A DNA stretch of 64,000 nucleotides from Candidatus Latescibacterota bacterium (GCA_965205975.1 OZ242195.1:896001-960000); one strand, 5' to 3'. Positions 1 to 64,000 are shown, counted from the first letter of the stretch. Made by a program: numbers and translations. Notes: a model not told the origin generated them from the letters alone.

Positions 1-1029
1 CCGGTTGATAGCAAGGTGATAGGTAAGGTTGTCAGCATTACGGATTACGGGGCTTTTGTCGAGTTGGAACAGGGTGTCGAAGGATTGGTCCACATTTCTG
101 AAATGTCGTGGACGCAGCATATTCGCCATCCTTCCAAACTGGTCTCCATTAGTGATGAAGTTGAGGTTATGGTCTTGCGCGTTGACCAGGAAGGGCAAAA
201 AATTTCGTTGGGTCTCAAGCAGGTACAGCCCGATCCCTGGGAAGATCTCGACCACAAATACCCTTCAGGTACACCTCTTCGAGGCATTGTACGCAATTTG
301 ACCAATTTTGGAGCCTTTGTCGAAATTGAAGAGGGGATTGATGGGCTGGTACATATTTCCGATATGTCCTGGACCAAGCGCATTCGCCATCCAAGCGAGG
401 TAATAAAAAAAGGCCAGGAATTGGATATTGTTGTGCTCAATATTGATAAAGAGCGGCGGCGCATCTCGCTGGGACACAAACAGACTATTGAAAATCCCTG
501 GGCAAAACTGGCCGTTACCTATGCTGTGGGAAATGCCGTAGAAGGTACTATTTCACGTGTTCTCGAACGCGGGGTGGTCGTTGACCTCGAAGGCCATGTA
601 GAGGGATTTGTGCCGGTCTCTCAACTGGGTATTGATGACCTTCAACGTCCCGATGAATATTTCGAGGAAGGCGATGAGATGCCGCTGAAAGTCGTGGAGT
701 TTGACGAAGATCAAAAGAAAATTGTATTGAGCGTGCGAGAGCGTTTGCGCGATGCAGATCAAGATGAAATAGACGCTTTTCATGCAGCACATCCTCGACG
801 CGAAAGCACAGAAGTAGCAGTGGAAGATGAAGTCGCCGAAGAAGAAGTCGAGGTAGAAGCGGAGGCAGAGGTAGAGGTGGTAGCTGAGACAGAGGATGAA
901 GAGGTAGTGGAAGCCGAAGCTGAAGTGGAAGCCGAAGCTGAAGTGGAAGCAGAGGTAGAAGCTGAAGCGGAAGCTGAGGAAGAAGCTGAGGAAGAAGAGG
1001 AAAAAGCACAGAGTAGTAAAGAGGAATAA
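1..1029 (+). CDS. rpsA: 30S ribosomal protein S1, C-terminal part (5' end outside window)
   Basis: Three S1 repeats (YGAFVELEQGVEGLVHISEMSW; FGAFVEIEEGIDGLVHISDMSW), followed by a long Glu/Ala/Val-rich tail. Confidence 0.96.
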   Translation, partial: PVDSKVIGKVVSITDYGAFVELEQGVEGLVHISEMSWTQHIRHPSKLVSISDEVEVMVLRVDQEGQKISLGLKQVQPDPWEDLDHKYPSGTPLRGIVRNLTNFGAFVEIEEGIDGLVHISDMSWTKRIRHPSEVIKKGQELDIVVLNIDKERRRISLGHKQTIENPWAKLAVTYAVGNAVEGTISRVLERGVVVDLEGHVEGFVPVSQLGIDDLQRPDEYFEEGDEMPLKVVEFDEDQKKIVLSVRERLRDADQDEIDAFHAAHPRRESTEVAVEDEVAEEEVEVEAEAEVEVVAETEDEEVVEAEAEVEAEAEVEAEVEAEAEAEEEAEEEEEKAQSSKEE

Positions 1030-1110
1030 GATTGCTCAGATGTGTCAAGAGGTTGCAAAGCGTTGGGGCATATCGTCTCAACGCTTTGTTTTTGCAAATG
1101 GCTGATTTTT

Positions 1111-2466
1111 ATGCGAGATCAAAAGACAGTTGCGTTTTATACACTGGGTTGTAAGCTCAATGCCTATGACACGCAGTGGTATGCCGAGCAGTTTGTGGCG
1201 CAGGGTTATCGCGAGGTGCCGTTTGGGGAACTCGCAGATGTTACTGTGGTCAATACATGTACCGTGACTGGTCAAGGGGATGCACAGTCGCGCAAGGCAT
1301 TGCGCAAAGCGCATCGGATTTCGCCTACAGGTACCGTGGTTGCGGTGGGGTGTTATGCACAAACCGATCCAGATGCCCTATCTGCAATGCCCGAAGTCGA
1401 TCTGGTGGTAGGGACAACGGAGCGGACGCAACTCCTGGATCTGGTAAATAATACCTGTTCTTTGGGGCGCACATTTGTAACGCGCAGTCGCACGGCTGAT
1501 TTTCAGGATATGGATATTTACAATTTTGGCGGACGCGCTCGAGCTTTTGTCAAAATTCAGGAAGGTTGCAATGAGTTTTGCTCGTTTTGCATTATTCCGT
1601 TTGCGCGTGGGCGAAGTCGCAGTCGCACGCTTGAGAGTACCGTATTGCAGGTCGAAAAGTTGGTGGTAGCGGGCTATCGAGAGGTGGTGTTGACGGGGGT
1701 ACATATTGGCGATTACGGTGTGGATTTGGAGGCGCGCGATTTGTTGGCGGTGCTGGAGGCTATTGAGGGGATCAATGGGTTGGAGCGTTTTCGCGTGAGT
1801 TCGATTGAAGCGACTTATGTGACCGATGCCATGATCGACTTTTTTGCGTCGAGCCAGAAATTTTGCAGGCATTTGCACATACCATTGCAAAGCGGTGATA
1901 ATGGCGTGTTGAAGGCGATGCGCCGCCCCTATACGCGGGAGCAGTATATTGCGTTGATTGAAAAACTCGCGGACCGGATTCCCGATGTGGGGATTGGCGG
2001 CGATGTGATGGTGGGGTTTCCCGGTGAGTCGGATGAGGCATTTCACAATACGCGCGATTTGATAGCCAATCATCCCCTGACGTATTTGCACGTATTTCCG
2101 TATTCGCCGCGCGGTAAAACGCCTGCAGCGCGCATGACGAATCAGGTTGATTCACAGGTAAAAAAGCAACGCGGCGCAATACTTCGCGAATTGGGGCAGC
2201 AAAAGGTGGCGGCATTTCAAGCGCGGTTTATTGGGCGAACATTGCCCGTGCTTTTTGAGAATCGCCGCAATGAGCAGCTTTTACAGGGGTTGACCGATAA
2301 TTATATCCGGGTGGTTGCGCCCGCACCAGATGCTGCGTGTGAACAGATTGTCGATGTGCGCTTGCAGCGGGTTGAAGCCGATGTGGTCGTCGGAGAATTG
2401 GCGGGTTATGAGCGCAAAATAGTACAGCGTCACGCGCGGGAGTTATTACAGTTGCAGAGTGCATAA
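1111..2466 (+). CDS. mtaB: tRNA t6A37 methylthiotransferase (radical SAM, MiaB family)
   Basis: N-terminal TLGCKLN..NTCTVT..GCYAQ, CxxxCxxC (CNEFCSFC), SSIE and HVFPYSPR motifs; likely start ATG 1111. Confidence 0.92.
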   Translation: MRDQKTVAFYTLGCKLNAYDTQWYAEQFVAQGYREVPFGELADVTVVNTCTVTGQGDAQSRKALRKAHRISPTGTVVAVGCYAQTDPDALSAMPEVDLVVGTTERTQLLDLVNNTCSLGRTFVTRSRTADFQDMDIYNFGGRARAFVKIQEGCNEFCSFCIIPFARGRSRSRTLESTVLQVEKLVVAGYREVVLTGVHIGDYGVDLEARDLLAVLEAIEGINGLERFRVSSIEATYVTDAMIDFFASSQKFCRHLHIPLQSGDNGVLKAMRRPYTREQYIALIEKLADRIPDVGIGGDVMVGFPGESDEAFHNTRDLIANHPLTYLHVFPYSPRGKTPAARMTNQVDSQVKKQRGAILRELGQQKVAAFQARFIGRTLPVLFENRRNEQLLQGLTDNYIRVVAPAPDAACEQIVDVRLQRVEADVVVGELAGYERKIVQRHARELLQLQSA

Positions 2467-2485
2467 CGCGAAATTTGGACAGAAC

Positions 2486-2520
2486 AGGCCGATTCCAAAG
2501 GGAATTGGCCTTTTTTTTTT
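2486..2520 (+). terminator. Rho-independent terminator after rpsA-mtaB
   Basis: Hairpin AGGCCGATTCC-aaag-GGAATTGGCCT followed by a T run. Confidence 0.9.
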
Positions 2521-2607
2521 CAAAATTCTGAGTATATTCGATGAGAAAGAATTTTTGCGTTTGTTAAAGGCGATTATCGCGGTCCAACAAAATAAAGGAG
2601 TGAGGCT

Positions 2608-3174
2608 ATGTCTTTTAATGCAGGTACTTATGGCGATGTTTTTGCGGAATTGATTTCCGAAAAGCGATTGAATCCACTGGATGGCGGCGAAGAGAATACT
2701 GCGGCGAAAAGCGCGCTCGACGCATTGACTGTGGCGTCTGCATTTGCCGGGAAAACAGTAGTGGATGAAGATATGGCACAGGCCTGTATTTCTGGCATGT
2801 GGTTGTATCACAACTTTTTAGATGCGTCTCACACCATCAGCCAGGGCATTCATACGGCGACTGGAAGTTATTGGCACGGCATCATGCATCGCCGCGAACC
2901 CGATTTTTCCAATTCAAAATACTGGTTTGGCAAAGTGGGCAACCACGCCATTTTTGACGATTTGTGCAAGGCGGCGGTCAGCATTGCGGGTGGTGTTTCC
3001 GGTGCGCCAGAGTTTTTGACGACGCAAGCACATTGGGATGCAGGTGCCTATGTTGACCTGTGTGCCGATGCTCTTGAAGGGCGCTCAGCACACGACGCGC
3101 TTTGCCGCGAGATTCAATTGCGGGAGTGGGAGTTATTATTTGATTATTCGTATCGAAAAGCGGTTGGGGAATGA
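2608..3174 (+). CDS. Conserved hypothetical protein
   Basis: RBS AAGGAG; 188 aa with conserved-looking SHTISQ..YWHGIMHRREPDFSNSKYWF segment. Confidence 0.8.
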   Translation: MSFNAGTYGDVFAELISEKRLNPLDGGEENTAAKSALDALTVASAFAGKTVVDEDMAQACISGMWLYHNFLDASHTISQGIHTATGSYWHGIMHRREPDFSNSKYWFGKVGNHAIFDDLCKAAVSIAGGVSGAPEFLTTQAHWDAGAYVDLCADALEGRSAHDALCREIQLREWELLFDYSYRKAVGE

Positions 3175-3195
3175 GAAGCCTTTAGAGGATTTGGG

Positions 3196-5838
3196 ATGGC
3201 GACACAACTGACACCGGCGATGGAACAGTACGCGCGTTTTAAGGAGCAGCATCCGGATGCGATTTTGCTGTTTCGGATGGGCGATTTTTACGAGACGTTT
3301 TACGACGATGCCGTTGTTGCATCTCAGCTTTTGGGATTGACGTTGACATCGCGTAACAATGGGCGTGCAGATCGCATCCCACTGGCAGGTGTTCCGTATC
3401 ACGCGCTGGATACCTATCTCGCAAGGCTTATCAAAGCCGGTAAAAAAGTGGCGATTTGCGAGCAGATGGAGCCGCCGCAAAAGGGCAAAAAAGTGGTGCG
3501 CCGCGAGGTGGTGCAGGTTGTATCGCCGGGAACGGTAATGTCCGATGATTTGCTCGATCAAAAGCGCAATAATTATCTTGTGGGCATTTATGTTTCTGAC
3601 GATCAATTGGGCATGGCAACAGCGGATTTGTCAACGGGAATGTTCAGGGCATCGGAACGCGCGGCAGATGATTTGTGGGAGATATTGGAGCGCGTGGCTC
3701 CCGCAGAGGTGCTGGCGCCCGAGGCGTGGGTCAAAGACAACGAAGCCGAGTTTGAAGCGCGGATGCCGGGTGCTTTGCTCACGCATATAGAAGATTGGCA
3801 TTTTGGACAGCATTATGCGTACGATACACTGAAGGATCATTTCAAGGTGGCGTCTCTCAAGGGCTTTGGATGCGATGATCTCACCGTTGGGATATGCGCC
3901 GCGGGCGGGGTGCTGTGTTATTTGCGCGAAAATCAAAAGGGAGCCGTATCCCATATTACGCGATTGGCGCGCGAACACACCGAGTCGGTGATGGAATTGG
4001 ATCTGGTGACACAGCGCAATCTGGAACTGGTTACAACCATTCAAGAGGGGCGGCGCGAGGGTACGTTGTTTGGGGTTTTAGATCAGACGTGTACGCCGCA
4101 GGGCGCGCGGACACTGCGCACATGGCTATCACAACCGCTTGTGGATGTTGGTCGCATTGATGCGCGCTTAGATGCAGTACAAGAATTTGTCGAATCTGCG
4201 GCGTGTCGGGACGAGGCGCGAGAGGCGTTGCGCGGTGTTGGAGACATGGAGCGGTTGATGTCCCGAATTTGTTGCAATCGGGCCAATCCACGTGAGCTTG
4301 TGGCTCTCCAGCGGTCTCTGGAAGCAGTTGTTCCACTGCGAGAAACCCTGCGTGAATTTCGCGCTGATTTGCTGGTGCGGGCGCGGGATCAGGGCATGCC
4401 GGATCTGACAGAGTTGATTGATTTGATTGCCCACACGCTTGAAGACGATCCACCTGCGCAGATTAGCGATGGCGGATATATTAGAACGGGCTATCACAAG
4501 GAACTGGACGAGTTACGGGAAATCGCATCGGGCGGGCGCGATTGGGTTGCCAACTTGCAGGCAGATGAACGCGAGAAAACGGGTATTGCGTCGTTGAAGG
4601 TGGGGTATAACAAGGCATTTGGATACTATATTGAGGTCACCAAGGCCAATCAGGATAAGGTGCCCGCGTATTTTGTTCGGAAGCAAACGCTGGTCAATGC
4701 CGAGCGGTATATCACGCCGGAGTTGAAGGATTGGGAGGCGAAAATTTTGGGCGCAGATGAGCGGGCCAGGGATCTCGAGCGCGATTTGTTTGCCGCGTTG
4801 CGAGAAGAGGTAGCCGGTTGGGTGGAGCCCGTGCAGCGCACGGCGCTATCCGTGGCCACCGTAGATGTGTTGAGCACACTGGCCGAGGTGGCATCGTCCA
4901 ATGATTATGTGCGTCCCCAGGTGGATAATAGCGTGCGTATTGATGTGAAGGATGGGCGACATCCCGCGGTTGAGCAGTTGCTTCCGGGCGGGCAGTTTGT
5001 GCCCAATGATCTGACGATTGACGGCGAGAAAGATCAAATTTTGCTGATTACTGGCCCAAATATGTCGGGGAAATCGACGATTTTGCGCCAGACCGGGTTG
5101 ATTGCGCTTTTGGCGCAGGTCGGCAGTTTTGTGCCAGCGCGCGAGGCGCGTATTGGGGTGGTGGATCGCATTTTTACACGGGTGGGCGCATCCGATAATC
5201 TGGCGCGGGGCGAGAGTACGTTTTTGGTGGAGATGAATGAGGCGGCGAATATTTTGAATAATGCGACGCCGAAGAGTCTGGTGCTTTTGGACGAGATCGG
5301 GCGCGGGACGAGTACGTTTGACGGGTTGAGCATTGCCTGGGCTATGACGGAGTATTTGCACAATGCCGAACAGATTCAGCCGCGGACGTTGTTTGCAACG
5401 CATTATCACGAGTTGACAGAGTTGGAAGATTTGCTGCCGCGGGTGGTGAATTACAGCGTTGCTGTGCGCGAGGCGGGCGATACCATCGCGTTTTTACACA
5501 AGTTGGTGCCGGGCGGGTGCGATCACAGCTACGGCATTGAGGTGGCGCGTCTGGCCGGGATGCCAGCAGAGATGATTGCGCGGGCAAAGGAGATTTTGAA
5601 TCGGCTGGAGCAGAACGATCTGTCGGTGGGGTCAAAACCCCAACCCGATCGCGTGAGGGAGAATGGGCAGATGCCGCTGTTTGCGCCGGTAGAAGAAGTG
5701 AAGGTTGAGCGGGAAGATCACCCGATGCTGTCTGAGTTGCGCGATTTAGATATCACACATCTCACACCGGTTGAGGCGCTGGTAAAATTAGATGGGTGGA
5801 AGCGGGCGTTGATACAGGAATCACAACATGGCTCTTGA
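3196..5838 (+). CDS. mutS: DNA mismatch repair protein MutS
   Basis: FRMGDFYE mismatch-binding motif, Walker A TGPNMSGKST, STFLVEM, DEIGRGTST, FATHYHEL. Confidence 0.98.
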   Translation: MATQLTPAMEQYARFKEQHPDAILLFRMGDFYETFYDDAVVASQLLGLTLTSRNNGRADRIPLAGVPYHALDTYLARLIKAGKKVAICEQMEPPQKGKKVVRREVVQVVSPGTVMSDDLLDQKRNNYLVGIYVSDDQLGMATADLSTGMFRASERAADDLWEILERVAPAEVLAPEAWVKDNEAEFEARMPGALLTHIEDWHFGQHYAYDTLKDHFKVASLKGFGCDDLTVGICAAGGVLCYLRENQKGAVSHITRLAREHTESVMELDLVTQRNLELVTTIQEGRREGTLFGVLDQTCTPQGARTLRTWLSQPLVDVGRIDARLDAVQEFVESAACRDEAREALRGVGDMERLMSRICCNRANPRELVALQRSLEAVVPLRETLREFRADLLVRARDQGMPDLTELIDLIAHTLEDDPPAQISDGGYIRTGYHKELDELREIASGGRDWVANLQADEREKTGIASLKVGYNKAFGYYIEVTKANQDKVPAYFVRKQTLVNAERYITPELKDWEAKILGADERARDLERDLFAALREEVAGWVEPVQRTALSVATVDVLSTLAEVASSNDYVRPQVDNSVRIDVKDGRHPAVEQLLPGGQFVPNDLTIDGEKDQILLITGPNMSGKSTILRQTGLIALLAQVGSFVPAREARIGVVDRIFTRVGASDNLARGESTFLVEMNEAANILNNATPKSLVLLDEIGRGTSTFDGLSIAWAMTEYLHNAEQIQPRTLFATHYHELTELEDLLPRVVNYSVAVREAGDTIAFLHKLVPGGCDHSYGIEVARLAGMPAEMIARAKEILNRLEQNDLSVGSKPQPDRVRENGQMPLFAPVEEVKVEREDHPMLSELRDLDITHLTPVEALVKLDGWKRALIQESQHGS

Positions 5839-6178
5839 AACGAGAATGACCATACCCGACATTCACAAAAAAATTGAGGAAATGGCACAGCGTCTGGTTG
5901 AACAATTTAACCCAGATAAAATTGTCCTTTTTGGCTCTTATGCCAGAGGTGATGTGGGGATAGATAGCGATGTAGATTTGCTGGTGGTCAAACCCATTGT
6001 TGGCTCTAAGCGCGAAGCACGCATTGCCATGCGAATGGCCGTTAGGGGACTGGGGATCGCAAAAGATATTGTGTTGGCTACCCCTGAAGACATAGCAAAA
6101 TATCAAAATGTGGTTGGCACAGTCATTCGATCCGCGCTGAATGAGGGAAAGGTCTTGTATGAACGCGCCGAATCATAG
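5828..6178 (+). CDS. Minimal nucleotidyltransferase (MNT) antitoxin
   Basis: LFGSYARG...SDVDLLVV motif; adjacent HEPN gene. Confidence 0.9.
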   Translation: MALETRMTIPDIHKKIEEMAQRLVEQFNPDKIVLFGSYARGDVGIDSDVDLLVVKPIVGSKREARIAMRMAVRGLGIAKDIVLATPEDIAKYQNVVGTVIRSALNEGKVLYERAES

Positions 6179-6566
6179 TAAAGAGGTTGCAAAACAGTGG
6201 GTGGAAAAAGCAGAGGAGGATTTTCGCAATGCAGAATATACCCTCACGATGCCCCAAAATTGTCCCTATAGCACAGTCTGTTTTCATTGTCAACAGTGTG
6301 TAGAAAAATATATCAAAGCTATGTTGGTCTTACATGAGGTAGAATTTCCACGGATTCACGACATTGGCGAGTTGATCGGATTGCTGCCCGAAAATATGCC
6401 CTTATCACTTACGGACGAAGAACAAGAACGATTATCGGATTATGCAGTTATGGTTCGATATCCAATGGAGGTAGAACCAATTACTGAGTCTGATGCAAAG
6501 AGCGCACTTCTCATTACCAAACGCGTTCGAGCAGTTGCCCGACAATTGATGCAAAAGATATTTTGA
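6159..6566 (+). CDS. HEPN domain protein (MNT-HEPN toxin)
   Basis: W..KAEEDF..A, CFHCQQCVEKYIKA, HDIGEL, YAVMVRYP; overlaps the MNT gene end. Confidence 0.9.
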   Translation: MNAPNHSKEVAKQWVEKAEEDFRNAEYTLTMPQNCPYSTVCFHCQQCVEKYIKAMLVLHEVEFPRIHDIGELIGLLPENMPLSLTDEEQERLSDYAVMVRYPMEVEPITESDAKSALLITKRVRAVARQLMQKIF

Positions 6567-6599
6567 TACACATAACCGCCAAGAGAAATTTTTTTATAC

Positions 6600-6667
6600 T
6601 CACATATCTCACGTCTGTTGAGGCACTGGTAAAATTAGATGCGTGGAAGCGGGCGTTGGAAGAATGA
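6600..6667 (+). repeat. Diverged direct copy of the mutS 3' end
   Basis: 6600-6658 aligns to 5753-5811 with 6 mismatches in 59 bp; reads TYLTSVEALVKLDAWKRALEE* versus mutS THLTPVEALVKLDGWKRAL... Confidence 0.92.
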
Positions 6668-6683
6668 TCAGGAGATAGATGAA

Positions 6684-7187
6684 ATGGCAACTGTTGATTT
6701 GAGGACGGAAGCAAAACAGATTCTCGATAAGCTCTCCGATGAGAGTTTAGAGGTGGTAATCAGTTTGCTGAGTTCTCTCAAAAACCGAGAGTGCCCCAAA
6801 CGGACGGATCTGTTGTCAATCTATCCGTGGGTTCAGTATCTGTCCGATGCGGAATGCGATGAATTTTTCGAGGAACTCTCAAATGCCGCAAAGGACAATG
6901 GTACAGGTGTTGATGAAGTGGTCAACGCCTGGCGGGAGACAGCAGAAATCCTATCTGACCCTGACACGATGGCCGACATTGCCGAATCGGAAAAACAAAT
7001 TGCAGATAGCGAGAGTCGTCTGGAAAACACTGCGCCCGAGATTGATTGGCTTGATACCGAATACATGGAAAAGGCACGAACAGAAGCCGACGATTCAATT
7101 ACCCTCGGATTAGTGCGAAAAGCACTCGCCAAAATTCCAGGCTCAATGAGCGACTTCATCATCTCTGAGCGCGAGGATCGCGTTTAA
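6684..7187 (+). CDS. Putative antitoxin (composite), partner of the downstream PIN toxin
   Basis: RBS AGGAG; AWRETAEILSDP..MADI resembles a Phd/YefM C-terminus; stop overlaps the PIN start. Confidence 0.65.
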   Translation: MATVDLRTEAKQILDKLSDESLEVVISLLSSLKNRECPKRTDLLSIYPWVQYLSDAECDEFFEELSNAAKDNGTGVDEVVNAWRETAEILSDPDTMADIAESEKQIADSESRLENTAPEIDWLDTEYMEKARTEADDSITLGLVRKALAKIPGSMSDFIISEREDRV

Positions 7188-7654
7188 TGGTCGTGTACTA
7201 TCACGATACCAGTGCATTGGTGAAGCACTACCACGAGGAAATAGGCACGGCAGTTGTTGACCAGATTATATCCGTACCAAACAACAGCCACTACCTCTCC
7301 CGGCTTGCAGGTATCGAACTTCGGTCAGCTTCAGCAAAAAATGTCAGGATGGATCTCATCACAGTAGTAGATTTTCATAACTTGCATGGAAAGTTTCAGG
7401 CCGATATCAGGAATGGCCAGTTTCAGATTCTCCACTTGCTGTCGAGACACCTTCAGAAGGCTGAAAACCTGATTATACAACACGCGACCACGAACAGCTT
7501 ACGAACATTGGATGCCATTCAACTCGCTGTCGCCCTCGATTTTCATCAACGGCACAGACTCGATTTTTTTGTATGTGCCGACGCGAATCTGTGCATGGTT
7601 GCAATAGCTGAAGGTTTAGCTGTTATAAATCCAGTGACGCATACTCCTGAATAA
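7187..7654 (+). CDS. vapC: PIN-domain (VapC-type) toxin
   Basis: YHDTSALVKHYHEE...LRTLDAIQLAVA...FVCADANL motifs. Confidence 0.88.
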   Translation: MVVYYHDTSALVKHYHEEIGTAVVDQIISVPNNSHYLSRLAGIELRSASAKNVRMDLITVVDFHNLHGKFQADIRNGQFQILHLLSRHLQKAENLIIQHATTNSLRTLDAIQLAVALDFHQRHRLDFFVCADANLCMVAIAEGLAVINPVTHTPE

Positions 7655-8005
7655 AGGGGATTATGTAGTTAAGTGACCAAAATTACCCTAAGAAAAAGAG
7701 GCATAGAGGACAAACCTGAGCTTAGGTACAGTATTTTTGTACCAAGGAGGGCGGTGTGCTACGTCTGGGCGAACTTTGGCGAGTCTCTCAGAGCAGTAGC
7801 ACACGGCAATCCGCCAGAACAACCACACAGAAAGAGGTCTTTCTATGCACAGATATTCATAGCGGATGAATGAGAGGAATGATGATGTTAAGTAAGGAGA
7901 TCAGTCCGAAAAAGGGGACTGCTAAGTAAAGAAACACAATGACCTGTGTCAAGAATTTTTTGCAAGGAGGAATGGTGTGAAAAAACATTATTGGATTTCT
8001 ATTAT

Positions 8006-9369
8006 CAATACTGTGAACAGTTTTAAGCGGCGCGTGCGCCATAATCCTTAAGGGATTGATATTCAGGTCGTTTTTTGATGCAAGTGTGCTCCAACCCGAA
8101 GATGCGAATAATTCGATTGAGATAATGTTGATTGAATGCCCTGATTTTCACACTGCCCATAGAGAAGCGATGCACGCCGTCCTTCTTTTTCGCGTTGAGG
8201 CATTCAGATTTGGCCAAATTTAAGGTGGTCAAAGACGCATTAAAATGAAAGTCGAGGCGTGCCTGATCCCGTGCTTGAGAATCGGCCAGACCTGTAAACT
8301 GTTTGGCATCGCGGAAGAGAAACTCTATTTGGAAGCGTGCTTTGTAATAGCGATAGACCTGCCAAGCATCGAGTGTCTCATCTGTAGAAAAGAGAATCAC
8401 ATAGCAGGGTGTTTCGCCTTCTGCTTGTTTGAGCAGGACAACGACTTTGAGATTGCGGTTAAATGAGATATGGTTGAGCAGCCCGCTATAAAGGGTCAGG
8501 TCATCCTCTTGGCCTACAAAGTCAAATCGGGACAGGTCTTGCCAATTGACCTTGCCATCATAAGTTTTCTGTCGTCCTCTGCCTGGTCTTTTGGGTCCTT
8601 TGTATAAATAGCGACAGTTGGCATCACATCGCAGTTTGCCTACAATATCCTTGTTCAAGGCGGTGATGCCGTCAATAAAATCGGCATTGGCAAAGCTGCC
8701 ATCCACGACGATATAGTGTTCACACGCAGCCAAATGGGGTGCCACCTTGCCGATATGGTCAAGATATTGTTGCATTCTTGTCGTATGCACATCTTTGTCC
8801 TTACCATGAGCCTCTTGACCCTTTCTTTTGGCTTCTTCTTGCGAGAGGGTCTGTTCGACAGACAAGGTCAGTGCCGTATGCTTTTTTATATCTACGACGG
8901 CTAACGCTGAAATTTCTAACCCTTTTTGTGCCTTTGAAGCACATCCGTTCCAAAACGCATCGCGTGAGAAGGTGTGCTTGCCTGCTTTTTTGATGAAACT
9001 GGGATCAAAGGCCAGGATGCGGTCACTTTCTTCTCCAAAGGTTTCATCAATCACCTGCCGATTAAATCGGATAAAGTCAAATGGCTTAGCAAAGTTGCGA
9101 GAATAGGTATGCTCACACAAATCACTATACCGACTCATATTGCGAAAGTTGATCTTCCCGCGTGTGACGAGAATCGTTGTAAAAAGGGTCAACAGAAATT
9201 TCTTTTGCGGTTTGGATATTTTTATGCGATTGAGTATCTTTATTGCCAGTTCCATTGTGCCGTCTCTCCAGATGTGGGGTATCTTTGACTTGGGCGTTTA
9301 AGACACCTTAAATCTGCGTGAACGGCACTTTTTTGTCAAAACTTCTATCTTTTTTTGTTCACAGTATTG
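8006..9369 (-). mobile_element. Complete insertion sequence (IS4/IS701-like DDE)
   Basis: Perfect 14-bp TIR CAATACTGTGAACA (8006-8019) / TGTTCACAGTATTG (9356-9369); 5-bp TSD ATTAT at 8001-8005 and 9370-9374. Confidence 0.93.
8023..9255 (-). CDS. DDE transposase
   Basis: AFDPSF, VVDGSF, and Y..R..IE..FR..KQ (YREK) motifs. Confidence 0.93.
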   Translation of the reverse strand: MELAIKILNRIKISKPQKKFLLTLFTTILVTRGKINFRNMSRYSDLCEHTYSRNFAKPFDFIRFNRQVIDETFGEESDRILAFDPSFIKKAGKHTFSRDAFWNGCASKAQKGLEISALAVVDIKKHTALTLSVEQTLSQEEAKRKGQEAHGKDKDVHTTRMQQYLDHIGKVAPHLAACEHYIVVDGSFANADFIDGITALNKDIVGKLRCDANCRYLYKGPKRPGRGRQKTYDGKVNWQDLSRFDFVGQEDDLTLYSGLLNHISFNRNLKVVVLLKQAEGETPCYVILFSTDETLDAWQVYRYYKARFQIEFLFRDAKQFTGLADSQARDQARLDFHFNASLTTLNLAKSECLNAKKKDGVHRFSMGSVKIRAFNQHYLNRIIRIFGLEHTCIKKRPEYQSLKDYGARAA

Positions 9370-10180
9370 ATTATTGGAGTTCTGGGCTTACTGGTTGCAT
9401 TTGGTCTGGGGGCCACAATAAGGCTTCCATTAAATACTGAAGCAAAAGAAGACCGCCCGACACAAAAGCCTCTATTGGACACCTCGTTACAAACAACTCC
9501 TTCAGGGTGCTGGGAGCCTGCAAAAGGAGAACAGGTTTGTGCGGAAGCTATTTGGAGATTTACAGGCCACAAGGAACACTCTGCTGTCGTGATAGTGAGC
9601 GGGACATATAAAGTGAATTGGGAGAACAGATCAACAAGACAATGGGCCGTGCGTTTTGAGCTTAAATTTTATGATAAGTATGGGTTTGAAATTTCATCAT
9701 TTCCGCCACCAAACACCAATAATTTCCCCCGCGATATTGATAAAGATTTCCAGTTTAAAATCAATCCCAACTCCCAACAAACAAAGGCAAAAGGTTTTTA
9801 TCTTCGGTTATCTAACCTGGAAGAGGCCAGCTCTATTTCTGAAATGAAAATTTTTGGGAGAGTATATTCGCCAAAGTGGGATCGTTGAAATGGAAATGAT
9901 ACATAATACACCAACTTCAAGAATTATCCCACCGAAACACGGGAGTATTTTCTGGTGGCATAATCCTCCATTCAGGGGGAAGAACATGAGTAAGGTATTT
10001 CTCTTTGGGTCGCCCATCAGATTTGGCAGACTTATCCCGTTTGACTTCCTTGCCAATATTTTCTAAATCCATGACAACTTACCTCCGGTGCGTAATGTTA
10101 TTCTCTGAAGTCCGCGTCTCCAGAAAGACGCGGACTTCGCTTTTTGTGCTGAGTACATGTACTCAAAAACAGGTCACAAG

Positions 10181-10354
10181 TCAATATTCCTCAATGGAAT
10201 ATGACGAAACAAAATCATCATACATCAGCCTTTTTCCTTCAAAACCTTGCACAATCACTTTCATCTGCTCAATAGTGTCGTGGGGTCGGATATCCTGCCT
10301 CATTACGAACTCATTGACGTAGAGTTGCAAGTGTTTCTTGCTCATCTTGCGGTA
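10181..10354 (-). pseudogene. IS1595-family transposase C-terminal fragment
   Basis: Own translation: YRKMSKKHLQLYVNEFVMRQDIRPHDTIEQMKVIVQGFEGKRLMYDDF; matches the IS1595 C-terminal pattern (S.KHL..Y.NEF..R ... GKRL.Y). Confidence 0.75.
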
Positions 10355-10442
10355 CCTGAAAGTCGCTCCGCAATGCGGAGCGTTTTGAAAAGGTTCGGTA
10401 AAATTGTCGTATATTGCGTATAAAAAAAGGGACCGGCCCCCC

Positions 10443-10565
10443 TTAAAATTTTACTGCATCAAATCTGTCTGTCCTCGGCACAGGCTTGTCTGCGTATCCG
10501 TGCAAAAGGTCTTTGAGAAATTGTGCTGTAATCGCATAGACATCGTGATCGAGAAATAACCTCAT
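10443..10565 (-). pseudogene. Truncated DUF5615 (PIN-like) toxin
   Basis: ATGA overlap with DUF433; MRLFLDHDVYAITAQFLKDL then unrelated sequence and a stop after 40 aa. Confidence 0.7.
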
Positions 10566-10807
10566 CGCGCCTCTGAAATATGAATATCTCCCACCTGCAC
10601 TAAGTTAATCGCATAATGGATACAAGCGCGAATGTCGTCTTCTTGAAGGTCAGGAAAATAATCAGAGAGGATCGTCTTAAACGAGATTCCCTCACGCACC
10701 AATTCGAGAACATCAACCACGGGGATCCGGGTTCCTGCTACACAAGGCTTACCAAAATGAATTTGGGGATCAACCGCAATCCTACCTCGATAATTTCCAT
10801 TTTCCAT
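10562..10807 (-). CDS. DUF433 family antitoxin
   Basis: RIAVDPQIHFGKPCVAGTRIPV..VLE....G....IL.DYFPDL..DDIRACI.YA. Confidence 0.9.
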   Translation of the reverse strand: MENGNYRGRIAVDPQIHFGKPCVAGTRIPVVDVLELVREGISFKTILSDYFPDLQEDDIRACIHYAINLVQVGDIHISEAR

Positions 10808-10942
10808 ATCGCTTAGACTCCAATTTAACGATGCACGATGAATAATATTTCAACCAGGAAAGTACCGTATAAAAAGAAAAAAGTCAATTTTCTCGCCAAG
10901 GCAGATAGGGGTAGGCGGTAGAACAGGGATAGAGATAAAAAT

Positions 10943-11185
10943 TTCAGTGACTATTCACTTCAGTGACTATTCACTACTAATCCCGTGTTCGTCGAGCCAG
11001 GTTTTGAGGGGAACGTCTTCGGGAGTGGGGAGGTGTAGCCGCGACCACCGGAGTAGCTGACGCCGAGGAGTTGTTTTTGGATGGGCGTGCAGTGGTCGAG
11101 ATAGTGTTCAACTCGCATGTCGTCGCGGGGGCGAAGCCAGTGGTAGGAGTAGCCGTAGAAGAGGACGCGGCGGGGGTCTTGCCAG
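10943..11185 (-). repeat. Copy A of the PhyH gene 3' end (218 bp, 1-bp deletion) with a 16-bp tandem duplication at its stop
   Basis: 10967-11184 aligns to 14415-14633; TTCAGTGACTATTCAC is repeated at 10943-10958 and 10959-10974. Confidence 0.95.
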
Positions 11186-11248
11186 ATGCCATGAATTTTC
11201 AGCGATGGCGGATCAACTTTGCACATTATGTTGTGCCTGTCTGTCCTG

Positions 11249-11611
11249 CTACGGAGATGCAATCAGCGGTTCTATCTCCCGCTCAATTTGGCGACGTACC
11301 GTGTGCTCGGCGACATCGAGATCGTAGCGGGTCTGAAGATTGATCCAGAACTCAGGCGTCATGCCAAAGTAGTGACCAAGGCGTAGCGCGGTATCGATTG
11401 TAATTCCATTAATTCCATGCACGATAGCGTCTAAGTCCTCCTCCGAAACTTTGATCCCCTGAGCAAGGCGAGCCACACTGAGATTCATCGGAATAAGGAA
11501 CTCATCGCGCAGGATTTCACCAGGATGTACCGGAGATAGTAGCTGTCCGGTTGTGACTTCCGAGAAGTCAACTTTTCGCCGGTCCAGTTCTTCGCGTTTA
11601 ACGGTCATCAT
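11249..11611 (-). CDS. higA: HigA-family antitoxin (orphan)
   Basis: PVHPGEILRDEFL.P..LS...LA, ITIDTALRL..YFG.TPEFWINLQ..YDL; no higB adjacent. Confidence 0.9.
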   Translation of the reverse strand: MMTVKREELDRRKVDFSEVTTGQLLSPVHPGEILRDEFLIPMNLSVARLAQGIKVSEEDLDAIVHGINGITIDTALRLGHYFGMTPEFWINLQTRYDLDVAEHTVRRQIEREIEPLIASP

Positions 11612-11623
11612 TTATCTCCTCAA

Positions 11624-11682
11624 ACTATTCACTACTAATCCCGTGTTCTTCGAGCCAGGCTTTGAGAGACACGTCTTCGGGA
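11624..11682 (-). repeat. Copy B of the PhyH gene 3' end (59 bp)
   Basis: ACTATTCACTACTAATCCCGTGTTCTTCGAGCCAGGCTTTGAG..GTCTTCGGGA aligns to 14414-14472. Confidence 0.9.
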
Positions 11683-11718
11683 TTATCTATCATTTACGTC
11701 ATTATCGGTTTGTACTCT

Positions 11719-13275
11719 TCATGCAAGAGCTGTCTCGAACCCTATCAGATTGCGGGTCTCGCGGCTGAACTCTACCCCGATCATAAAAATCGGCTCGCCC
11801 AAGTCGCGGTATTTGTCCGCATAGCCCTTTGCCTGCAATTGCGCCATTGCAGACCCTTCCGGTGCCAATTCCACCACTTTGAACTCGAACAGATACACAG
11901 TGTCGTTGAAACGAACCACCATGTCCAGACGCCCATCGCTGCCACTGTCTTCCACAACGATGTCGAATCCCACCGATGCGAAGTAGGAGTAGAACACGCT
12001 GGCATAGTAGCCTTCGTAGTTCGCTATATCATTGTTTGTGTGCCACTGATAGGGAATGCTGGCGAAAAACGCCTTGAACAGGCTTTCCAGGCCAGCGAAG
12101 TCATTGACCAGCAGCAGGTCATACAGACGGGCGCGATGCTCCGTGCGCTGTGAGGGATCGCCAGTCAGGTGATTTAGCAGGCTCCTGTTCAAGCTCTGAC
12201 GCACTTCCCGATTCGGATAGGATAGCCGATAATACATCTCGCCACCGCGCGGTTCGGTTTGGATAATCGTGAGATAGCCGGTCTGGAACAGCAGGGCTTC
12301 GGTGGCGATGTGGTCAACATCAAAAGCCGACAGCAAATCATCACTGCCCAGCATGTTGTCCAGCGCCAGCGCACCGACCCCGCGCGATAGTAGCGTCTCG
12401 ATCAGAAATGTAGGCGTGCCGGTCTCAAACCAGTAGGCTTCGAAGCTCTGCCTTCTGAACAGCAGGAGGATGTCGAAGGGGTTATAGACCTTCTCCTGTC
12501 CCCGCCAGCTATAGCCATTGTACCAGTCGCGGATCTCATCCCTGTCCAGACCCGGCAGTTCCGGTGCGAACACCGTGTCGAGGTCCTCCTCGGTGTAGCC
12601 GCAGATGGCGGAATATTGTGGATCAATGGTGATGTCTGTAAGATTGTTGAGGCCAGAGAACAGGCTGACTTTGGAGAATTTGCTGACGCCCGTGAGGAAT
12701 GTGAATTTGATATAGGCATCACTGGACTTGATGGTTGAATACAGACCGCGCAGAAAATCGCGGTTGGCGCGTGCGACCTCTGGCACCTCAAGCGCGTCCA
12801 GAATCGGCTTGTCGTATTCATCAACAAGCACGACAACACGCTGTCCAGCACAATCGTGCAATGCCTCAATCAGTGAGGCAAAACGCCCCGGTGCTGTCAC
12901 GGCCTCTGTAACCACTCCAGAGCGGTTTTCAATGGCGGTCAGTTGCTCCATCACATTTGCCTGCAAGTAGTCAGGCTCTTTGAAATTGCCGCTGCCAAAA
13001 TCGAGTCGCACAACGGGATAGCGAACAGACCAGTCCCAGTGGTCATGGATATGAAGCCCCTCAAACAGCGGTTCATTGCCCTCGAACAGTTCCTTCAGTG
13101 TGTCCAGAAACAGGCTTTTGCCAAAGCGACGTGGACGCGATAAAAAGTAGTGTGTGCCCTCGTCTATCAGTCGCCGCATGTGGACCGTTTTATCGACATA
13201 GTAGCAGTTTTCCTCCCGAATTTTACGGAAGGTCTGAACGCCGATAGGCAGCTTGCATCTGTCTGATATGCCCAT
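11719..13275 (-). CDS. AAA-ATPase-like protein with C-terminal PD-(D/E)XK nuclease (DUF1703/PDDEXK_9 type)
   Basis: LPIGVQTF..IR, YVDKT, SRPRRFGKS, VDEYDKP, FETGTP, GRLD...FEFK motifs. Confidence 0.93.
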   Translation of the reverse strand: MGISDRCKLPIGVQTFRKIREENCYYVDKTVHMRRLIDEGTHYFLSRPRRFGKSLFLDTLKELFEGNEPLFEGLHIHDHWDWSVRYPVVRLDFGSGNFKEPDYLQANVMEQLTAIENRSGVVTEAVTAPGRFASLIEALHDCAGQRVVVLVDEYDKPILDALEVPEVARANRDFLRGLYSTIKSSDAYIKFTFLTGVSKFSKVSLFSGLNNLTDITIDPQYSAICGYTEEDLDTVFAPELPGLDRDEIRDWYNGYSWRGQEKVYNPFDILLLFRRQSFEAYWFETGTPTFLIETLLSRGVGALALDNMLGSDDLLSAFDVDHIATEALLFQTGYLTIIQTEPRGGEMYYRLSYPNREVRQSLNRSLLNHLTGDPSQRTEHRARLYDLLLVNDFAGLESLFKAFFASIPYQWHTNNDIANYEGYYASVFYSYFASVGFDIVVEDSGSDGRLDMVVRFNDTVYLFEFKVVELAPEGSAMAQLQAKGYADKYRDLGEPIFMIGVEFSRETRNLIGFETALA

Positions 13276-13387
13276 CTCTCATCTCCAGATTGTGATGTCA
13301 GTGCCGCCGGTTGATCAATAACCGACTTGATTGATGCAAACATGCCTGCCTATTCGAATCCACAGCATTGCACTTAAAAATTTTTAG

Positions 13388-13609
13388 TGACTATTCACCA
13401 CTGATCCCGTGTTCGTCGAGCCAGGTTTTGAGGGGCGCGTCTTCGGGGGTGGGGGAGGTATAGCCGCGTCCACCGGAGTAGCTGACGCCGAGGAGTTGTT
13501 TTTGGATGGGTGTGCAGCAGTCGAGATAGTGTTCAACTCGCATGTCGTCGCGGGGGCGAAGCCAGCGGTAAGAGTAGCCGTAGAAGAGGACGCGGCGGGG
13601 TTCTTTCCA
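13388..13609 (-). repeat. Copy C of the PhyH gene 3' end (219 bp, frame intact)
   Basis: 13391-13609 aligns to 14415-14633 with 19 mismatches; reads WKEPRRVLFYGYSYRWLRPRDDMRVEHYLDCCTPIQKQLLGVSYSGGRGYTSPTPEDAPLKTWLDEHGISGE*. Confidence 0.96.
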
Positions 13610-13652
13610 TCAGAAAACACCGATCTTACACGACCCTATGAGTGGCACTGCT

Positions 13653-13991
13653 TCACTGATGCCGTATCTGAATTGTCCAAATTCCAGACGGCAAACTATC
13701 CCAAGCCATAACGCTACTGGCGACAAATTCGGCTTTCACTGAATCTGGCACATCGCTGTGAATACGAAACAAGATGACGCCGTGAGGGGCGGACATACCG
13801 TCACGATGCACAAGGTCTCCAAAGTCCTTATCATACGTTATCAGCGCACGTCTTTCCCGCGTTGCCAATTCCAGCAGGTTGGGGTCTGCTTCGCCCCGGT
13901 CCGTTTCCTTCGTCCATCGCACATCCTGGCCTGCAGCACGTAGCCGGACAACGACCTGCTCCGATATATTTTCGTCGGCAAGTATTCTCAT
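13653..13991 (-). CDS. DUF5615 PIN-like toxin
   Basis: MRILADENI...LRAAGQDV...D..LL..A..E.R.LIT.DKDFG motif. Confidence 0.9.
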   Translation of the reverse strand: MRILADENISEQVVVRLRAAGQDVRWTKETDRGEADPNLLELATRERRALITYDKDFGDLVHRDGMSAPHGVILFRIHSDVPDSVKAEFVASSVMAWDSLPSGIWTIQIRHQ

Positions 13992-14261
13992 CTACCGTTT
14001 GCCATCCATAATCGCATCAATATCCTCCCAAGTCACATTGGACAGCTTTGCACCAGTAGCGGCGTATTTTCGACAGGCTCGGATATCCTCCGGGGTGATG
14101 TGCGAGTACATACGAATGATATCGGCTTCACTGCGCCCCCCGTCCAGCAATTCCATGATCAGTTCCACCGAAATCCGAGTGCCTTTTATTGTTGGTTTCC
14201 CGGCCAGTATCAACGGGTCAGTGACAATGCGATTCTGCCAGATTGGATTCTTATTTATCAT
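13992..14261 (-). CDS. DUF433 family antitoxin
   Basis: RIVTDPLILAGKPTIKGTRISVE; RBS AGGAGG. Confidence 0.92.
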   Translation of the reverse strand: MINKNPIWQNRIVTDPLILAGKPTIKGTRISVELIMELLDGGRSEADIIRMYSHITPEDIRACRKYAATGAKLSNVTWEDIDAIMDGKR

Positions 14262-14344
14262 AACGTGTCTCCTCCTTTAGACTCTGGTCTCTGCAACCTC
14301 ATTACCTACCCGGAGTCTGTAAAAAAGTTCCAGGTGACAAAGAC

Positions 14345-14373
14345 AGTATATTCAGTTCTGCATGTTTTGTCAA
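14345..14373 (-). promoter_or_regulatory. Sigma70-type promoter for DUF433-DUF5615
   Basis: TTGACA-N17-TATACT on the minus strand. Confidence 0.7.
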
Positions 14374-14414
14374 CGCGCTGTCTTCATTCTCCTGCTCACC
14401 ACCTGTGCCGTTGA

Positions 14415-15260
14415 CTATTCACTACTGATCCCGTGTTCTTCAAGCCAGGCTTTGAGGGGCGCGTCTTCGGGAGTGGGGGAGGTGTAGCCTCGACCACCGG
14501 AGTAGCTGACGCCGAGGAGTTGTTTTTGAATGGGCGTGCAGCGGTCGAGATAGTGTTCTACCTGCATGTCGTCGCGGGGGCGAAGCCAGCGATAGGAGTA
14601 GCCGTAGAAGAGTACGCGGCGAGGTTCCTTCCAGTAGTTGGTACTGGCGGAGTGCCATAAGCGGCGGTCAAAAAACACGGCTGATCCAGGGGGTACGAGC
14701 ACCGGGATAGCGTCTTTGTGTAGCGCGTTGCGGTCTTCTCCGGGAAATGTGTTTTGCGTTTGGCTCTTGGGAAGGACGTAGAAATTGCCGCGGCCCTGCT
14801 CAGTCGTGTCGGTAAGAAAAAAGCCGATTTTGAGGGAGATCATGGGACGCGGGTTCATGTCAAAATCCTGATTGATGCGGCCGCTGTCTTGATGGAAGCC
14901 GAGTCCGGGTCCGTCTTTTTCGAATGTTTTGTGCGGTTCTGCAGGGGGTGTCACGGTCATGTGGGTGTGGTAGAGTTGGATGTGCCAGCCCAGGATGCCC
15001 CACACTTTGGGGAATGTTTTGTACCAGTCGAGCAAGGGCAAAAAGTGGTCGTCTTTGCCTATGAAGTCGTAGTGGTTGATGCGCGCTGTGGCACTTTTGC
15101 CCATCCGAGCGCGTTCTTCTTTATCCACGCGATCTACTGCGGCGACGAGATCGCTGACCATATCGGGTGGTAGGGCATCTGGAACGATGAAATAGCCATC
15201 TCGTTTGAATTTGCGCGCTTCTTCTTCTGTCAGACAATAATCGAGACATTTGGGGTGCAT
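14415..15260 (-). CDS. Phytanoyl-CoA dioxygenase (PhyH) family Fe(II)/2OG oxygenase
   Basis: F..DGYFIVPDAL, HQD facial-triad motif, distal WHSA. Confidence 0.9.
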   Translation of the reverse strand: MHPKCLDYCLTEEEARKFKRDGYFIVPDALPPDMVSDLVAAVDRVDKEERARMGKSATARINHYDFIGKDDHFLPLLDWYKTFPKVWGILGWHIQLYHTHMTVTPPAEPHKTFEKDGPGLGFHQDSGRINQDFDMNPRPMISLKIGFFLTDTTEQGRGNFYVLPKSQTQNTFPGEDRNALHKDAIPVLVPPGSAVFFDRRLWHSASTNYWKEPRRVLFYGYSYRWLRPRDDMQVEHYLDRCTPIQKQLLGVSYSGGRGYTSPTPEDAPLKAWLEEHGISSE

Positions 15261-15276
15261 TGTTTGGCTCCTTATC

Positions 15277-15738
15277 TCAGGTCTTTGTTTTACAACGTCG
15301 CGTCAGTACATACCGATCTTCTGCGGCGCGATAATAACCTTTCACAAAGTTTCTCTCGCTAAATCCCCATTTTTCGTACAGGGAAATAGCACTTTCATTT
15401 TCGGGATCTACTGTTAAAAAGCAGTCCACGCCGATTTGATCGCAGGCGGCTAAAATCGCGTCGAACAAAGCGGAACCTATGCCTTTCCCGCGATAGGGAT
15501 GATCTACAAATACTTTGTGCAAACAATAAAGGCTGTCCGTCCTCGTGGGAAATGCCAGCACAGCACCGATCAGTTTCTCGCGCTCCCACGCACAAAACAC
15601 CAGTGCGTGCTCTGTCCACAATCGCCAGACGTGTTCGCCATCGGGAATATACTCAGAATTTCGGTTTTGTGCCCATGCTTCTCGATCCAATTTTGCGATT
15701 TCCAAAAAATCGCGTGTCTTGGCACGTTGGATGTGCAT
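15277..15738 (-). CDS. GNAT family N-acetyltransferase
   Basis: VFVDHPYRGKGIGSAL, N.SAISLYEKWGF. Confidence 0.9.
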   Translation of the reverse strand: MHIQRAKTRDFLEIAKLDREAWAQNRNSEYIPDGEHVWRLWTEHALVFCAWEREKLIGAVLAFPTRTDSLYCLHKVFVDHPYRGKGIGSALFDAILAACDQIGVDCFLTVDPENESAISLYEKWGFSERNFVKGYYRAAEDRYVLTRRCKTKT

Positions 15739-15969
15739 TTCAAATACTCCTGCGAATAGCGGTTTGTACCTGTGTAGATATGTAGAAATGTTCGATGTGC
15801 GTCAAGTTATTTTGTATGTCTTATGGGAGATCCTTCAAAGGCATTGACATTATTACAGCAAGTCCTATCTTCAGATGCGGTTGGCAACTACAAGTTCATC
15901 CACTTTCAGCTTTTGGCCCTTTGTTTTGCCGACCGATAGCGGCTGAGAGCTACCAATTGGGAGATAAAA

Positions 15970-16731
15970 ATGAAGTTGGGTATTGTCACGTATCAGATCG
16001 CTGCGGACTGGGATGTTGCCACGATTATCGAAACCTGTGCCGAACTCGGTTATGGCGGTGCCGAGTTGCGTACCACGCATGCTCACGGCGTTGAATCAGA
16101 TCTTTCGGCAGGACAAAGGGAAGATATCCGCAAACAATTCGAAGATGGTGGGGTCGAAATCGCGGGTTTAGGCTCGGCGTTTGAATATCATTCGGATGAT
16201 CTCGGCGTTGTGCGCGAAAATATCGATGGGACAATTGAATACGCCAAACTCGCCGCTGATCTGGGCTGCCCAGGCGTTAAGGTGCGGCCCAATGGCCTGC
16301 AAACCGAGAAGGGCATTTCGGTGGATCAAACGCTCGAACAAATTGGCAAATCCGTGCGTGAATGCGCGATTGCCGCTGATGATCTGGGGGTGCAAATCCG
16401 GGTGGAAGTACACGGGCGAGAAACGCAAAAACCTGCGTATATGCGCACGATTATGGATTGGGCAGATCACGACAATGCAAAGATATGCTGGAATTCGAAT
16501 TTGGGCGAGGTTGAAGATGGCTCTATCAAAGCCAATTTTGAACTGCTCAAACACAAGATCGGTCTGGTACACATCACAGAATTGTGCAATCCGGACTATC
16601 CCTGGCGCGAACTCTTTTCTCTTCTCAATGCCGAAGGCTATGCGGGATATACGCTGGCTGAAATCCCCGGTAGCTCAGATGCCGAGCGTCTGCTTCGATA
16701 TTACAAGGCACTGTGGGAAGCGTATCAGTAG
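15970..16731 (+). CDS. Sugar phosphate isomerase/epimerase (AP-endonuclease-2 TIM barrel)
   Basis: GYGGAELR, VEVHG, VHI motifs; upstream TTGACA promoter-like element. Confidence 0.85.
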   Translation: MKLGIVTYQIAADWDVATIIETCAELGYGGAELRTTHAHGVESDLSAGQREDIRKQFEDGGVEIAGLGSAFEYHSDDLGVVRENIDGTIEYAKLAADLGCPGVKVRPNGLQTEKGISVDQTLEQIGKSVRECAIAADDLGVQIRVEVHGRETQKPAYMRTIMDWADHDNAKICWNSNLGEVEDGSIKANFELLKHKIGLVHITELCNPDYPWRELFSLLNAEGYAGYTLAEIPGSSDAERLLRYYKALWEAYQ

Positions 16732-16750
16732 ATAGGCTCCGTCCCTTCTG

Positions 16751-17434
16751 ATGAGCGTACAAAAAGAAATTTACGCCCTCAAACGCGAACTCGCCGCGCG
16801 CTATCAACTCGGCGAAGAACACCACAATATTTGTGGGCGCAAAATAGGTGTGACGTGTGTTGAAGATGCCGAAGCACTCTTTGACAAAATGCAAATGGCC
16901 GATCCCAATAGCATCGAGATTCAGGATGAACGTCTGCCTTATTGGGCAACGCTTTGGGATTCTGCGCTTGTTTTGTCCGATGTTCTGCTCGCGGATAATC
17001 TGATTGTGCCAGGCGAATCTGTGCTTGAACTCGGCTGTGGATTGGGCCTTGTCTCATCTATTGCCTGTCTCAAACGCGCGCGTGTCACTGCCACGGATTA
17101 CCAGCCCGACGCACTCAAGTTTGCGCAACTCAACGGGTTGCAAATTGCGGGCATTGTTCCACAGACGATGCTCATCGACTGGCGCACCCCGCCGCAAGAT
17201 CAGCACTATACCACCTTGTTGGGCGCAGACCTCGTGTACGAATTGCGCTTTTTCGATCCTCTCATAGCCACATTTAACGCCCTTCTTGCACCGGGAGGGC
17301 GCATTTTATTTTCTGAACCCAATCGCGTTTTAGGTAGATCTTTTTTTGACCGTCTCCAGGATGCGGGCTGGGCGTTTTCCACTATAACCGAGCGGGAAGG
17401 GGCGACAGTGTATGAGATCGTGAGATGTGATTAA
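16751..17434 (+). CDS. SAM-dependent methyltransferase (Methyltransf_16 / protein-lysine MT-like)
   Basis: PYWATLWDSA, VLELGCGLG, TDY, GADLVYE. Confidence 0.88.
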   Translation: MSVQKEIYALKRELAARYQLGEEHHNICGRKIGVTCVEDAEALFDKMQMADPNSIEIQDERLPYWATLWDSALVLSDVLLADNLIVPGESVLELGCGLGLVSSIACLKRARVTATDYQPDALKFAQLNGLQIAGIVPQTMLIDWRTPPQDQHYTTLLGADLVYELRFFDPLIATFNALLAPGGRILFSEPNRVLGRSFFDRLQDAGWAFSTITEREGATVYEIVRCD

Positions 17435-18321
17435 AACACATCCAGTGCCGCTACTTCGATTTCTTTTCGCAATGCTTTCTCTTCTTCCTCGTCGAGCGGA
17501 CGTGTTGGCTTGATGGGATCGCCGCACTCGATTCCCTGCCAGCGCAATACGGCGCGTACGCTGCCGTGCCCACCGTATTTTTGACAAATTCGAATTAGTT
17601 CATTCACGCCTGCTTGCAATGTGCGTGCCGTGTCCAAATCGCGCTTGTTCACCGCTTCGTAAATGCCCACAAAATGCGCGGGCATCACATTGTAAAATGT
17701 GCCAATACCCCCCTGAGCACCTACCGCAATGCCCGATAGGGCCACTTCGTCATGTCCGTTAAAAATATGCGGTTTATGCGGTCCATTGAGTATGCGTTCC
17801 ATTAAGAACAAGTTGAAATTTGTGAATTTGATGCCCACCACGCCTTTGAGTGCGAGCATCTGGTCGATTTGTTCAAACGAATACTCCTGATGCGTGACCA
17901 CGGGGATGTAATACACAAAGACCGGCAAGCTTGCCGCCGAACTCAGCGCACTGTAATACGCCAATATGTCGTCAAAACGATATCCCTGTACATAAGGGGG
18001 CAAACTCGAAATGCCATCGGCTCCTGCATTTGCTGCGTGTTTGGCGAGTTCAACCGCATCGCGCTCAGAGGGGGCACCAACGTGTACTACGACTCGGCCA
18101 TGTCCTTTTGATGCTTTGACGGCAATCTCTGTGGCCAACTTGCGCTCGGCCATTGTCATCAAATAGCCTTCGCCCGTATTGCCCGCTACATACACGCCGT
18201 GTGATCCCTGTTCGTAAATACGCGCCATGAGTTTTTCGTACGCCGAGACGCTAAATGCACCCGCCCCATCTCTGGGGCTGACCAGTGCGGGATACATGCC
18301 CTTAAAACCGTCGAGTATCAC
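17431..18321 (-). CDS. DHDPS / N-acetylneuraminate lyase family aldolase
   Basis: GNTGE, YYIP, GIKFT Schiff-base Lys, GxDE. Confidence 0.9.
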   Translation of the reverse strand: MILDGFKGMYPALVSPRDGAGAFSVSAYEKLMARIYEQGSHGVYVAGNTGEGYLMTMAERKLATEIAVKASKGHGRVVVHVGAPSERDAVELAKHAANAGADGISSLPPYVQGYRFDDILAYYSALSSAASLPVFVYYIPVVTHQEYSFEQIDQMLALKGVVGIKFTNFNLFLMERILNGPHKPHIFNGHDEVALSGIAVGAQGGIGTFYNVMPAHFVGIYEAVNKRDLDTARTLQAGVNELIRICQKYGGHGSVRAVLRWQGIECGDPIKPTRPLDEEEEKALRKEIEVAALDVF

Positions 18322-19325
18322 AGGGCACCTCCGGTCTTTTCGTAAAGGGCGCGGGATAGTGATTCGATTTGTGTGCGTTCAACCAGTGTCTCTACGAGAT
18401 GTTGCGGCAAACCCGCTGTTCCGTGATACAAACCGCTCAATGTGCCGGCAATGGCTGCAAATGTATCTACATCTCCACCCGTGAGTAGGGCGCGTTCAAC
18501 TGTGGGGATAAATTCGCCTTCTGCGCGCAAAAATGCCTCCAAAGCTACGACAATTGTGGCCTGGGCTTCGCTTGGAATGGCATTTTTTCGTGATGATTCG
18601 GGCATCTTTACCATGGCCGCCCACGCATCTTCCTCGTTCATTGTCAGCAATGTGCGTACCTGTGCGATTAGTTCGCCTGTGGATTCGCAAATCGGTCTGG
18701 CCGACCACTCGGCTACGTCCAGCACCTCATTCCCATCCAGCGGGCGATGTGTTACCAGATGTCCTACCACATGGGCCATTGCGACTGCAGGTGCAACTGC
18801 GCGTGGATCCTGGTGCGTCACATGGCTCGCCGCAATAGCATCTTCCTGGATATTTTCACCGGTTGCCCAGTGCCACAAGCCCACTGGCGCGATTTTCATG
18901 ACCGCTCCGTTGGAGGGGTGGTCCTTTGATGCGGCTTCGGACCACGCCAGACCCTGATCGAGGCGTTCCAGAGTCTCCTTAAAAGCCCTGCCATACATTT
19001 GCAGGAGTCCCTCGCGCCACATCGCCAAAAATCGGTTGCTCAGGTCTTCGGGATCGACCTTTTCACACGCTATAATTGACTCAACGAGGACGAGGGTTTG
19101 CTGGGTATCGTCTGTATATTCTCCAGCTGGCCGGGTCAACACGCCTTCCCGATTGACCCGACCGCGATAGTGGTCTGTCAATCCCTCTACTGCTCTGATC
19201 CGATCCCTGTCCCATCCCTCGCAAAAACAGCCCAGGGAATCGCCTATTGCGCCGCCCAGTAGCGCGCCTACAAACATATCTTCGACCTCGATGTCTTCTA
19301 TATCGTCGTCCCAATAATCAGCCAT
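18318..19325 (-). CDS. ADP-ribosylglycohydrolase family protein
   Basis: GAIGDSLG, YTDDTQQ, NGAVMKIAP, TH, GGDVDT. Confidence 0.92.
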   Translation of the reverse strand: MADYWDDDIEDIEVEDMFVGALLGGAIGDSLGCFCEGWDRDRIRAVEGLTDHYRGRVNREGVLTRPAGEYTDDTQQTLVLVESIIACEKVDPEDLSNRFLAMWREGLLQMYGRAFKETLERLDQGLAWSEAASKDHPSNGAVMKIAPVGLWHWATGENIQEDAIAASHVTHQDPRAVAPAVAMAHVVGHLVTHRPLDGNEVLDVAEWSARPICESTGELIAQVRTLLTMNEEDAWAAMVKMPESSRKNAIPSEAQATIVVALEAFLRAEGEFIPTVERALLTGGDVDTFAAIAGTLSGLYHGTAGLPQHLVETLVERTQIESLSRALYEKTGGAL

Positions 19326-19363
19326 AATTCAAACCTCAAGTTTAATCAGTGTAAAAAGAGCCT

Positions 19364-20362
19364 CTATCGCGTATCTACGATATTGCGAAATGCCCGAATG
19401 TGTTCGGGCGTTGTGCCGCAACATCCGCCTATCAAGAATCCACCGGCGTCCAACAAGTCTTCGACGTGTTGCGCCATGTCTTCTGGCCCTTGTGAATACG
19501 ACGCCTGTTTGGTGACTTTGTCCAGGGTGGGTAAGCCCGCATTGGGATAGGCCATCAATCGCTTGTTTTCAATGCCGCGATCCACAAGTGCTTGTAGCGT
19601 CTGTACTATGCCTTCAATTGCATAGGGCATGCCCGTATGATCTGTATTGCGCGTTTCTGCGCCGCAGTTTAGGCCCAGGAGTTGCACATCGTCGAGCAGA
19701 TTATCGCCGTTTGAAAATTCGCCACTTGCCAAAATGTCCAGTAGGTCGCTGGGTGAAACCCCCCAGTCCGTGCGGTAAATCAATTCACCCGTTTTGCGAT
19801 CCTGTGTGAATTTATACGTCATATTCACGGCGATGGGTAAGCCCGTCTGCCGCGCAATATCAACGGCGATTGCCGCTTCTTTGGCGGAAAACTGCGTTTC
19901 TATGACAAAAAAATCAACGCCGCCTTTGACCAGGGCAGAGATCACGCGCTCGTGGGCTGATCGCACATCTACATTTGGAATGCCAAAAACTGTATCGCCG
20001 GCATCGGCTTCGATAGCACCGGGGGAGGGACCGATAGAACCGCCTACATAAACATCCTTTCCGCTTTCTTCAACGGCTTGCCGCGCGTGTTGGACAGCTA
20101 ATTCTGTCAGGTGTTCGGCATCATCTTCATCGGCATCGGCCATTTCGAGATGTAATGGAGATACCACAAATGTGTTTGTGCCAATGGCATTTGCACCCGC
20201 ATCGATATACGCGCGATGCACTGTCACTACCTCGGTGGGATGCGATAGATTGGCGATGGAACTGTTTGCCAGATTCACCCCTTGTTCAAATAATTGAGAC
20301 CCAAATCCTCCGTCATACACCATAGGTTGGTCATCTGTGAGGCGTTCTGCAAAAGATTTCAT
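19364..20362 (-). CDS. Homocysteine S-methyltransferase domain protein (stand-alone)
   Basis: YDGGFGS, TNTF, IET, GLNC, YPNAGLP, IGGCCGTTPEHI (Zn ligands). Confidence 0.92.
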   Translation of the reverse strand: MKSFAERLTDDQPMVYDGGFGSQLFEQGVNLANSSIANLSHPTEVVTVHRAYIDAGANAIGTNTFVVSPLHLEMADADEDDAEHLTELAVQHARQAVEESGKDVYVGGSIGPSPGAIEADAGDTVFGIPNVDVRSAHERVISALVKGGVDFFVIETQFSAKEAAIAVDIARQTGLPIAVNMTYKFTQDRKTGELIYRTDWGVSPSDLLDILASGEFSNGDNLLDDVQLLGLNCGAETRNTDHTGMPYAIEGIVQTLQALVDRGIENKRLMAYPNAGLPTLDKVTKQASYSQGPEDMAQHVEDLLDAGGFLIGGCCGTTPEHIRAFRNIVDTR

Positions 20363-22287
20363 ACCGTCATCCTTTTAAACTGACACCCTTCGACAAATAC
20401 GTCAAAAAAGTCTGGCTTTGTCTCCAGTTCCACATGCTCAATTCGCTTTACCAGGCGTTCTAACTCGTCGCGTCGTTTCCGCGAGAGCAATACTTCTCTC
20501 GCGCCCAATATCGCGGCATTTCCCACCTTTTCAATGCGCTCTTGCGGCACGGGTGCGAGAAAACCGATATCAATCGCATTTTGCACATTTACGTAGTTGG
20601 CAAATCCGCCGGATAGGTAGAGCCGATGGATCTGATCGGGGGCAATGCCAAATTCGCGCATGACAAGTAACTGCCCACAATAATTTGCGGCTTTGGCCTG
20701 AGCCAGATTGCTCGCGTCTTCGCGCGACAGCGCAATGCCGTGTTCGGGCACCACTATCATTTCATATTGTTTGCGGTCGGCAAATACGCCCTTTTCCGTC
20801 ATCATATCATGCCGCCGGAGCGCGGCCAACAAATCGATTAGCCCAGAGCCGCACAACCCCTGGGGCGCGCCGCCGCCAATTACGCGATAATTAAACTGAC
20901 CATTTTCCCACACCATCGATTCAATCGCTCCATCTTGTCCTGGCATGCCACATGCGATACCACCGCCTTCAAATGCCGGTCCCGCCGGACAAGATGCTGC
21001 TACCAGCCGGTCTCGATTGCCCACGACGACTTCGGTATTGGTGCCCACATCGACGAGCATAAATATCTCGTCCTGATCACCCATTTCTACGGCGAGCATA
21101 TCCGCTGCGACATCGCCGCCAACATGGCTTGCAATAAGGGGCATGCCATATACCCGCGCTTTGGGATTTGCCCGAATGCCCAACCGCCTGCTGCTTTCAT
21201 AAAGGGCGGTTGTTTTTCGCTCTCCAGCCAGATATTCGTGTTCTATTTGAGATTTATAGGGCTTTTGTCCAATACTCTGCACATCGAGTCTGAAAAACAT
21301 ATCCCGCATGGTGGCATTGCCAGCGACGACAATTTCGTAAATTTCTTGCCGCTCAAAATCCAATTGTTCACATAGCACGAGAATTTCGTGGTTGATCGCA
21401 TTTACCAGTGCCTTCCACAGCACATTTGGATATTCGCCGTCATAGGAAATGCGATACATTATATCGCTGCCGCCAAAGCGCTGGGGATTTTCATAAGATG
21501 CATTAGCAATACTCTCGCCAGATTCCAGATCTACGAGGTCCATCACAATTGTCGTGGTGCCCACATCTATTGCCAGCCCATAGATGTGTCCCCGAAAGCG
21601 ATCGATGTCTTCTCCGTCGTAAAATATTCGGTCCCCTTTGCGCGTTACCACGGGATCGAGGTTGATTTCTTTTTGCCGGCTCAAGGTTAAAATTTGAGGC
21701 GCGCGGCGCAGGGGCACGAATTCGACTTCCGCATCTAAATCTACGACTTCAGCTTGACAGGCCAATCGGTAATTGTCTTTTAAGAAGGCTTCAGCTTCGG
21801 TTTTGGGGCACAGGGCGTCTTCGCCTTTTGTGATCTCTACGACGCATTCATGGCATATTCCCGACCGAAAACACGATGTTGGAACCCGAACAGATAGATC
21901 GTCGGCATAATCAAATATCGTCTTCCGCGCTTCGAGTTGTTGCACCTGGCCCATGTGTGTAATTGTGCCCGTTCCCTTTTTTCGGCGACGACTTTTTTGG
22001 GCTTTGAGCGCGGTCTTCATCTCACGATAGGCATCTGGCTCCGTTTCCCAGGCCGTGCGATAGTCGAGGTTATCGTTGCTGGCACATTGAAAAAGCGCCC
22101 GATTGGGCGCTGGTTTTCGCTGGAATTTACATCCAAATTTGGCCGTGCACTCGTTGTCCTTGTTTTTGTAGGGACAGCGCATTTGCGCCTGTTCGTCGGC
22201 ATGCTGGACAATATCTGAAAAAATTTCAGACATGCGATCCAGCCGCTTTTGATAGGCTTCTCGATCTATTTTTTTACGCTCACTCAT
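20359..22287 (-). CDS. RACo/RamA-type ASKHA reductive activator of corrinoid proteins with a 2Fe-2S domain
   Basis: CFRSGICHEC...RLACQ, DVGTTT, NPQ..G.D, VGGD, DVGTNTE, AGPAFEG, GLCGSG. Confidence 0.92.
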   Translation of the reverse strand: MSERKKIDREAYQKRLDRMSEIFSDIVQHADEQAQMRCPYKNKDNECTAKFGCKFQRKPAPNRALFQCASNDNLDYRTAWETEPDAYREMKTALKAQKSRRRKKGTGTITHMGQVQQLEARKTIFDYADDLSVRVPTSCFRSGICHECVVEITKGEDALCPKTEAEAFLKDNYRLACQAEVVDLDAEVEFVPLRRAPQILTLSRQKEINLDPVVTRKGDRIFYDGEDIDRFRGHIYGLAIDVGTTTIVMDLVDLESGESIANASYENPQRFGGSDIMYRISYDGEYPNVLWKALVNAINHEILVLCEQLDFERQEIYEIVVAGNATMRDMFFRLDVQSIGQKPYKSQIEHEYLAGERKTTALYESSRRLGIRANPKARVYGMPLIASHVGGDVAADMLAVEMGDQDEIFMLVDVGTNTEVVVGNRDRLVAASCPAGPAFEGGGIACGMPGQDGAIESMVWENGQFNYRVIGGGAPQGLCGSGLIDLLAALRRHDMMTEKGVFADRKQYEMIVVPEHGIALSREDASNLAQAKAANYCGQLLVMREFGIAPDQIHRLYLSGGFANYVNVQNAIDIGFLAPVPQERIEKVGNAAILGAREVLLSRKRRDELERLVKRIEHVELETKPDFFDVFVEGCQFKRMTV

Positions 22288-23041
22288 TCTCCTCCTCCCA
22301 CTCCTTCAACAATTGTACAGCCAGTTCCACGCAGTCCAGGGCGTTTTCACCGTATCCATCCGCACCCATGTCGTCGGCAAATTCCTGTGTCACAGGGGCA
22401 CCGCCCACCATGATTTTTACATCGTCTCGCAGATCTTCGTCGATAAATGCCTCAATTGTCTTGCCCATATTCGGCATTGTCGTGGTCAACAGTGCGGACA
22501 TGCCGAGCAAATTGGCTTCGTGTTCTTCCACGGCATCCATAAATTCGTCTTCGGATGTATCCACGCCGAGATCGTGGACGACAAACCCGGCGCCGCGCAA
22601 CATCATGATACACAAATTTTTGCCAATATCGTGCAAATCGCCTTTCACCGTGCCCATAATGACAGTACCTACCGGCTCGACGCCCGAGGCTGACAAGATG
22701 GGTTCAATATGCGCCATTCCCGCTTTCATCGCGCGGGCGCAGGCGAGGACTTCGGGTACAAAAATAAAATTTTCTCTAAACTTAATCCCCACAATGCCCA
22801 TGCCAGCGATCAATCCATCGTCCATAATTTCCAGCGCACCCACGCCTGCGTTCAGGGCTTCGCGCGTCAATTGATCGACATCGTGATGCGCGCCATCAAT
22901 CAATGATGCGGCAATTTCCTGCATCTCGGGACTCGCATTTGAGAACAGATCGATATTGCGTTGGATCTCATCGGGGCGTTCTAAGAATTCCTCTATTTCC
23001 TCTTTGATAAATTCATTTTGAATATCGGATAATTCAGCCAT
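22280..23041 (-). CDS. Corrinoid (B12-binding) protein, MtbC/MetH cap + B12 domain
   Basis: FVPEVL..A.AM, GTVKGDLHDIGKN, SALLTTTM, VGGAPV. Confidence 0.95.
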   Translation of the reverse strand: MAELSDIQNEFIKEEIEEFLERPDEIQRNIDLFSNASPEMQEIAASLIDGAHHDVDQLTREALNAGVGALEIMDDGLIAGMGIVGIKFRENFIFVPEVLACARAMKAGMAHIEPILSASGVEPVGTVIMGTVKGDLHDIGKNLCIMMLRGAGFVVHDLGVDTSEDEFMDAVEEHEANLLGMSALLTTTMPNMGKTIEAFIDEDLRDDVKIMVGGAPVTQEFADDMGADGYGENALDCVELAVQLLKEWEEENE

Positions 23042-24086
23042 GAACTCTCTTTTCCTCCGCATGCCAATCCACGATCGCTTTGGGGATTTCTTTCAAATTT
23101 TCGATTGATGTCTGCAATGGAATGGCACATTCAGGCCCGATTAGATTCACACCGGCGTCCAGGTTTTTGTACACTTCTTCTTTTACGGTTTCCGGCTCTT
23201 TTGAAAATAGCGTTTCCGGGTTGTTGATGTTGCCGACCAGCGCGATTCGCTCTTTCACAATATCGATTGACTCATCCGGGTCGTTTTTGGAGTCGTAGTG
23301 GAATGCTGCCATGCCCGTTTGCGCGATGTATTCCATCCGATCAACGGTGCGCCCACATATATGTAAAATCAGTGGAATGGGTATGCGGTCGGCAAATTCA
23401 ATGTGCAATTCGCGCAAATACCGGTCGTAATAATCGCCACTGACCAGATCACCTGTTGCGTGGTCGGGCAGGGTCAAGGCATCGGCGCCTGCTTCAATTT
23501 GCGCCACGCCAAATGCGACGGTTACTTCTTTTAATTTGTCCAGAATTTGCCGCGTGTGATCCGGGTCGTCCAATGATAGGAGCAAAAAATCCTCTACACC
23601 AAAACAGTGATACGCCAGAGACCAGGGTCCCATTGTTTTGCCAATAATCGCCACTTCGTCGCCGTATTCTTTTCGCAATATGCCAATCGCGTCCAGTACG
23701 CATTTTGTATCGGGATGGGTCAATAAGTTAGACGGAATTTCAATATCATCTACCTTGTGCCAGATCGGTTCTTTCATTTTTACTGTGGGCCAGTTGTCTT
23801 TTTGCTCCCACTGGATTTTGCATCCCAGTGCCGACGATTCTTGAATAATCGTAAATACGGGCATAATTGTGTCAAAGCCCAGTTCGGTATAACTCGTTGC
23901 GGCCAGCCGTGCCATGAGTTCTGGCTCGCGATTCGCCTGCGGAAATGGCGCATCGACGAGATCCATCAATTCCACGGTTGCAACCGAAGTCGGATTACAG
24001 GTTGGTGTGCGATCCACAGGTGCCCGATTGAGTGCGGCCAATACGCGGTCGCGCGGTTTCATGGGTTTTGTTGTCTGGTCGTGCAT
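23034..24086 (-). CDS. MtaA/CmuA-family methyltransferase (URO-D fold)
   Basis: GPWSLA, LHICG and GPECA Zn-ligand motifs, GNIN. Confidence 0.9.
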   Translation of the reverse strand: MHDQTTKPMKPRDRVLAALNRAPVDRTPTCNPTSVATVELMDLVDAPFPQANREPELMARLAATSYTELGFDTIMPVFTIIQESSALGCKIQWEQKDNWPTVKMKEPIWHKVDDIEIPSNLLTHPDTKCVLDAIGILRKEYGDEVAIIGKTMGPWSLAYHCFGVEDFLLLSLDDPDHTRQILDKLKEVTVAFGVAQIEAGADALTLPDHATGDLVSGDYYDRYLRELHIEFADRIPIPLILHICGRTVDRMEYIAQTGMAAFHYDSKNDPDESIDIVKERIALVGNINNPETLFSKEPETVKEEVYKNLDAGVNLIGPECAIPLQTSIENLKEIPKAIVDWHAEEKRVHG

Positions 24087-24101
24087 ACGTGACTCCTGTT
24101 C

Positions 24102-24731
24102 CTAATTTTGCGCGCTCGGGGCTGCGAGCACGCCCCGGCTGGCGGCCTGTTCCAATTCTCGCATGACGGATCGCACATTGGGGGCGCGTACGAGGAGAAC
24201 ACCTATGAGGGGATCGTGTGTCATGCCGCAATCAAAGCGCACCTGGTCTTCTCCCACTTGTTCCAATTCGCCCAGCTTCGCAAGCCCTCCGGCTACCAAT
24301 CGAATGCGCCGGTCTGCGCCTTTTTCATCTCTGTCAGCCGTGATTTTGTACGCACCATTAGATTGGGGCGTTGCGGAAATGTGCAATCCCGATTTTTTGT
24401 CCAGGATGGTCAACGGACGCATAGATACGTCGTCATCCATGCCGAGTTTGCACGCTTCCAGGAATAGCCGCTTCACAGAGAGCAGGTGTGTAGCGCCACA
24501 CGGAAAGCGCAGCAGTCCCTCACCTGTGTCTTCCATTCCTCCCAGGACTCGCATCGCATGGTTTACGGAGTCAATACGCGCTTGTGCTCCGTCTATCTGG
24601 CTGTATGTGTGAACGCGAAAAGTCGTGCCCTGTGCGTTTTCTTGCTGGTATAGCCCTATTGTGATGTCTTGAAAATGGACATCCATTGGCATCAATTCTA
24701 TTCGCCGACCGATATCTAATATCTGTCCCAT
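24102..24731 (-). CDS. Conserved hypothetical protein in the corrinoid cluster
   Basis: RBS GAGGAAGG; 209 aa; co-oriented and tightly packed. Confidence 0.8.
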   Translation of the reverse strand: MGQILDIGRRIELMPMDVHFQDITIGLYQQENAQGTTFRVHTYSQIDGAQARIDSVNHAMRVLGGMEDTGEGLLRFPCGATHLLSVKRLFLEACKLGMDDDVSMRPLTILDKKSGLHISATPQSNGAYKITADRDEKGADRRIRLVAGGLAKLGELEQVGEDQVRFDCGMTHDPLIGVLLVRAPNVRSVMRELEQAASRGVLAAPSAQN

Positions 24732-24745
24732 GAGAATCCTTCCTC

Positions 24746-25609
24746 TTACCTTTTAAGCACATATCGACGCACGGCTTTGGCAAAGCCATCGTTTTCAATA
24801 TGGTCGGTTTGTAGAATATTTTCCCCGGCCACTGCGCGATGGGTTGCCGCATCTGCATTGTGCATCAATACACCGGTTCCGGCTGCGCGCAACATGGGGA
24901 GATCATTATTGCCATCGCCCACCGCCATCACTTCATCGAGGCTGCTGCCAATATGGTTGGCAATCGCTGTGAGTGCCACGCCTTTGTTCACATCCGGGTG
25001 CATGATTTCAATGCGACCCGCCACGGCCCATGCCATGTAAATTTGATCGCCGAATAGGTCTTTTAATTCTTCAACAGTCTCATCGGCATGCCCGGGTTTG
25101 GGCAAGAGCATTATTTTGGGGGGCGCGGCCAATTCTTTTGCGCGTATTCGCTGCGCGAGATCGGCATCGACTTCATAGACCATATTGGTCATTGTGGCTA
25201 CCGCGCGGCTCATTTTTGTCAGGCGGTCGGTGATATAAACTTCGCAGGGGCCTTCGCTATTCATGTCGCAACGACAATATACAAAATTCATGAGCCGGTC
25301 ATCGGCATATTGGATCAGTGATAAGAATATATCATTGGGCAGTCGCTGCTCGTGCATGAGTTGGCGTGTGCCATTCGTTTTGGGAGCAAAAACCATTGCG
25401 CCATTATAACATCCGGCATAGAGCGCGTCGGCCACGCTGGGATTGCGTACAAACGGAATTTGATTGCGTTCGAAATTGCGTCCACTCATAGACGCTACAG
25501 CTACGCCGCGATCCAACAATTCGCGAATCGCCGCCATCGAAGCATCCGATGGGGTGTTGTTGTGATTTAAGATCGTTCCATCCAGATCAAATGCCACAAG
25601 TCTGATCAC
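24746..25609 (-). CDS. Cof-type HAD hydrolase
   Basis: FDLDGT, SGR, NKG, GDGNNDLPM; GTG start after GAGGAG. Confidence 0.9.
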   Translation of the reverse strand: MIRLVAFDLDGTILNHNNTPSDASMAAIRELLDRGVAVASMSGRNFERNQIPFVRNPSVADALYAGCYNGAMVFAPKTNGTRQLMHEQRLPNDIFLSLIQYADDRLMNFVYCRCDMNSEGPCEVYITDRLTKMSRAVATMTNMVYEVDADLAQRIRAKELAAPPKIMLLPKPGHADETVEELKDLFGDQIYMAWAVAGRIEIMHPDVNKGVALTAIANHIGSSLDEVMAVGDGNNDLPMLRAAGTGVLMHNADAATHRAVAGENILQTDHIENDGFAKAVRRYVLKR

Positions 25610-25619
25610 TGCATCTCCT

Positions 25620-26657
25620 CTAATCAACCAGAGGCAACCGAACGGTTCCGCCTCGCTCTGCCGAGCGGTGAACTGCCTCGGTAAATTCCATATATTTCAT
25701 GCCTTCGTAAAAGCTGGTGTCGCCCTGAGGCCCACCTTTGATGGCATTGATAAAATCGGCTTCCACTGTCCATTCGGCGGCTTCATCTTCGGGGATGGGT
25801 ATTTGTTGCGGTCGTCGATCACCCGTTTTTGCACCGCGGATTTGCGTTCCCATGTCGTAGATCAATGTGCCTTCGCTGCCATAAGCTTCAACGACGGAGC
25901 TCCCGCCGAATTGCGCGACGCCCGAAAACAGAAATGCCGCACGCGCACCATTTTCCATTTTGCCTATGATATGTGCCATATCAGGTGTTTCAACCGGTCC
26001 AGTGCCAGACCCATCGAGTAGAGGTCGCTCTCTGGTAAAAATTTCAGTTTCTGCCGTTATGTTTGACATATAGCCAAATACGCGTGCCACGCGCTCGACG
26101 GTAATGCCCATTCCCAGGATATTCAGACCGGAATACCGGCGCATTTGTCGCCAGTGCAATGGCTCTTCGATATCCCAATAACGCCCGCCCAGATCGCGGA
26201 CATATACGTGGAAGATATCGCCCAAATACCCTTCATCTATGAGCCGCCGCAAGACACGCCCGCCTTTCCAGGGCGGTGCTGGACAAATTTGGGTCACGAG
26301 ATTTGTTTCTCGACTTCTGGCATACATCAATCGGGCTTCTCGCAAGTTCATCGCCATGCGCGCCTGTACAAAGGTGTGTTTGCCAGCGTCTAAGGACGCG
26401 AGGACAAATTCACAGTGTTTGTACGGCCAGGTGCCGATCATTACCGCGTCAATGTCGTCCCGGTGCAACAGGGCCTGTGGGTCGGTCAGGGCTTCGGCTG
26501 ATAAGCCTTGCTCGGCTATGACCTTTTCACCGCTTTCTATGCTGCGGTTGCATATTGCCACGACTTCGGCATCGTCAATTTTTGCCAGTCCCGGAAAATG
26601 TCGGTTCCGAAAAATACCACCCGCACCAATAATGCCAATGCGAATTTTATCTGCCAT
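25620..26657 (-). CDS. Gfo/Idh/MocA oxidoreductase
   Basis: IGIIGAGGI Rossmann motif, DAVMIGTWPYKH, QARMA. Confidence 0.9.
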   Translation of the reverse strand: MADKIRIGIIGAGGIFRNRHFPGLAKIDDAEVVAICNRSIESGEKVIAEQGLSAEALTDPQALLHRDDIDAVMIGTWPYKHCEFVLASLDAGKHTFVQARMAMNLREARLMYARSRETNLVTQICPAPPWKGGRVLRRLIDEGYLGDIFHVYVRDLGGRYWDIEEPLHWRQMRRYSGLNILGMGITVERVARVFGYMSNITAETEIFTRERPLLDGSGTGPVETPDMAHIIGKMENGARAAFLFSGVAQFGGSSVVEAYGSEGTLIYDMGTQIRGAKTGDRRPQQIPIPEDEAAEWTVEADFINAIKGGPQGDTSFYEGMKYMEFTEAVHRSAERGGTVRLPLVD

Positions 26658-26703
26658 TTTTTACCTCGCTGTGTTGTCGTTATTTTAAGGGGTGCAGAAA
26701 CTG

Positions 26704-26732
26704 CTGTGCGAATGTATCACAGTTTTTGTCAA
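26704..26732 (-). promoter_or_regulatory. Possible operator palindrome next to a -35 box
   Basis: CTGTG-N9-CACAG beside TTGACA (minus strand), upstream of the 26657 start. Confidence 0.35.
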
Positions 26733-26765
26733 TTAGCAAATGAATCGGTCACGGTAGCGCTGCCA

Positions 26766-28076
26766 TTAATCATTCCTGTTTTCGCTTTTTGCCAAATTGG
26801 CACAGACCAGTTCTTTATCATTGCGAGCGAACACATGTTTATAGGCAAACGCAGGATGTGACCATGTGACACCACCTCTGCGGTTCAACTGGTCGCGCGT
26901 CGGTTCGATCAGTTTCGCGCGGCTGATGATATTCAGCCCGTTCGGCGAAAGCGTTGTAATCAGGAGTTCGCCGCGCTCATTGAACATCCAGACCTTATCG
27001 CCATTTTTGATAAAATGGATGTTGCTCCAGCGCGCTTTTGGAACCGCGGTGAGGTCTTCCCAAATCCGGTCGCCGTTGCGGGCATCGAGGCAGCGGAGTT
27101 CCCCATAGCTATCCACACCGTAAATGTAATCGCCGAGTCGGATCGGGGTTGACATCGTGGAATGGAGCGCGTCTGTGTTCCGTTCATTTCTTCCCTTACG
27201 GTGCCAGCCGAATTGCATCATCGGCTTATCTGGATTCAGTTTCAGCAGCAGCGAGCCTTCAAAGAAATCAGTGATAAACAATTCATTTTGATAAAAAACA
27301 GGGCTTGCGATCCCGATTTCCATGCGAGTCGGTGGAAACGGATGGCGCCAATGCGTGCTGCCTGTCTGCGGGTTTAGCCCAGCGATATTTCTACCTGTCC
27401 AACAGACGAGTACCCGCTCGCCACCCTGTGTAATCACAATTGGAGCTGAGTAAGATGCGTTGTCTTCAAGGGCTTTCCATTTTTCGGCTCCGGTTTCGCG
27501 ATCGAAAGCGACGATGCACGCTCCGGGCGTGCCGCCGATTTGGACGATGAGGTGTGAACCTTCGACAATCGGCGCACTCGCAATCCCCCAGGTTGGCATC
27601 TCAATATTGTATTCGGAGTTGAGGTCTTTTTTCCACTTCAACGTGCCGGTTGCGGCATCAAAGCAGTGGAGATGCCCCATCGCCCCCAGGGCGTAAGCGA
27701 GTCCGTCATGAATGATAACATTGGCTCGAGGCCCGGCGGTATAGTCAATTCGGTATTCACACTCGTAGGTGAAGGACCAAATCAATTCACCTGTTTCCCA
27801 GTCGAAACAGTGAACGCGTTCGACCTGTTTCGGTTTCGCGAGACGGTCAGTAACGTAAACGCGCCCGTCAGCGACGCTCGGGCCGCTATAGCCGCTGCCG
27901 ATTGGCACTCGCCAACGAATCGGGATCTCCGGTCCGTCAAATGCCTCCAATATCCCGGTTTCGCTCCAAACACCGTCCCGGTGCGGTCCCCGCCACTGCG
28001 GCCATTCATCGGCGAAAACCGAAGAGGTGGGGACAAGCAGAGCGAGCAGCATTAGTTTCAACAGGATTCGGTTCAT
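26766..28076 (-). CDS. Secreted PQQ-like beta-propeller repeat protein (BamB-like)
   Basis: Signal peptide, WPQWRGP, repeated D..TG...W motifs. Confidence 0.9.
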   Translation of the reverse strand: MNRILLKLMLLALLVPTSSVFADEWPQWRGPHRDGVWSETGILEAFDGPEIPIRWRVPIGSGYSGPSVADGRVYVTDRLAKPKQVERVHCFDWETGELIWSFTYECEYRIDYTAGPRANVIIHDGLAYALGAMGHLHCFDAATGTLKWKKDLNSEYNIEMPTWGIASAPIVEGSHLIVQIGGTPGACIVAFDRETGAEKWKALEDNASYSAPIVITQGGERVLVCWTGRNIAGLNPQTGSTHWRHPFPPTRMEIGIASPVFYQNELFITDFFEGSLLLKLNPDKPMMQFGWHRKGRNERNTDALHSTMSTPIRLGDYIYGVDSYGELRCLDARNGDRIWEDLTAVPKARWSNIHFIKNGDKVWMFNERGELLITTLSPNGLNIISRAKLIEPTRDQLNRRGGVTWSHPAFAYKHVFARNDKELVCANLAKSENRND

Positions 28077-28078
28077 GG

Positions 28079-29431
28079 TTAATCTTGTCCTTTTTTAAAA
28101 CGCAAATTTTTGACCCGGTTTCCCGTCAGTCTGAATCCTGTAACTTGTCCCGTATCGTCTCGCGTAAAATAAACTTCTGGGAAAAACCACGCATCTCCGA
28201 CGAAATGGCCGTCGGCACAGGTTAGGGATATGTCGTCATGTCGCCTGTGTTGCGCCACAAGCCGGTCTCCTTGCACACCAATGGTATAGGTCGTATCGAG
28301 TTCTTCAGTGTAATAATCGCCTTCGAATTCTGACAACTGTTCTGGCGATAGGGGTTCGGCTTCGTTGCTTTCAGAGGGTTGCTTATCCGGCTCGGGTGCT
28401 TCGGGCGCAAGGACATCAGCGAGATAGAGATCAGCGATCTTTTTCGCCAAATTAAGCGGATTAAAGGTCTCCAGATTGCACAATATGACAATGCCAAATT
28501 TCTGAGCCGGAAAACGTATGAGATGGCTGCGAAATCCCCGCCATGATCCGCCGTGTCCGGCCGTTTTCAGTGCTCTGTACTCGCCGATGTCCAATCCAAA
28601 GGCGTAACTGATCTGTTTCCCATTATTGAGAACCCCTCGCTGATGCATCTGCTCAACCACTACCTGTCCACCTACCCGTGTATTATCAAAGTTCAGAACC
28701 CACTTTGCCAGATCTTCTACCGTTGAATGGAGAGAACTCGAACCGAGGGCGGTTAAATTGTTCACTGCATTCTTGAATCCATTATCTTTCACGGACAAAT
28801 AGGAATACGCCCGGTTTTTCACAATCATCTCGTGGTCATCGTGAAAGTGGGTGTTGGTCATGGCGAGGGGCTTAAAGATGTTGGCATTCGTCCATTCGCG
28901 AAATGAATCTCCCGTTATTTTTTCGACGATTTCTGCCAGCAGATTATACCCCGTATTTGAGTATAAGAACGCTGTTCCAGGCTCGAAATTGAGTTCTTTC
29001 TGACGCCTTACCATTTTCAAAATATGCTTAAACGAAATCACGTCATCCATCTCTCCGCCCGCGATGACGAGTGCCTGTACCCAATCCCGCAAGCCACTCG
29101 TGTGATGCACCAGATGTCGAATCGTTATTTTTTTTCCAAAATCCGGGACATCGGGCAAGTGCGTCCGAATGTCGTCATCCAGCGAGAGTTTCCCTTCGTG
29201 CAACAACGTGGCGATGGCAAAGCCCGCAAATTGCTTGGAGACCGAAGCAATGTCGAAGATGGTTGTCGGCGCAATCGGGATGTCGTATTCCAGATTCGCC
29301 ATACCGTATCCGCATTTGTAGATAATTTCACCGTCTCTGATAACCGACAGAGCCGCGCCAGGGGAATCTGGCTTGTCCCATTCCGCGAATACCTGATCAA
29401 CTTTTGCCTCAAGTGACTCGTGATTTGTCAT
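28079..29431 (-). CDS. Serine hydrolase (beta-lactamase class C / D-aminopeptidase-like)
   Basis: ASVSKQF (SxxK), HTSG, YSNTGY, HGGS. Confidence 0.92.
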   Translation of the reverse strand: MTNHESLEAKVDQVFAEWDKPDSPGAALSVIRDGEIIYKCGYGMANLEYDIPIAPTTIFDIASVSKQFAGFAIATLLHEGKLSLDDDIRTHLPDVPDFGKKITIRHLVHHTSGLRDWVQALVIAGGEMDDVISFKHILKMVRRQKELNFEPGTAFLYSNTGYNLLAEIVEKITGDSFREWTNANIFKPLAMTNTHFHDDHEMIVKNRAYSYLSVKDNGFKNAVNNLTALGSSSLHSTVEDLAKWVLNFDNTRVGGQVVVEQMHQRGVLNNGKQISYAFGLDIGEYRALKTAGHGGSWRGFRSHLIRFPAQKFGIVILCNLETFNPLNLAKKIADLYLADVLAPEAPEPDKQPSESNEAEPLSPEQLSEFEGDYYTEELDTTYTIGVQGDRLVAQHRRHDDISLTCADGHFVGDAWFFPEVYFTRDDTGQVTGFRLTGNRVKNLRFKKGQD

Positions 29432-29544
29432 TGGTCACCTTCTATTGCCAAATTTTTCGCAAGGCCACTGAAGGGGCCCTTTACGGCGAAGTCCTTAAAG
29501 GGAAAACATAAAGTGCATACCATAGATATTTGTCTTTTTCAGAT

Positions 29545-30558
29545 TTATAAACGCAGGATTTTCAGGAAAAGTTCATCTGCTCCTTTGATTTCTCGGAAAT
29601 AGGGATGCTTACTTTTTAATGAAAGTAAATTCGCATAGGCTCGAAACAGCCACTCACCCTCAATTTTTTCAAAGAGCTTGTAATGAATTCCATTCGAGAC
29701 AATGAAAAAACAGCAAGTTGGATAGTTTTGTAAATAATCCTTTGCCTGATCGGGAGCATACCGAAGTCCATCGTATAGCCGTTTAGTTTCGAGGATTATT
29801 ACAGGATTCTCTTGTTCTGATGGAAACGGACTCTCAAAGATCGAAATATCAATTTTCTTCCACTCTATTCTGATTCTCTGTTCAGGAAACCCCAATGCAA
29901 TCAGGAGTGGGACTATTAGAAATGTCCTAATCTCATGCTCTCCAAATTCCCTATTCTGAGAGACGTACCACTTTGCCAGTCTACGAATTTTCCAAATCGT
30001 CTTTGTGATTATGTCAACATCGTTCCCGGATAAGCCATTGACCATTAAAAGGTCAATCAGTTGTTCGGCTTCTAAATCCTCAACTAACTCCGGAATTCGT
30101 TCTGATTGTACAGCTACACCATTTTCCCATATATTTTGCGCTTCATTCCTTGGAGTTTGCTTCTTGACTTGAAACAACGTACCTTGTCTCAAACCAGAGA
30201 TTATTGTCGAATCAGCAGGCCGTTTCCACTTTACTTCCCTACAATGTTGAAGAGCCCATCCATCAACCTCTTCGAATACTTCTGTATGGAAATAATCTGA
30301 TCTAACTTTCCCTACTGCCACAATTTTCCACTGTTTTCCACATGCCCTTTTCAAAATCACCAAATCCCCAGTCTGCATGTCTTCCATGAACCACCTATAG
30401 AATTGTCTATAATCGCAGTGGGATTTATCATCATAAATATCTCGATTTTCAAAATAATCTCCGTGAGAACCAGGGCCAACAAGTATGACTCCAAATCTCA
30501 AAAATACGTCAGAATATTCTCTATTTCCATCACCAGCGGCGATTTGCCAAATGTTCAT
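29545..30558 (-). CDS. Putative restriction-endonuclease-like protein (N-terminal PUA/EVE-like region, C-terminal HsdR_N-like PD-(D/E)XK)
   Basis: AT-rich; E..IR..LI.PLL.ALG, IDI...ILETK, QA..Y, SNG..Y. Confidence 0.65.
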   Translation of the reverse strand: MNIWQIAAGDGNREYSDVFLRFGVILVGPGSHGDYFENRDIYDDKSHCDYRQFYRWFMEDMQTGDLVILKRACGKQWKIVAVGKVRSDYFHTEVFEEVDGWALQHCREVKWKRPADSTIISGLRQGTLFQVKKQTPRNEAQNIWENGVAVQSERIPELVEDLEAEQLIDLLMVNGLSGNDVDIITKTIWKIRRLAKWYVSQNREFGEHEIRTFLIVPLLIALGFPEQRIRIEWKKIDISIFESPFPSEQENPVIILETKRLYDGLRYAPDQAKDYLQNYPTCCFFIVSNGIHYKLFEKIEGEWLFRAYANLLSLKSKHPYFREIKGADELFLKILRL

Positions 30559-30585
30559 TTTGTCACATCCTAAATTAATATTCCC

Positions 30586-30813
30586 TCAAACAGATTCTGA
30601 TGCATATTTGGCTTTGCGAGGCAGTTCGACGAGGATGAAATAGGATGCGGGATATAAGTAGTCTTCCTGTGATTCATCTACGACTCTCAAATATCCCTCT
30701 TGCGCTGCTTCTTCGTCGGGCAGAATCTGGTATATCTTCCGCTTCTCCAGATCGTCGCAATCTCTGTTCTCGATACACAGCGCGAATTGAGATTTTGATA
30801 GGTTCTCTTTCAT
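30586..30813 (-). CDS. Small conserved hypothetical protein (copy 2), putative TA component
   Basis: FALCIEN....DLEKRKIYQ..PD..A...GYLRVVDES.EDYLYP; near-identical to 32443-32667. Confidence 0.75.
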   Translation of the reverse strand: MKENLSKSQFALCIENRDCDDLEKRKIYQILPDEEAAQEGYLRVVDESQEDYLYPASYFILVELPRKAKYASESV

Positions 30814-30815
30814 TT

Positions 30816-30967
30816 TTACCACTCCATGAATCGTTTGATTTTCATCTTTCTTCGACCAATTCCATGCACCTCATACCAATGGTCCTCTGCCCGTCGGATA
30901 CTGCTATTGCTGAGGCGAATACGGGCAATACCTTTGAGTTTTCGTCACCGGCCAGATCATATTGCCT
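30816..30967 (-). pseudogene. 3' fragment of the partner gene of the 30586 protein
   Basis: GR*RKLKGIARIRLSNSSIRRAEDHWYEVHGIGRRKMKIKRFMEW*; 5' end missing, internal stop. Confidence 0.6.
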
Positions 30968-31053
30968 ACGAAGCCGACATCATTGATTACACCTCGATTT
31001 GAGCCGGTTTTGGAACCCTAGCGATAGGTCTTGGAGGTCGGCACATATCGGCC
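30968..31053 (-). repeat. Copy of a 3'-proximal segment of the class-A serine hydrolase gene
   Basis: 86 bp aligning to 31752-31837 with 5 mismatches (4 synonymous, 1 Trp to stop). Confidence 0.93.
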
Positions 31054-31316
31054 TAACTCGCAACTGATTTCCCTCGTATGTGCTCAATTAAACGAACATT
31101 CACCAGGGTTTCGATCGATACGCCTTGTGCTTGGGCACTCTGCCAGAGTTCTTCTGCTATTTCAGGGAGTATCGCAACGCGAACTGCTCGCTTGTGTGGC
31201 GTATCAAAGCGAAACCATTCTCCATCATCTTCCATAAAATCAGCCGTATCCAGTTGATCCCAAAATGTAGCTTCCTCTTCATAACTCTCGAATTTTGGGA
31301 CTTTTAACTCTTTCAT
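31053..31316 (-). CDS. CopG/BrnA-like antitoxin
   Basis: VPKFESYEEEA.FWD..D..D, C-terminal ribbon-helix-helix-like segment. Confidence 0.8.
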   Translation of the reverse strand: MKELKVPKFESYEEEATFWDQLDTADFMEDDGEWFRFDTPHKRAVRVAILPEIAEELWQSAQAQGVSIETLVNVRLIEHIRGKSVAS

Positions 31317-31585
31317 TTTCTCAGCCTCCTGAAGTTTTGTTTTTCACGGTCGGTCATATCTCGAGCGGTAATGGGCTTATAGACTGTACCGCTAAGATGT
31401 TCCAAGACGACAAATAGATACCGCCCATCCGCTGTCTGTCCATAAAGCCGATACCGGTTACGTCCTTGACGACGAGCTAAATGTAATGGATCCCCACAAA
31501 CTTCCCAGACTTCATCTGGTTCCACATTGTGTTGAGCAATATGTTCAATTCGATAGTCGTCCCAAGCTAATCTGCTAATATACAT
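31313..31585 (-). CDS. BrnT-family toxin
   Basis: WD...IEHI..H.V...EV.EV, G.T..GRYLFVV, ITARDM...EK. Confidence 0.85.
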   Translation of the reverse strand: MYISRLAWDDYRIEHIAQHNVEPDEVWEVCGDPLHLARRQGRNRYRLYGQTADGRYLFVVLEHLSGTVYKPITARDMTDREKQNFRRLRK

Positions 31586-31627
31586 GTATCACTCGTGATT
31601 TTTTTATTTTATTTGAAACTGTTAGTC

Positions 31628-32419
31628 CTATATCACGCCCGTCACTTGCATCGCGGCCCTGGCAATCTCGGAGAGTGCGCATTCGCCGGTGACGCGATCG
31701 CCGAGTTCCCGGCTGTAGAGAGCAATCACCATCGTTCCTACCGGGGATTCGACGAAGCCGACATCATTGATTACACCCCGATTCGAGCCGGTTTTGGAAC
31801 CCCATCGATAGGTTTTGGAGGTCGGCACATATCGGCCGATGCGGCGACCGTTCTGTTGTAGGGTCAAGGTGGTGAGCATGGCCTGACAGGCTGCGGGGGA
31901 TGCGGCCTGGTCGTCGAGAATCGTCTTGACGACGGTAGTGTAGTCATTGGGTGTAGCCCAATTTTCCTGTTCTCCTTCAATCGCGAGACGCCCGCGCATG
32001 GGACGTCCGAGATTGGAGGCGGTCATACCGAGTTCTCGCATTGTCGCGTTGATGCGATCCATTCCAGCCACTTCAATCAATATGTTGGTGGCGGTGTTAT
32101 CGCTGATGGACATCATCAAGTAGAGGAGATCTCCAAACGACAGTTGCAACCCGGTATGCATATGTCGCAGCACACCACTGCCGGGAGATTTATCCACAGA
32201 GCGGATGATATATGTGTCGTCAAGCGCCAGTGTGCCGCGATCAATAGCTCTGTAGATCTCGATCATGATCGGAATTTTAACTGTGCTGGCCGCTGGAAAC
32301 TGATGATCACCCCGTGAAGCCCAACGCTCTCCCTGAGGTGAAATTACACTGACGCCGATCATGCCGGGTGATTCGTGCTCTTTAACCGTTTGTTCTAGCT
32401 TGCTCCAGTCTGTGGTCAT
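31628..32419 (-). CDS. Serine hydrolase, class-A beta-lactamase-like (Beta-lactamase2)
   Basis: ASTVK (SxxK), SDN, KTG, NDVG; no signal peptide; start MTTDWSK. Confidence 0.9.
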   Translation of the reverse strand: MTTDWSKLEQTVKEHESPGMIGVSVISPQGERWASRGDHQFPAASTVKIPIMIEIYRAIDRGTLALDDTYIIRSVDKSPGSGVLRHMHTGLQLSFGDLLYLMMSISDNTATNILIEVAGMDRINATMRELGMTASNLGRPMRGRLAIEGEQENWATPNDYTTVVKTILDDQAASPAACQAMLTTLTLQQNGRRIGRYVPTSKTYRWGSKTGSNRGVINDVGFVESPVGTMVIALYSRELGDRVTGECALSEIARAAMQVTGVI

Positions 32420-32442
32420 GGTAACGTTCCTGAAACTCAGTC

Positions 32443-32667
32443 TCAGTTTGCCAGTGCGTCTTTGGCTTTGCAAGGCAGTTCGACAAAGATAAAATAAGAT
32501 GCGGGATACAAGTAGTCTTCCCACGATTCGTCAATGACTCTCAAATATCCCTCTTGCGCTGCTTCTTCGTCGGGTAAAATCTGGTATATTTTCCGCTTCT
32601 CCAGATCGTCGCAATCTCTGTTCTCGATACACAGCGCGAATTGAGATTCTGATGGGTTCTTTTTCAT
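32443..32667 (-). CDS. Small conserved hypothetical protein (copy 1)
   Basis: Near-identical to 30586-30813. Confidence 0.75.
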   Translation of the reverse strand: MKKNPSESQFALCIENRDCDDLEKRKIYQILPDEEAAQEGYLRVIDESWEDYLYPASYFIFVELPCKAKDALAN

Positions 32668-32668
32668 T

Positions 32669-32899
32669 TCAGGCATGCAGTTCTACATCCATAGTCTCTG
32701 GCGTATCCACTAAGATGGAAAACCCGAACCGCGGCAGCAATTCCTCGAATACACGGCGAGAGATCCCGAGCGTGAGGCACGCTTCTTTCTCTGAGAGTTT
32801 TCCTACGTGGTAGAGTGTTGCAATCAAGGCTTCTCTGAAATACGCCTGGTCGAGGCGAGCAAGCGCAGCCGTGTCAGGTAAGTCTAAAGAGATTTTCAT
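32669..32899 (-). CDS. UPF0175 family protein (putative antitoxin)
   Basis: LY..GKLS...A...LGISR..FEELL..FG. Confidence 0.8.
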   Translation of the reverse strand: MKISLDLPDTAALARLDQAYFREALIATLYHVGKLSEKEACLTLGISRRVFEELLPRFGFSILVDTPETMDVELHA

Positions 32900-32913
32900 T
32901 GTATGCCCATTGT

Positions 32914-33102
32914 TTATGAAGTGACCAACTCCTTACATGCATAAATATCTTCTTGAGTTAGTGAAGGATATTCTGCGAGGAGATCCTCGACAGTGTCCCC
33001 ATTGGCCAACATCCCCAGGATTAGATGTACCGGGATGCGGGTACCTTTAATACAGGCTTGTCCGTGACAAACCCTGGAATCAATGGCAATACGTTCATGC
33101 AT
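32914..33102 (-). CDS. DUF433 family antitoxin (orphan, short)
   Basis: RIAID..VCHGQACIKGTRIPV..IL..LA.G....LL.EYPSL. Confidence 0.85.
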   Translation of the reverse strand: MHERIAIDSRVCHGQACIKGTRIPVHLILGMLANGDTVEDLLAEYPSLTQEDIYACKELVTS

Positions 33103-33136
33103 TTTTTATTTCCAGTAAAAGGACTTTCACTTCTTA

Positions 33137-33226
33137 CCTATATCAGGCCCATCACTTGCATCGCAACCCTGGCAATCTCGGAAAGTGCGCATTCGCCGGT
33201 GACGCGCTCCCTGAAACTCAGCCTCA
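33137..33226 (-). repeat. Internally deleted copy of the class-A serine hydrolase gene: 5' flank joined to the last 70 bp
   Basis: 33137-33206 aligns to 31627-31696; CCTGAAACTCAGCCTCA (33210-33226) matches CCTGAAACTCAGTCTCA (32429-32445). Confidence 0.88.
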
Positions 33227-34069
33227 AGTTGCCGATAACAGTGCTTTCTCTGGCTTTACGATGCAGTTTGGCAAGGACGAAATAAGCGTTGAGTGTAATG
33301 CCTTGTTAGAATGAATTCTCTTTTTTGAAAGCCGCGACTCAACGATAGAAATATATTCCTCGTTGATGTCTGATAAAATTGCGGATCGATTGTGTTTCAA
33401 TGCAAACGCACCCGTAGTGCCAGAACCACACATGGGATCAAAAATTAAATCTTCTTCTTGTGTTGTCATAAAAAAAAGTGGCTCATAAACTTTTAATGGC
33501 TTTTGAGACGGATGGCCTGTCTGCTCATTCTTACCCACAAATCCCACCAATAAGGATGCTTCTATCACGCTCGTTGGCCCTGGCATATATCTCAGCTTCC
33601 CCGCCTTTAACTTTTCTTTTTGCACATCATTCAAAAAGTGTTCGGGATATAGTTTCGCATCTCTCTGAGAAAGGTGTAGGCAAGCATTCTGACTCGAGCG
33701 CCACCCTCGAATAACAGATGGGTTATTTTTGTAATACCAGGTCAGCCATGCAACGAGCTTGTACTCGGTTGGTATTCGATTAAAATACTGAGCTACAATC
33801 TCGGGAAATCCCCACAAGAATACATGGTCAGAGACATCAATTAGTGCTTCGAGTATGGATATAACAAAATCATTGTAATCATCCCTTATTTCTCCAAAAC
33901 CCTTGTTATACCATGGGTCGAGCATTGTAACACGCGGCTTGATGCCCGCTAATTTAATCAGGTTGATGGATTCAAATACATCCATTGGTGGTAGTATTAC
34001 AGTACGACCCTTTTTGGTTCCATTATTGCGCGTGACTTTGTCGAGGTCCCCTAAAGTCATTTGAGTCAT
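33224..34069 (-). CDS. Beta-class N4C/N6A DNA methyltransferase
   Basis: DPWY (DPPY-like) motif IV before HPSQKP and DPMCGSGTT motif I. Confidence 0.88.
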   Translation of the reverse strand: MTQMTLGDLDKVTRNNGTKKGRTVILPPMDVFESINLIKLAGIKPRVTMLDPWYNKGFGEIRDDYNDFVISILEALIDVSDHVFLWGFPEIVAQYFNRIPTEYKLVAWLTWYYKNNPSVIRGWRSSQNACLHLSQRDAKLYPEHFLNDVQKEKLKAGKLRYMPGPTSVIEASLLVGFVGKNEQTGHPSQKPLKVYEPLFFMTTQEEDLIFDPMCGSGTTGAFALKHNRSAILSDINEEYISIVESRLSKKRIHSNKALHSTLISSLPNCIVKPEKALLSAT

Positions 34070-34083
34070 GCCTACCCCCTTTA

Positions 34084-34776
34084 CTATTTGTTGTCATTGA
34101 TTTGATATCCAAAATAATCAAGCAAAAAAGAGAATACCATCCGCTTCTCCGGTTCACTTGCGGCTTGCACAATAGCATAAACATTGATTCTACCAGTACT
34201 ATTATCCCAAAAGTTCTTTTTCATAACTTGATGGCGCGCACATAGGACTCTCCATTGATTTGGATCACCTGGGTCGGTCTCTATGTTTATCGAATGTGGT
34301 GACTTATGATCGGGTGTGAGTTTTACTGTGCCTCCTCCGATTGGATCTATATCCCCGCCCTTGAGTCCGCACCGAATACCATCCTCTTCCCATTCACAAG
34401 CGTAGTTCGCTGTTTCCAATACCTTTAACCACACGCCATTATGTGGCCGAACCCTCCTGTTGATCCTCGGCCTCTTTTCAGAGGTGGGCATGAGGTACTC
34501 CTGGAGTTTTAAGTCACCTCTATTGCGCCATGATAAAATTGTGTATCCATCATCCGTTCGCAACTCCGATAATCTTTGATGCCAATTTTCTGGTTCTTTT
34601 TTTGTTATCGGGTCTATAGCTGCTTTGATGATTTGTTCTCTCAATAGAATCTTGCCGAGATTATCAAGAAAAAGAGCTTCGATTCTCTTTTTGATACTAC
34701 TTTGGTTATATGGTCCTTTTACTTCACCATAAATTTTCTCCGCTTCGGACTTAAAATAATTTTCTTTTCGATTCAT
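34084..34776 (-). CDS. KpnI-like HNH type II restriction endonuclease
   Basis: RIEALFL.NLGK, PENWHQRLSELRTD.GYTILSWR, GDIDPIGGGTVKLTPDH, LC.RHQVMKKN.WD, as recalled from R.KpnI; adjacent MTase. Confidence 0.85.
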   Translation of the reverse strand: MNRKENYFKSEAEKIYGEVKGPYNQSSIKKRIEALFLDNLGKILLREQIIKAAIDPITKKEPENWHQRLSELRTDDGYTILSWRNRGDLKLQEYLMPTSEKRPRINRRVRPHNGVWLKVLETANYACEWEEDGIRCGLKGGDIDPIGGGTVKLTPDHKSPHSINIETDPGDPNQWRVLCARHQVMKKNFWDNSTGRINVYAIVQAASEPEKRMVFSFLLDYFGYQINDNK

Positions 34777-34804
34777 TATTTTTTTGCCTTTGCTTGTTGG
34801 CCTC

Positions 34805-35854
34805 TCAATCAACAATGGGCAGATGAACCGTTGCGCCGCGTTCGACGGAGCGGAATACTGCTTCGGTGAATTCCATGTATTTCACGCCCTGGTAGAAGGT
34901 TGATTCAGCGGGTTTGCCGGTTTTGATCATGTCGATGAAATCTGCCTCAACCGTCCACTCGCGCATGTCGGATGCGGGGACATCCAATTCCCGCAATGCG
35001 CCATCGCTGGATTTTGCACCCAATATCCGCTGCTCGTCCAAAACGGGGGAGGTTTCGTAAATGAGTGTGCCGTCCGTGCCGTAAATTTCAATGGATTCAC
35101 CCGGCGCGTGGTGCGCGGTGCCGGAGAAGAGATAGACCGCAGTGGCGCCGCTTTCCATTTGCGCCAAAATATTCACGGTGTCTGGACGATCTACTGGTCC
35201 CATGCCGTCTTCTGTGGAGCGCTCGGTGACATAAGTTTCTGCGTGTGCGGATACGGATTTGGTATAGCCACACCAGCGGTGTACAAATTCCACCAGCATG
35301 CCCACGCTCATGGTGTTTAAGCCGGAAAAGCGACCGATTTGTCGCCAGTGTAATGGGGTATTGGGGTCAATGCCCCCAGGCGTCATTGAGCGGATGACGA
35401 TGTTGCGAATATCGCCGACATATCCTTCGGCGATCAATCGCTGCATGAACCAGTCGCCTTTTAGTGCGTGCGGTGGCTGGCATATCTGGTGCGCGAGTTC
35501 CGATTCCATTGCTGCGGCATACATGATTTTTGCCTCGCGCAGATTCATTGCCATACGCGCTTGCACAAATGCATGCTTGTCCGCATTGAGGGATTCGAGT
35601 ACAAACTCGCAGTGTTTGTACGGCCAGGTGCCAATCATTACGGCATCGAGGTCATCTCGCGCGATGAGCGCGTGGGGATCGGTCATCAGGTCGGGATTCA
35701 GTCCAAATTCAGCCGCTATTTTGCCGCCACTCTCTTCACTGCGGTTGCATATTGCCACGACCTCGGCATCGTCAATTTGAGCAAGACCCGGGAAGTGGCG
35801 GGTGCGAAAAATACCGCCGGCACCAATAATACCAATGCGAATTTTATCTGCCAT
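34805..35854 (-). CDS. Gfo/Idh/MocA oxidoreductase (paralogue of 25620-26657)
   Basis: Same MADKIRIGIIGAGGIFR start and DAVMIGTWPYKH motif. Confidence 0.9.
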   Translation of the reverse strand: MADKIRIGIIGAGGIFRTRHFPGLAQIDDAEVVAICNRSEESGGKIAAEFGLNPDLMTDPHALIARDDLDAVMIGTWPYKHCEFVLESLNADKHAFVQARMAMNLREAKIMYAAAMESELAHQICQPPHALKGDWFMQRLIAEGYVGDIRNIVIRSMTPGGIDPNTPLHWRQIGRFSGLNTMSVGMLVEFVHRWCGYTKSVSAHAETYVTERSTEDGMGPVDRPDTVNILAQMESGATAVYLFSGTAHHAPGESIEIYGTDGTLIYETSPVLDEQRILGAKSSDGALRELDVPASDMREWTVEADFIDMIKTGKPAESTFYQGVKYMEFTEAVFRSVERGATVHLPIVD

Positions 35855-35867
35855 TACAACCTCCATT

Positions 35868-36863
35868 TTACGGCATGGTCAAATCTTCGTAGCCCGTCAG
35901 GTGATATTCATATCCCAGATAATCCAGCAAATTGCACAGTGCGCGGAATGCCACGCCAAAACCATCAATGCCACTAAAGCCGCCAAATTGTCCACCGCCC
36001 TTTACGTGCGGTTCCAAATCGATAAATACACCCGGTACACCCAGTTCCTGAAACTGGCTTTGCAGGCGCGGGACGAGTGTTTTAAAATCCCGCAGGACCA
36101 TTTCATGCCCGGCATCGCCCTGATCAACGGGGATAAACCGCGTCAGCCCTCGCTTTGTTGCGCTGTCCAGCATCGGCTGATTGGCCGGCGCGTTAAATCC
36201 TTTAATGTGTATCCATCCCAATCCGGGCTTTGTTTTTTCATATTCGGCAAAAACACTGTCCGGGCTGTGTCCCATGCTTTCCATATTGCCCACATCCATG
36301 ATGATACAGGTATTGGGACTGTCGATCTTTTCGTGCAATGCGATCAGTGTTTCGCCGTCTCCACCGATTAAATGCGATTCCACTTCAGAGCCGTAGATCA
36401 GCCCTTCGCTTGCACACAGGGCGACAATTTCTGAGAGCTGATCTGCCGCCTGGTTCAAATGCGGCCAGGGATCGGTCCCATGCGGATGGTAATAGCTAAA
36501 GCCGCGAATGAGTTTTGTGTCAAATGCATGGGCGAGTTCGATGGCGCGTTTGACATCTGTCTCCAAGTATTCCTTAAACGGCACATAGCGATTGTCTGTA
36601 CCGTCATCTATGTCCAACAATTTCACCTTTCCGAGCGGGGAACCAATGCTCGATACCGAAATACCAAATTCGCCGTGCAATTTTTGGAGTTGTACAATCT
36701 CCTGCGCGGTCAATTCCATTGCGTTCTTTACCCCGTTGCCCATGTCGATAAACCGGATTGTGTAATAAGACAAGCCAAGCGCGCGCATCATGGTAAATTG
36801 CTCTTCGGCGCGCTTGCTCACCGGTCCCTCGTCGGCAAAACCCGATAAAATCACCTCTGCCAC
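35868..36863 (-). CDS. Sugar phosphate isomerase/epimerase (TIM barrel)
   Basis: LSGFADE, SIGSPLGK, D.GN, IHIK, LEPH. Confidence 0.88.
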   Translation of the reverse strand: MAEVILSGFADEGPVSKRAEEQFTMMRALGLSYYTIRFIDMGNGVKNAMELTAQEIVQLQKLHGEFGISVSSIGSPLGKVKLLDIDDGTDNRYVPFKEYLETDVKRAIELAHAFDTKLIRGFSYYHPHGTDPWPHLNQAADQLSEIVALCASEGLIYGSEVESHLIGGDGETLIALHEKIDSPNTCIIMDVGNMESMGHSPDSVFAEYEKTKPGLGWIHIKGFNAPANQPMLDSATKRGLTRFIPVDQGDAGHEMVLRDFKTLVPRLQSQFQELGVPGVFIDLEPHVKGGGQFGGFSGIDGFGVAFRALCNLLDYLGYEYHLTGYEDLTMP

Positions 36864-36877
36864 AATTATACTCCTTT

Positions 36878-37336
36878 CTATGAATCAGGCCAGGTCACTG
36901 GAATAAGTCGCAGTGTGCCATCACCTTGATCGCAACCTGGCGTGATCTCAATTGATTGACTCGTTTTGTAATCTGCACCCTCCAATACAACACTTATTGA
37001 AAAAGTACACGATCCTCCGGAGGCTATTTCAGCGGGGGTACATACATCTTCATGCGTCCCCAATAGCGTATCATTTTCACCCAACACACGTACGCGCACT
37101 TTAAGACCCGTGAGGTCCAGACCCGATTGGCTGTCAACCGTGCCCTCAATGTGGATAATATTCACGCTTGTAGGCGAACCGGCATCGCCCGCAGGCGCAT
37201 TAACAGTTTCACCTCTAATGGAGGTCAGGCTCAAAACGGTTAAATCGTCGGGTATAAAAGTACGCGAGCCGGTAGAATCATCTTTAGAGCATGCAAAGAA
37301 AAAAAAGATAGATAAAAAACTAATGATGTATTTCAT
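36878..37336 (-). CDS. Putative lipoprotein
   Basis: MKYIISFLSIFFFFAC lipobox. Confidence 0.75.
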   Translation of the reverse strand: MKYIISFLSIFFFFACSKDDSTGSRTFIPDDLTVLSLTSIRGETVNAPAGDAGSPTSVNIIHIEGTVDSQSGLDLTGLKVRVRVLGENDTLLGTHEDVCTPAEIASGGSCTFSISVVLEGADYKTSQSIEITPGCDQGDGTLRLIPVTWPDS

Positions 37337-37410
37337 CGCAGTGTCCTCTGTTGTGTGATACGGCGCATTTGACGCAACAATATACACGTCAAAATCGTAT
37401 CGGGCAAGGG

Positions 37411-37506
37411 AGCTATCAGTTATCAGTTATCGGTTGTCAGTTGTCAGTCCCAACTACTCAACCCCGGTGGGGCGGTGCGGGGTAACTGACTACTGACCAC
37501 TAACTG
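37411..37506. repeat. Heptamer tandem repeats in inverted arrangement
   Basis: (TCAGTTA/TCAGTTG)n at 37411-37448 facing (ACTGACT/ACTGACC)n at 37483-37506. Confidence 0.7.
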
Positions 37507-37877
37507 CTTTCCTCAAAATCAAACGTCACTGCATCCTGCACACCAGATAGATTCGGACGCGGGGCAAATGCCATTGTCAATGCAATTTCCTGTACCTGTC
37601 CTGCCTCAAACCTGGAAAACCGATGGGTTGCACGGGAAATTTCTGCCTGGTTTGAGCCGCGCAATCTCCAGGTCATGATAAACGGGCTGATAATCGGTAC
37701 TGGTCCCGTATTGACGACATCGGCTGAGATATTGACCCCCACGATATCGCCATTCGCATTTTGGATCGGCTCGCGGCGCACGTTGGCAATGGACATAAAA
37801 TCCGAAAGAAGCTCGTTCTCGGGCGATATAGGAACGCCGCCACAACCGAGCAAAAGGCATACGATTAGCCACCTCAT
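37500..37877 (-). CDS. Putative lipoprotein
   Basis: MRWLIVCLLLGC lipobox. Confidence 0.75.
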   Translation of the reverse strand: MRWLIVCLLLGCGGVPISPENELLSDFMSIANVRREPIQNANGDIVGVNISADVVNTGPVPIISPFIMTWRLRGSNQAEISRATHRFSRFEAGQVQEIALTMAFAPRPNLSGVQDAVTFDFEESS

Positions 37878-37884
37878 GGATTAT

Positions 37885-38664
37885 TTAGCCTCCAAAATAC
37901 GCCATGCCCACCAGACCGATAAGCCAGCAATAGTAAGCAAATTGTGCAAAATACCCGCCACTGAGTAAACCGAGGAGCCATCGAATGGCAAATACTCCGG
38001 ACACATAAGCTATAATAGCGCCAATCAGCAGGGGCCATAGCGCGTTCATTTGCGGTGGATGGGCGAGAAAATCGCCAACTTCTAATGCGGTTGCGCCCAA
38101 AATAATGGGGATGGATAGTAAAAAAGAAAATGTTGCGGCTTCGCGACCATCCAGCCCACGCCACAGGCCCATGCCAATGGTTGAACCCGATCTGGAAATT
38201 CCCGGCAATACGGCGAGTGCCTGTGCAAAGCCGATTAAAATTGCGTCTATAGATGTAATTTTCATGCGGTCCCCCCGCGCAAATCGCGTGCTCCACAAAA
38301 TACAACCGGTCGCAATCAAGAATCCGCATACGGCGATTGGGCTGGCAAAAGCCTCTTTGAGCAGGTCTTTGAATAGAATTCCCACGGCGCCAGCGGGAAT
38401 AGAGCCGATTATCAACAGGTAGATTGTGTGCCAGGATGCGCCATCGCGTCGCAAACATCCGATGACTAAGTTGCTGATTCGCGTTCGCAACGCGGTCACT
38501 ATAGCCAGCAATGTTCCAAAGTGTACGATTACTTCAAAGGTCACATTACCGGTTTGAATACCCCATGCCGCTTGTCCCAATGCGAGATGTCCCGAACTGC
38601 TCACGGGCAAAAATTCGGTCAGCCCTTGCAACAGTCCCAGGAGCATGGCTTCATAAGGTGTCAA
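37885..38664 (-). CDS. uppP: Undecaprenyl-diphosphate phosphatase
   Basis: QGLTEFLPVSSSGHL and PGISRSGST motifs. Confidence 0.96.
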   Translation of the reverse strand: MTPYEAMLLGLLQGLTEFLPVSSSGHLALGQAAWGIQTGNVTFEVIVHFGTLLAIVTALRTRISNLVIGCLRRDGASWHTIYLLIIGSIPAGAVGILFKDLLKEAFASPIAVCGFLIATGCILWSTRFARGDRMKITSIDAILIGFAQALAVLPGISRSGSTIGMGLWRGLDGREAATFSFLLSIPIILGATALEVGDFLAHPPQMNALWPLLIGAIIAYVSGVFAIRWLLGLLSGGYFAQFAYYCWLIGLVGMAYFGG

Positions 38665-39481
38665 GAGATCTCCTCAGCAATTCTATCACGGGTGCCATAG
38701 ATGCATCGTTACAGATTACAATATCGTAAGTGCTCAGATATGCATTACGATTTTCTTCGACTGCTTCGTTCAAGAATCCCACGCGGATGACACAGTCTGC
38801 ATCGGCGTCGTTCACCATCTGCGCATCTTCTATGGTGTCTCCCAGGAGCAGGACGCAGCTTCGTGGGGCACTTGCATGACGCGCTTTGTTAAAGCTGTGG
38901 ATTACCGGCTCACAAAATCTCGCCACTGCGCCATGTGTATCGAATATCAATTTGTTTGCCGTTACTGTCACATTGGTGGTGAGCAATGCTCTGACTTTTA
39001 AGAATTTTGAGATTACGTTGTCAATGCCCGCGGATAAAATTAATAGCGGTATATCCCTGTCTGCCAATATTTTAAAAAGATCGATGGAACCATCGCGCAA
39101 GCGCATGAAATCACGGATAGCAATGTCTTCTATTATCTCTTCGGTAAGTCCGTATTTCTGCATCATCTCAAGTGCCGCCATCCACCAGTCGTGCATGGCT
39201 TTTTGTTTTTTGCGGTGCGAGATCTTCTGCGATATTTCAATGGGGCGATACCGCGCGTACAGACAATCCATTTCGATGCGATATGCCTCTCCCAAATAGG
39301 CTCCGTGCGCAATTACCGAATAAGATGTCGCATCTTGCCCATCTTCTGTTCGCGCTTTTGTCAATGTGCGATCCCAATCGCTGACTACACACAGTTGTTC
39401 GGTTTTCGTATGGCTGTTCAATTGCGCGATTTTGCCCTGCAGGGCTACCTCATCAGCAATTAATACATGGTCCATTGACAA
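38651..39481 (-). CDS. HAD hydrolase, pyrimidine 5'-nucleotidase (cN-III/UMPH-1)-like
   Basis: SDWDRTLT, Y.PIE......K...M..WW, LSAGI, HSFNK, LLGD...D..M, GFLN. Confidence 0.85.
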   Translation of the reverse strand: MSMDHVLIADEVALQGKIAQLNSHTKTEQLCVVSDWDRTLTKARTEDGQDATSYSVIAHGAYLGEAYRIEMDCLYARYRPIEISQKISHRKKQKAMHDWWMAALEMMQKYGLTEEIIEDIAIRDFMRLRDGSIDLFKILADRDIPLLILSAGIDNVISKFLKVRALLTTNVTVTANKLIFDTHGAVARFCEPVIHSFNKARHASAPRSCVLLLGDTIEDAQMVNDADADCVIRVGFLNEAVEENRNAYLSTYDIVICNDASMAPVIELLRRSLDTL

Positions 39482-39504
39482 CCTTGATTTTTATAGTGAG
39501 ATTC

Positions 39505-39554
39505 GAGGCAGGGATGCCTCTCCTACGGGTTCGTCTATTCGTCTATTCGTCTAT
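39505..39554 (-). repeat. GTAG-type REP-like palindrome plus TCGTCTAT x3 tandem
   Basis: Minus strand GTAGGAGAGGCATCCCTGCCTC; octamer tandem at 39531-39554. Confidence 0.55.
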
Positions 39555-40739
39555 CCGCTCGCTGATTTCACCTGTTTCTCTGTCTTTCACAATTCGTTTC
39601 AAGCGTCCATCGGGCATGCGCTCGGTTTTCAGGGTGACAAACTGTGCGTCTGTTTCGGTCGATGCGGTCTCCCGATCTATTTCACCGCCGCGCCATTCCA
39701 TTTCTATTGGTTCCCACTGTTTTGTTTTTGCGGATTTGTAACACGCATCTATAATTGCATTGACAACATAGCCGTCGTACAGGGTTTCCATTGGTTCGCG
39801 TCCTTCATCCCAGGCGTTGAACATATCCACGAACATGTCCGAATATCCCAGTTCGGAGACCTCGTCACCCACGGGAAAGAGCCATCCCGTATCGCCTTCG
39901 GCTTTTTCTGCCACATAACCCCCTTGTCCCACAGCCGTGAACATGTCAAACCCGGTGCGCAACCAGTGGTTGAGCCAGATTGTTCCTTCTGTGCCTGCCA
40001 CTTCGTCCCGCAGGTCCATACCTCCGCGAAATGCCCATCCGACTTCAAATTGACCCATGGATCCATTTTCAAATTTGATCAGTCCAATTCCGTGATCCTC
40101 TGCTTCGACTGGGTGTACGAGTGTGTCAGACCAGCACATCGCTTCGACCGGGCGAATGCCTTTGCCGATGAAGTTGCGAATGATTTCGATACAGTGACAC
40201 CCCATATCGACGATCGCGCCGCCACCTGCTTTGTCTATGTCCCAAAACCAATCGCTGTGGGGGCCGGGGTGTGTTTCGCGTGATCGCACCCACAAGACGC
40301 GGCCCAATGCGCCGTTTTTCACGGATTCGAGGGCTTTTAAGGTTTTTGGGGGATATACCAGGTCTTCGAGATATCCGCCAAATACGCCTGCTTTTTCTAC
40401 TGCATTCAGGATTTGCCGGGCTTCATCAGCGGTGCGCCCGAGAGGTTTGGTACACAATACGGCTTTGCCAGCCTGGGCTGCGAGTGTTGCGGCTTCGAGG
40501 TGCAGGTCGTTGGGCAATCCGATTACCACGCCATCGGTTTCCTCGTCTTCAATTGCGGCTTTGAGATCCGTTGTCCATTTGGGAATGTCCCATTCTTCCG
40601 CAAATGTCCTGGCGCGTTCTTCAGTCCGCGAATACACGACTTGCACCCGATCAATTCCCCGATGTCTGTGCAAGGCCATGGTGTAAAACATTCCGATCAG
40701 TCCAGTTCCCAACATGGTCAATTTATGTCCTTCAGCCAT
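39543..40739 (-). CDS. Gfo/Idh/MocA oxidoreductase
   Basis: [30 protein letters not shown]. Confidence 0.92.
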
Positions 40740-40798
40740 TTTAAACTCCTTTGTAAAAAAGTTATCAGAAATCACCCAAACAGCGTCGGTTGAATCAC

Positions 40799-41728
40799 CT
40801 CACAAGCCCGTGATGCCCAAGTTTTTAAACTTGGGAGGTAAGGGCTGAGAATTTGTTTTGCGTTAGCAAATTGATCCTTACCAAAGCGTGTTATGCTGAG
40901 TATATTTGTCAATATGAAACTCACCCTTCAAATACAACTGTTACCGGACGTTGCCACAGGCCAGAAGCTAAAAGCGACTGTTGCACGGTTCAATGAGGCT
41001 GCCAACTACCTTGCATCGAAGGCTTATGAGCGCACGTTGGCGAATAAGTTTGCCCTACAAAAGCTGTACTATTCAGACTTGCGTCGCCAATTTGGTTTGT
41101 CCGCACAAATGGCTATCCGTTGCATTGCCCAGGTTGTAGAAGCATTTAAGCGCGATAAAACGGTGCAACCGTCGTTTCGCCCTACTGCTGCTATGCCCTA
41201 TGATCAACGGTTGTATAGCTTTAAGGGCATAGATCGTGTTTCGTTGCTCACCCTTGAAGGGCGCGTGCTTGTGCCCATGCTTATGGGCAACTACCAGCGT
41301 GAGCAGTTCGGCTATGCCAAAGGACAGGCAGACCTTGTGCTTCGCAAAGACGGCAAGTGGTTCTTGCTTGTCTCTGTCGATGTGCCTGATGGCACGCCAA
41401 TACCGACCACTGACTTTATCGGCGTTGATCTCGGTACAACAAACCTTGCAGTGACAGACGATGGTGAAACATATAGGGGCGACACGGTTGAAAATGTCCG
41501 ACAGAAGATGCACGATGTGAGAAAGGCAATAGACACACCCAGGCATCCTTCAGATGCAAAGTGTGTGGTCACAAAGACCATGCTGACCGCAACGCCGCTC
41601 GGAACATCCGAGCAAGGGCTTTGTGTCAACAAGCCTAAAGTCTCGCCATACCCCCAATGGTGGTGTCAACCACCGGGGGAATCATGTGGCAGGGACAAGC
41701 CCACAGGCTTTAGCCGGGGGTGGTTGAC
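40799..41728 (+). mobile_element. Non-autonomous IS200/IS605-family (tnpB-only) element inserted in ogt
   Basis: Left-end hairpin CCCAAGTTT-tt-AAACTTGGG; right end AAGCCCACAGGCTTTAGCCGGGGGTGGTTGAC; no TSD; removal restores the ogt C-terminus. Confidence 0.88.
40914..41638 (+). pseudogene. tnpB: tnpB with internal deletion and frameshift
   Basis: MKLTLQIQLLP, RuvC-I GVDLG; after about 41522 it jumps to FRCKVCGHKDHADRNAARNI in another frame; RuvC-II region missing. Confidence 0.88.
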
Positions 41729-42232
41729 GCCTTCATGTGTTAAGAGAAATTTTTTCTTTTCCATCCCCCCAGCATATCCCGTTAGATGACCAGATGCACC
41801 GATTACACGGTGACACGGTACCACTATCGCCACGGGGTTTTTGCCATTGGCCGCGCCCACGGCTTGCGATGCGCCTGTATTGTCCAATGCACAGGCGATG
41901 TCGCCATAGGTTCGCGTCTCTCCAAAGGGTATCTCCAGCAATAATTTCCACACGCGCTTTTGAAAATCCGTTCCGCGCAAGTCCAGTGGCAAATCGAAAA
42001 CTTTCAGCGTCCCTTCAAAATACATCGCGAGTTGTTCGGTCGTAGCATTTATGATCGGATGATTCACAGCTCGGGGCAAATTTGTCTTCGCTTGTTCCGT
42101 GCGATCACCTTCAAATGCAATTGCATGTACGCCATTATCTGAGGCCAACACGGTCAACGGTCCCAATGGACTTGCCATATCTTCCCATAAGGTCTCTCGC
42201 GGTAATTGTTTGAATATCTGTAGATTGAACAC
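41666..42232 (-). CDS. ogt: Methylated-DNA-protein-cysteine methyltransferase (C-terminus replaced by IS sequence)
   Basis: SPLG, GTDFQ..VW..L..IPFG...YG, AVG.ANG.NP....PCHRVIG; GTG start after GGAGG. Confidence 0.93.
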   Translation of the reverse strand: MFNLQIFKQLPRETLWEDMASPLGPLTVLASDNGVHAIAFEGDRTEQAKTNLPRAVNHPIINATTEQLAMYFEGTLKVFDLPLDLRGTDFQKRVWKLLLEIPFGETRTYGDIACALDNTGASQAVGAANGKNPVAIVVPCHRVIGASGHLTGYAGGMEKKKFLLTHEGVNHPRLKPVGLSLPHDSPGG

Positions 42233-42558
42233 AGCGACCTCCGTGGATAAGTCTTGCCTTATATTATACAAAAAAACGGGACGTATGCTCAAAAGAACAT
42301 ACATCCCGTTAGGGGAGAAAGATGGACAGGTTTACTCAATCGGCTTAAAACAGTATCCCACATCTCTCACTGTGCGGATCATTTCCTGTGCTGTGCCCAG
42401 TTTTATGCACAGGCGACGAATATGTGCATCTACCATCCGTCCATTGTCCAGATGGTTGTATTCCATCTCCAATCTCGTTCTTGAATCCCCTTGTATTCCG
42501 TGTTATATTGAACGGTCTTTGGAGTATCTACTATTTCAACTAAGATAGGTACAAGGCC

Positions 42559-43386
42559 ATGACTAAATATAGAGAACCAGCAGATGTATTACTTACACTT
42601 GGCGATCCACGAGAACTTTCGGATCAATGGCTCGATTATTCGGAATACGGGATTGGTGCAGGACATATTCCCGATCTGATCCAACTGGCGACCGATTCAG
42701 AATTGCATTGGGCAGATTCAGAAAGTCTGGAAGTTTGGTCATCCTTACATGCTTGGAGAGCTTTGGGACAGTTGCGTGCAGAGGAGGCGATTGAACCCCT
42801 CCTAAATTTGTTTCACGAACTCGAAGAAGATGATTGGGTCGGAGAGGAATTGCCCAGAGTATATGGCATGATCGGGGCGGCTGCTATTCCCGCTCTTACA
42901 GCGTATCTTGCGGATACCTCTCGCAATATATCTCCCCGGATTAGTGTAGCATATGCGCTGGCTGAAATTGGGATGTCACATGCCGAAGCGCGAGAGGCAT
43001 GTATTACCGCTTTAACACGGCAACTGGAGGCGTTTTGGAAAAATGACCGCGAGTTGAATGGATTTCTGATCAGTTATCTGGTTGACCTGCAAGCGGTAGA
43101 AACAGCACCGCTTATGCAAAGAGCTTATGCGGCTGGTCGTGTAGATGAGATAGTTATGGGAGATTGGGAAGATGTACAGGTTGCGTTGGGATTGAAACCT
43201 TATGTCGAAAGAGATGCCGACTTCTTCAGGGACGATATCGAAGACATGGACCCAGAAGATAGACCCTTTGCTTTCAAGCCTCAGAGTGCTGCAAAACGCA
43301 AGAAAGCAAAAACAAAACGAAACATGGCGCGAAAATCTCGAAAGCAGAATCGAAAAAAGAAGAAAAGAAAAAAGAGGAAGAGATAG
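42559..43386 (+). CDS. DUF1186/HEAT-repeat-like protein with a very basic C-terminal tail
   Basis: HAWRALGQLRAEEAI.PL, IG..AIP.L helical repeats; tail RKKAKTKRNMARKSRKQNRKKKKRKKRKR. Confidence 0.75.
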   Translation: MTKYREPADVLLTLGDPRELSDQWLDYSEYGIGAGHIPDLIQLATDSELHWADSESLEVWSSLHAWRALGQLRAEEAIEPLLNLFHELEEDDWVGEELPRVYGMIGAAAIPALTAYLADTSRNISPRISVAYALAEIGMSHAEAREACITALTRQLEAFWKNDRELNGFLISYLVDLQAVETAPLMQRAYAAGRVDEIVMGDWEDVQVALGLKPYVERDADFFRDDIEDMDPEDRPFAFKPQSAAKRKKAKTKRNMARKSRKQNRKKKKRKKRKR

Positions 43387-43406
43387 CGGTGTGAAGTGTA
43401 AAGAAA

Positions 43407-43425
43407 TATCCGCAGATAACGCAGA
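43407..43425. repeat. Left arm of the inverted decamer repeat
   Basis: TATCCGCAGATAACGCAGA is the reverse complement of the TTTATCTGCG array end at 44595-44614 (1-nt gap). Confidence 0.6.
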
Positions 43426-43479
43426 AGTGAAAAAATATAAGCTATAATCTGTTCAAAGTATTGAGAAAGGTTCTTGAAT

Positions 43480-44445
43480 ATGCCACTGGAAAACCTGCTG
43501 ACATTGATAGAAAAGCTTCGAGAGCGCATTGACAGTCATGGTGCTGCGCTCAGACAAAGCGAAGCGTTGACCCGCTACGCGCTGATTGATCCCCTTCTAC
43601 GTGAATTGGGGTGGGATACTGAAGATCCTGATGTGGTTGTGCCTGAGTATAGTTCAGGCGGTGGTCGAGTGGATTACGCGCTGTGTAAAAATGGTAAATC
43701 CGTAATCATGCTGGAAGCCAAAAAATTGGATACGCCCTTGAATGATGCAATCGGTCAAGGCATTCAATACTGTCTCGTGGAGGGAACCGAATACTTTGTG
43801 GTGACTGATGGCAGGTGTTGGGAAATTTACGAAACACACAAACCCGTTCCCATAGATGATAAGCGAATAGTCCAATTTGATTTGAAAGATCCATTGATTG
43901 TAGATGTGTGTCTGAAAGCATTAGCCTTGTGGAGACCCAGCGTAATTTCAGGCCAGATTACTGTTGGGGAACCCCCCGTTATCGGACCGCCTGATAATAG
44001 GACTAACACAACAGAGCCTCAGCCCGCTGAAGAAACTACTGTTCAGCCAACGTCGTCTGTTTCAGATGAAGATGGATGGGAGCCGCTTTCAGAGTTTAAC
44101 CCAGAGCCAAAGACGCAGCCCCCAACTGAAATAATGTTTCCCGATGGCTCACACGCTTCGCCCAAACGCTGGTATGAAATATTGACAGAAATCGCACGTT
44201 GGCTTGTGGAGAACGGTAATTTATCTGAGAGCCAATGTCCTATTTTGCGGGGGCCTCGTTCAAAGAAATCACTGGTGGATATCGAATCTGTTCATTCAGA
44301 TGGAACCTCTTTCTTCAATTTCAAATCAGTAGGTTCATTATATATTGATACACATGGCAATGCCATGACTCTAATCAATAGGAGCAAATACCTCATCCAG
44401 CATGTTGACCAAGACCCAGCCCAATTCAAAGTCCGTCTTCCTTGA
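43480..44445 (+). CDS. HsdR_N-like restriction endonuclease domain protein with an uncharacterised C-terminal domain
   Basis: EALTRYALIDPLLRELGWD, VVPEY, RVDYAL, LEAKKL, TDG..W. Confidence 0.8.
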   Translation: MPLENLLTLIEKLRERIDSHGAALRQSEALTRYALIDPLLRELGWDTEDPDVVVPEYSSGGGRVDYALCKNGKSVIMLEAKKLDTPLNDAIGQGIQYCLVEGTEYFVVTDGRCWEIYETHKPVPIDDKRIVQFDLKDPLIVDVCLKALALWRPSVISGQITVGEPPVIGPPDNRTNTTEPQPAEETTVQPTSSVSDEDGWEPLSEFNPEPKTQPPTEIMFPDGSHASPKRWYEILTEIARWLVENGNLSESQCPILRGPRSKKSLVDIESVHSDGTSFFNFKSVGSLYIDTHGNAMTLINRSKYLIQHVDQDPAQFKVRLP

Positions 44446-44485
44446 CCACGGCGGCGACCATTGGGGTTAGATGCTGATAAACAAC

Positions 44486-44511
44486 GGGCGACCACAAGGG
44501 ATCGCCCCTAC
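44486..44511 (-). repeat. GTAG-type REP palindrome
   Basis: Minus strand GTAGGGGCGATCCCTTGTGGTCGCCC. Confidence 0.7.
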
Positions 44512-44570
44512 ATAACCATAAGGATTTTATCACTGGATAGAGGCACTCCAGTGCAGTCTCTGATCATCCT

Positions 44571-44614
44571 TTCACCTGCGTTTATCTGCGTTTATCTGCG
44601 TTTATCTGCGGATA
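44571..44614. repeat. TTTATCTGCG x3 tandem repeat (right arm)
   Basis: Three exact decamers at 44581-44610 plus a degenerate unit before them. Confidence 0.85.
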
Positions 44615-44637
44615 CTTTTTGCTTTTAACAACTGTCC

Positions 44638-46593
44638 ATGGCCCTTTCATCCGAAATACAAGCTGAAGCATCTCCCGCGCCGGATACGATAACGTTTCGG
44701 TCTATTTTGTTGGGGCTGGTGACCATTGCGGTTGCGACGTGGTACATGAGCTATTTTGCGGGGAATCTGGTCAAGAGTTATTTGCCTGTGGCTGCTTTGA
44801 TTCCCTTTGTGATGTGGGTGGGGATCAATGTGGGGTTGATTCATTTTGCGCCGCGATTTGCATTGTCCCGCATTGAGTTGCTCACGATTTTTTCGATGAT
44901 GTGGATTGTCGGCAGTTTGCCAGCGGTGGGGTGGGGGTTTTACGCGGTCAGTCTGATTCCGTCGCCAGAGTTTTTCGCCTCGCCGGAAAATCGCTTGCGA
45001 GACGCAGTCATTCCCTTTTTGCCCAGGTGGTTCTTTTTAGACGCCAATATACCCGATGTGCGGGCGGTGTACACCGGGCGTCATCGCAGCGATCCCGTGC
45101 CGTGGTTGCTGTGGGTGCGGCCTTTTTTCTGGTGGTTTGTCGGCTGTATCAGCGCGGTGATGGCGGGATTTTTCGGCAGTGTGCTTTTTTTCAAGCAGTG
45201 GCAGGAGAAAGAGCGTCTGGTCTTTCCCATGTCCGAATTTCCCGTGGCTTTGATCGAGGGCGCAGATGAAGGTCGCGTGCCTGCTGTGTTGCGAGACAAA
45301 ATTTTCTGGATCGGGTTCTGGTGTGTGGCCGGTGTGATTTGCTGGAATATAGTGGGTTATTTTCAACTGAATTTGCCACGAATTACGGTTTTTGACCATT
45401 ATCGCACCAAAGCGGTAGATTTGGGACCGCATTTCCCGGCTTATTATTTGCGTGTGCAACCGCTGATTATGGGCCTGGCATATCTTTGTCCGGTGGATAT
45501 GTTGTTCAGTGTGTGGTTTTACAATGTGATCAATATTTTTAAGGTGGGGCTGCTGAATCGAACGGGCTTTACAGTGGGATTAGAAGGACAACCCGCCAAG
45601 GCCGGTGAGATTGCGATGCTCGAGATGCACGGTGCGCTGGCGTGTTTGGTGTTGTGGTCGGTGTGGGTTGCGCGGAAGCACTTAAAGGAGACAGTTCAAA
45701 AAGCGTTGAACCGTTCTCGCGCTGTTGACGATGGCGTGCCAGTTACATATCGTACGGCCTGGGTTGGCCTGTGTTTGGCAACAGTTGGTATCGGCGGCTG
45801 GATGATGTCCTCGGGGGTGGGGTTCTGGGCGGTGGTGGGACAGCTCATTCTGATGTTTATGTGTTATTTTGGCATTGCGAAATACGCGGCCGCAACCGGA
45901 TTTACCTTTCTCAATCCCGCTGGCGGTAAGGGCGTGGCGCTGATTCACTCTTTGATTGGCACGTCGAGACTTTCGCCCACGTCGCAGTCGATGCTGATTT
46001 TGTTCAATCGCAATGTGTTTTTAGGGGCGTCAATCCGAACGACCTGTCTGGCTGCTATTCCGCATATTTTTCGCATGTTTGGCAATTCGTTGCGCCGGCA
46101 TCCGTGGATATGGGGGATGGTTCCGCTGGCATATTTGATCGGGTATATGAGTGCGGGTGGTTTTTATTTGTTTCGGTGTTATGATGAAGGCGGGTTGAAT
46201 GGGCTACTGGTGTCGTGGCCTATGGATGCGCTCATTTCACGGGTGCCCTATATTGAGGGCAGCAAAATATCGGTTTTTGATACGCAGAAGCTCGGTGTGT
46301 GGTTGTTTGGGTTTGCCGAAGCGGGTGTTTTGACTTATTTGCGTTCGCAGTTTGCATGGTGGCCTTTTCATCCGGTCGCTATTGCGTTTCCGCCCGGGCG
46401 ATATGCGTTTTGTTTGTTGCTCGTGTGGCTGGTGAAGGTGGTTGTGTTGCGATTCGGGGGCGTGCAGCTTTACAGGCGGTCGCTGCCGTTCTGGTATGGC
46501 GCGATTGTCGGGTATTTGTTTGGCATTGCGCTGTCGAGTGTTGTGGATGCGATCTGGTTTCCAGATGGCGGACATTTTGTTCACGGTTGGTAA
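44638..46593 (+). CDS. Polytopic membrane protein, DUF6785/DUF6784 (putative peptide-transporter-like)
   Basis: Many TM helices; PW..W..P..WW, QW...ERL.FP, WWPFHPV, RFGG..LY. Confidence 0.8.
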   Translation: MALSSEIQAEASPAPDTITFRSILLGLVTIAVATWYMSYFAGNLVKSYLPVAALIPFVMWVGINVGLIHFAPRFALSRIELLTIFSMMWIVGSLPAVGWGFYAVSLIPSPEFFASPENRLRDAVIPFLPRWFFLDANIPDVRAVYTGRHRSDPVPWLLWVRPFFWWFVGCISAVMAGFFGSVLFFKQWQEKERLVFPMSEFPVALIEGADEGRVPAVLRDKIFWIGFWCVAGVICWNIVGYFQLNLPRITVFDHYRTKAVDLGPHFPAYYLRVQPLIMGLAYLCPVDMLFSVWFYNVINIFKVGLLNRTGFTVGLEGQPAKAGEIAMLEMHGALACLVLWSVWVARKHLKETVQKALNRSRAVDDGVPVTYRTAWVGLCLATVGIGGWMMSSGVGFWAVVGQLILMFMCYFGIAKYAAATGFTFLNPAGGKGVALIHSLIGTSRLSPTSQSMLILFNRNVFLGASIRTTCLAAIPHIFRMFGNSLRRHPWIWGMVPLAYLIGYMSAGGFYLFRCYDEGGLNGLLVSWPMDALISRVPYIEGSKISVFDTQKLGVWLFGFAEAGVLTYLRSQFAWWPFHPVAIAFPPGRYAFCLLLVWLVKVVVLRFGGVQLYRRSLPFWYGAIVGYLFGIALSSVVDAIWFPDGGHFVHGW

Positions 46594-46606
46594 GGGGGAG
46601 TGCGAT

Positions 46607-48829
46607 ATGTCTGATGCAGAAATAAAAGAGTTATATGGGGGTGCGATAGTGAGTCCATCGGAAGATGTGGTGGCCGGATCTTATGGCACCTGGACGCTGA
46701 CTTATACGGCAGGGGAAAAAGGGATTGCGAGAGGAGGGACAATTCGGATTTATACGGATGCGGATTCAGACCGCGCTACTCCTCAGATGGATGATCCCAC
46801 TGGGGCGGATTATTTGACGGTTGACGCGCCGAGAGAAGCGCGTGTGGGTACTCTGGTGCAGAGTATGATGTCGCTTTTGCTGACTGTGAATGGACGCGCT
46901 TTGGCAGCGGGTGAGGAGGTCTCGGTGACTTATGGCGATACGACAGGTGGCGGACCGGGTTTTCGGTCGCAGACTTTTGCCGAGGCGCAGCACTTTTTCT
47001 GGGTAGCTGTCGATGCGGGAGATGGTGAGGCCGCGTTATTGCCCGATCCGTCGTCTTTGCGCATTGTAGGGGGCGAGGCTGTGAAGCTGGTGATCAATGC
47101 GCCGTCTATTGTCGAGTCTGGCAAACCGTTTCGCATTCAGGTCAAGGCCGAAGATGCCTGGGGCAATCCTGCGGTCTCTTATCGAGGGGATGTGACCCTC
47201 AATGGCCATGATGTGCAGGTGTCTCAAACCGTGAGTTTTGGCGATGCAGACGGTGGCGTGCGATGGATGGATGAGTGTGTGGTAGAGCGCGGAGGCGTTC
47301 ATCGTATTGATGCCGACGATGGCACACTGGTAGCGCAGAGCAATCCGATCGCGTGTCGCAATGCAGCACCGCAATTCGCGTTGTATTGGGGGGACTCACA
47401 CGGCGGTCAGGTGGCTATGGCGGAGAAGATTCCCGATTTTTTCAGGTATGCGCGAGATGTTGCAGCGATCCACTTTGCGGGGTATCAGCGCAACGATCAC
47501 GTTTTGAGCAAACGCGATTGGGTGTTGCAGCAAGAGACGGAACACGCGTATAATCAGCCGGGGCAATTTGTCGCTTTACCGGGCTTTGAGTGGTCGGCAC
47601 AAACCACGCGAGGCGGGCATCACAACGTGTATTTTCGGCGGCACGATCAGCCGATCCGCCGGTCTGGACATGAGGGATTGGATGACAAGTCGGACGAAGA
47701 TACGGACTTGAGGCATATTACAGAGGTCTATGAAGCGTATCGCGGGACGGATACGGTGATTACGGCTCATGTGGGCGGTGAGCATTCCGATTTGCAATAC
47801 CACGATCCCTATCTGGAACCCGCTGTGGAAGTGACATCGGATCACGGGACATTTGAGTGGATTTTGAAGGAGACCTTTGAGCGCGATTATCGCATGGGAT
47901 TTTTTGGCGGGAGCGATAGCCACAACGGGCGACCGGGCGGCGATACGCCGGGTTTTCAACACCGCCGTTATGCCAAGGCGGGATTGGCTGCGGTGTACGC
48001 ACCAGAGTTGACGATTGAGAGTGTCTTGGATGCGTACAAAGCGAGGCGGATTTACGCGACGACAGGTGCGCGGATTTTGCTGCATACTTCGTGCGAAGAC
48101 CATTTGATGGGGGAGGAGTTCACAACGGGAAATACACCGCATATCTCGGCTTTTGTAGCGGGTACTGCGCCGTATGAATCTGTGGAATTGTACCGTGGGT
48201 TGGAACGGATTTATAGCCATCCGATTGAAGGAGAAAAAGACCGCACTCGCGTGCGTATTTTGTGGGAGGGCGCGAGTCGCAAGAGCAGTTATTCCGGGGT
48301 GATCTGGGAGGGGACACTGAGGGTGTCGGGGCGCGCGATTAATGGCGTTGAAAAAATTCGGTTTGACAGTCCGAGGTCCCGCGTTTATGATGTGACTGAT
48401 GAGGGGTTGCGCTGGTATTCTGTGGCGTGTGGGTATCGCAGTGGTATTATTCTCGACTTGCCGGGCGATGGCGATGTGGATATTGAATGCGTGGTGAATA
48501 CTTCGGTTATTACCGGTCCCTTATTCGGCGATCAGGGTATCAAACCGCCGAGGCGCATGTCTTATGCACCGGCTGAAAAGGTCGGATTTCACGTCGGGTC
48601 AAGTGATCTGGAAAATGGTCCGGTGACAATGGAACTGGGACCATTGAATCGGCGCGTGACCATTGATTTTGCGCCCGAGGCACAGGCCGTGGGTGAGGTG
48701 TCGTTCGATTTTACCGATGAAGACGCAAAGCCGGGCATTAATCCGTATTATGTTCGCGTGGTGCAAACCGATATGGAGATGGCCTGGAGCAGTCCAATTT
48801 TTGTAGATTATGCCGTGGAGGAGGATTAA
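46607..48829 (+). CDS. DUF3604/PHP-like metallohydrolase
   Basis: YWGDSHG, NDH, PGFEWS, GHHNVYF, GGSDSH, YATTG, YYVRV.Q.D..MAWSSPI. Confidence 0.82.
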   Translation: MSDAEIKELYGGAIVSPSEDVVAGSYGTWTLTYTAGEKGIARGGTIRIYTDADSDRATPQMDDPTGADYLTVDAPREARVGTLVQSMMSLLLTVNGRALAAGEEVSVTYGDTTGGGPGFRSQTFAEAQHFFWVAVDAGDGEAALLPDPSSLRIVGGEAVKLVINAPSIVESGKPFRIQVKAEDAWGNPAVSYRGDVTLNGHDVQVSQTVSFGDADGGVRWMDECVVERGGVHRIDADDGTLVAQSNPIACRNAAPQFALYWGDSHGGQVAMAEKIPDFFRYARDVAAIHFAGYQRNDHVLSKRDWVLQQETEHAYNQPGQFVALPGFEWSAQTTRGGHHNVYFRRHDQPIRRSGHEGLDDKSDEDTDLRHITEVYEAYRGTDTVITAHVGGEHSDLQYHDPYLEPAVEVTSDHGTFEWILKETFERDYRMGFFGGSDSHNGRPGGDTPGFQHRRYAKAGLAAVYAPELTIESVLDAYKARRIYATTGARILLHTSCEDHLMGEEFTTGNTPHISAFVAGTAPYESVELYRGLERIYSHPIEGEKDRTRVRILWEGASRKSSYSGVIWEGTLRVSGRAINGVEKIRFDSPRSRVYDVTDEGLRWYSVACGYRSGIILDLPGDGDVDIECVVNTSVITGPLFGDQGIKPPRRMSYAPAEKVGFHVGSSDLENGPVTMELGPLNRRVTIDFAPEAQAVGEVSFDFTDEDAKPGINPYYVRVVQTDMEMAWSSPIFVDYAVEED

Positions 48830-48830
48830 A

Positions 48831-49625
48831 ATGGATGTGACGCGCATTTCGGCGTGTAGTTTTCCGCTTCGGGAAAGAGATCTGGATTATACGTTTAAGG
48901 TGATTTCCGAAGCGGGTTTTGACAAAATTGATCTGGTGGGGCGTATGCCGCATTTTTCGGTGACAGATCCAGATTACGATATGGATGAACTGCGTCGGGT
49001 ATGCGATAAGTACGGCGTGGGATTGGCAAATATCGGGTCGTACTGCGGGCGGGATTTTGTCTCTGATTCAGAAGATGACAGACAGGCGGCAATGGATGAG
49101 ATGAAAAAGACACTGGATGTGGGGAAGGCGTTTGGTTCAAAGTCCATTCGCATTATGCCGGGTGATGGCAAGCGCGCTTCGATTGATACGATAGTGCCCT
49201 ATTTTCAGAAATCTGCGGAATACGCCGAGAAATTGGGTATTTACATGGGGATTGAAAATCACGGTACTGAAATTTCTGGCAATCCAGAGGCTTGTCAGGA
49301 GATTTGTGAGAAGGTCGATTCAGAGTATTTTGGGATTTTGTACGAGCCGTGCAATTTGATGGCTGCTGGTGCAGATTATAAGTCCGCTTTTGATGTGTTT
49401 AAGGATTATATCGTGCATGTGCATATCAAGGATGGTGATTACAACTCGGAAGGGAAGTGGGAGCGTTGCATGCTCGGTGACGGTATTATCGATTATCATT
49501 GGGTGTGGGATCAGGTGGAAGCACTGGGCTACGACCGGGATTACGCACTGGAGTTTGAGGTGGGCGATATCGAACCCGTTGAGACGGGGTACCGGAAGTG
49601 GTATGAGACGTGGGAGAAGGCGTAG
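48831..49625 (+). CDS. Sugar phosphate isomerase/epimerase (TIM barrel)
   Basis: IENH, EPCN, VHVHIKD, G.G.ID, LEFE. Confidence 0.88.
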   Translation: MDVTRISACSFPLRERDLDYTFKVISEAGFDKIDLVGRMPHFSVTDPDYDMDELRRVCDKYGVGLANIGSYCGRDFVSDSEDDRQAAMDEMKKTLDVGKAFGSKSIRIMPGDGKRASIDTIVPYFQKSAEYAEKLGIYMGIENHGTEISGNPEACQEICEKVDSEYFGILYEPCNLMAAGADYKSAFDVFKDYIVHVHIKDGDYNSEGKWERCMLGDGIIDYHWVWDQVEALGYDRDYALEFEVGDIEPVETGYRKWYETWEKA

Positions 49626-49675
49626 GGGCTTGGGGGCTGGTGGGCTGATCGCTGGCTGCAGGAAAAATTTTCGCC

Positions 49676-50350
49676 TCACAATAGCTCAATTGCCGCGTCG
49701 AGGCGGGAGAGTATGCGGTCGGCTGTGTCGTGATTTTGATGTGCGGTAAAGAAATTGGGTACGGCGAAGACGGTCATGCCAGCGGCTTTTCCAGATTGTA
49801 CGCCAGCCTCGCTGTCTTCAAATACGATACAGGTTTCGGGCTGGACATTGAGTTTTGCGGCGGTTTTGAGGTAGATTTCCGGGTCGGGTTTGGTGTGGGT
49901 GACGTCGCTGCCCGAAAAAATAGCGCCAAAGATGTCGTGGAGTGCGCTGGCATTTACGTGGGGCAAGACGCCGTTTTGAAGTGTGGCGCGCATGCGCTGG
50001 CGCGGTGTGGATGATGCAATGCCCAGTTTGTAGTGTTTGTTTTGAAGGTGTGATAGCAGGTCGAGAAAGCCAGGCATGAGGTCAATTTGATCGGGATCTG
50101 ATATTGCGGTTTCAAAGCGGGTCATCCACGCTTCGTGAAAGTCTTCGGGACGGATCGACAAGTCGTAGCGTTTGACGGCGTCTGCGCTGTTGTTTTCCAC
50201 GGGATGTCCAACACAGCGCACATAACCTTCGCGCGGTATGTCAATTCCCAGTTCGTTGAGGGTCTGGTTATAGGTGTTGTAATAAATATTTTCCGTATCG
50301 ACAATCAGGCCGTCCATATCAAATATGACGGCCTGGTATGGTTTATGCAT
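49676..50350 (-). CDS. HAD family phosphatase (beta-PGM-like)
   Basis: FDMDGLIVDTE, ASS, KPDPEIY, FEDS..G. Confidence 0.92.
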   Translation of the reverse strand: MHKPYQAVIFDMDGLIVDTENIYYNTYNQTLNELGIDIPREGYVRCVGHPVENNSADAVKRYDLSIRPEDFHEAWMTRFETAISDPDQIDLMPGFLDLLSHLQNKHYKLGIASSTPRQRMRATLQNGVLPHVNASALHDIFGAIFSGSDVTHTKPDPEIYLKTAAKLNVQPETCIVFEDSEAGVQSGKAAGMTVFAVPNFFTAHQNHDTADRILSRLDAAIELL

Positions 50351-50359
50351 AGTTTTATC

Positions 50360-51673
50360 CTACAAGCTCAAGGTGAGAAGTGAGTCTTCTTGGAGTTTAT
50401 GGAAATCGGAAAAATCCCGTGCAGCGCGGATGTGTTGCGGCGTCAGATCCGGAAAATCAACTAACAGTTCATCCTCAGTCATCCCTCCAGCCAGGTATTC
50501 CAATACGTCATATACGGTAATTCGGGTGCCTTTGAAGCATGGCTTGCCACTACGGACAAAAGGTCGAGGCTCAATGTAGTCTTCAAAGCTCATTTTGCGA
50601 TACTTTGCAGTACTTTCTTTTATCCAATTCCTGTCTTCCGTTCGTGTAATTTTAATGTAATCTTCAAAGCTCATTTTGCGATACTTTGCAGCATCGCGCA
50701 TGATGCGATACCTTGCAGCATTCTCTTCTGGACGATTCCTGTCTTTAGAATGTGCGGCTTTATTGCGTCCGTACTCGCGTATCCTTTGGGAGAAACCAGC
50801 GGCATCCGCGAGGGCGATCCACTTTTTGTCATTGGTAGCCAAGACGTAGTCATCATCAGTCGCGTAAAGAAAAAAATCAATATCCCCACTATCGTTTTTT
50901 TCGGGCAAAAGCCCTTCCGTCATGAGGCGGATCAAATATTGCGTGTATATGTGGGAGTAGCACTCTATCCTGGTAATGGCATCGGTTAATTTATTTACTT
51001 TTTCTTTGGTAATTACACGGAGATCATTATTATCTGCCTTAAATAAAGCACGCATCTGGCAAGCAGATATAACCTGGGAAAACCATTCTCTCGACTTCAT
51101 TCCATAGAAGAACTTTTTTTTCCCTTCGCCGCGTAGTTTCGGCATAGACGAAGGTCGCTTTTTCGGATCTTTTGAGTACCACTCTTGAAACCCCGGGATG
51201 TTCTCCTGCATCAAGGAGATAAGAGAATCTACCCACTCTTGCTCGCCCCTCTCGCGCCATGTCGCTGTAAACGGTACATCCAGGCTCCATCGGTCACGAA
51301 GTTCGTAGTCCGGTACGCCTCTGCGAACTTCCTCAAGGCTCTGACCTGTGGTCAGAGCGTGGACAGCGTCGGAATATGAGGATGGCGGTTCCGCCAACTT
51401 GTAACCAAATACCATAGCCAGATGCGACTCGGGATCCGGAAGTTCGTCTATCCGGTGCTTGAGAATGACATTAGCCGCTGCCTTTCGATCTTCATAAGAC
51501 CTGTCATTGAGTTTAGATACCAACTCAATGATTGAGATGGGAGAGTAGCAGAGGTGCTCTCCAGGTTGTCTGACATCCTCAATGCGGATGCGATTCAGTC
51601 CTATGTCGTAAAGCACATTCGTATCAAGAATCACTATCTTGGCCGTATTGTGCTCCTTTTTGTTCCCCATCAC
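50360..51673 (-). CDS. PIN-like protein fused to a C-terminal DUF433 domain
   Basis: N-terminal ILDTNV..D, NDSGD...TNDK; C-terminal RSGKPCFKGTRITVYDVLEYLAGGM...L.DFPDL. Confidence 0.75.
   Translation of the reverse strand: MMGNKKEHNTAKIVILDTNVLYDIGLNRIRIEDVRQPGEHLCYSPISIIELVSKLNDRSYEDRKAAANVILKHRIDELPDPESHLAMVFGYKLAEPPSSYSDAVHALTTGQSLEEVRRGVPDYELRDRWSLDVPFTATWRERGEQEWVDSLISLMQENIPGFQEWYSKDPKKRPSSMPKLRGEGKKKFFYGMKSREWFSQVISACQMRALFKADNNDLRVITKEKVNKLTDAITRIECYSHIYTQYLIRLMTEGLLPEKNDSGDIDFFLYATDDDYVLATNDKKWIALADAAGFSQRIREYGRNKAAHSKDRNRPEENAARYRIMRDAAKYRKMSFEDYIKITRTEDRNWIKESTAKYRKMSFEDYIEPRPFVRSGKPCFKGTRITVYDVLEYLAGGMTEDELLVDFPDLTPQHIRAARDFSDFHKLQEDSLLTLSL
50573..50691. repeat. 38-bp direct repeat inside the PIN-DUF433 gene
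   Basis: 50573-50610 and 50654-50691 (1 mismatch), encoding AKYRKMSFEDYI twice. Confidence 0.9.
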
Positions 51674-51836
51674 GGCGCAGATTTTTGTGAGGAGAGACAG
51701 TGCTTACTACGCGACTGCGATCTTGTATTTCAGCGGCTTTATAGCGGGCCACCAATTGGTTAAGATCGCCGCCGCACTCTTCCAGGAGTTTCTGCCTTAT
51801 CTGGTGTATTTCTTCAACAATGGGATCGCGTTTCAT
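51624..51836 (-). CDS. Small PIN-associated putative antitoxin
   Basis: MKRDPIVEEIHQIR...GDL; same family as 55424-55612. Confidence 0.65.
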   Translation of the reverse strand: MKRDPIVEEIHQIRQKLLEECGGDLNQLVARYKAAEIQDRSRVVSTVSPHKNLRRDGEQKGAQYGQDSDS

Positions 51837-51853
51837 AGTTTTCTTCTTTTGAT

Positions 51854-51925
51854 CTACTCAGGTGGATAAATTTGAAAATGAAATCTGAGCCGAGTGGGTA
51901 TATCCTCGTCAAGTAGTATTCGCAC
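51854..51925 (-). pseudogene. Truncated DUF5615 toxin
   Basis: GTG start overlapping the DUF433 end; MRILLDEDIPTRLRFHF then a stop at 23 aa. Confidence 0.65.
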
Positions 51926-52157
51926 TATGTGTTCCCAGATGATCCAGAGCCTTGGATGAGACTTCGAGATAGGATTCGACCTGCCAACGTGTGACAGTGG
52001 GAAAATCCTTTAGAAATTCTCCAATGTCATAACCTCCTTTGAGATAATCCACGAGTGTATCAACAGGTACCCGAGTGCCCGAAAATACCAGATCTCCACT
52101 GTGAATTTCAGGATCACGCGAGACAACGCGCCCCATTTCAACCGTATTGTATTTCAT
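51909..52157 (-). CDS. DUF433 family antitoxin
   Basis: RDPEIHSG..VF.GTRVPV..L.DYL..G....EFL.DFPTV; ATG after AGGAG. Confidence 0.88.
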   Translation of the reverse strand: MKYNTVEMGRVVSRDPEIHSGDLVFSGTRVPVDTLVDYLKGGYDIGEFLKDFPTVTRWQVESYLEVSSKALDHLGTHSANTT

Positions 52158-52191
52158 TTTCGGTCTCCTTCTGTTGCTTCGCATCTTACCG

Positions 52192-55100
52192 TCATTCAGT
52201 CGGGATTGTCACCAGATTTTTCTCCGTATCATTATACAATATATCAAGTTCTTGCTGAATCTCAAGGGTGATACCAATAGCCGTTACCATTCGGCAATAG
52301 GTACGGATGTCGTGGAGTTCGAGACGACGGTCTTTGCGGTCTTTTAGCCATTTGTCGCAGACTTGATAGCCGCCGATTCGATATTCGTAAACGTCTGGAG
52401 AGATGGGGCCGAAATAGTGCGTTTTGTTGATATACATGCGGCATTCATCTGGGGCATAGTAAAAGCCCTGTGTTTTTGTCCGTGCGACCATTGCGTCGCC
52501 TTCGCCCTCGAAGCGGCAGACAGGCGGATCGAGTTCTGGGGATGTGAGGAGATGGAGGTCGGATAGTCGTTTGCCGAGCGATGCTACTTTGATGAACAAG
52601 GATTTGTCCGCTGTGAATGGGACGCGCGGGAAGTCGCTTCGCAAAAACTCTGCGTATTTCTCGCGGTAGGTCGGGGCATGGAGAATGGCGTAGATGTAAT
52701 GGAAAATCGCCTCGGGCGATGGCTCGCTACCATGCGCGTTCTCCAGTGCTGCAAACAGATTCGGATTGAGGTTCGGTTGTCGCTCTGTTGGTTCGAGTTG
52801 CGCGAAGAGGTCATCGCGGTCAGCGGTGGGGTAGAGGTAGAGAGGACAGATATAGCCGCGCTCTCGGGTTTTGTTCGAGACATAACAATCATTAGCAATA
52901 CCGTTTGTAACCAAGCAATGCTGCCAGGTTTCACTGACAATTTGCCGACAAACCAGAAGTGCCTGATTCTCTCCAGCAAGCATGTGTTGCATAACTTCCG
53001 AGCGAGGGCGGCAGATAAAACCCCGTGACCGGCCCGTGTAATACGTGTGGCGCGTGTCAAAGGGTCGATATGATACCGGGACAATCATTTCAAGTGAAGG
53101 ACCAGAGTTCAGTAAGTCCTTTTGCGCCCATTCAACCTTCCAATCTTGTGCATCTTTGCCGAGTTCGTACGCCTGTCGCGCCAATTCCTCATCCATTTGC
53201 GAAAACGCACGTACGAGGTCCCACGCTTCTTGCTCTGACCAGCGAATTGTCAGGCGGTCACGTGCGGTGACAATCCCGACACTGTTGATTGGGAATATAT
53301 CGGAAACAGAAGGGAACCGGCGATACTCGGCTTCGCGTGCGTCGTCGCGGGGGATGAACATATAGAATGGCGAGCGCGGGGTTATTTTTTGCCATTCTGT
53401 GCCGCCGAGGTCATGATCGTCCAAATAGTCATACTTGCTTTCGCGTGTGCCGTAGCGTTCGGCGTAATGTATGATTGCATCGCGCTTTTTCTTTTTGCCG
53501 CGCTTGACGAAAAAAGCGATTGCCACACCTTGACGGATATCGAAGACGTTTTTATCGGGGCTGCCGTCCGGAGCCGTCTCTTTTTTCAACGAATTGCCGT
53601 GCAGGTCGAGGATATAGATGTCGTCGAAGGTGTGCATCAGGCTTTGGCGCATGCCTCGAAAGGTGGGGTTGTCGAGGTAGCTGTGGTTGGTGATCATGCC
53701 GACGACGCCCCGCCCGGCTTGCTCAATTTTCCATTGGGCAAAACGGAGGAATTTAACGTAGTCGTCTTGAAGCCATTTCGGATTTTTCTCACCCAATGGC
53801 TCGCCATCTACCTGTTTGTACCCGCCGATCAATTCGCCTTCCACCATCTTGCCATCAATCAATTCTCGTATCCAAGTGCCGGTGTTGCTCGAATGCCCCG
53901 AATAGGGTGGATTGCCCTGGATGAGGAGGATCGGGGTTTGCTTTTTGACTGCGCCAGCCAGACGCGATTCTTCTGCCAGCGCGGAGAGGCCGGGCAATCG
54001 GCTCTGTTCCAGTTCCTCTGTGTCGAGGGTGTTGGTGAGGTAGAAGGGCACGCGCTCGTTGTCGTCAAGGCGGTGGCCGAGTTCTTCGAGGAAAAAGCTC
54101 ATTTTGAGATGGCCGACGGCATAAGGCGCCATCATGAGTTCGAGTGCGTAGAAATTTTTAAGAATATGGGAGCGGATGAAGTCTGTGCGTCCGCCGCTGC
54201 CGTACTTGGCCTCGAACTCGGCGACAGCTTCTTGGGCTGCCTGAGCCACAAAGGTCATGGTGCCGGCTGCGGGATCAAGCAGGGTGACGCCATCGGAGGC
54301 GAGGCCATCGCGCTTGTCAAATTCCGTCTTGAGGAGGCCGTGCAGGGATCGCACGATGTAGCCCACCACGGGTTCGGGCGTGTAATAAACCCCCCGTCGT
54401 TCGCGCTCGTCGGGATCGTATTGCGCCAAGAAGGTCTCGTAGAAATGCACGATGGGGTCGTTACCCTTGCCTTTGCGGTAGTAGCGTTCAAGAATACCGG
54501 GCGCGTCGGCCACGGCCAAAACTTCGGCGAGGTCATCTACGCACCAGGCGAGTTGATCGGGCAAGTCGTCAAGCGAGATGTAGCGAAACAGATCCCGCAA
54601 GACGCCGATGGTATGCGGGATATTATCAAACGCCACGCGCCGATTGAAGCCATCGCCAGATCGGGTACGTGCGGCGAACAGGCCGTAGGTGATGGTTTGT
54701 GCGAATAGATCGGCGAAGTCTTCGGGTGTCAGCGATCCGATGAGGTAGGTTTGGAAGGCTTCAAAGAAACCGGCGATTCTGCTGTCCTGTTCATCGCTCA
54801 ATTGCTCGCCGATTACATCGCGGAGGAGGCGTGTACGTTTTGCCAGTTCAACGGCGAGGGATTCGGCGGTAAATGTTTGGGGGAGTGCGAATTCCAGGAA
54901 TCGGTTCAGGAGGGCGTAGAGGTCATTTTGATTTTCAAGTGGTGGCGTTGTACCCAGTTTGTTGAGCACGATGGGACGGCCAGATAGGACGGTCTCGACG
55001 CGTTCGCCATTTCGGTACAGGCGAAATTCGAGGAAGTTGGTGAGGATGAGATTCGGAAAGGTTTCGCGGTAGCGTTTGAGTTGTTCGGTATTTTCGATAC

Positions 55101-55392
55101 GATCCAGGCGATCTTCGGTGGGATTCTTGGCTTCGATGTAGCCGATGATGCGGTCTGTTCCATTCCAGAGTCGGAAATCTGGATTCCCGCCCTCGGTGGG
55201 TCTTGGAAGCGTGGTGACGTGTACCTGGGACCGCTCAGTGACTTGGGCCATTTCCTTCAGCATATCTGCCAGTGCGGGATAAAAACTCTCCTCCCGCGCA
55301 TCGCCTTGTTGGGCTACAGCAGTTAGGTTTTTCAGATACCTTGAGAAGCATGTGCTGGCGCGGTGTACGTCAGTGATGGTCTTTTTGCTCAC
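52192..55392 (-). CDS. Single-chain restriction-modification enzyme (Type IIG/ISP-like: nuclease + N6A MTase + specificity domain)
   Basis: PDF...GYIEAK nuclease, GVYYTP, LDPAAGT, GNPPY, YRPFD, IGGYQV..KWLK.R; no helicase motifs. Confidence 0.9.
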   Translation of the reverse strand: MSKKTITDVHRASTCFSRYLKNLTAVAQQGDAREESFYPALADMLKEMAQVTERSQVHVTTLPRPTEGGNPDFRLWNGTDRIIGYIEAKNPTEDRLDRIENTEQLKRYRETFPNLILTNFLEFRLYRNGERVETVLSGRPIVLNKLGTTPPLENQNDLYALLNRFLEFALPQTFTAESLAVELAKRTRLLRDVIGEQLSDEQDSRIAGFFEAFQTYLIGSLTPEDFADLFAQTITYGLFAARTRSGDGFNRRVAFDNIPHTIGVLRDLFRYISLDDLPDQLAWCVDDLAEVLAVADAPGILERYYRKGKGNDPIVHFYETFLAQYDPDERERRGVYYTPEPVVGYIVRSLHGLLKTEFDKRDGLASDGVTLLDPAAGTMTFVAQAAQEAVAEFEAKYGSGGRTDFIRSHILKNFYALELMMAPYAVGHLKMSFFLEELGHRLDDNERVPFYLTNTLDTEELEQSRLPGLSALAEESRLAGAVKKQTPILLIQGNPPYSGHSSNTGTWIRELIDGKMVEGELIGGYKQVDGEPLGEKNPKWLQDDYVKFLRFAQWKIEQAGRGVVGMITNHSYLDNPTFRGMRQSLMHTFDDIYILDLHGNSLKKETAPDGSPDKNVFDIRQGVAIAFFVKRGKKKKRDAIIHYAERYGTRESKYDYLDDHDLGGTEWQKITPRSPFYMFIPRDDAREAEYRRFPSVSDIFPINSVGIVTARDRLTIRWSEQEAWDLVRAFSQMDEELARQAYELGKDAQDWKVEWAQKDLLNSGPSLEMIVPVSYRPFDTRHTYYTGRSRGFICRPRSEVMQHMLAGENQALLVCRQIVSETWQHCLVTNGIANDCYVSNKTRERGYICPLYLYPTADRDDLFAQLEPTERQPNLNPNLFAALENAHGSEPSPEAIFHYIYAILHAPTYREKYAEFLRSDFPRVPFTADKSLFIKVASLGKRLSDLHLLTSPELDPPVCRFEGEGDAMVARTKTQGFYYAPDECRMYINKTHYFGPISPDVYEYRIGGYQVCDKWLKDRKDRRLELHDIRTYCRMVTAIGITLEIQQELDILYNDTEKNLVTIPTE

Positions 55393-55423
55393 GGAACGAT
55401 CCTGTTGTCACCCGATACGGCGA

Positions 55424-55612
55424 TTACCTGGTGAGACTATCCGGTTTCGTAGCTGTTGTGACAGAACGCGGTGGCAACGAAACAATTTTGTGACCACTTT
55501 TTTTTTGTTGCTCGCGGGCGGCGCGGCAGATCGCTTTGATGTCGTGATGAAACCTCGCTGCATACACCTGGCGATTGCGGCGAATTTCTTCAACAATGGA
55601 ATCACGCCACAT
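55424..55612 (-). CDS. Small PIN-associated putative antitoxin
   Basis: MWRDSIVEEIRRNR..YAARF..D; RBS GGAGG; directly after the PIN gene. Confidence 0.75.
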   Translation of the reverse strand: MWRDSIVEEIRRNRQVYAARFHHDIKAICRAAREQQKKSGHKIVSLPPRSVTTATKPDSLTR

Positions 55613-55614
55613 GA

Positions 55615-56082
55615 TTATACCTCCATGAGTTCTTGGGGTGTACAGATTGTTGGCGGTTCGTAACCAAAGGTGCGGCAAATTGTCTCGATTTGAGGACGCA
55701 GTATAGCGTTGGCTATATGCGTACAATTCCAGGTTAGCAGGTAGGCCATGCTGTGAACAGTTGCAATCGCAATGTGTAAGGCATCGACTTGGGCCTTCTG
55801 GGGTAGAGGTACTTGCTGGACTAATACCTCAGCGAAATTCTCAACGGTTCCTGTGACATCAAGTTGTCGGATATCAGCGATCATCTCCAGACGCTCTTTA
55901 ACAGCACTCTCATCTCCTACCTTGCATTCGTCAATGACAAATTGCGAAATGAATATATCAAAACTTTCTCGATGTTCGTTCCACCAATCGTGGGTTAATC
56001 GTTGGTTCGCCGCTGTAATTAAATCACGGCTCGGCCGCGATGCGAGATAACCGATGATGCTGGTTTCGATATAAACTGTCAT
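55615..56082 (-). CDS. PIN-domain (VapC-like) toxin
   Basis: VYIETSII.YL, S..V..E, DALHIA.A, YLLTWNC.HIAN, ICTP.EL. Confidence 0.88.
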   Translation of the reverse strand: MTVYIETSIIGYLASRPSRDLITAANQRLTHDWWNEHRESFDIFISQFVIDECKVGDESAVKERLEMIADIRQLDVTGTVENFAEVLVQQVPLPQKAQVDALHIAIATVHSMAYLLTWNCTHIANAILRPQIETICRTFGYEPPTICTPQELMEV

Positions 56083-56135
56083 AGGACGACCGCCATACGA
56101 ATCGCCATTATCAAGAAGCATTTCGACTACTTATG

Positions 56136-58061
56136 TCAATATTCAACAGCTTCTCGCGCGACGACGCGCTGGGCAGTGGCTGCGATTGCTTCGGGTGAGA
56201 TGCCCGCTTCGTCGCGTAGCGCGCCCTGTGAGCCGTGTTGGAAAAAGCGATCGGGTATGCCGAGGGTGTGTACGCGCTGGCCCTCTCGCATCTGGTCGCT
56301 CAAATAACGCGTAACGCCTGATCCGAATCCGCCTTCGATGGTATTTTCTTCAACGGTGATCAGTATCTGATAGCGGTCGGCCAGATCGTCGAGCATTTCC
56401 AGATCCATGGGTTTGACAAATCGGCAATTGATCACAGCGGCAGAAATGCCAGCTTCCATGAGTTTTTCTCGCGCCTGGCATGCGTGATCTACCATTGTGC
56501 CCACTGCGAGGAAAACCAGATCCTCACCATCGGCCAATGCTTCCCAGGAACCGATTTTCAAGACTTCGGGATCGCGCCCTGTAAGCGGGGTGTGTACATT
56601 GCCGCGGGGATACCGAATGGCAAAGGGGTTATCGACTTGCTGCACTGCCGTGTATAACAAATCGCGCAATTCATCGCCGTCTTTTGGCGCGCTTACGATC
56701 ATATTGGGCACACAGGTCAGGTAGGACAGATCAAAATCGCCGTGATGCGTGGGACCATCTGCACCCACCAGCCCGGCGCGGTCCATACAGAAAATTACCG
56801 GTGCCGATTGCAGGGCGACATCGTGGATGATCTGGTCGTAAGCCCGTTGCAAGAATGTGGAATAAATCGCTGCGACGGGGCGCATGCCCTCGAGTGCCAT
56901 TCCAGTTGAAAATGTTACGGCGTGCTGTTCGGCAATGCCCACATCAAAAAAGCGGTCGGGATGCGCTTCGGAAAAAATATCCAGACTCGTACCTTCGGAC
57001 ATCGCGGCTGTTACGCCTACAATGCGGCTGTCATTATTGGCAAGCTCAATCATCGCTTCGCCAAAAACCGTCTGATATTTGGGCAGTGGGGTTTTGGGCG
57101 ATGGCGGGCTGATTGAATGATACTTTATTGAATCGACACCATACGGGTCTTCCTCTTCTTCTTGAATTGCGCCCTTGCCCTTGATGGTGTGGACATGCAA
57201 TAGCACAGGTCCCTTCAAGTCCCGCACATTTTTCAGGGTTTTTACCATCTCTTCCAAATTATTGCCATCCAGAGGTCCCAGGTACAGAAATCCCAGTTCC
57301 TCAAAAAGAATGCCTGGTACCAGCAGGCCCTTTAAACCCTCTTCGAATCCACTCAGTGCATGGCGCAAATTTGTGCCGACAACGGGAATGCGCCCGGCTA
57401 AATTCCAGACTTCTCTTTTAATTTTTTTGTAAAGTGGATCGTTTGTAATGCGGTCTCTAACGCGATTGTAAATCGGATCGGTAATAATGCGTGTCAAATA
57501 ATGCGAAATAGCACCGACATTGGGCGAGATTGACATGCGATTGTCATTGAGAATGACCAGCAAATCGCGGTTGGATGCACCGGCATTGTTCAATCCCTCA
57601 AGAGCAATGCCGCTGGTCATGGCACCATCGCCAATAACGGCGACTACTTTGTGTTTTTCGCCCATTAAATCGCGCTGTGTCGCAAATCCCAATGCTGCAG
57701 AAATTGATGTGCCCGCATGGCCTACGGCAAATGTGTCGTACGGGCTTTCTGATCGCATCGGGAACCCGCTGATGCCGCCCGGCTGACGAATGGTTTTGAG
57801 TGCTTCGCGCCGCCCGGTAAGCACTTTGTGCCCATAAGCTTGATGCCCGACATCCCACACTATTTTGTCCTGAGGCGTGTTGTATAGATGGTGCAAAGCC
57901 ACCGTCAATTCCGTCGCCCCCAGGCTGGAACCAAAATGTCCACCAATCTCTGTCACCACGTCAATGATATATTGCCGCAATTCCGCACAGACCTGTTGCA
58001 ATTCTTCTATTGACAGGGACTTTAAGTCGTCAGGTGAATTGATTGTTTCGAGAAGGGACAT
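56136..58061 (-). CDS. dxs: 1-deoxy-D-xylulose-5-phosphate synthase
   Basis: GGHFGSSLG, WDVGHQAY, GDGAMT.G...E.LN, DVGIAEQHAV, YSTFLQRAYDQ, DGPTHHG. Confidence 0.98.
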   Translation of the reverse strand: MSLLETINSPDDLKSLSIEELQQVCAELRQYIIDVVTEIGGHFGSSLGATELTVALHHLYNTPQDKIVWDVGHQAYGHKVLTGRREALKTIRQPGGISGFPMRSESPYDTFAVGHAGTSISAALGFATQRDLMGEKHKVVAVIGDGAMTSGIALEGLNNAGASNRDLLVILNDNRMSISPNVGAISHYLTRIITDPIYNRVRDRITNDPLYKKIKREVWNLAGRIPVVGTNLRHALSGFEEGLKGLLVPGILFEELGFLYLGPLDGNNLEEMVKTLKNVRDLKGPVLLHVHTIKGKGAIQEEEEDPYGVDSIKYHSISPPSPKTPLPKYQTVFGEAMIELANNDSRIVGVTAAMSEGTSLDIFSEAHPDRFFDVGIAEQHAVTFSTGMALEGMRPVAAIYSTFLQRAYDQIIHDVALQSAPVIFCMDRAGLVGADGPTHHGDFDLSYLTCVPNMIVSAPKDGDELRDLLYTAVQQVDNPFAIRYPRGNVHTPLTGRDPEVLKIGSWEALADGEDLVFLAVGTMVDHACQAREKLMEAGISAAVINCRFVKPMDLEMLDDLADRYQILITVEENTIEGGFGSGVTRYLSDQMREGQRVHTLGIPDRFFQHGSQGALRDEAGISPEAIAATAQRVVAREAVEY

Positions 58062-58217
58062 GATGTCTCTCCTTGTGACAGGGTCAGAAATGCTATCCGA
58101 AACATATGTTTAATATAAGCAACACCTGAAAAATCACAAAGTTCTAAAAAATAAACCATAAACACAAAATCGGGCCTGCCGAGTTAGTCGATATGCCCGA
58201 TTTCATTGTGCGATGGC

Positions 58218-58997
58218 TCAAAAAGCCGTGGGTCTTCCCTGCGCGCCGTCAACGGGAATGGACGCGCCGTTGATCCAACTCGCGCGGTCAGATGAGAGAA
58301 ATACGACGACATCGGCGACTTCGAAGTCCGTGCCGAGTCGCTGTGCGGGAAATTCGCGCGTGCGGAATATTTCGTATTCTTCCGGTGTTTCGTTTTGGAA
58401 TCGCTCCCAACCGCCACCGGGAAAAAGGAGTGAGCCCGGGCAGACGGTGTTGGCGCGGATGTTGTGGGCTGCCAATTCCCACGCGAGTGCGCCCGCGAGA
58501 AATATTTCACCCGCTTTGGTTGCGCCGTATTGCGCGCCCCGGTTTGCGGGTTTCCAACCAGAGATGGAAGAGATGGTGACAATACTGCCGCCATTTCTTT
58601 TTGTCATGTGGGGAACAGCCACGCGGCTGGCGCGAACCGCGTGAAAAAGGTTGAGGTCAAAGGTTTGTTGCCAGTCGGCGTCTGTGGAAGTGAGCAGTTC
58701 GCGCGATCCGGCTGTGCCGCCCACATTGTTGACGAGGATATCAACACCGCCGAGTTCATCTGCGGCTGCATTGACAAATCGTTCGGTTTCGCCGGGTTCG
58801 GCTACATCGAGCGCGAGTCCGAATGCCTTGACGTCGTGTGCGCGAATTTCTTCGAGTGTTTTGTCTATGCCCGCTTGCCCGCGCGCGCACAAGGCGACGT
58901 TGCAACCTTCTGCGGCAAATCGCAATGCGGTTGCGCGGCCAATGCCGCGACTGCCCCCGGTGAGGAGAGCGACTTTATTGGTGAGATTGAGGTCCAT
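58218..58997 (-). CDS. SDR family oxidoreductase
   Basis: TGGSRGIG, NNVG, YGATK. Confidence 0.93.
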   Translation of the reverse strand: MDLNLTNKVALLTGGSRGIGRATALRFAAEGCNVALCARGQAGIDKTLEEIRAHDVKAFGLALDVAEPGETERFVNAAADELGGVDILVNNVGGTAGSRELLTSTDADWQQTFDLNLFHAVRASRVAVPHMTKRNGGSIVTISSISGWKPANRGAQYGATKAGEIFLAGALAWELAAHNIRANTVCPGSLLFPGGGWERFQNETPEEYEIFRTREFPAQRLGTDFEVADVVVFLSSDRASWINGASIPVDGAQGRPTAF

Positions 58998-59008
58998 GAT
59001 CAGTTCCT

Positions 59009-60178
59009 TCAATCCTGTTCGACCTTCGGCGGGTGGGCGAAGTCGTGATACCGCTCGCGGATATTGCCATCGGTGGCGTCGCCTTTGTGAAAATAATAGC
59101 GATAAATGCCGACGAGCGACTCGCCCTGCGAGAGTGTGTGATGCCCACGCCGGCTTTCATCGCCGTAAAAATACGAGTGTCCAAAAGGATTGGCTGTCAT
59201 CAACCCGTAATTGCGTACGTGCCAGTGCGTGGGATGTCGAAAGCTGTCGGGGTGATCCATGATGGCAACGCCTGTTATATTGCCATTTACCGGTCCTGAA
59301 TAATGGCACCAGGGCGCGCGTTTTCCCCAGGTCTCGTCTTCATCGATGCCGCCAATGCCGTTCTCGATTTTGCCGCCCAGGTCGCGTTTTACTTCCATTG
59401 TCTCTTCTACGCGAATAGACGCCAGACCGCCTTCTTTTGTGTCACCGAATAACACATCCATATTTCGGGCGGTGAGCGTGAGGTGCAAATCCATGATTCG
59501 CACGGAAGAGGGCGTGTTGTACACAATCCACTCAGCGCGCTGATCCAAAATCTCGCGATTTCTGCCCGGAGGTCCTGTCCAACCATCCATGCCTACCCAG
59601 TCGCTATTCGATACAATTCGCCCCAATACGGATCCGCTTTCGAGCAATTCAAAGTCCCGATGCAAAATGCGCCCGTGAGATTCGCCTTCTGACCAGTTGT
59701 CCGCACCGTTCACTTCTCCGTGTGCAATCCAGACTGAGCGATGGTGATGGTGATCCATTTCTCGTCCGTCTGCTGGCGTGGCCAACCGCCGCGTTACCGA
59801 ATCGCCATAAGGTCCGATGACGGGATACAAAAGTGGTCGCGCCAGTTCTTTACCGTAACGATAGGTCGTAAAATGTTGGCCATCTATCGAGACAGATACT
59901 TCATTTTCTCCTTGTGTGACTTCCACATTGTGCCCGCGATCTTTGGATTCTTTTCCTATTGCGAGTTCGTACTCAGCAGTTTGGCCCGCTCCGAGATTAT
60001 CGACAATGAAATTGACCTGCAAACCGGCGCTTACGGGCGTTACCTGACAGGGAATTTCTGCATTTCCCATGTTCAAAGTTGCCGTTGTCGCGCTTTCCGG
60101 TGTTTCTACTACCGCTGAAACCGGACAGTTGATCCGATTGTGAGGGCCTGCGTGAACGGTTAGTTTTACTGTTGCCAT
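59009..60178 (-). CDS. DUF6807/'PmoA-like' family protein
   Basis: P.LYP..GP.G, DH.HHRS.W, GDTKEGG, W..YSG, DHP, WHVR.YG; start MATVKL after GGAGG. Confidence 0.78.
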   Translation of the reverse strand: MATVKLTVHAGPHNRINCPVSAVVETPESATTATLNMGNAEIPCQVTPVSAGLQVNFIVDNLGAGQTAEYELAIGKESKDRGHNVEVTQGENEVSVSIDGQHFTTYRYGKELARPLLYPVIGPYGDSVTRRLATPADGREMDHHHHRSVWIAHGEVNGADNWSEGESHGRILHRDFELLESGSVLGRIVSNSDWVGMDGWTGPPGRNREILDQRAEWIVYNTPSSVRIMDLHLTLTARNMDVLFGDTKEGGLASIRVEETMEVKRDLGGKIENGIGGIDEDETWGKRAPWCHYSGPVNGNITGVAIMDHPDSFRHPTHWHVRNYGLMTANPFGHSYFYGDESRRGHHTLSQGESLVGIYRYYFHKGDATDGNIRERYHDFAHPPKVEQD

Positions 60179-60268
60179 TGTTGTCCTCCGTAATAGTGAT
60201 ATAAGAATACCTGTCGCGTATGAGGTTACGAAATCCATTGCCAAAGTCAAGCCTTTCGCACAAAGCCG

Positions 60269-60297
60269 TTGACATCCCCCATGGGGGCAATTATCAT
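60269..60297 (+). promoter_or_regulatory. Sigma70-type promoter with a palindrome in the spacer
   Basis: TTGACA-N17-TATCAT; CCCCCATGGGGG at 60276-60287. Confidence 0.65.
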
Positions 60298-60338
60298 AGG
60301 GTCGAAAACTGTCATTTTTAACCCATCTGGAGATCACT

Positions 60339-61265
60339 ATGTCCATTCTCGTCACTGGCGGCTCTGGCTTTGTCGGTTCCTGGGTCGCCAAACTCCTCGC
60401 CGAAGAGGGCGAAGACGTCATCGCTTTTGATATGTTCGAACGGCGCGATGATTTTTTGTCACAGGTGTCTGATCGCATCACGTTTGTTGAAGGCAATATC
60501 CTGGGCTTCGCACATATCAATGAAATTGTGCGCAATAATCCGGATCTCACGGGTATTGTTCACACGGCTGCGCTTTTGGGGGGAGATGTGCGCGACAATC
60601 CCCATTTTGCGACACAGGTCAATGTGGGGGGGACGCACAATATCCTCGAAGTTGCGCGACAGGTTGGCGGTCTCAAGGTGGTATATGTATCCAGCGGCGC
60701 GGTTTATGGCAAGCAAGACGGACCGCTGACTGAAGACACGCCCATGATTCCCAGTGATCCCTATGGCGCAACCAAGGCCATGTCGGAACATCTCTGCCAC
60801 CAGTATTATGCGACTTATGGGGTTGATGTTCTGTGTGCCCGTCTCTTTTTTTTATATGGTCCTCCCAATGCCCCCGGTCCGGACGCGGGTTTTAATACGC
60901 GCATTTTTGCCGGGCTGAGTGGACAGGATGTAAGTCTGCCCAAAGGCCGCGAGCAAAAGGCCGATTGGACTTATATCGAAGATGCCGCGCGGGGTGTTTT
61001 GCTCATGCTCAGGGCGACAAATGTCGCCAGTCGATCTTTTAATATTGCCACGGGTACGTACAATCCCGTTGACGAAATTATCGAAGTCGTGCAGCGGCAT
61101 TCGCCGGGCAATCCCCGGTATGAAGTTGGACCGGGCGTCAATCTCGAGCGCGGCGCGCCACTCGATATTACCCTTGCCAGAGACCAACTCGGTTACGAAC
61201 CCAAATACGATCTCGAATCAGGTGTGCGGGCCTACCGCGCCTGGTTTGATCAACGGGGTGTGTAA
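60339..61265 (+). CDS. NAD-dependent epimerase/dehydratase
   Basis: TGGSGFVG, SSGAVYG, YGATK. Confidence 0.92.
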   Translation: MSILVTGGSGFVGSWVAKLLAEEGEDVIAFDMFERRDDFLSQVSDRITFVEGNILGFAHINEIVRNNPDLTGIVHTAALLGGDVRDNPHFATQVNVGGTHNILEVARQVGGLKVVYVSSGAVYGKQDGPLTEDTPMIPSDPYGATKAMSEHLCHQYYATYGVDVLCARLFFLYGPPNAPGPDAGFNTRIFAGLSGQDVSLPKGREQKADWTYIEDAARGVLLMLRATNVASRSFNIATGTYNPVDEIIEVVQRHSPGNPRYEVGPGVNLERGAPLDITLARDQLGYEPKYDLESGVRAYRAWFDQRGV

Positions 61266-61281
61266 ATAACAGGAGAAGACA

Positions 61282-62220
61282 ATGTCAAACAAAACGCTTC
61301 GTTACTTAGACGATGGCAGTATTGAACTGTTTGAAAGGGAAGTGCTCGATCCCGGAGAGAACGAAGTTCAAATTGAAGGCGGCGCGTGTGGGATATGTTC
61401 GTGGGATGTGGTTACGGCCAAACTCGGCAACCAGATGCATCCCATGGCACCGCCGGGACACGAAGGCGTTGGTTATATCGCCAAAATAGGTGCTGGTGTC
61501 ACGGATTTCAAAGAGGGCGACCGGGTCGCTGGTGGTGGTTTTGCCAATGTCCGCAACTTATCCGCGCAGCGCGTTTTCAAAATCCCGGAATCCGATTTGC
61601 CGGATGAATACTGGATTGTCGAACCCGTGTCCTGTGCCGTTACGGGTATTGACCATTGCCAGATTCAGCCCGGGAATCGCATTGTGGTCGTCGGCTGTGG
61701 ATTTATGGGCTTGTTGATCTTGCAAGGACTTCTGCGCTACCCTCTCGACGATTTGATCGTTCTGGATATTGTTCAAAGTCGTCTGGATCTCGCGCAACAA
61801 CTCGGCGTTGGGGAGGTGTATAACACGGCTGAGGTTGATCTTTCTGATTTATCGCGCGAACTCAAGAGCAGAGAGATTGACGTGGTTGTCGATACTTCTG
61901 GTAGCCAGGCCGGGTTGGATCTATCTACCGATATTGTGAAACGCGGCGGGCGTATCAATCTCTTTGGCTGGCTCAAGGGGCAGACCGCCTCTTTTGATCC
62001 CACAAAGTGGCATTTGGGGGGATTTACCGTTGTCAATTCTGCGCCGGCTTCAAAATTGCGAGATACTTTTGATCCTGCGATTCGCCTCATTCACAAAGGT
62101 ATTATTGATCTCAAACCGCTGGTGACACATACGGCAACGCTCGAAGATTATCCGGATTTGATGGCGCAAATTTTGGCGGGCGATGAGAGCTATATCAAAG
62201 GAGTTGTGACGCTTAAATAG
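61282..62220 (+). CDS. Zinc-binding (MDR) dehydrogenase
   Basis: CGICSWD, GHEGVG, EPVSC, GCGFMG. Confidence 0.9.
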   Translation: MSNKTLRYLDDGSIELFEREVLDPGENEVQIEGGACGICSWDVVTAKLGNQMHPMAPPGHEGVGYIAKIGAGVTDFKEGDRVAGGGFANVRNLSAQRVFKIPESDLPDEYWIVEPVSCAVTGIDHCQIQPGNRIVVVGCGFMGLLILQGLLRYPLDDLIVLDIVQSRLDLAQQLGVGEVYNTAEVDLSDLSRELKSREIDVVVDTSGSQAGLDLSTDIVKRGGRINLFGWLKGQTASFDPTKWHLGGFTVVNSAPASKLRDTFDPAIRLIHKGIIDLKPLVTHTATLEDYPDLMAQILAGDESYIKGVVTLK

Positions 62221-62300
62221 AATATGGGATGAGATTATGAATACACCGGGTGAAACGCTGTACAAGTTGTACAAAGGGCAGAGATTTGCCCTGGTGATGA

Positions 62301-63026
62301 TTAGGTAGGTTTTGTCCAGTAGGCTTCGAGTTTGTCCTGGGGCTCAAAGCCGAGTATTGTGCGCAGGCGTGTATTTGGGAAGCGGTTGTGCGGCAGGTCT
62401 GTGGTGACAAAGAAGACTTCAAAGCGCGATGGGAGCGTTTGAAGATCGACTTCTATGGCGCACTTAACGGCTTGTGCGGCATCTCTGGCCGATATGCTGA
62501 GGGTGCTGTCGTCGGTGTTGTGTGGATCGGCGGTGGGCTCTCGAAAGCGCGAGAAGATGAGCGAGAGGACGTGTAGCGGATGGTGTTCGCTGAAGAGTCG
62601 GCAGATTTCGAGGCCGAGGCCTTTGCTCATCGCATAGAGTTCCGTGCCGGGTTGTGGGGGAATTTTTTCAGAAATGGTATGGTCGTAATCGAGGTAGGAA
62701 GGGCCGACGAGTGAGAAGCGAGGTCCCGTGTTGATAAAGCGTTTCATGTCACAGGCAACTGCGGCGCGGAGTGCGTTGTGCGTTCCCTTTGTGTTCACGC
62801 CAAAAGCAATTTTGCGATGGGTGCGCTGAACAGAGCAGTTGATGATGACGTCCATGCCCTCTGCAGCGGATATGACTTGAGCAAAATCGGATACATCGAC
62901 CTGCCGCGTGTCGTGCGGTGTATCGATGGGCATGAGGTCAGTGATGCGAAGATGGTGGTGGTCTTCGAGGGCTTTGACGACATAAGGACCGAGAAAACCA
63001 TTGCCACCGAGGATGAGGACGTTCAT
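62301..63026 (-). CDS. NAD-dependent epimerase/dehydratase (uronate dehydrogenase-like)
   Basis: LGGNGFLG, YAMSK; start MNVLILGG. Confidence 0.85.
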   Translation of the reverse strand: MNVLILGGNGFLGPYVVKALEDHHHLRITDLMPIDTPHDTRQVDVSDFAQVISAAEGMDVIINCSVQRTHRKIAFGVNTKGTHNALRAAVACDMKRFINTGPRFSLVGPSYLDYDHTISEKIPPQPGTELYAMSKGLGLEICRLFSEHHPLHVLSLIFSRFREPTADPHNTDDSTLSISARDAAQAVKCAIEVDLQTLPSRFEVFFVTTDLPHNRFPNTRLRTILGFEPQDKLEAYWTKPT

Positions 63027-63030
63027 GGGA

Positions 63031-63837
63031 TTATTGGGTGATGCGCGGGCGATTTGTGCGGTAGGGCGGCTCGAGCAGGGCGCGTTGTGTGGGTGTAAAT
63101 TCGTCGAGTGCGTTTTCAACATCTGGCGGCAAATACCGCGCTGAATAGGTCAGGGTGCCGGGCGAATATTTGTAGAGAATAGATCTGCGTTGATGGTCGG
63201 CTGTCCAGGGGAGCGTGCCATGTGCCAGTGCTTCTGTGAAGATGATGGCCGATCCCGCTTTTGCCGAGACTTGCTTTACTACGCCCATATCCCGATCTAC
63301 ACGTGCAACATCGCGGGGTGTTTTGTAATTGGATTTGTGGCTGCCGGGAATGCAGGCAAACCCGCCCTCGCCGGGGTTGCAATCGGTGAGTACCCACGAG
63401 ACTACGGTGAGGCCACAGCGCATGCGCCCGTTGTGAAATTGGTAGAAGTGCGTCAGGTCGTCAGCGGTGCCCCCGCCATGGATGACATGGCCCTCGGCTC
63501 CTTTTTCCATGACGATGCCATAGAGGTGGTCGAGGCGACAGTCTTCGCGCAGCAATTCCGCGAGATAGGGTACGATATTTGGGTGGGCGAGTAAATCGCG
63601 GAAGGGTTGGCACCAGGGTTTGGGCCAGGTGAGCATGCCGCCCAAATCGGTGCGCCCGTGTTTGCCCTTGAGTGTTTTGGATTCGCCGGAGAGGGATTGC
63701 TCTGGCGGGCGAATGCGCATCCTGTCGGGGTTGTTGTCAATGGCTTTGTTACACGCGGCAATTTCTTCGGATGTCAGAGCGTTTTCGATGACGAGGTAGC
63801 CGTTGAGGTCGAAGAAGAATTTTTCGTGTTCGTCCAT
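63031..63837 (-). CDS. PhyH family dioxygenase
   Basis: FDLNGYLVIENAL, GGF..IPGSHK, KAGS.IIFTEAL.HG..PW. Confidence 0.88.
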   Translation of the reverse strand: MDEHEKFFFDLNGYLVIENALTSEEIAACNKAIDNNPDRMRIRPPEQSLSGESKTLKGKHGRTDLGGMLTWPKPWCQPFRDLLAHPNIVPYLAELLREDCRLDHLYGIVMEKGAEGHVIHGGGTADDLTHFYQFHNGRMRCGLTVVSWVLTDCNPGEGGFACIPGSHKSNYKTPRDVARVDRDMGVVKQVSAKAGSAIIFTEALAHGTLPWTADHQRRSILYKYSPGTLTYSARYLPPDVENALDEFTPTQRALLEPPYRTNRPRITQ

Positions 63838-63873
63838 GTTCGAGATCCCTATTTAGTTTGGGGATGAGGTCAG

Positions 63874-64000
63874 TTAATCGTCGTCACCCTCGTCCCGCCT
63901 CATCCGATAGCGACCAATCCGCCGGATTAAAATCCACACGAGTCCAATAAGTGCGATATATTGCACCAGATCCCATATCCAGCCCTGCCAGCCCAGGATA
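63874..64000 (-). CDS. 3' end of a membrane protein (partial)
   Basis: ILGWQGWIWDLVQYIALIGLVWILIRRIGRYRMRRDEGDDD*. Confidence 0.55.
   Translation of the reverse strand, partial: ILGWQGWIWDLVQYIALIGLVWILIRRIGRYRMRRDEGDDD

Follow-up and report, generated by a model that had tools for sequence, protein, structure and literature searches.

No settled account exists of the route by which toxin–antitoxin (TA) and defence genes reach chromosomal hotspots that carry no mobile-element genes, and a mechanism is still missing for insertion with long target duplication, which Nobusato et al. reportedly described in 2000 for restriction-modification (R-M) genes. We analyzed a 64,000-nt stretch of a Candidatus Latescibacterota bacterium (GCA_965205975.1 OZ242195.1:896001-960000; hereafter the window) in which defence and TA blocks have been added in succession behind ordinary genes, each addition displacing the old gene end downstream as a leftover copy. 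The reading that we favor, and regard as probable, is that insertions have been stacked without an integrase at the 3' ends of conserved genes, each made when a donor "gene end plus cargo" recombines into the resident end. The features on which the argument draws are listed here by window position.

3196..5838, plus strand: mutS, anchor gene (Pfam MutS I-V; gene ends compared in 14 relatives)
5828..6566, plus strand: MNT-HEPN toxin-antitoxin pair, newest mutS cargo (PF18765/PF01909 and PF05168)
6600..6667, plus strand: mutS tail copy, ending in the empty-site stop (self-BLASTN, relatives' gene ends)
6684..7654, plus strand: putative antitoxin (weak DUF6247) and PIN toxin, older mutS cargo (Pfam, relatives)
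8023..9255, minus strand: DDE transposase, a later insertion mid-gap, not at a cassette border (PF13546/PF01609)
10562..10807, minus strand: DUF433 gene, oldest PhyH-side cargo (Pfam; follows intact PhyH in G008 and G016)
10964..11185, minus strand: PhyH tail copy from nt 627, 220 bp, one base deleted (self-BLASTN, relatives)
11249..11611, minus strand: HigA antitoxin without its toxin, start 14 bp past the tail stop (TIGR02607 over cut-off)
11624..11682, minus strand: PhyH tail copy from nt 789, 58 bp (self-BLASTN; AAA-to-tail joint the same in G016)
11719..13275, minus strand: AAA-ATPase / PD-(D/E)XK9 nuclease (Pfam; follows intact PhyH in G009)
13388..13609, minus strand: PhyH tail copy from nt 628, 219 bp (self-BLASTN, relatives)
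13653..14261, minus strand: DUF433-DUF5615 (PIN-like) pair, newest PhyH cargo (Pfam)
14415..15260, minus strand: PhyH-family dioxygenase, anchor gene, convergent with mutS (PF05721)
29545..30813, minus strand: HsdR_N-like nuclease and second copy of a 75-aa ORF, distal cargo (self-BLASTN, Pfam)
30968..31053, minus strand: eroded serine hydrolase tail, nt 583-668 only, with an in-frame stop (comparison with G006 and G012)
31053..31585, minus strand: BrnT-CopG toxin-antitoxin pair, stop abutting the tail start (Pfam; identical joint in G006 and G012)
31628..32419, minus strand: class A beta-lactamase-fold serine hydrolase, anchor gene (below all NCBIfam cut-offs shown)
32443..33102, minus strand: DUF433, UPF0175 and a 74-aa ORF (Pfam, relatives)
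33137..33226, minus strand: upstream whole-gene hydrolase copy collapsed by internal deletion (5' flank fused to the last 72 bp)
33224..34776, minus strand: DNA methylase (PF01555) and putative endonuclease, just past the Gfo/Idh/MocA stop

Self-BLASTN of the window recovered six host-gene copies at 90-94% identity to the host gene (E 2e-15 to 6e-86): one of mutS (6600-6658), three of PhyH (10964-11185, 11624-11682, and 13388-13609), and two of the serine hydrolase gene (30968-31053 and 33137-33209). An earlier note on this DNA had taken all six for gene tails and had proposed a gene-cargo-tail-cargo plan at all three genes. The six copies exist and four are true downstream tails, but the two hydrolase copies are of other kinds. 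That at 30968-31053 is an internal fragment, nt 583-668 of 792, ending 124 bp short of the stop codon; the full 210-bp tail is kept in G006 and G012 (583-791 and 583-788). The other sits on the upstream side of the hydrolase gene, joined to a copy of that gene's 5' flank, and so is a whole-gene copy that has lost its middle (short homology at this joint was read by eye).

The cargo of the window comprises MNT-HEPN, PIN, three DUF433, DUF5615, HigA, BrnT-CopG, AAA-PD-(D/E)XK9, methylase, and HsdR_N-like genes. The claim that cargo is nearly all TA, R-M, or nuclease genes holds here with two exceptions midway along the mutS-PhyH gap, a DDE transposase and an ORF of no known family, but the cargo of relatives extends to TIR, ankyrin, TPR, peptidase, decarboxylase, and IS genes. 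The transposase is absent from the PhyH-mutS gap of the 15 relatives compared below, and IS genes lie inside some gaps yet do not bound the units of the window. The AAA-ATPase gene is one of nine full copies in the genome; a tRNA-Pro called within it by ARAGORN found no support from Rfam. HigA lacks its toxin here, unlike in G016, where HigB is located upstream. The putative endonuclease ORF beside the methylase gave no Pfam or NCBIfam match, and no Gfo tail accompanies this R-M-like pair (33224-34776) in this genome. General co-orientation of cargo with the host gene, also proposed earlier, fails at two other anchors of the same genome, where the cargo is antisense.

We compared the PhyH-mutS site in 15 congeneric species whose PhyH orthologues share 92-95% nucleotide identity; G007 stops at a contig edge and G011 is without a close orthologue. 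G001, G017, G018 (83-86% PhyH), and G021 were left out, with no tail or mutS within the stretch fetched. The gap is empty in two of the 15 (G010 and G020), seven carry PhyH tails, and a mutS tail occurs in 3/15 genomes; apparent mutS copies in G009 and G015 proved to be a gene end split by an indel and were dropped from the count. The serine hydrolase was found in 13/20 congeners. The Gfo-hydrolase-beta-lactamase site is empty in 5/13 relatives, and 8 bp separate Gfo from the hydrolase in 11/13. The DUF433-UPF0175-74-aa ORF block is downstream of the hydrolase in G003, G004, G008, and G009 and upstream of it here and in G007. The expected picture of variable cargo at constant anchors, from empty to stacked, was thus borne out.

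These versions also give the order of events. In all five testable tail-bearing genomes, the terminator of the empty site follows the outermost tail, indicating that the newest cargo adjoins the gene; the suggested integron-like polarity is upheld in these five genomes, which keep the terminator. An identical 70 bp lies behind the intact gene in one species and behind a tail in another, in four downstream states. At mutS, the final codons are not those of the empty-site allele and overlap the start of MNT, the mutS-MNT joint is identical in G008 and G009, and the joint after the tail copy is the one that follows intact mutS in 7/14 relatives.

Three cargo-to-tail joints recur across species in different array contexts: AAA to 789 (G000, G016), HigA to 667 (G003, G016), and CopG to 583 (G000, G006, G012). 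In several species pairs the cargo is more alike than the anchor (98.2 vs 94.3%, 98.9 vs 95.1%, and 96.6 vs 93.7%), and the DUF433-DUF5615 pair of the window is 98% identical to its G003 copy, with PhyH itself at 94%. Shared joints could reflect inheritance instead of transfer. Joints cut the cargo at arbitrary points, twice within a gene, and 0-4 nt are shared at the six joints with visible cargo continuation (read by eye). Across species, PhyH tails begin 58, 104, 144, 147, 180, 186, 192, 219, 220, or 265 bp before the stop codon. Twelve tails with ten different start points leave neither a fixed att site nor the two tail-length classes of the earlier note. A motif common to the left ends was rejected as a candidate, the top 5-mers deriving from overlapping windows.

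The divergence of the tails identifies them as displaced alleles: 81/128 codons changed between tail and gene are synonymous (63%), against 34% expected under a dead-duplicate model. Synonymous changes make up a smaller share in tails than in allele pairs (63 vs 76%), tails contain nonsense changes and indels, and the G003 tail has an internal deletion; given this lower share and this deletion, present left ends need not be original. A tree of tails and alleles had 0 starred branches and gave no resolution.

Together, the direction of growth, the allelic repeats, and the joints common to several species restrict the possible mechanisms to those in which donor gene ends enter through homology. 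We propose that a rare illegitimate event would first join cargo at or within ~10 bp of a stop codon, because this is the only harmless place in such tight gene junctions. A "gene end plus cargo" fragment from another strain or species would then enter the cell, probably by transformation. Its free cargo end would be joined to a position as far as ~300 bp into the gene, with trimming and circularization as the simplest means, and one crossover in the shared gene end would integrate it. The outcome is a gene with a partly donor-derived end and new cargo adjacent, the resident's old end, cargo, and terminator now lying downstream. A gene-cargo-tail unit might thereafter bring its own second homology arm and spread to other alleles by ordinary recombination, with existing content retained. 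Tails and cargo would be eroded by deletions, as is visible in part, and addictive cargo and the ~8% repeat divergence probably slow loss by looping out. ComEC and DprA are encoded in this genome, and also in 10 and 11 of 14 control genomes. A candidate DNA-uptake-like motif was discarded, as the top 10-mers came from an 8-bp unit repeated in tandem, which forms 110 clusters but is absent from the arrays. Of the proposal that "tail plus cargo" is added repeatedly, homology-driven addition, gene restoration, and reuse of joints stand, but at least one copy originated as a whole-gene duplicate.

A bolder version, which we hold only tentatively, is that "gene tail plus cargo" cassettes perpetuate themselves with no recombinase, pass through real circular intermediates, use housekeeping gene ends as both entry site and spacer in integron-like arrays, and are traded between species, the tail of a mobile XerC-like gene likewise spacing AAA-nuclease and TA cassettes at many chromosomal sites. 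Among 15 listed of 40 joints, none was the return joint of a circular tail plus cargo at tail coordinates; contigs drop rare forms.

A less likely alternative to our favored reading is that unequal recombination between strains makes a larger tandem duplicate of gene and cargo, deletions trim the spare copy, and the tail is a relic that was never a mobile arm. The upstream hydrolase copy is exactly such a case and establishes that larger duplications are at times followed by trimming; its cargo-to-gene-start joint is shared with G007, and erosion is seen in G003 and at 30968. Allelic divergence and polarity are predicted equally by this account. It sits poorly, however, with the absence of any PhyH tail longer than 265 bp among 12, with the lack of a head or upstream-gene remnant in 16 PhyH gaps, and with the recurrence of three joints in different array contexts.

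It is unlikely that integrase-bearing elements at gene 3' ends were streamlined to TA genes and eroded att sites, or that a XerC-like recombinase of loose specificity acts in trans. The anatomy of e14/icdC is identical (gene, insert, allelic C-terminal pseudogene; PMC13626634, in the part consulted), and streamlining is proposed for Photorhabdus TA islets in the portion of PMC13617665 used here. In addition, this genome contains a XerC-like gene of no assigned class with a tail array of its own, and copies of that gene's tail sit between AAA and TA genes in relatives. Against this, the closest tyrosine recombinase lies ~615 kb from the window, one search located the complete XerC-like gene in just three other genomes, and the 12 tails have ten left ends with no common motif, although later erosion could account for this. 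No tyrosine or serine recombinase was found among 51 scanned ORFs in the PhyH-mutS gaps of 12 relatives (of 84 called, the other 33 being mostly matches to window genes or overlapping short frames). Profile and pattern searches confirmed that no integrase, attC, tRNA att site, or reverse transcriptase is adjacent. No integron integrase reaches the cut-off in the genome (TIGR02249, best 88 bits vs 265), the 98% complete genome has no RVT_1 (PF00078) match, both arrays lack RYYYAAC..GTTRRRY with a 35-130 nt spacer (a pattern search, no covariance model), and Rfam gave no match in the window. For the trans-acting recombinase offered as an option in the earlier note, there is no sign of a dedicated enzyme or site.

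We consider it very improbable that a cargo nuclease makes a break whose repair duplicates the recipient's own target at each insertion, with no donor allele. Much of the cargo is nuclease-like, and Furuta et al. suggest a role for double-strand breakage in the part of PMC2853133 consulted, but most cargo encodes RNases or antitoxins, and self-duplicates should show ~34% synonymous changes rather than the 63% observed, unless later allele replacement masks this. That the arrays are assembly chimeras of strain haplotypes is largely refuted: populations are mixed, as two other mutS-PhyH gap states in one unrelated run indicate, and none of the aligned contigs spans the whole array, but in three samples one contig runs from the mutS end through MNT-HEPN into the tail, nonsense changes and indels are present in tails, and the same anatomy occurs in 7/15 other species, several with single-contig genomes. 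The bridging was seen in three of four runs with 0-1 other letters (samples of one study, possibly the source), the PhyH tail joint at 13609 is likewise bridged in three of four, and the empty joint is also present in one run. Of 18 further runs with small shares, the comparison covered one.

The pattern is patchy. Contrary to the expected enrichment, short exact tails were not significantly more frequent beside TA cargo (4/152) than elsewhere (46/3710; P = 0.13), nor did tail copies (20 in 12 genes) clearly exceed head copies upstream of genes (9 in 5 genes; P = 0.14), and P values overstate because the genomes are kin. A tail lies within 3 kb of 3/59 TA or AAA clusters, the marker families having been picked after the cargo had been seen, and most TA modules have none. 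Tails were few in stricter tile scans: five congeners yielded 1, 1, 6, 0, and 2 anchor genes with tails in blocks of 400 kb, and two genomes farther removed yielded 0 and 1 in blocks of 200 kb. Because each block had the hotspot at its centre, no background rate follows from these counts.

The arrays are best seen not as the candidate new system first suggested but as a multi-step form of a known, mechanistically unsolved integrase-free route of gene entry, since integrase-free insertion with a long, variable, stop-spanning duplication is in print for R-M genes (Furuta, Abe, and Kobayashi 2010, PMC2853133). The parts of that paper used here describe features found here too: direct repeats that are long and variable, relatives with an empty site, absence of any other mobile element, repeats that commonly extend across a start or stop with the gene still intact, and insertion into operons; natural competence of many hosts is a further likeness. 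In our arrays, relatives have a one-repeat empty site, no integrase or mobile element is responsible, the aligned PhyH duplication (39-265 bp) exceeds 30 bp and varies, and the inserts are below 20 kb, with PhyH-mutS gaps of up to ~12 kb. They differ in that cargo is mostly TA, AAA-PD-(D/E)XK9, TIR, and ankyrin genes with no R plus M pair in tail-flanked units, stacking is directional and up to three deep, and repeats are ~91% identical alleles (44-47 of 46-47, or identical, in Table 2 of PMC2853133). The same joints also recur across species here, which bears on the "release and reinfection" step that the portion of PMC2853133 consulted calls unproven.

A laboratory counterpart exists in E. 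coli, where 56/60 recombinants of a nonreplicating lacZ-end donor carried a duplication whose length varied (109-950 bp in the 14 that were sequenced), which was attributed to trimming, recircularization, and a single crossover (PMC3240628, in the sections used). There too a gene-segment duplication of variable length flanks the insert with no integrase, but the event is a single insertion by conjugation at ~5e-9, and those sections do not describe natural array building. Homology-facilitated illegitimate recombination as they define it couples insertion to a recipient deletion, whereas our arrays retain the recipient end, old cargo, and terminator. Its joints are expected to show 3-10 bp of microhomology, and the six joints read here share 0-4 nt. 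A fixed crossover site with a cognate integrase, as in the e14/icdC type, is likewise absent, given ten left ends. Prophage e14 is a large, integrase-driven element with a fixed site at icd, where phage 21 also inserts. In the part of PMC13626634 consulted, e14 excision recombines both ends of a gene, insert, and diverged C-terminal pseudogene, an order seen here as well.

Small, eroding cassette hotspots between core genes are also common to Photorhabdus TA islets without mobile genes, for which spread by homologous recombination at flanking core genes is proposed (PMC13617665), and to Alteromonas additive flexible genomic islands, ascribed to site-directed recombination (PMC5217437). In the portions of both papers considered, duplicated coding tails are not described ("direct repeat", 0 matches in PMC13617665). 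Our arrays share polarity, with the newest unit at one end, and TA-rich cargo with integrons, but have no IntI over cut-off and no attC pattern, and their spacer is anchor-gene coding sequence. Integrons are polar arrays with the newest unit at one end, their TA-rich cargo often having little upstream sequence. In the literature covered, which held few subscription papers and no supplements, we found no account from this phylum of TA cargo in stacked arrays of coding tails.

Within this genus a single site is available in 16 versions, empty, single, and stacked, that reveal the direction of growth, repeats as alleles of different lineages, and identical joints across species. Such units escape island finders that rely on integrases or tRNA att sites, and incoming cargo rewrites the final codons of core genes, here those of MutS. 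If self-perpetuating tail-plus-cargo cassettes exist, they would supply the missing release-and-reinfection step of R-M long target duplication.

Self-comparison of the window recovered all six tails, diverged 3'-end copies of three anchor genes that the earlier note had placed downstream of inserted TA/defence genes (cargo), at 90-94% identity, far beyond chance. The genome (G000), of which the window covers 896001-960000, is a single contig of 5.56 Mb, 98% complete, and 20 congeneric species were available for comparison. The anchors and the hydrolase-derived copies lie as follows:

3196..5838, + strand: mutS
14415..15260, - strand: PhyH
30968-31053: internal remnant (nt 583-668 of 792) of a 210-bp hydrolase tail, complete in relatives G006 and G012
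31628..32419, - strand: class A serine hydrolase
33137-33209, upstream of the hydrolase gene: the gene's 5' flank fused to its last 72 bp

The claimed order of gene, cargo, tail and further cargo holds for the mutS tail and all three of the window's PhyH tails, but the hydrolase locus fits only partially. From its structure, 33137-33209 appears to be a whole-gene hydrolase copy with the middle deleted. Except for one transposase and one unknown ORF, cargo in the window consists of TA, nuclease and methylase genes, much as had been described. The absence of integrase, attC and reverse transcriptase was borne out: searches for an integron integrase, reverse transcriptase, attC pattern or Rfam RNA found none, and tyrosine recombinases lie at least ~615 kb from the window, the distance of the closest one. 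A tandem duplication at 10940-10975 takes in the final 16 bp of the outermost PhyH tail plus its flank, which make up a short near-palindrome that surrounds the stop codon. A tRNA-Pro called by ARAGORN at 12991-13071, inside the AAA-nuclease gene, lacks Rfam support and is probably false.

PhyH and mutS converge on a gap that holds a terminator alone in G010 and G020 and variable cargo of up to ~12 kb in the other 13 of 15 relatives, the pattern of variable cargo at constant anchors that the earlier note had proposed to look for. The twelve PhyH tails, from 8 of the 16 genomes, have 10 distinct start points between 58 and 265 bp ahead of the stop, which contradicts the two tail-length classes claimed previously. 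The terminator follows the last tail in all five tail-bearing genomes that keep it and was not found in the remaining three. Each of four downstream states is found behind the intact gene in certain species and behind a tail elsewhere. The mutS tail in the window ends in the empty-site stop and runs on into the joint that 7 of 14 relatives show behind intact mutS; the mutS gene itself has new terminal codons fused to MNT. The terminator position, the shared downstream states and the empty-site stop together show that each tail is the former gene end and that the arrays grow at the gene-proximal side. The hydrolase operon is empty in 5 of 13 relatives, and several filled sites carry, as read by eye, ~16-bp remnants of the upstream gene's end before the next core gene. 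With these remnants, duplication length ranges between a handful of codons and an entire gene. In four relatives (stretches L031, L036, L039 and L043), CAP12/Pycsar-type TIR effector genes occupy the gap's mutS side, as do genes for 1357-aa TPR proteins in two (L032 and L039).

Relative to their own genes, the tails show 81 synonymous, 45 non-synonymous and 2 nonsense codons and 3 indels. The synonymous share is 63%, versus 34% expected for a drifted self-duplicate and 76% between alleles (P = 1e-11 and 1e-3 for these comparisons, overstated because the genomes are kin). This share indicates that the tails are alleles: most of their divergence accumulated while the sequence was under selection in a different lineage, and some decay followed. 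In three cases, the same cargo-to-tail joint is found in more than one species and array context. Several of the cargos shared between genomes are more similar than the anchors beside them (98.2 vs 94.3%, 98.9 vs 95.1% and 96.6 vs 93.7%), but others are not. Where the continuation of a cargo is visible elsewhere, its breaks fall at arbitrary points, two of them inside a gene; 0-4 bases are shared at these joints, and no common motif was found there.

The arrays are not an assembly artefact. Chimeric assembly of haplotypes, a possibility raised earlier, is contradicted by bridging contigs and by PhyH tails in 7 of 15 related species. The stretch from the mutS end through MNT-HEPN to the tail is bridged by contigs of each of three samples with 0-1 differing letters, as is the cargo-to-tail joint at 13609; these samples come from one study, possibly the source of the genome. 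A run from another study yields the mutS-PhyH joint in its empty state as well as a form that lacks MNT-HEPN. Among the sequencing-run contigs compared, none spans the whole array in one piece.

The tail phenomenon is real and restricted to hotspots. In our own gene calls (3881 genes of at least 150 aa), 20 genes have a tail copy within 8 kb downstream, a set that takes in paralogue remnants and copies without cargo; 8 have a tail upstream, and 5'-end copies (heads) lie upstream of 6 and downstream of 5. A second filter gave 19 tail versus 3 head genes for nearby copies and 26 versus 7 for distant ones. Five 400-kb blocks, with 178 core genes, contained 20 tail copies from 12 of these genes versus 9 head copies from 5 (P = 0.14). 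A TA or AAA marker lies within 3 kb of 5/18 anchors versus 147/3844 other genes, and outside the window of 3/16 versus 136/3800 (P = 0.019). Of the 59 marker clusters, only 3 lie close to a tail. Further anchors in G000 include a histidine kinase whose AAA cargo is antisense, a sulfatase, a MacB permease, a Fic gene and a XerC-like recombinase.

The array of that unclassified XerC-like tyrosine recombinase occupies G000:2820227-2824268 (L072): the gene itself (2823318-2824268) is followed by YhcG, AAA-PD-(D/E)XK9 and then a copy (254 bp) of the recombinase gene's tail. Among relatives, fragments of this gene, mostly 3' ends, space AAA and TA genes in cassette arrays (L163, L166-L169, L171, L172, L174-L177, L179 and L182). 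These arrays occupy different chromosomal sites, mostly without the full gene; the order in L169 is AAA-tail-AAA-tail.

The TA load of G000 is large, with nine full copies of the AAA-PD-(D/E)XK9 gene (74-90% protein identity) and, genome-wide, 23 DUF433 matches over the cut-off and 24 PIN matches. A further cargo block lies downstream of dxs, at 50360-55392 on the - strand of the window. It comprises a 437-aa PIN-DUF433 fusion, DUF433 and a gene for Type ISP R-M, and window self-comparison found no tail copy for it. Units of 8 bp (GACGAATA), one to four in a row and with a C-rich stretch after them, make up a dispersed repeat that is present at ~39531 and ~59411 of the window; it forms 110 clusters genome-wide and supplies the genome's most over-represented 10-mers.

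Repeated integration of 'gene tail + cargo' by homologous recombination, as first proposed, agrees with the observed product, its polarity and the allelic origin of the tails; the joints are arbitrary, and donor entry and crossover are steps that we infer. Donor DNA carrying a gene end and cargo would enter the cell, its free end would become joined inside the gene, and one crossover would then integrate the unit. The finished gene-cargo-tail unit could spread by two crossovers, with the tail as second arm. Most simply, the 3' bias may arise because promoters make 5' ends costly, convergent gaps admitting tails only. In a reported E. coli experiment, 56 of 60 clones carried variable duplications of this kind, through trimming, recircularisation and a single crossover, whereas canonical homology-facilitated illegitimate recombination removes recipient DNA (PMC3240628). 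ComEC and DprA are present in G000, though common. The main rival, in which the trimming of larger duplicates leaves the tails, accounts for at least one copy. A streamlined integrase element is a less probable origin because the PhyH tails have 10 left ends and no recombinase occurs in the 51 scanned ORFs (of 84 called) from 12 relatives' gaps.

Insertion by recombination of gene ends with cargo resembles a class described by Furuta et al. (2010; PMC2853133), who report R-M insertion with long, variable target duplication without other mobile element. In their account, duplications often span a start or stop and occur mostly in competent species, and release and reinfection are unproven. Duplication length, empty sites and the lack of an integrase are shared with this known class, which weakens the earlier label of a candidate new system. 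The tail-flanked units do not pair R with M, so these insertions work like that class without being members as defined. Unlike it, they carry other cargo and are stacked and polar, with allelic repeats. They do not qualify as integrons. The main value of these results lies in the 16-genome series, which constrains the mechanism.
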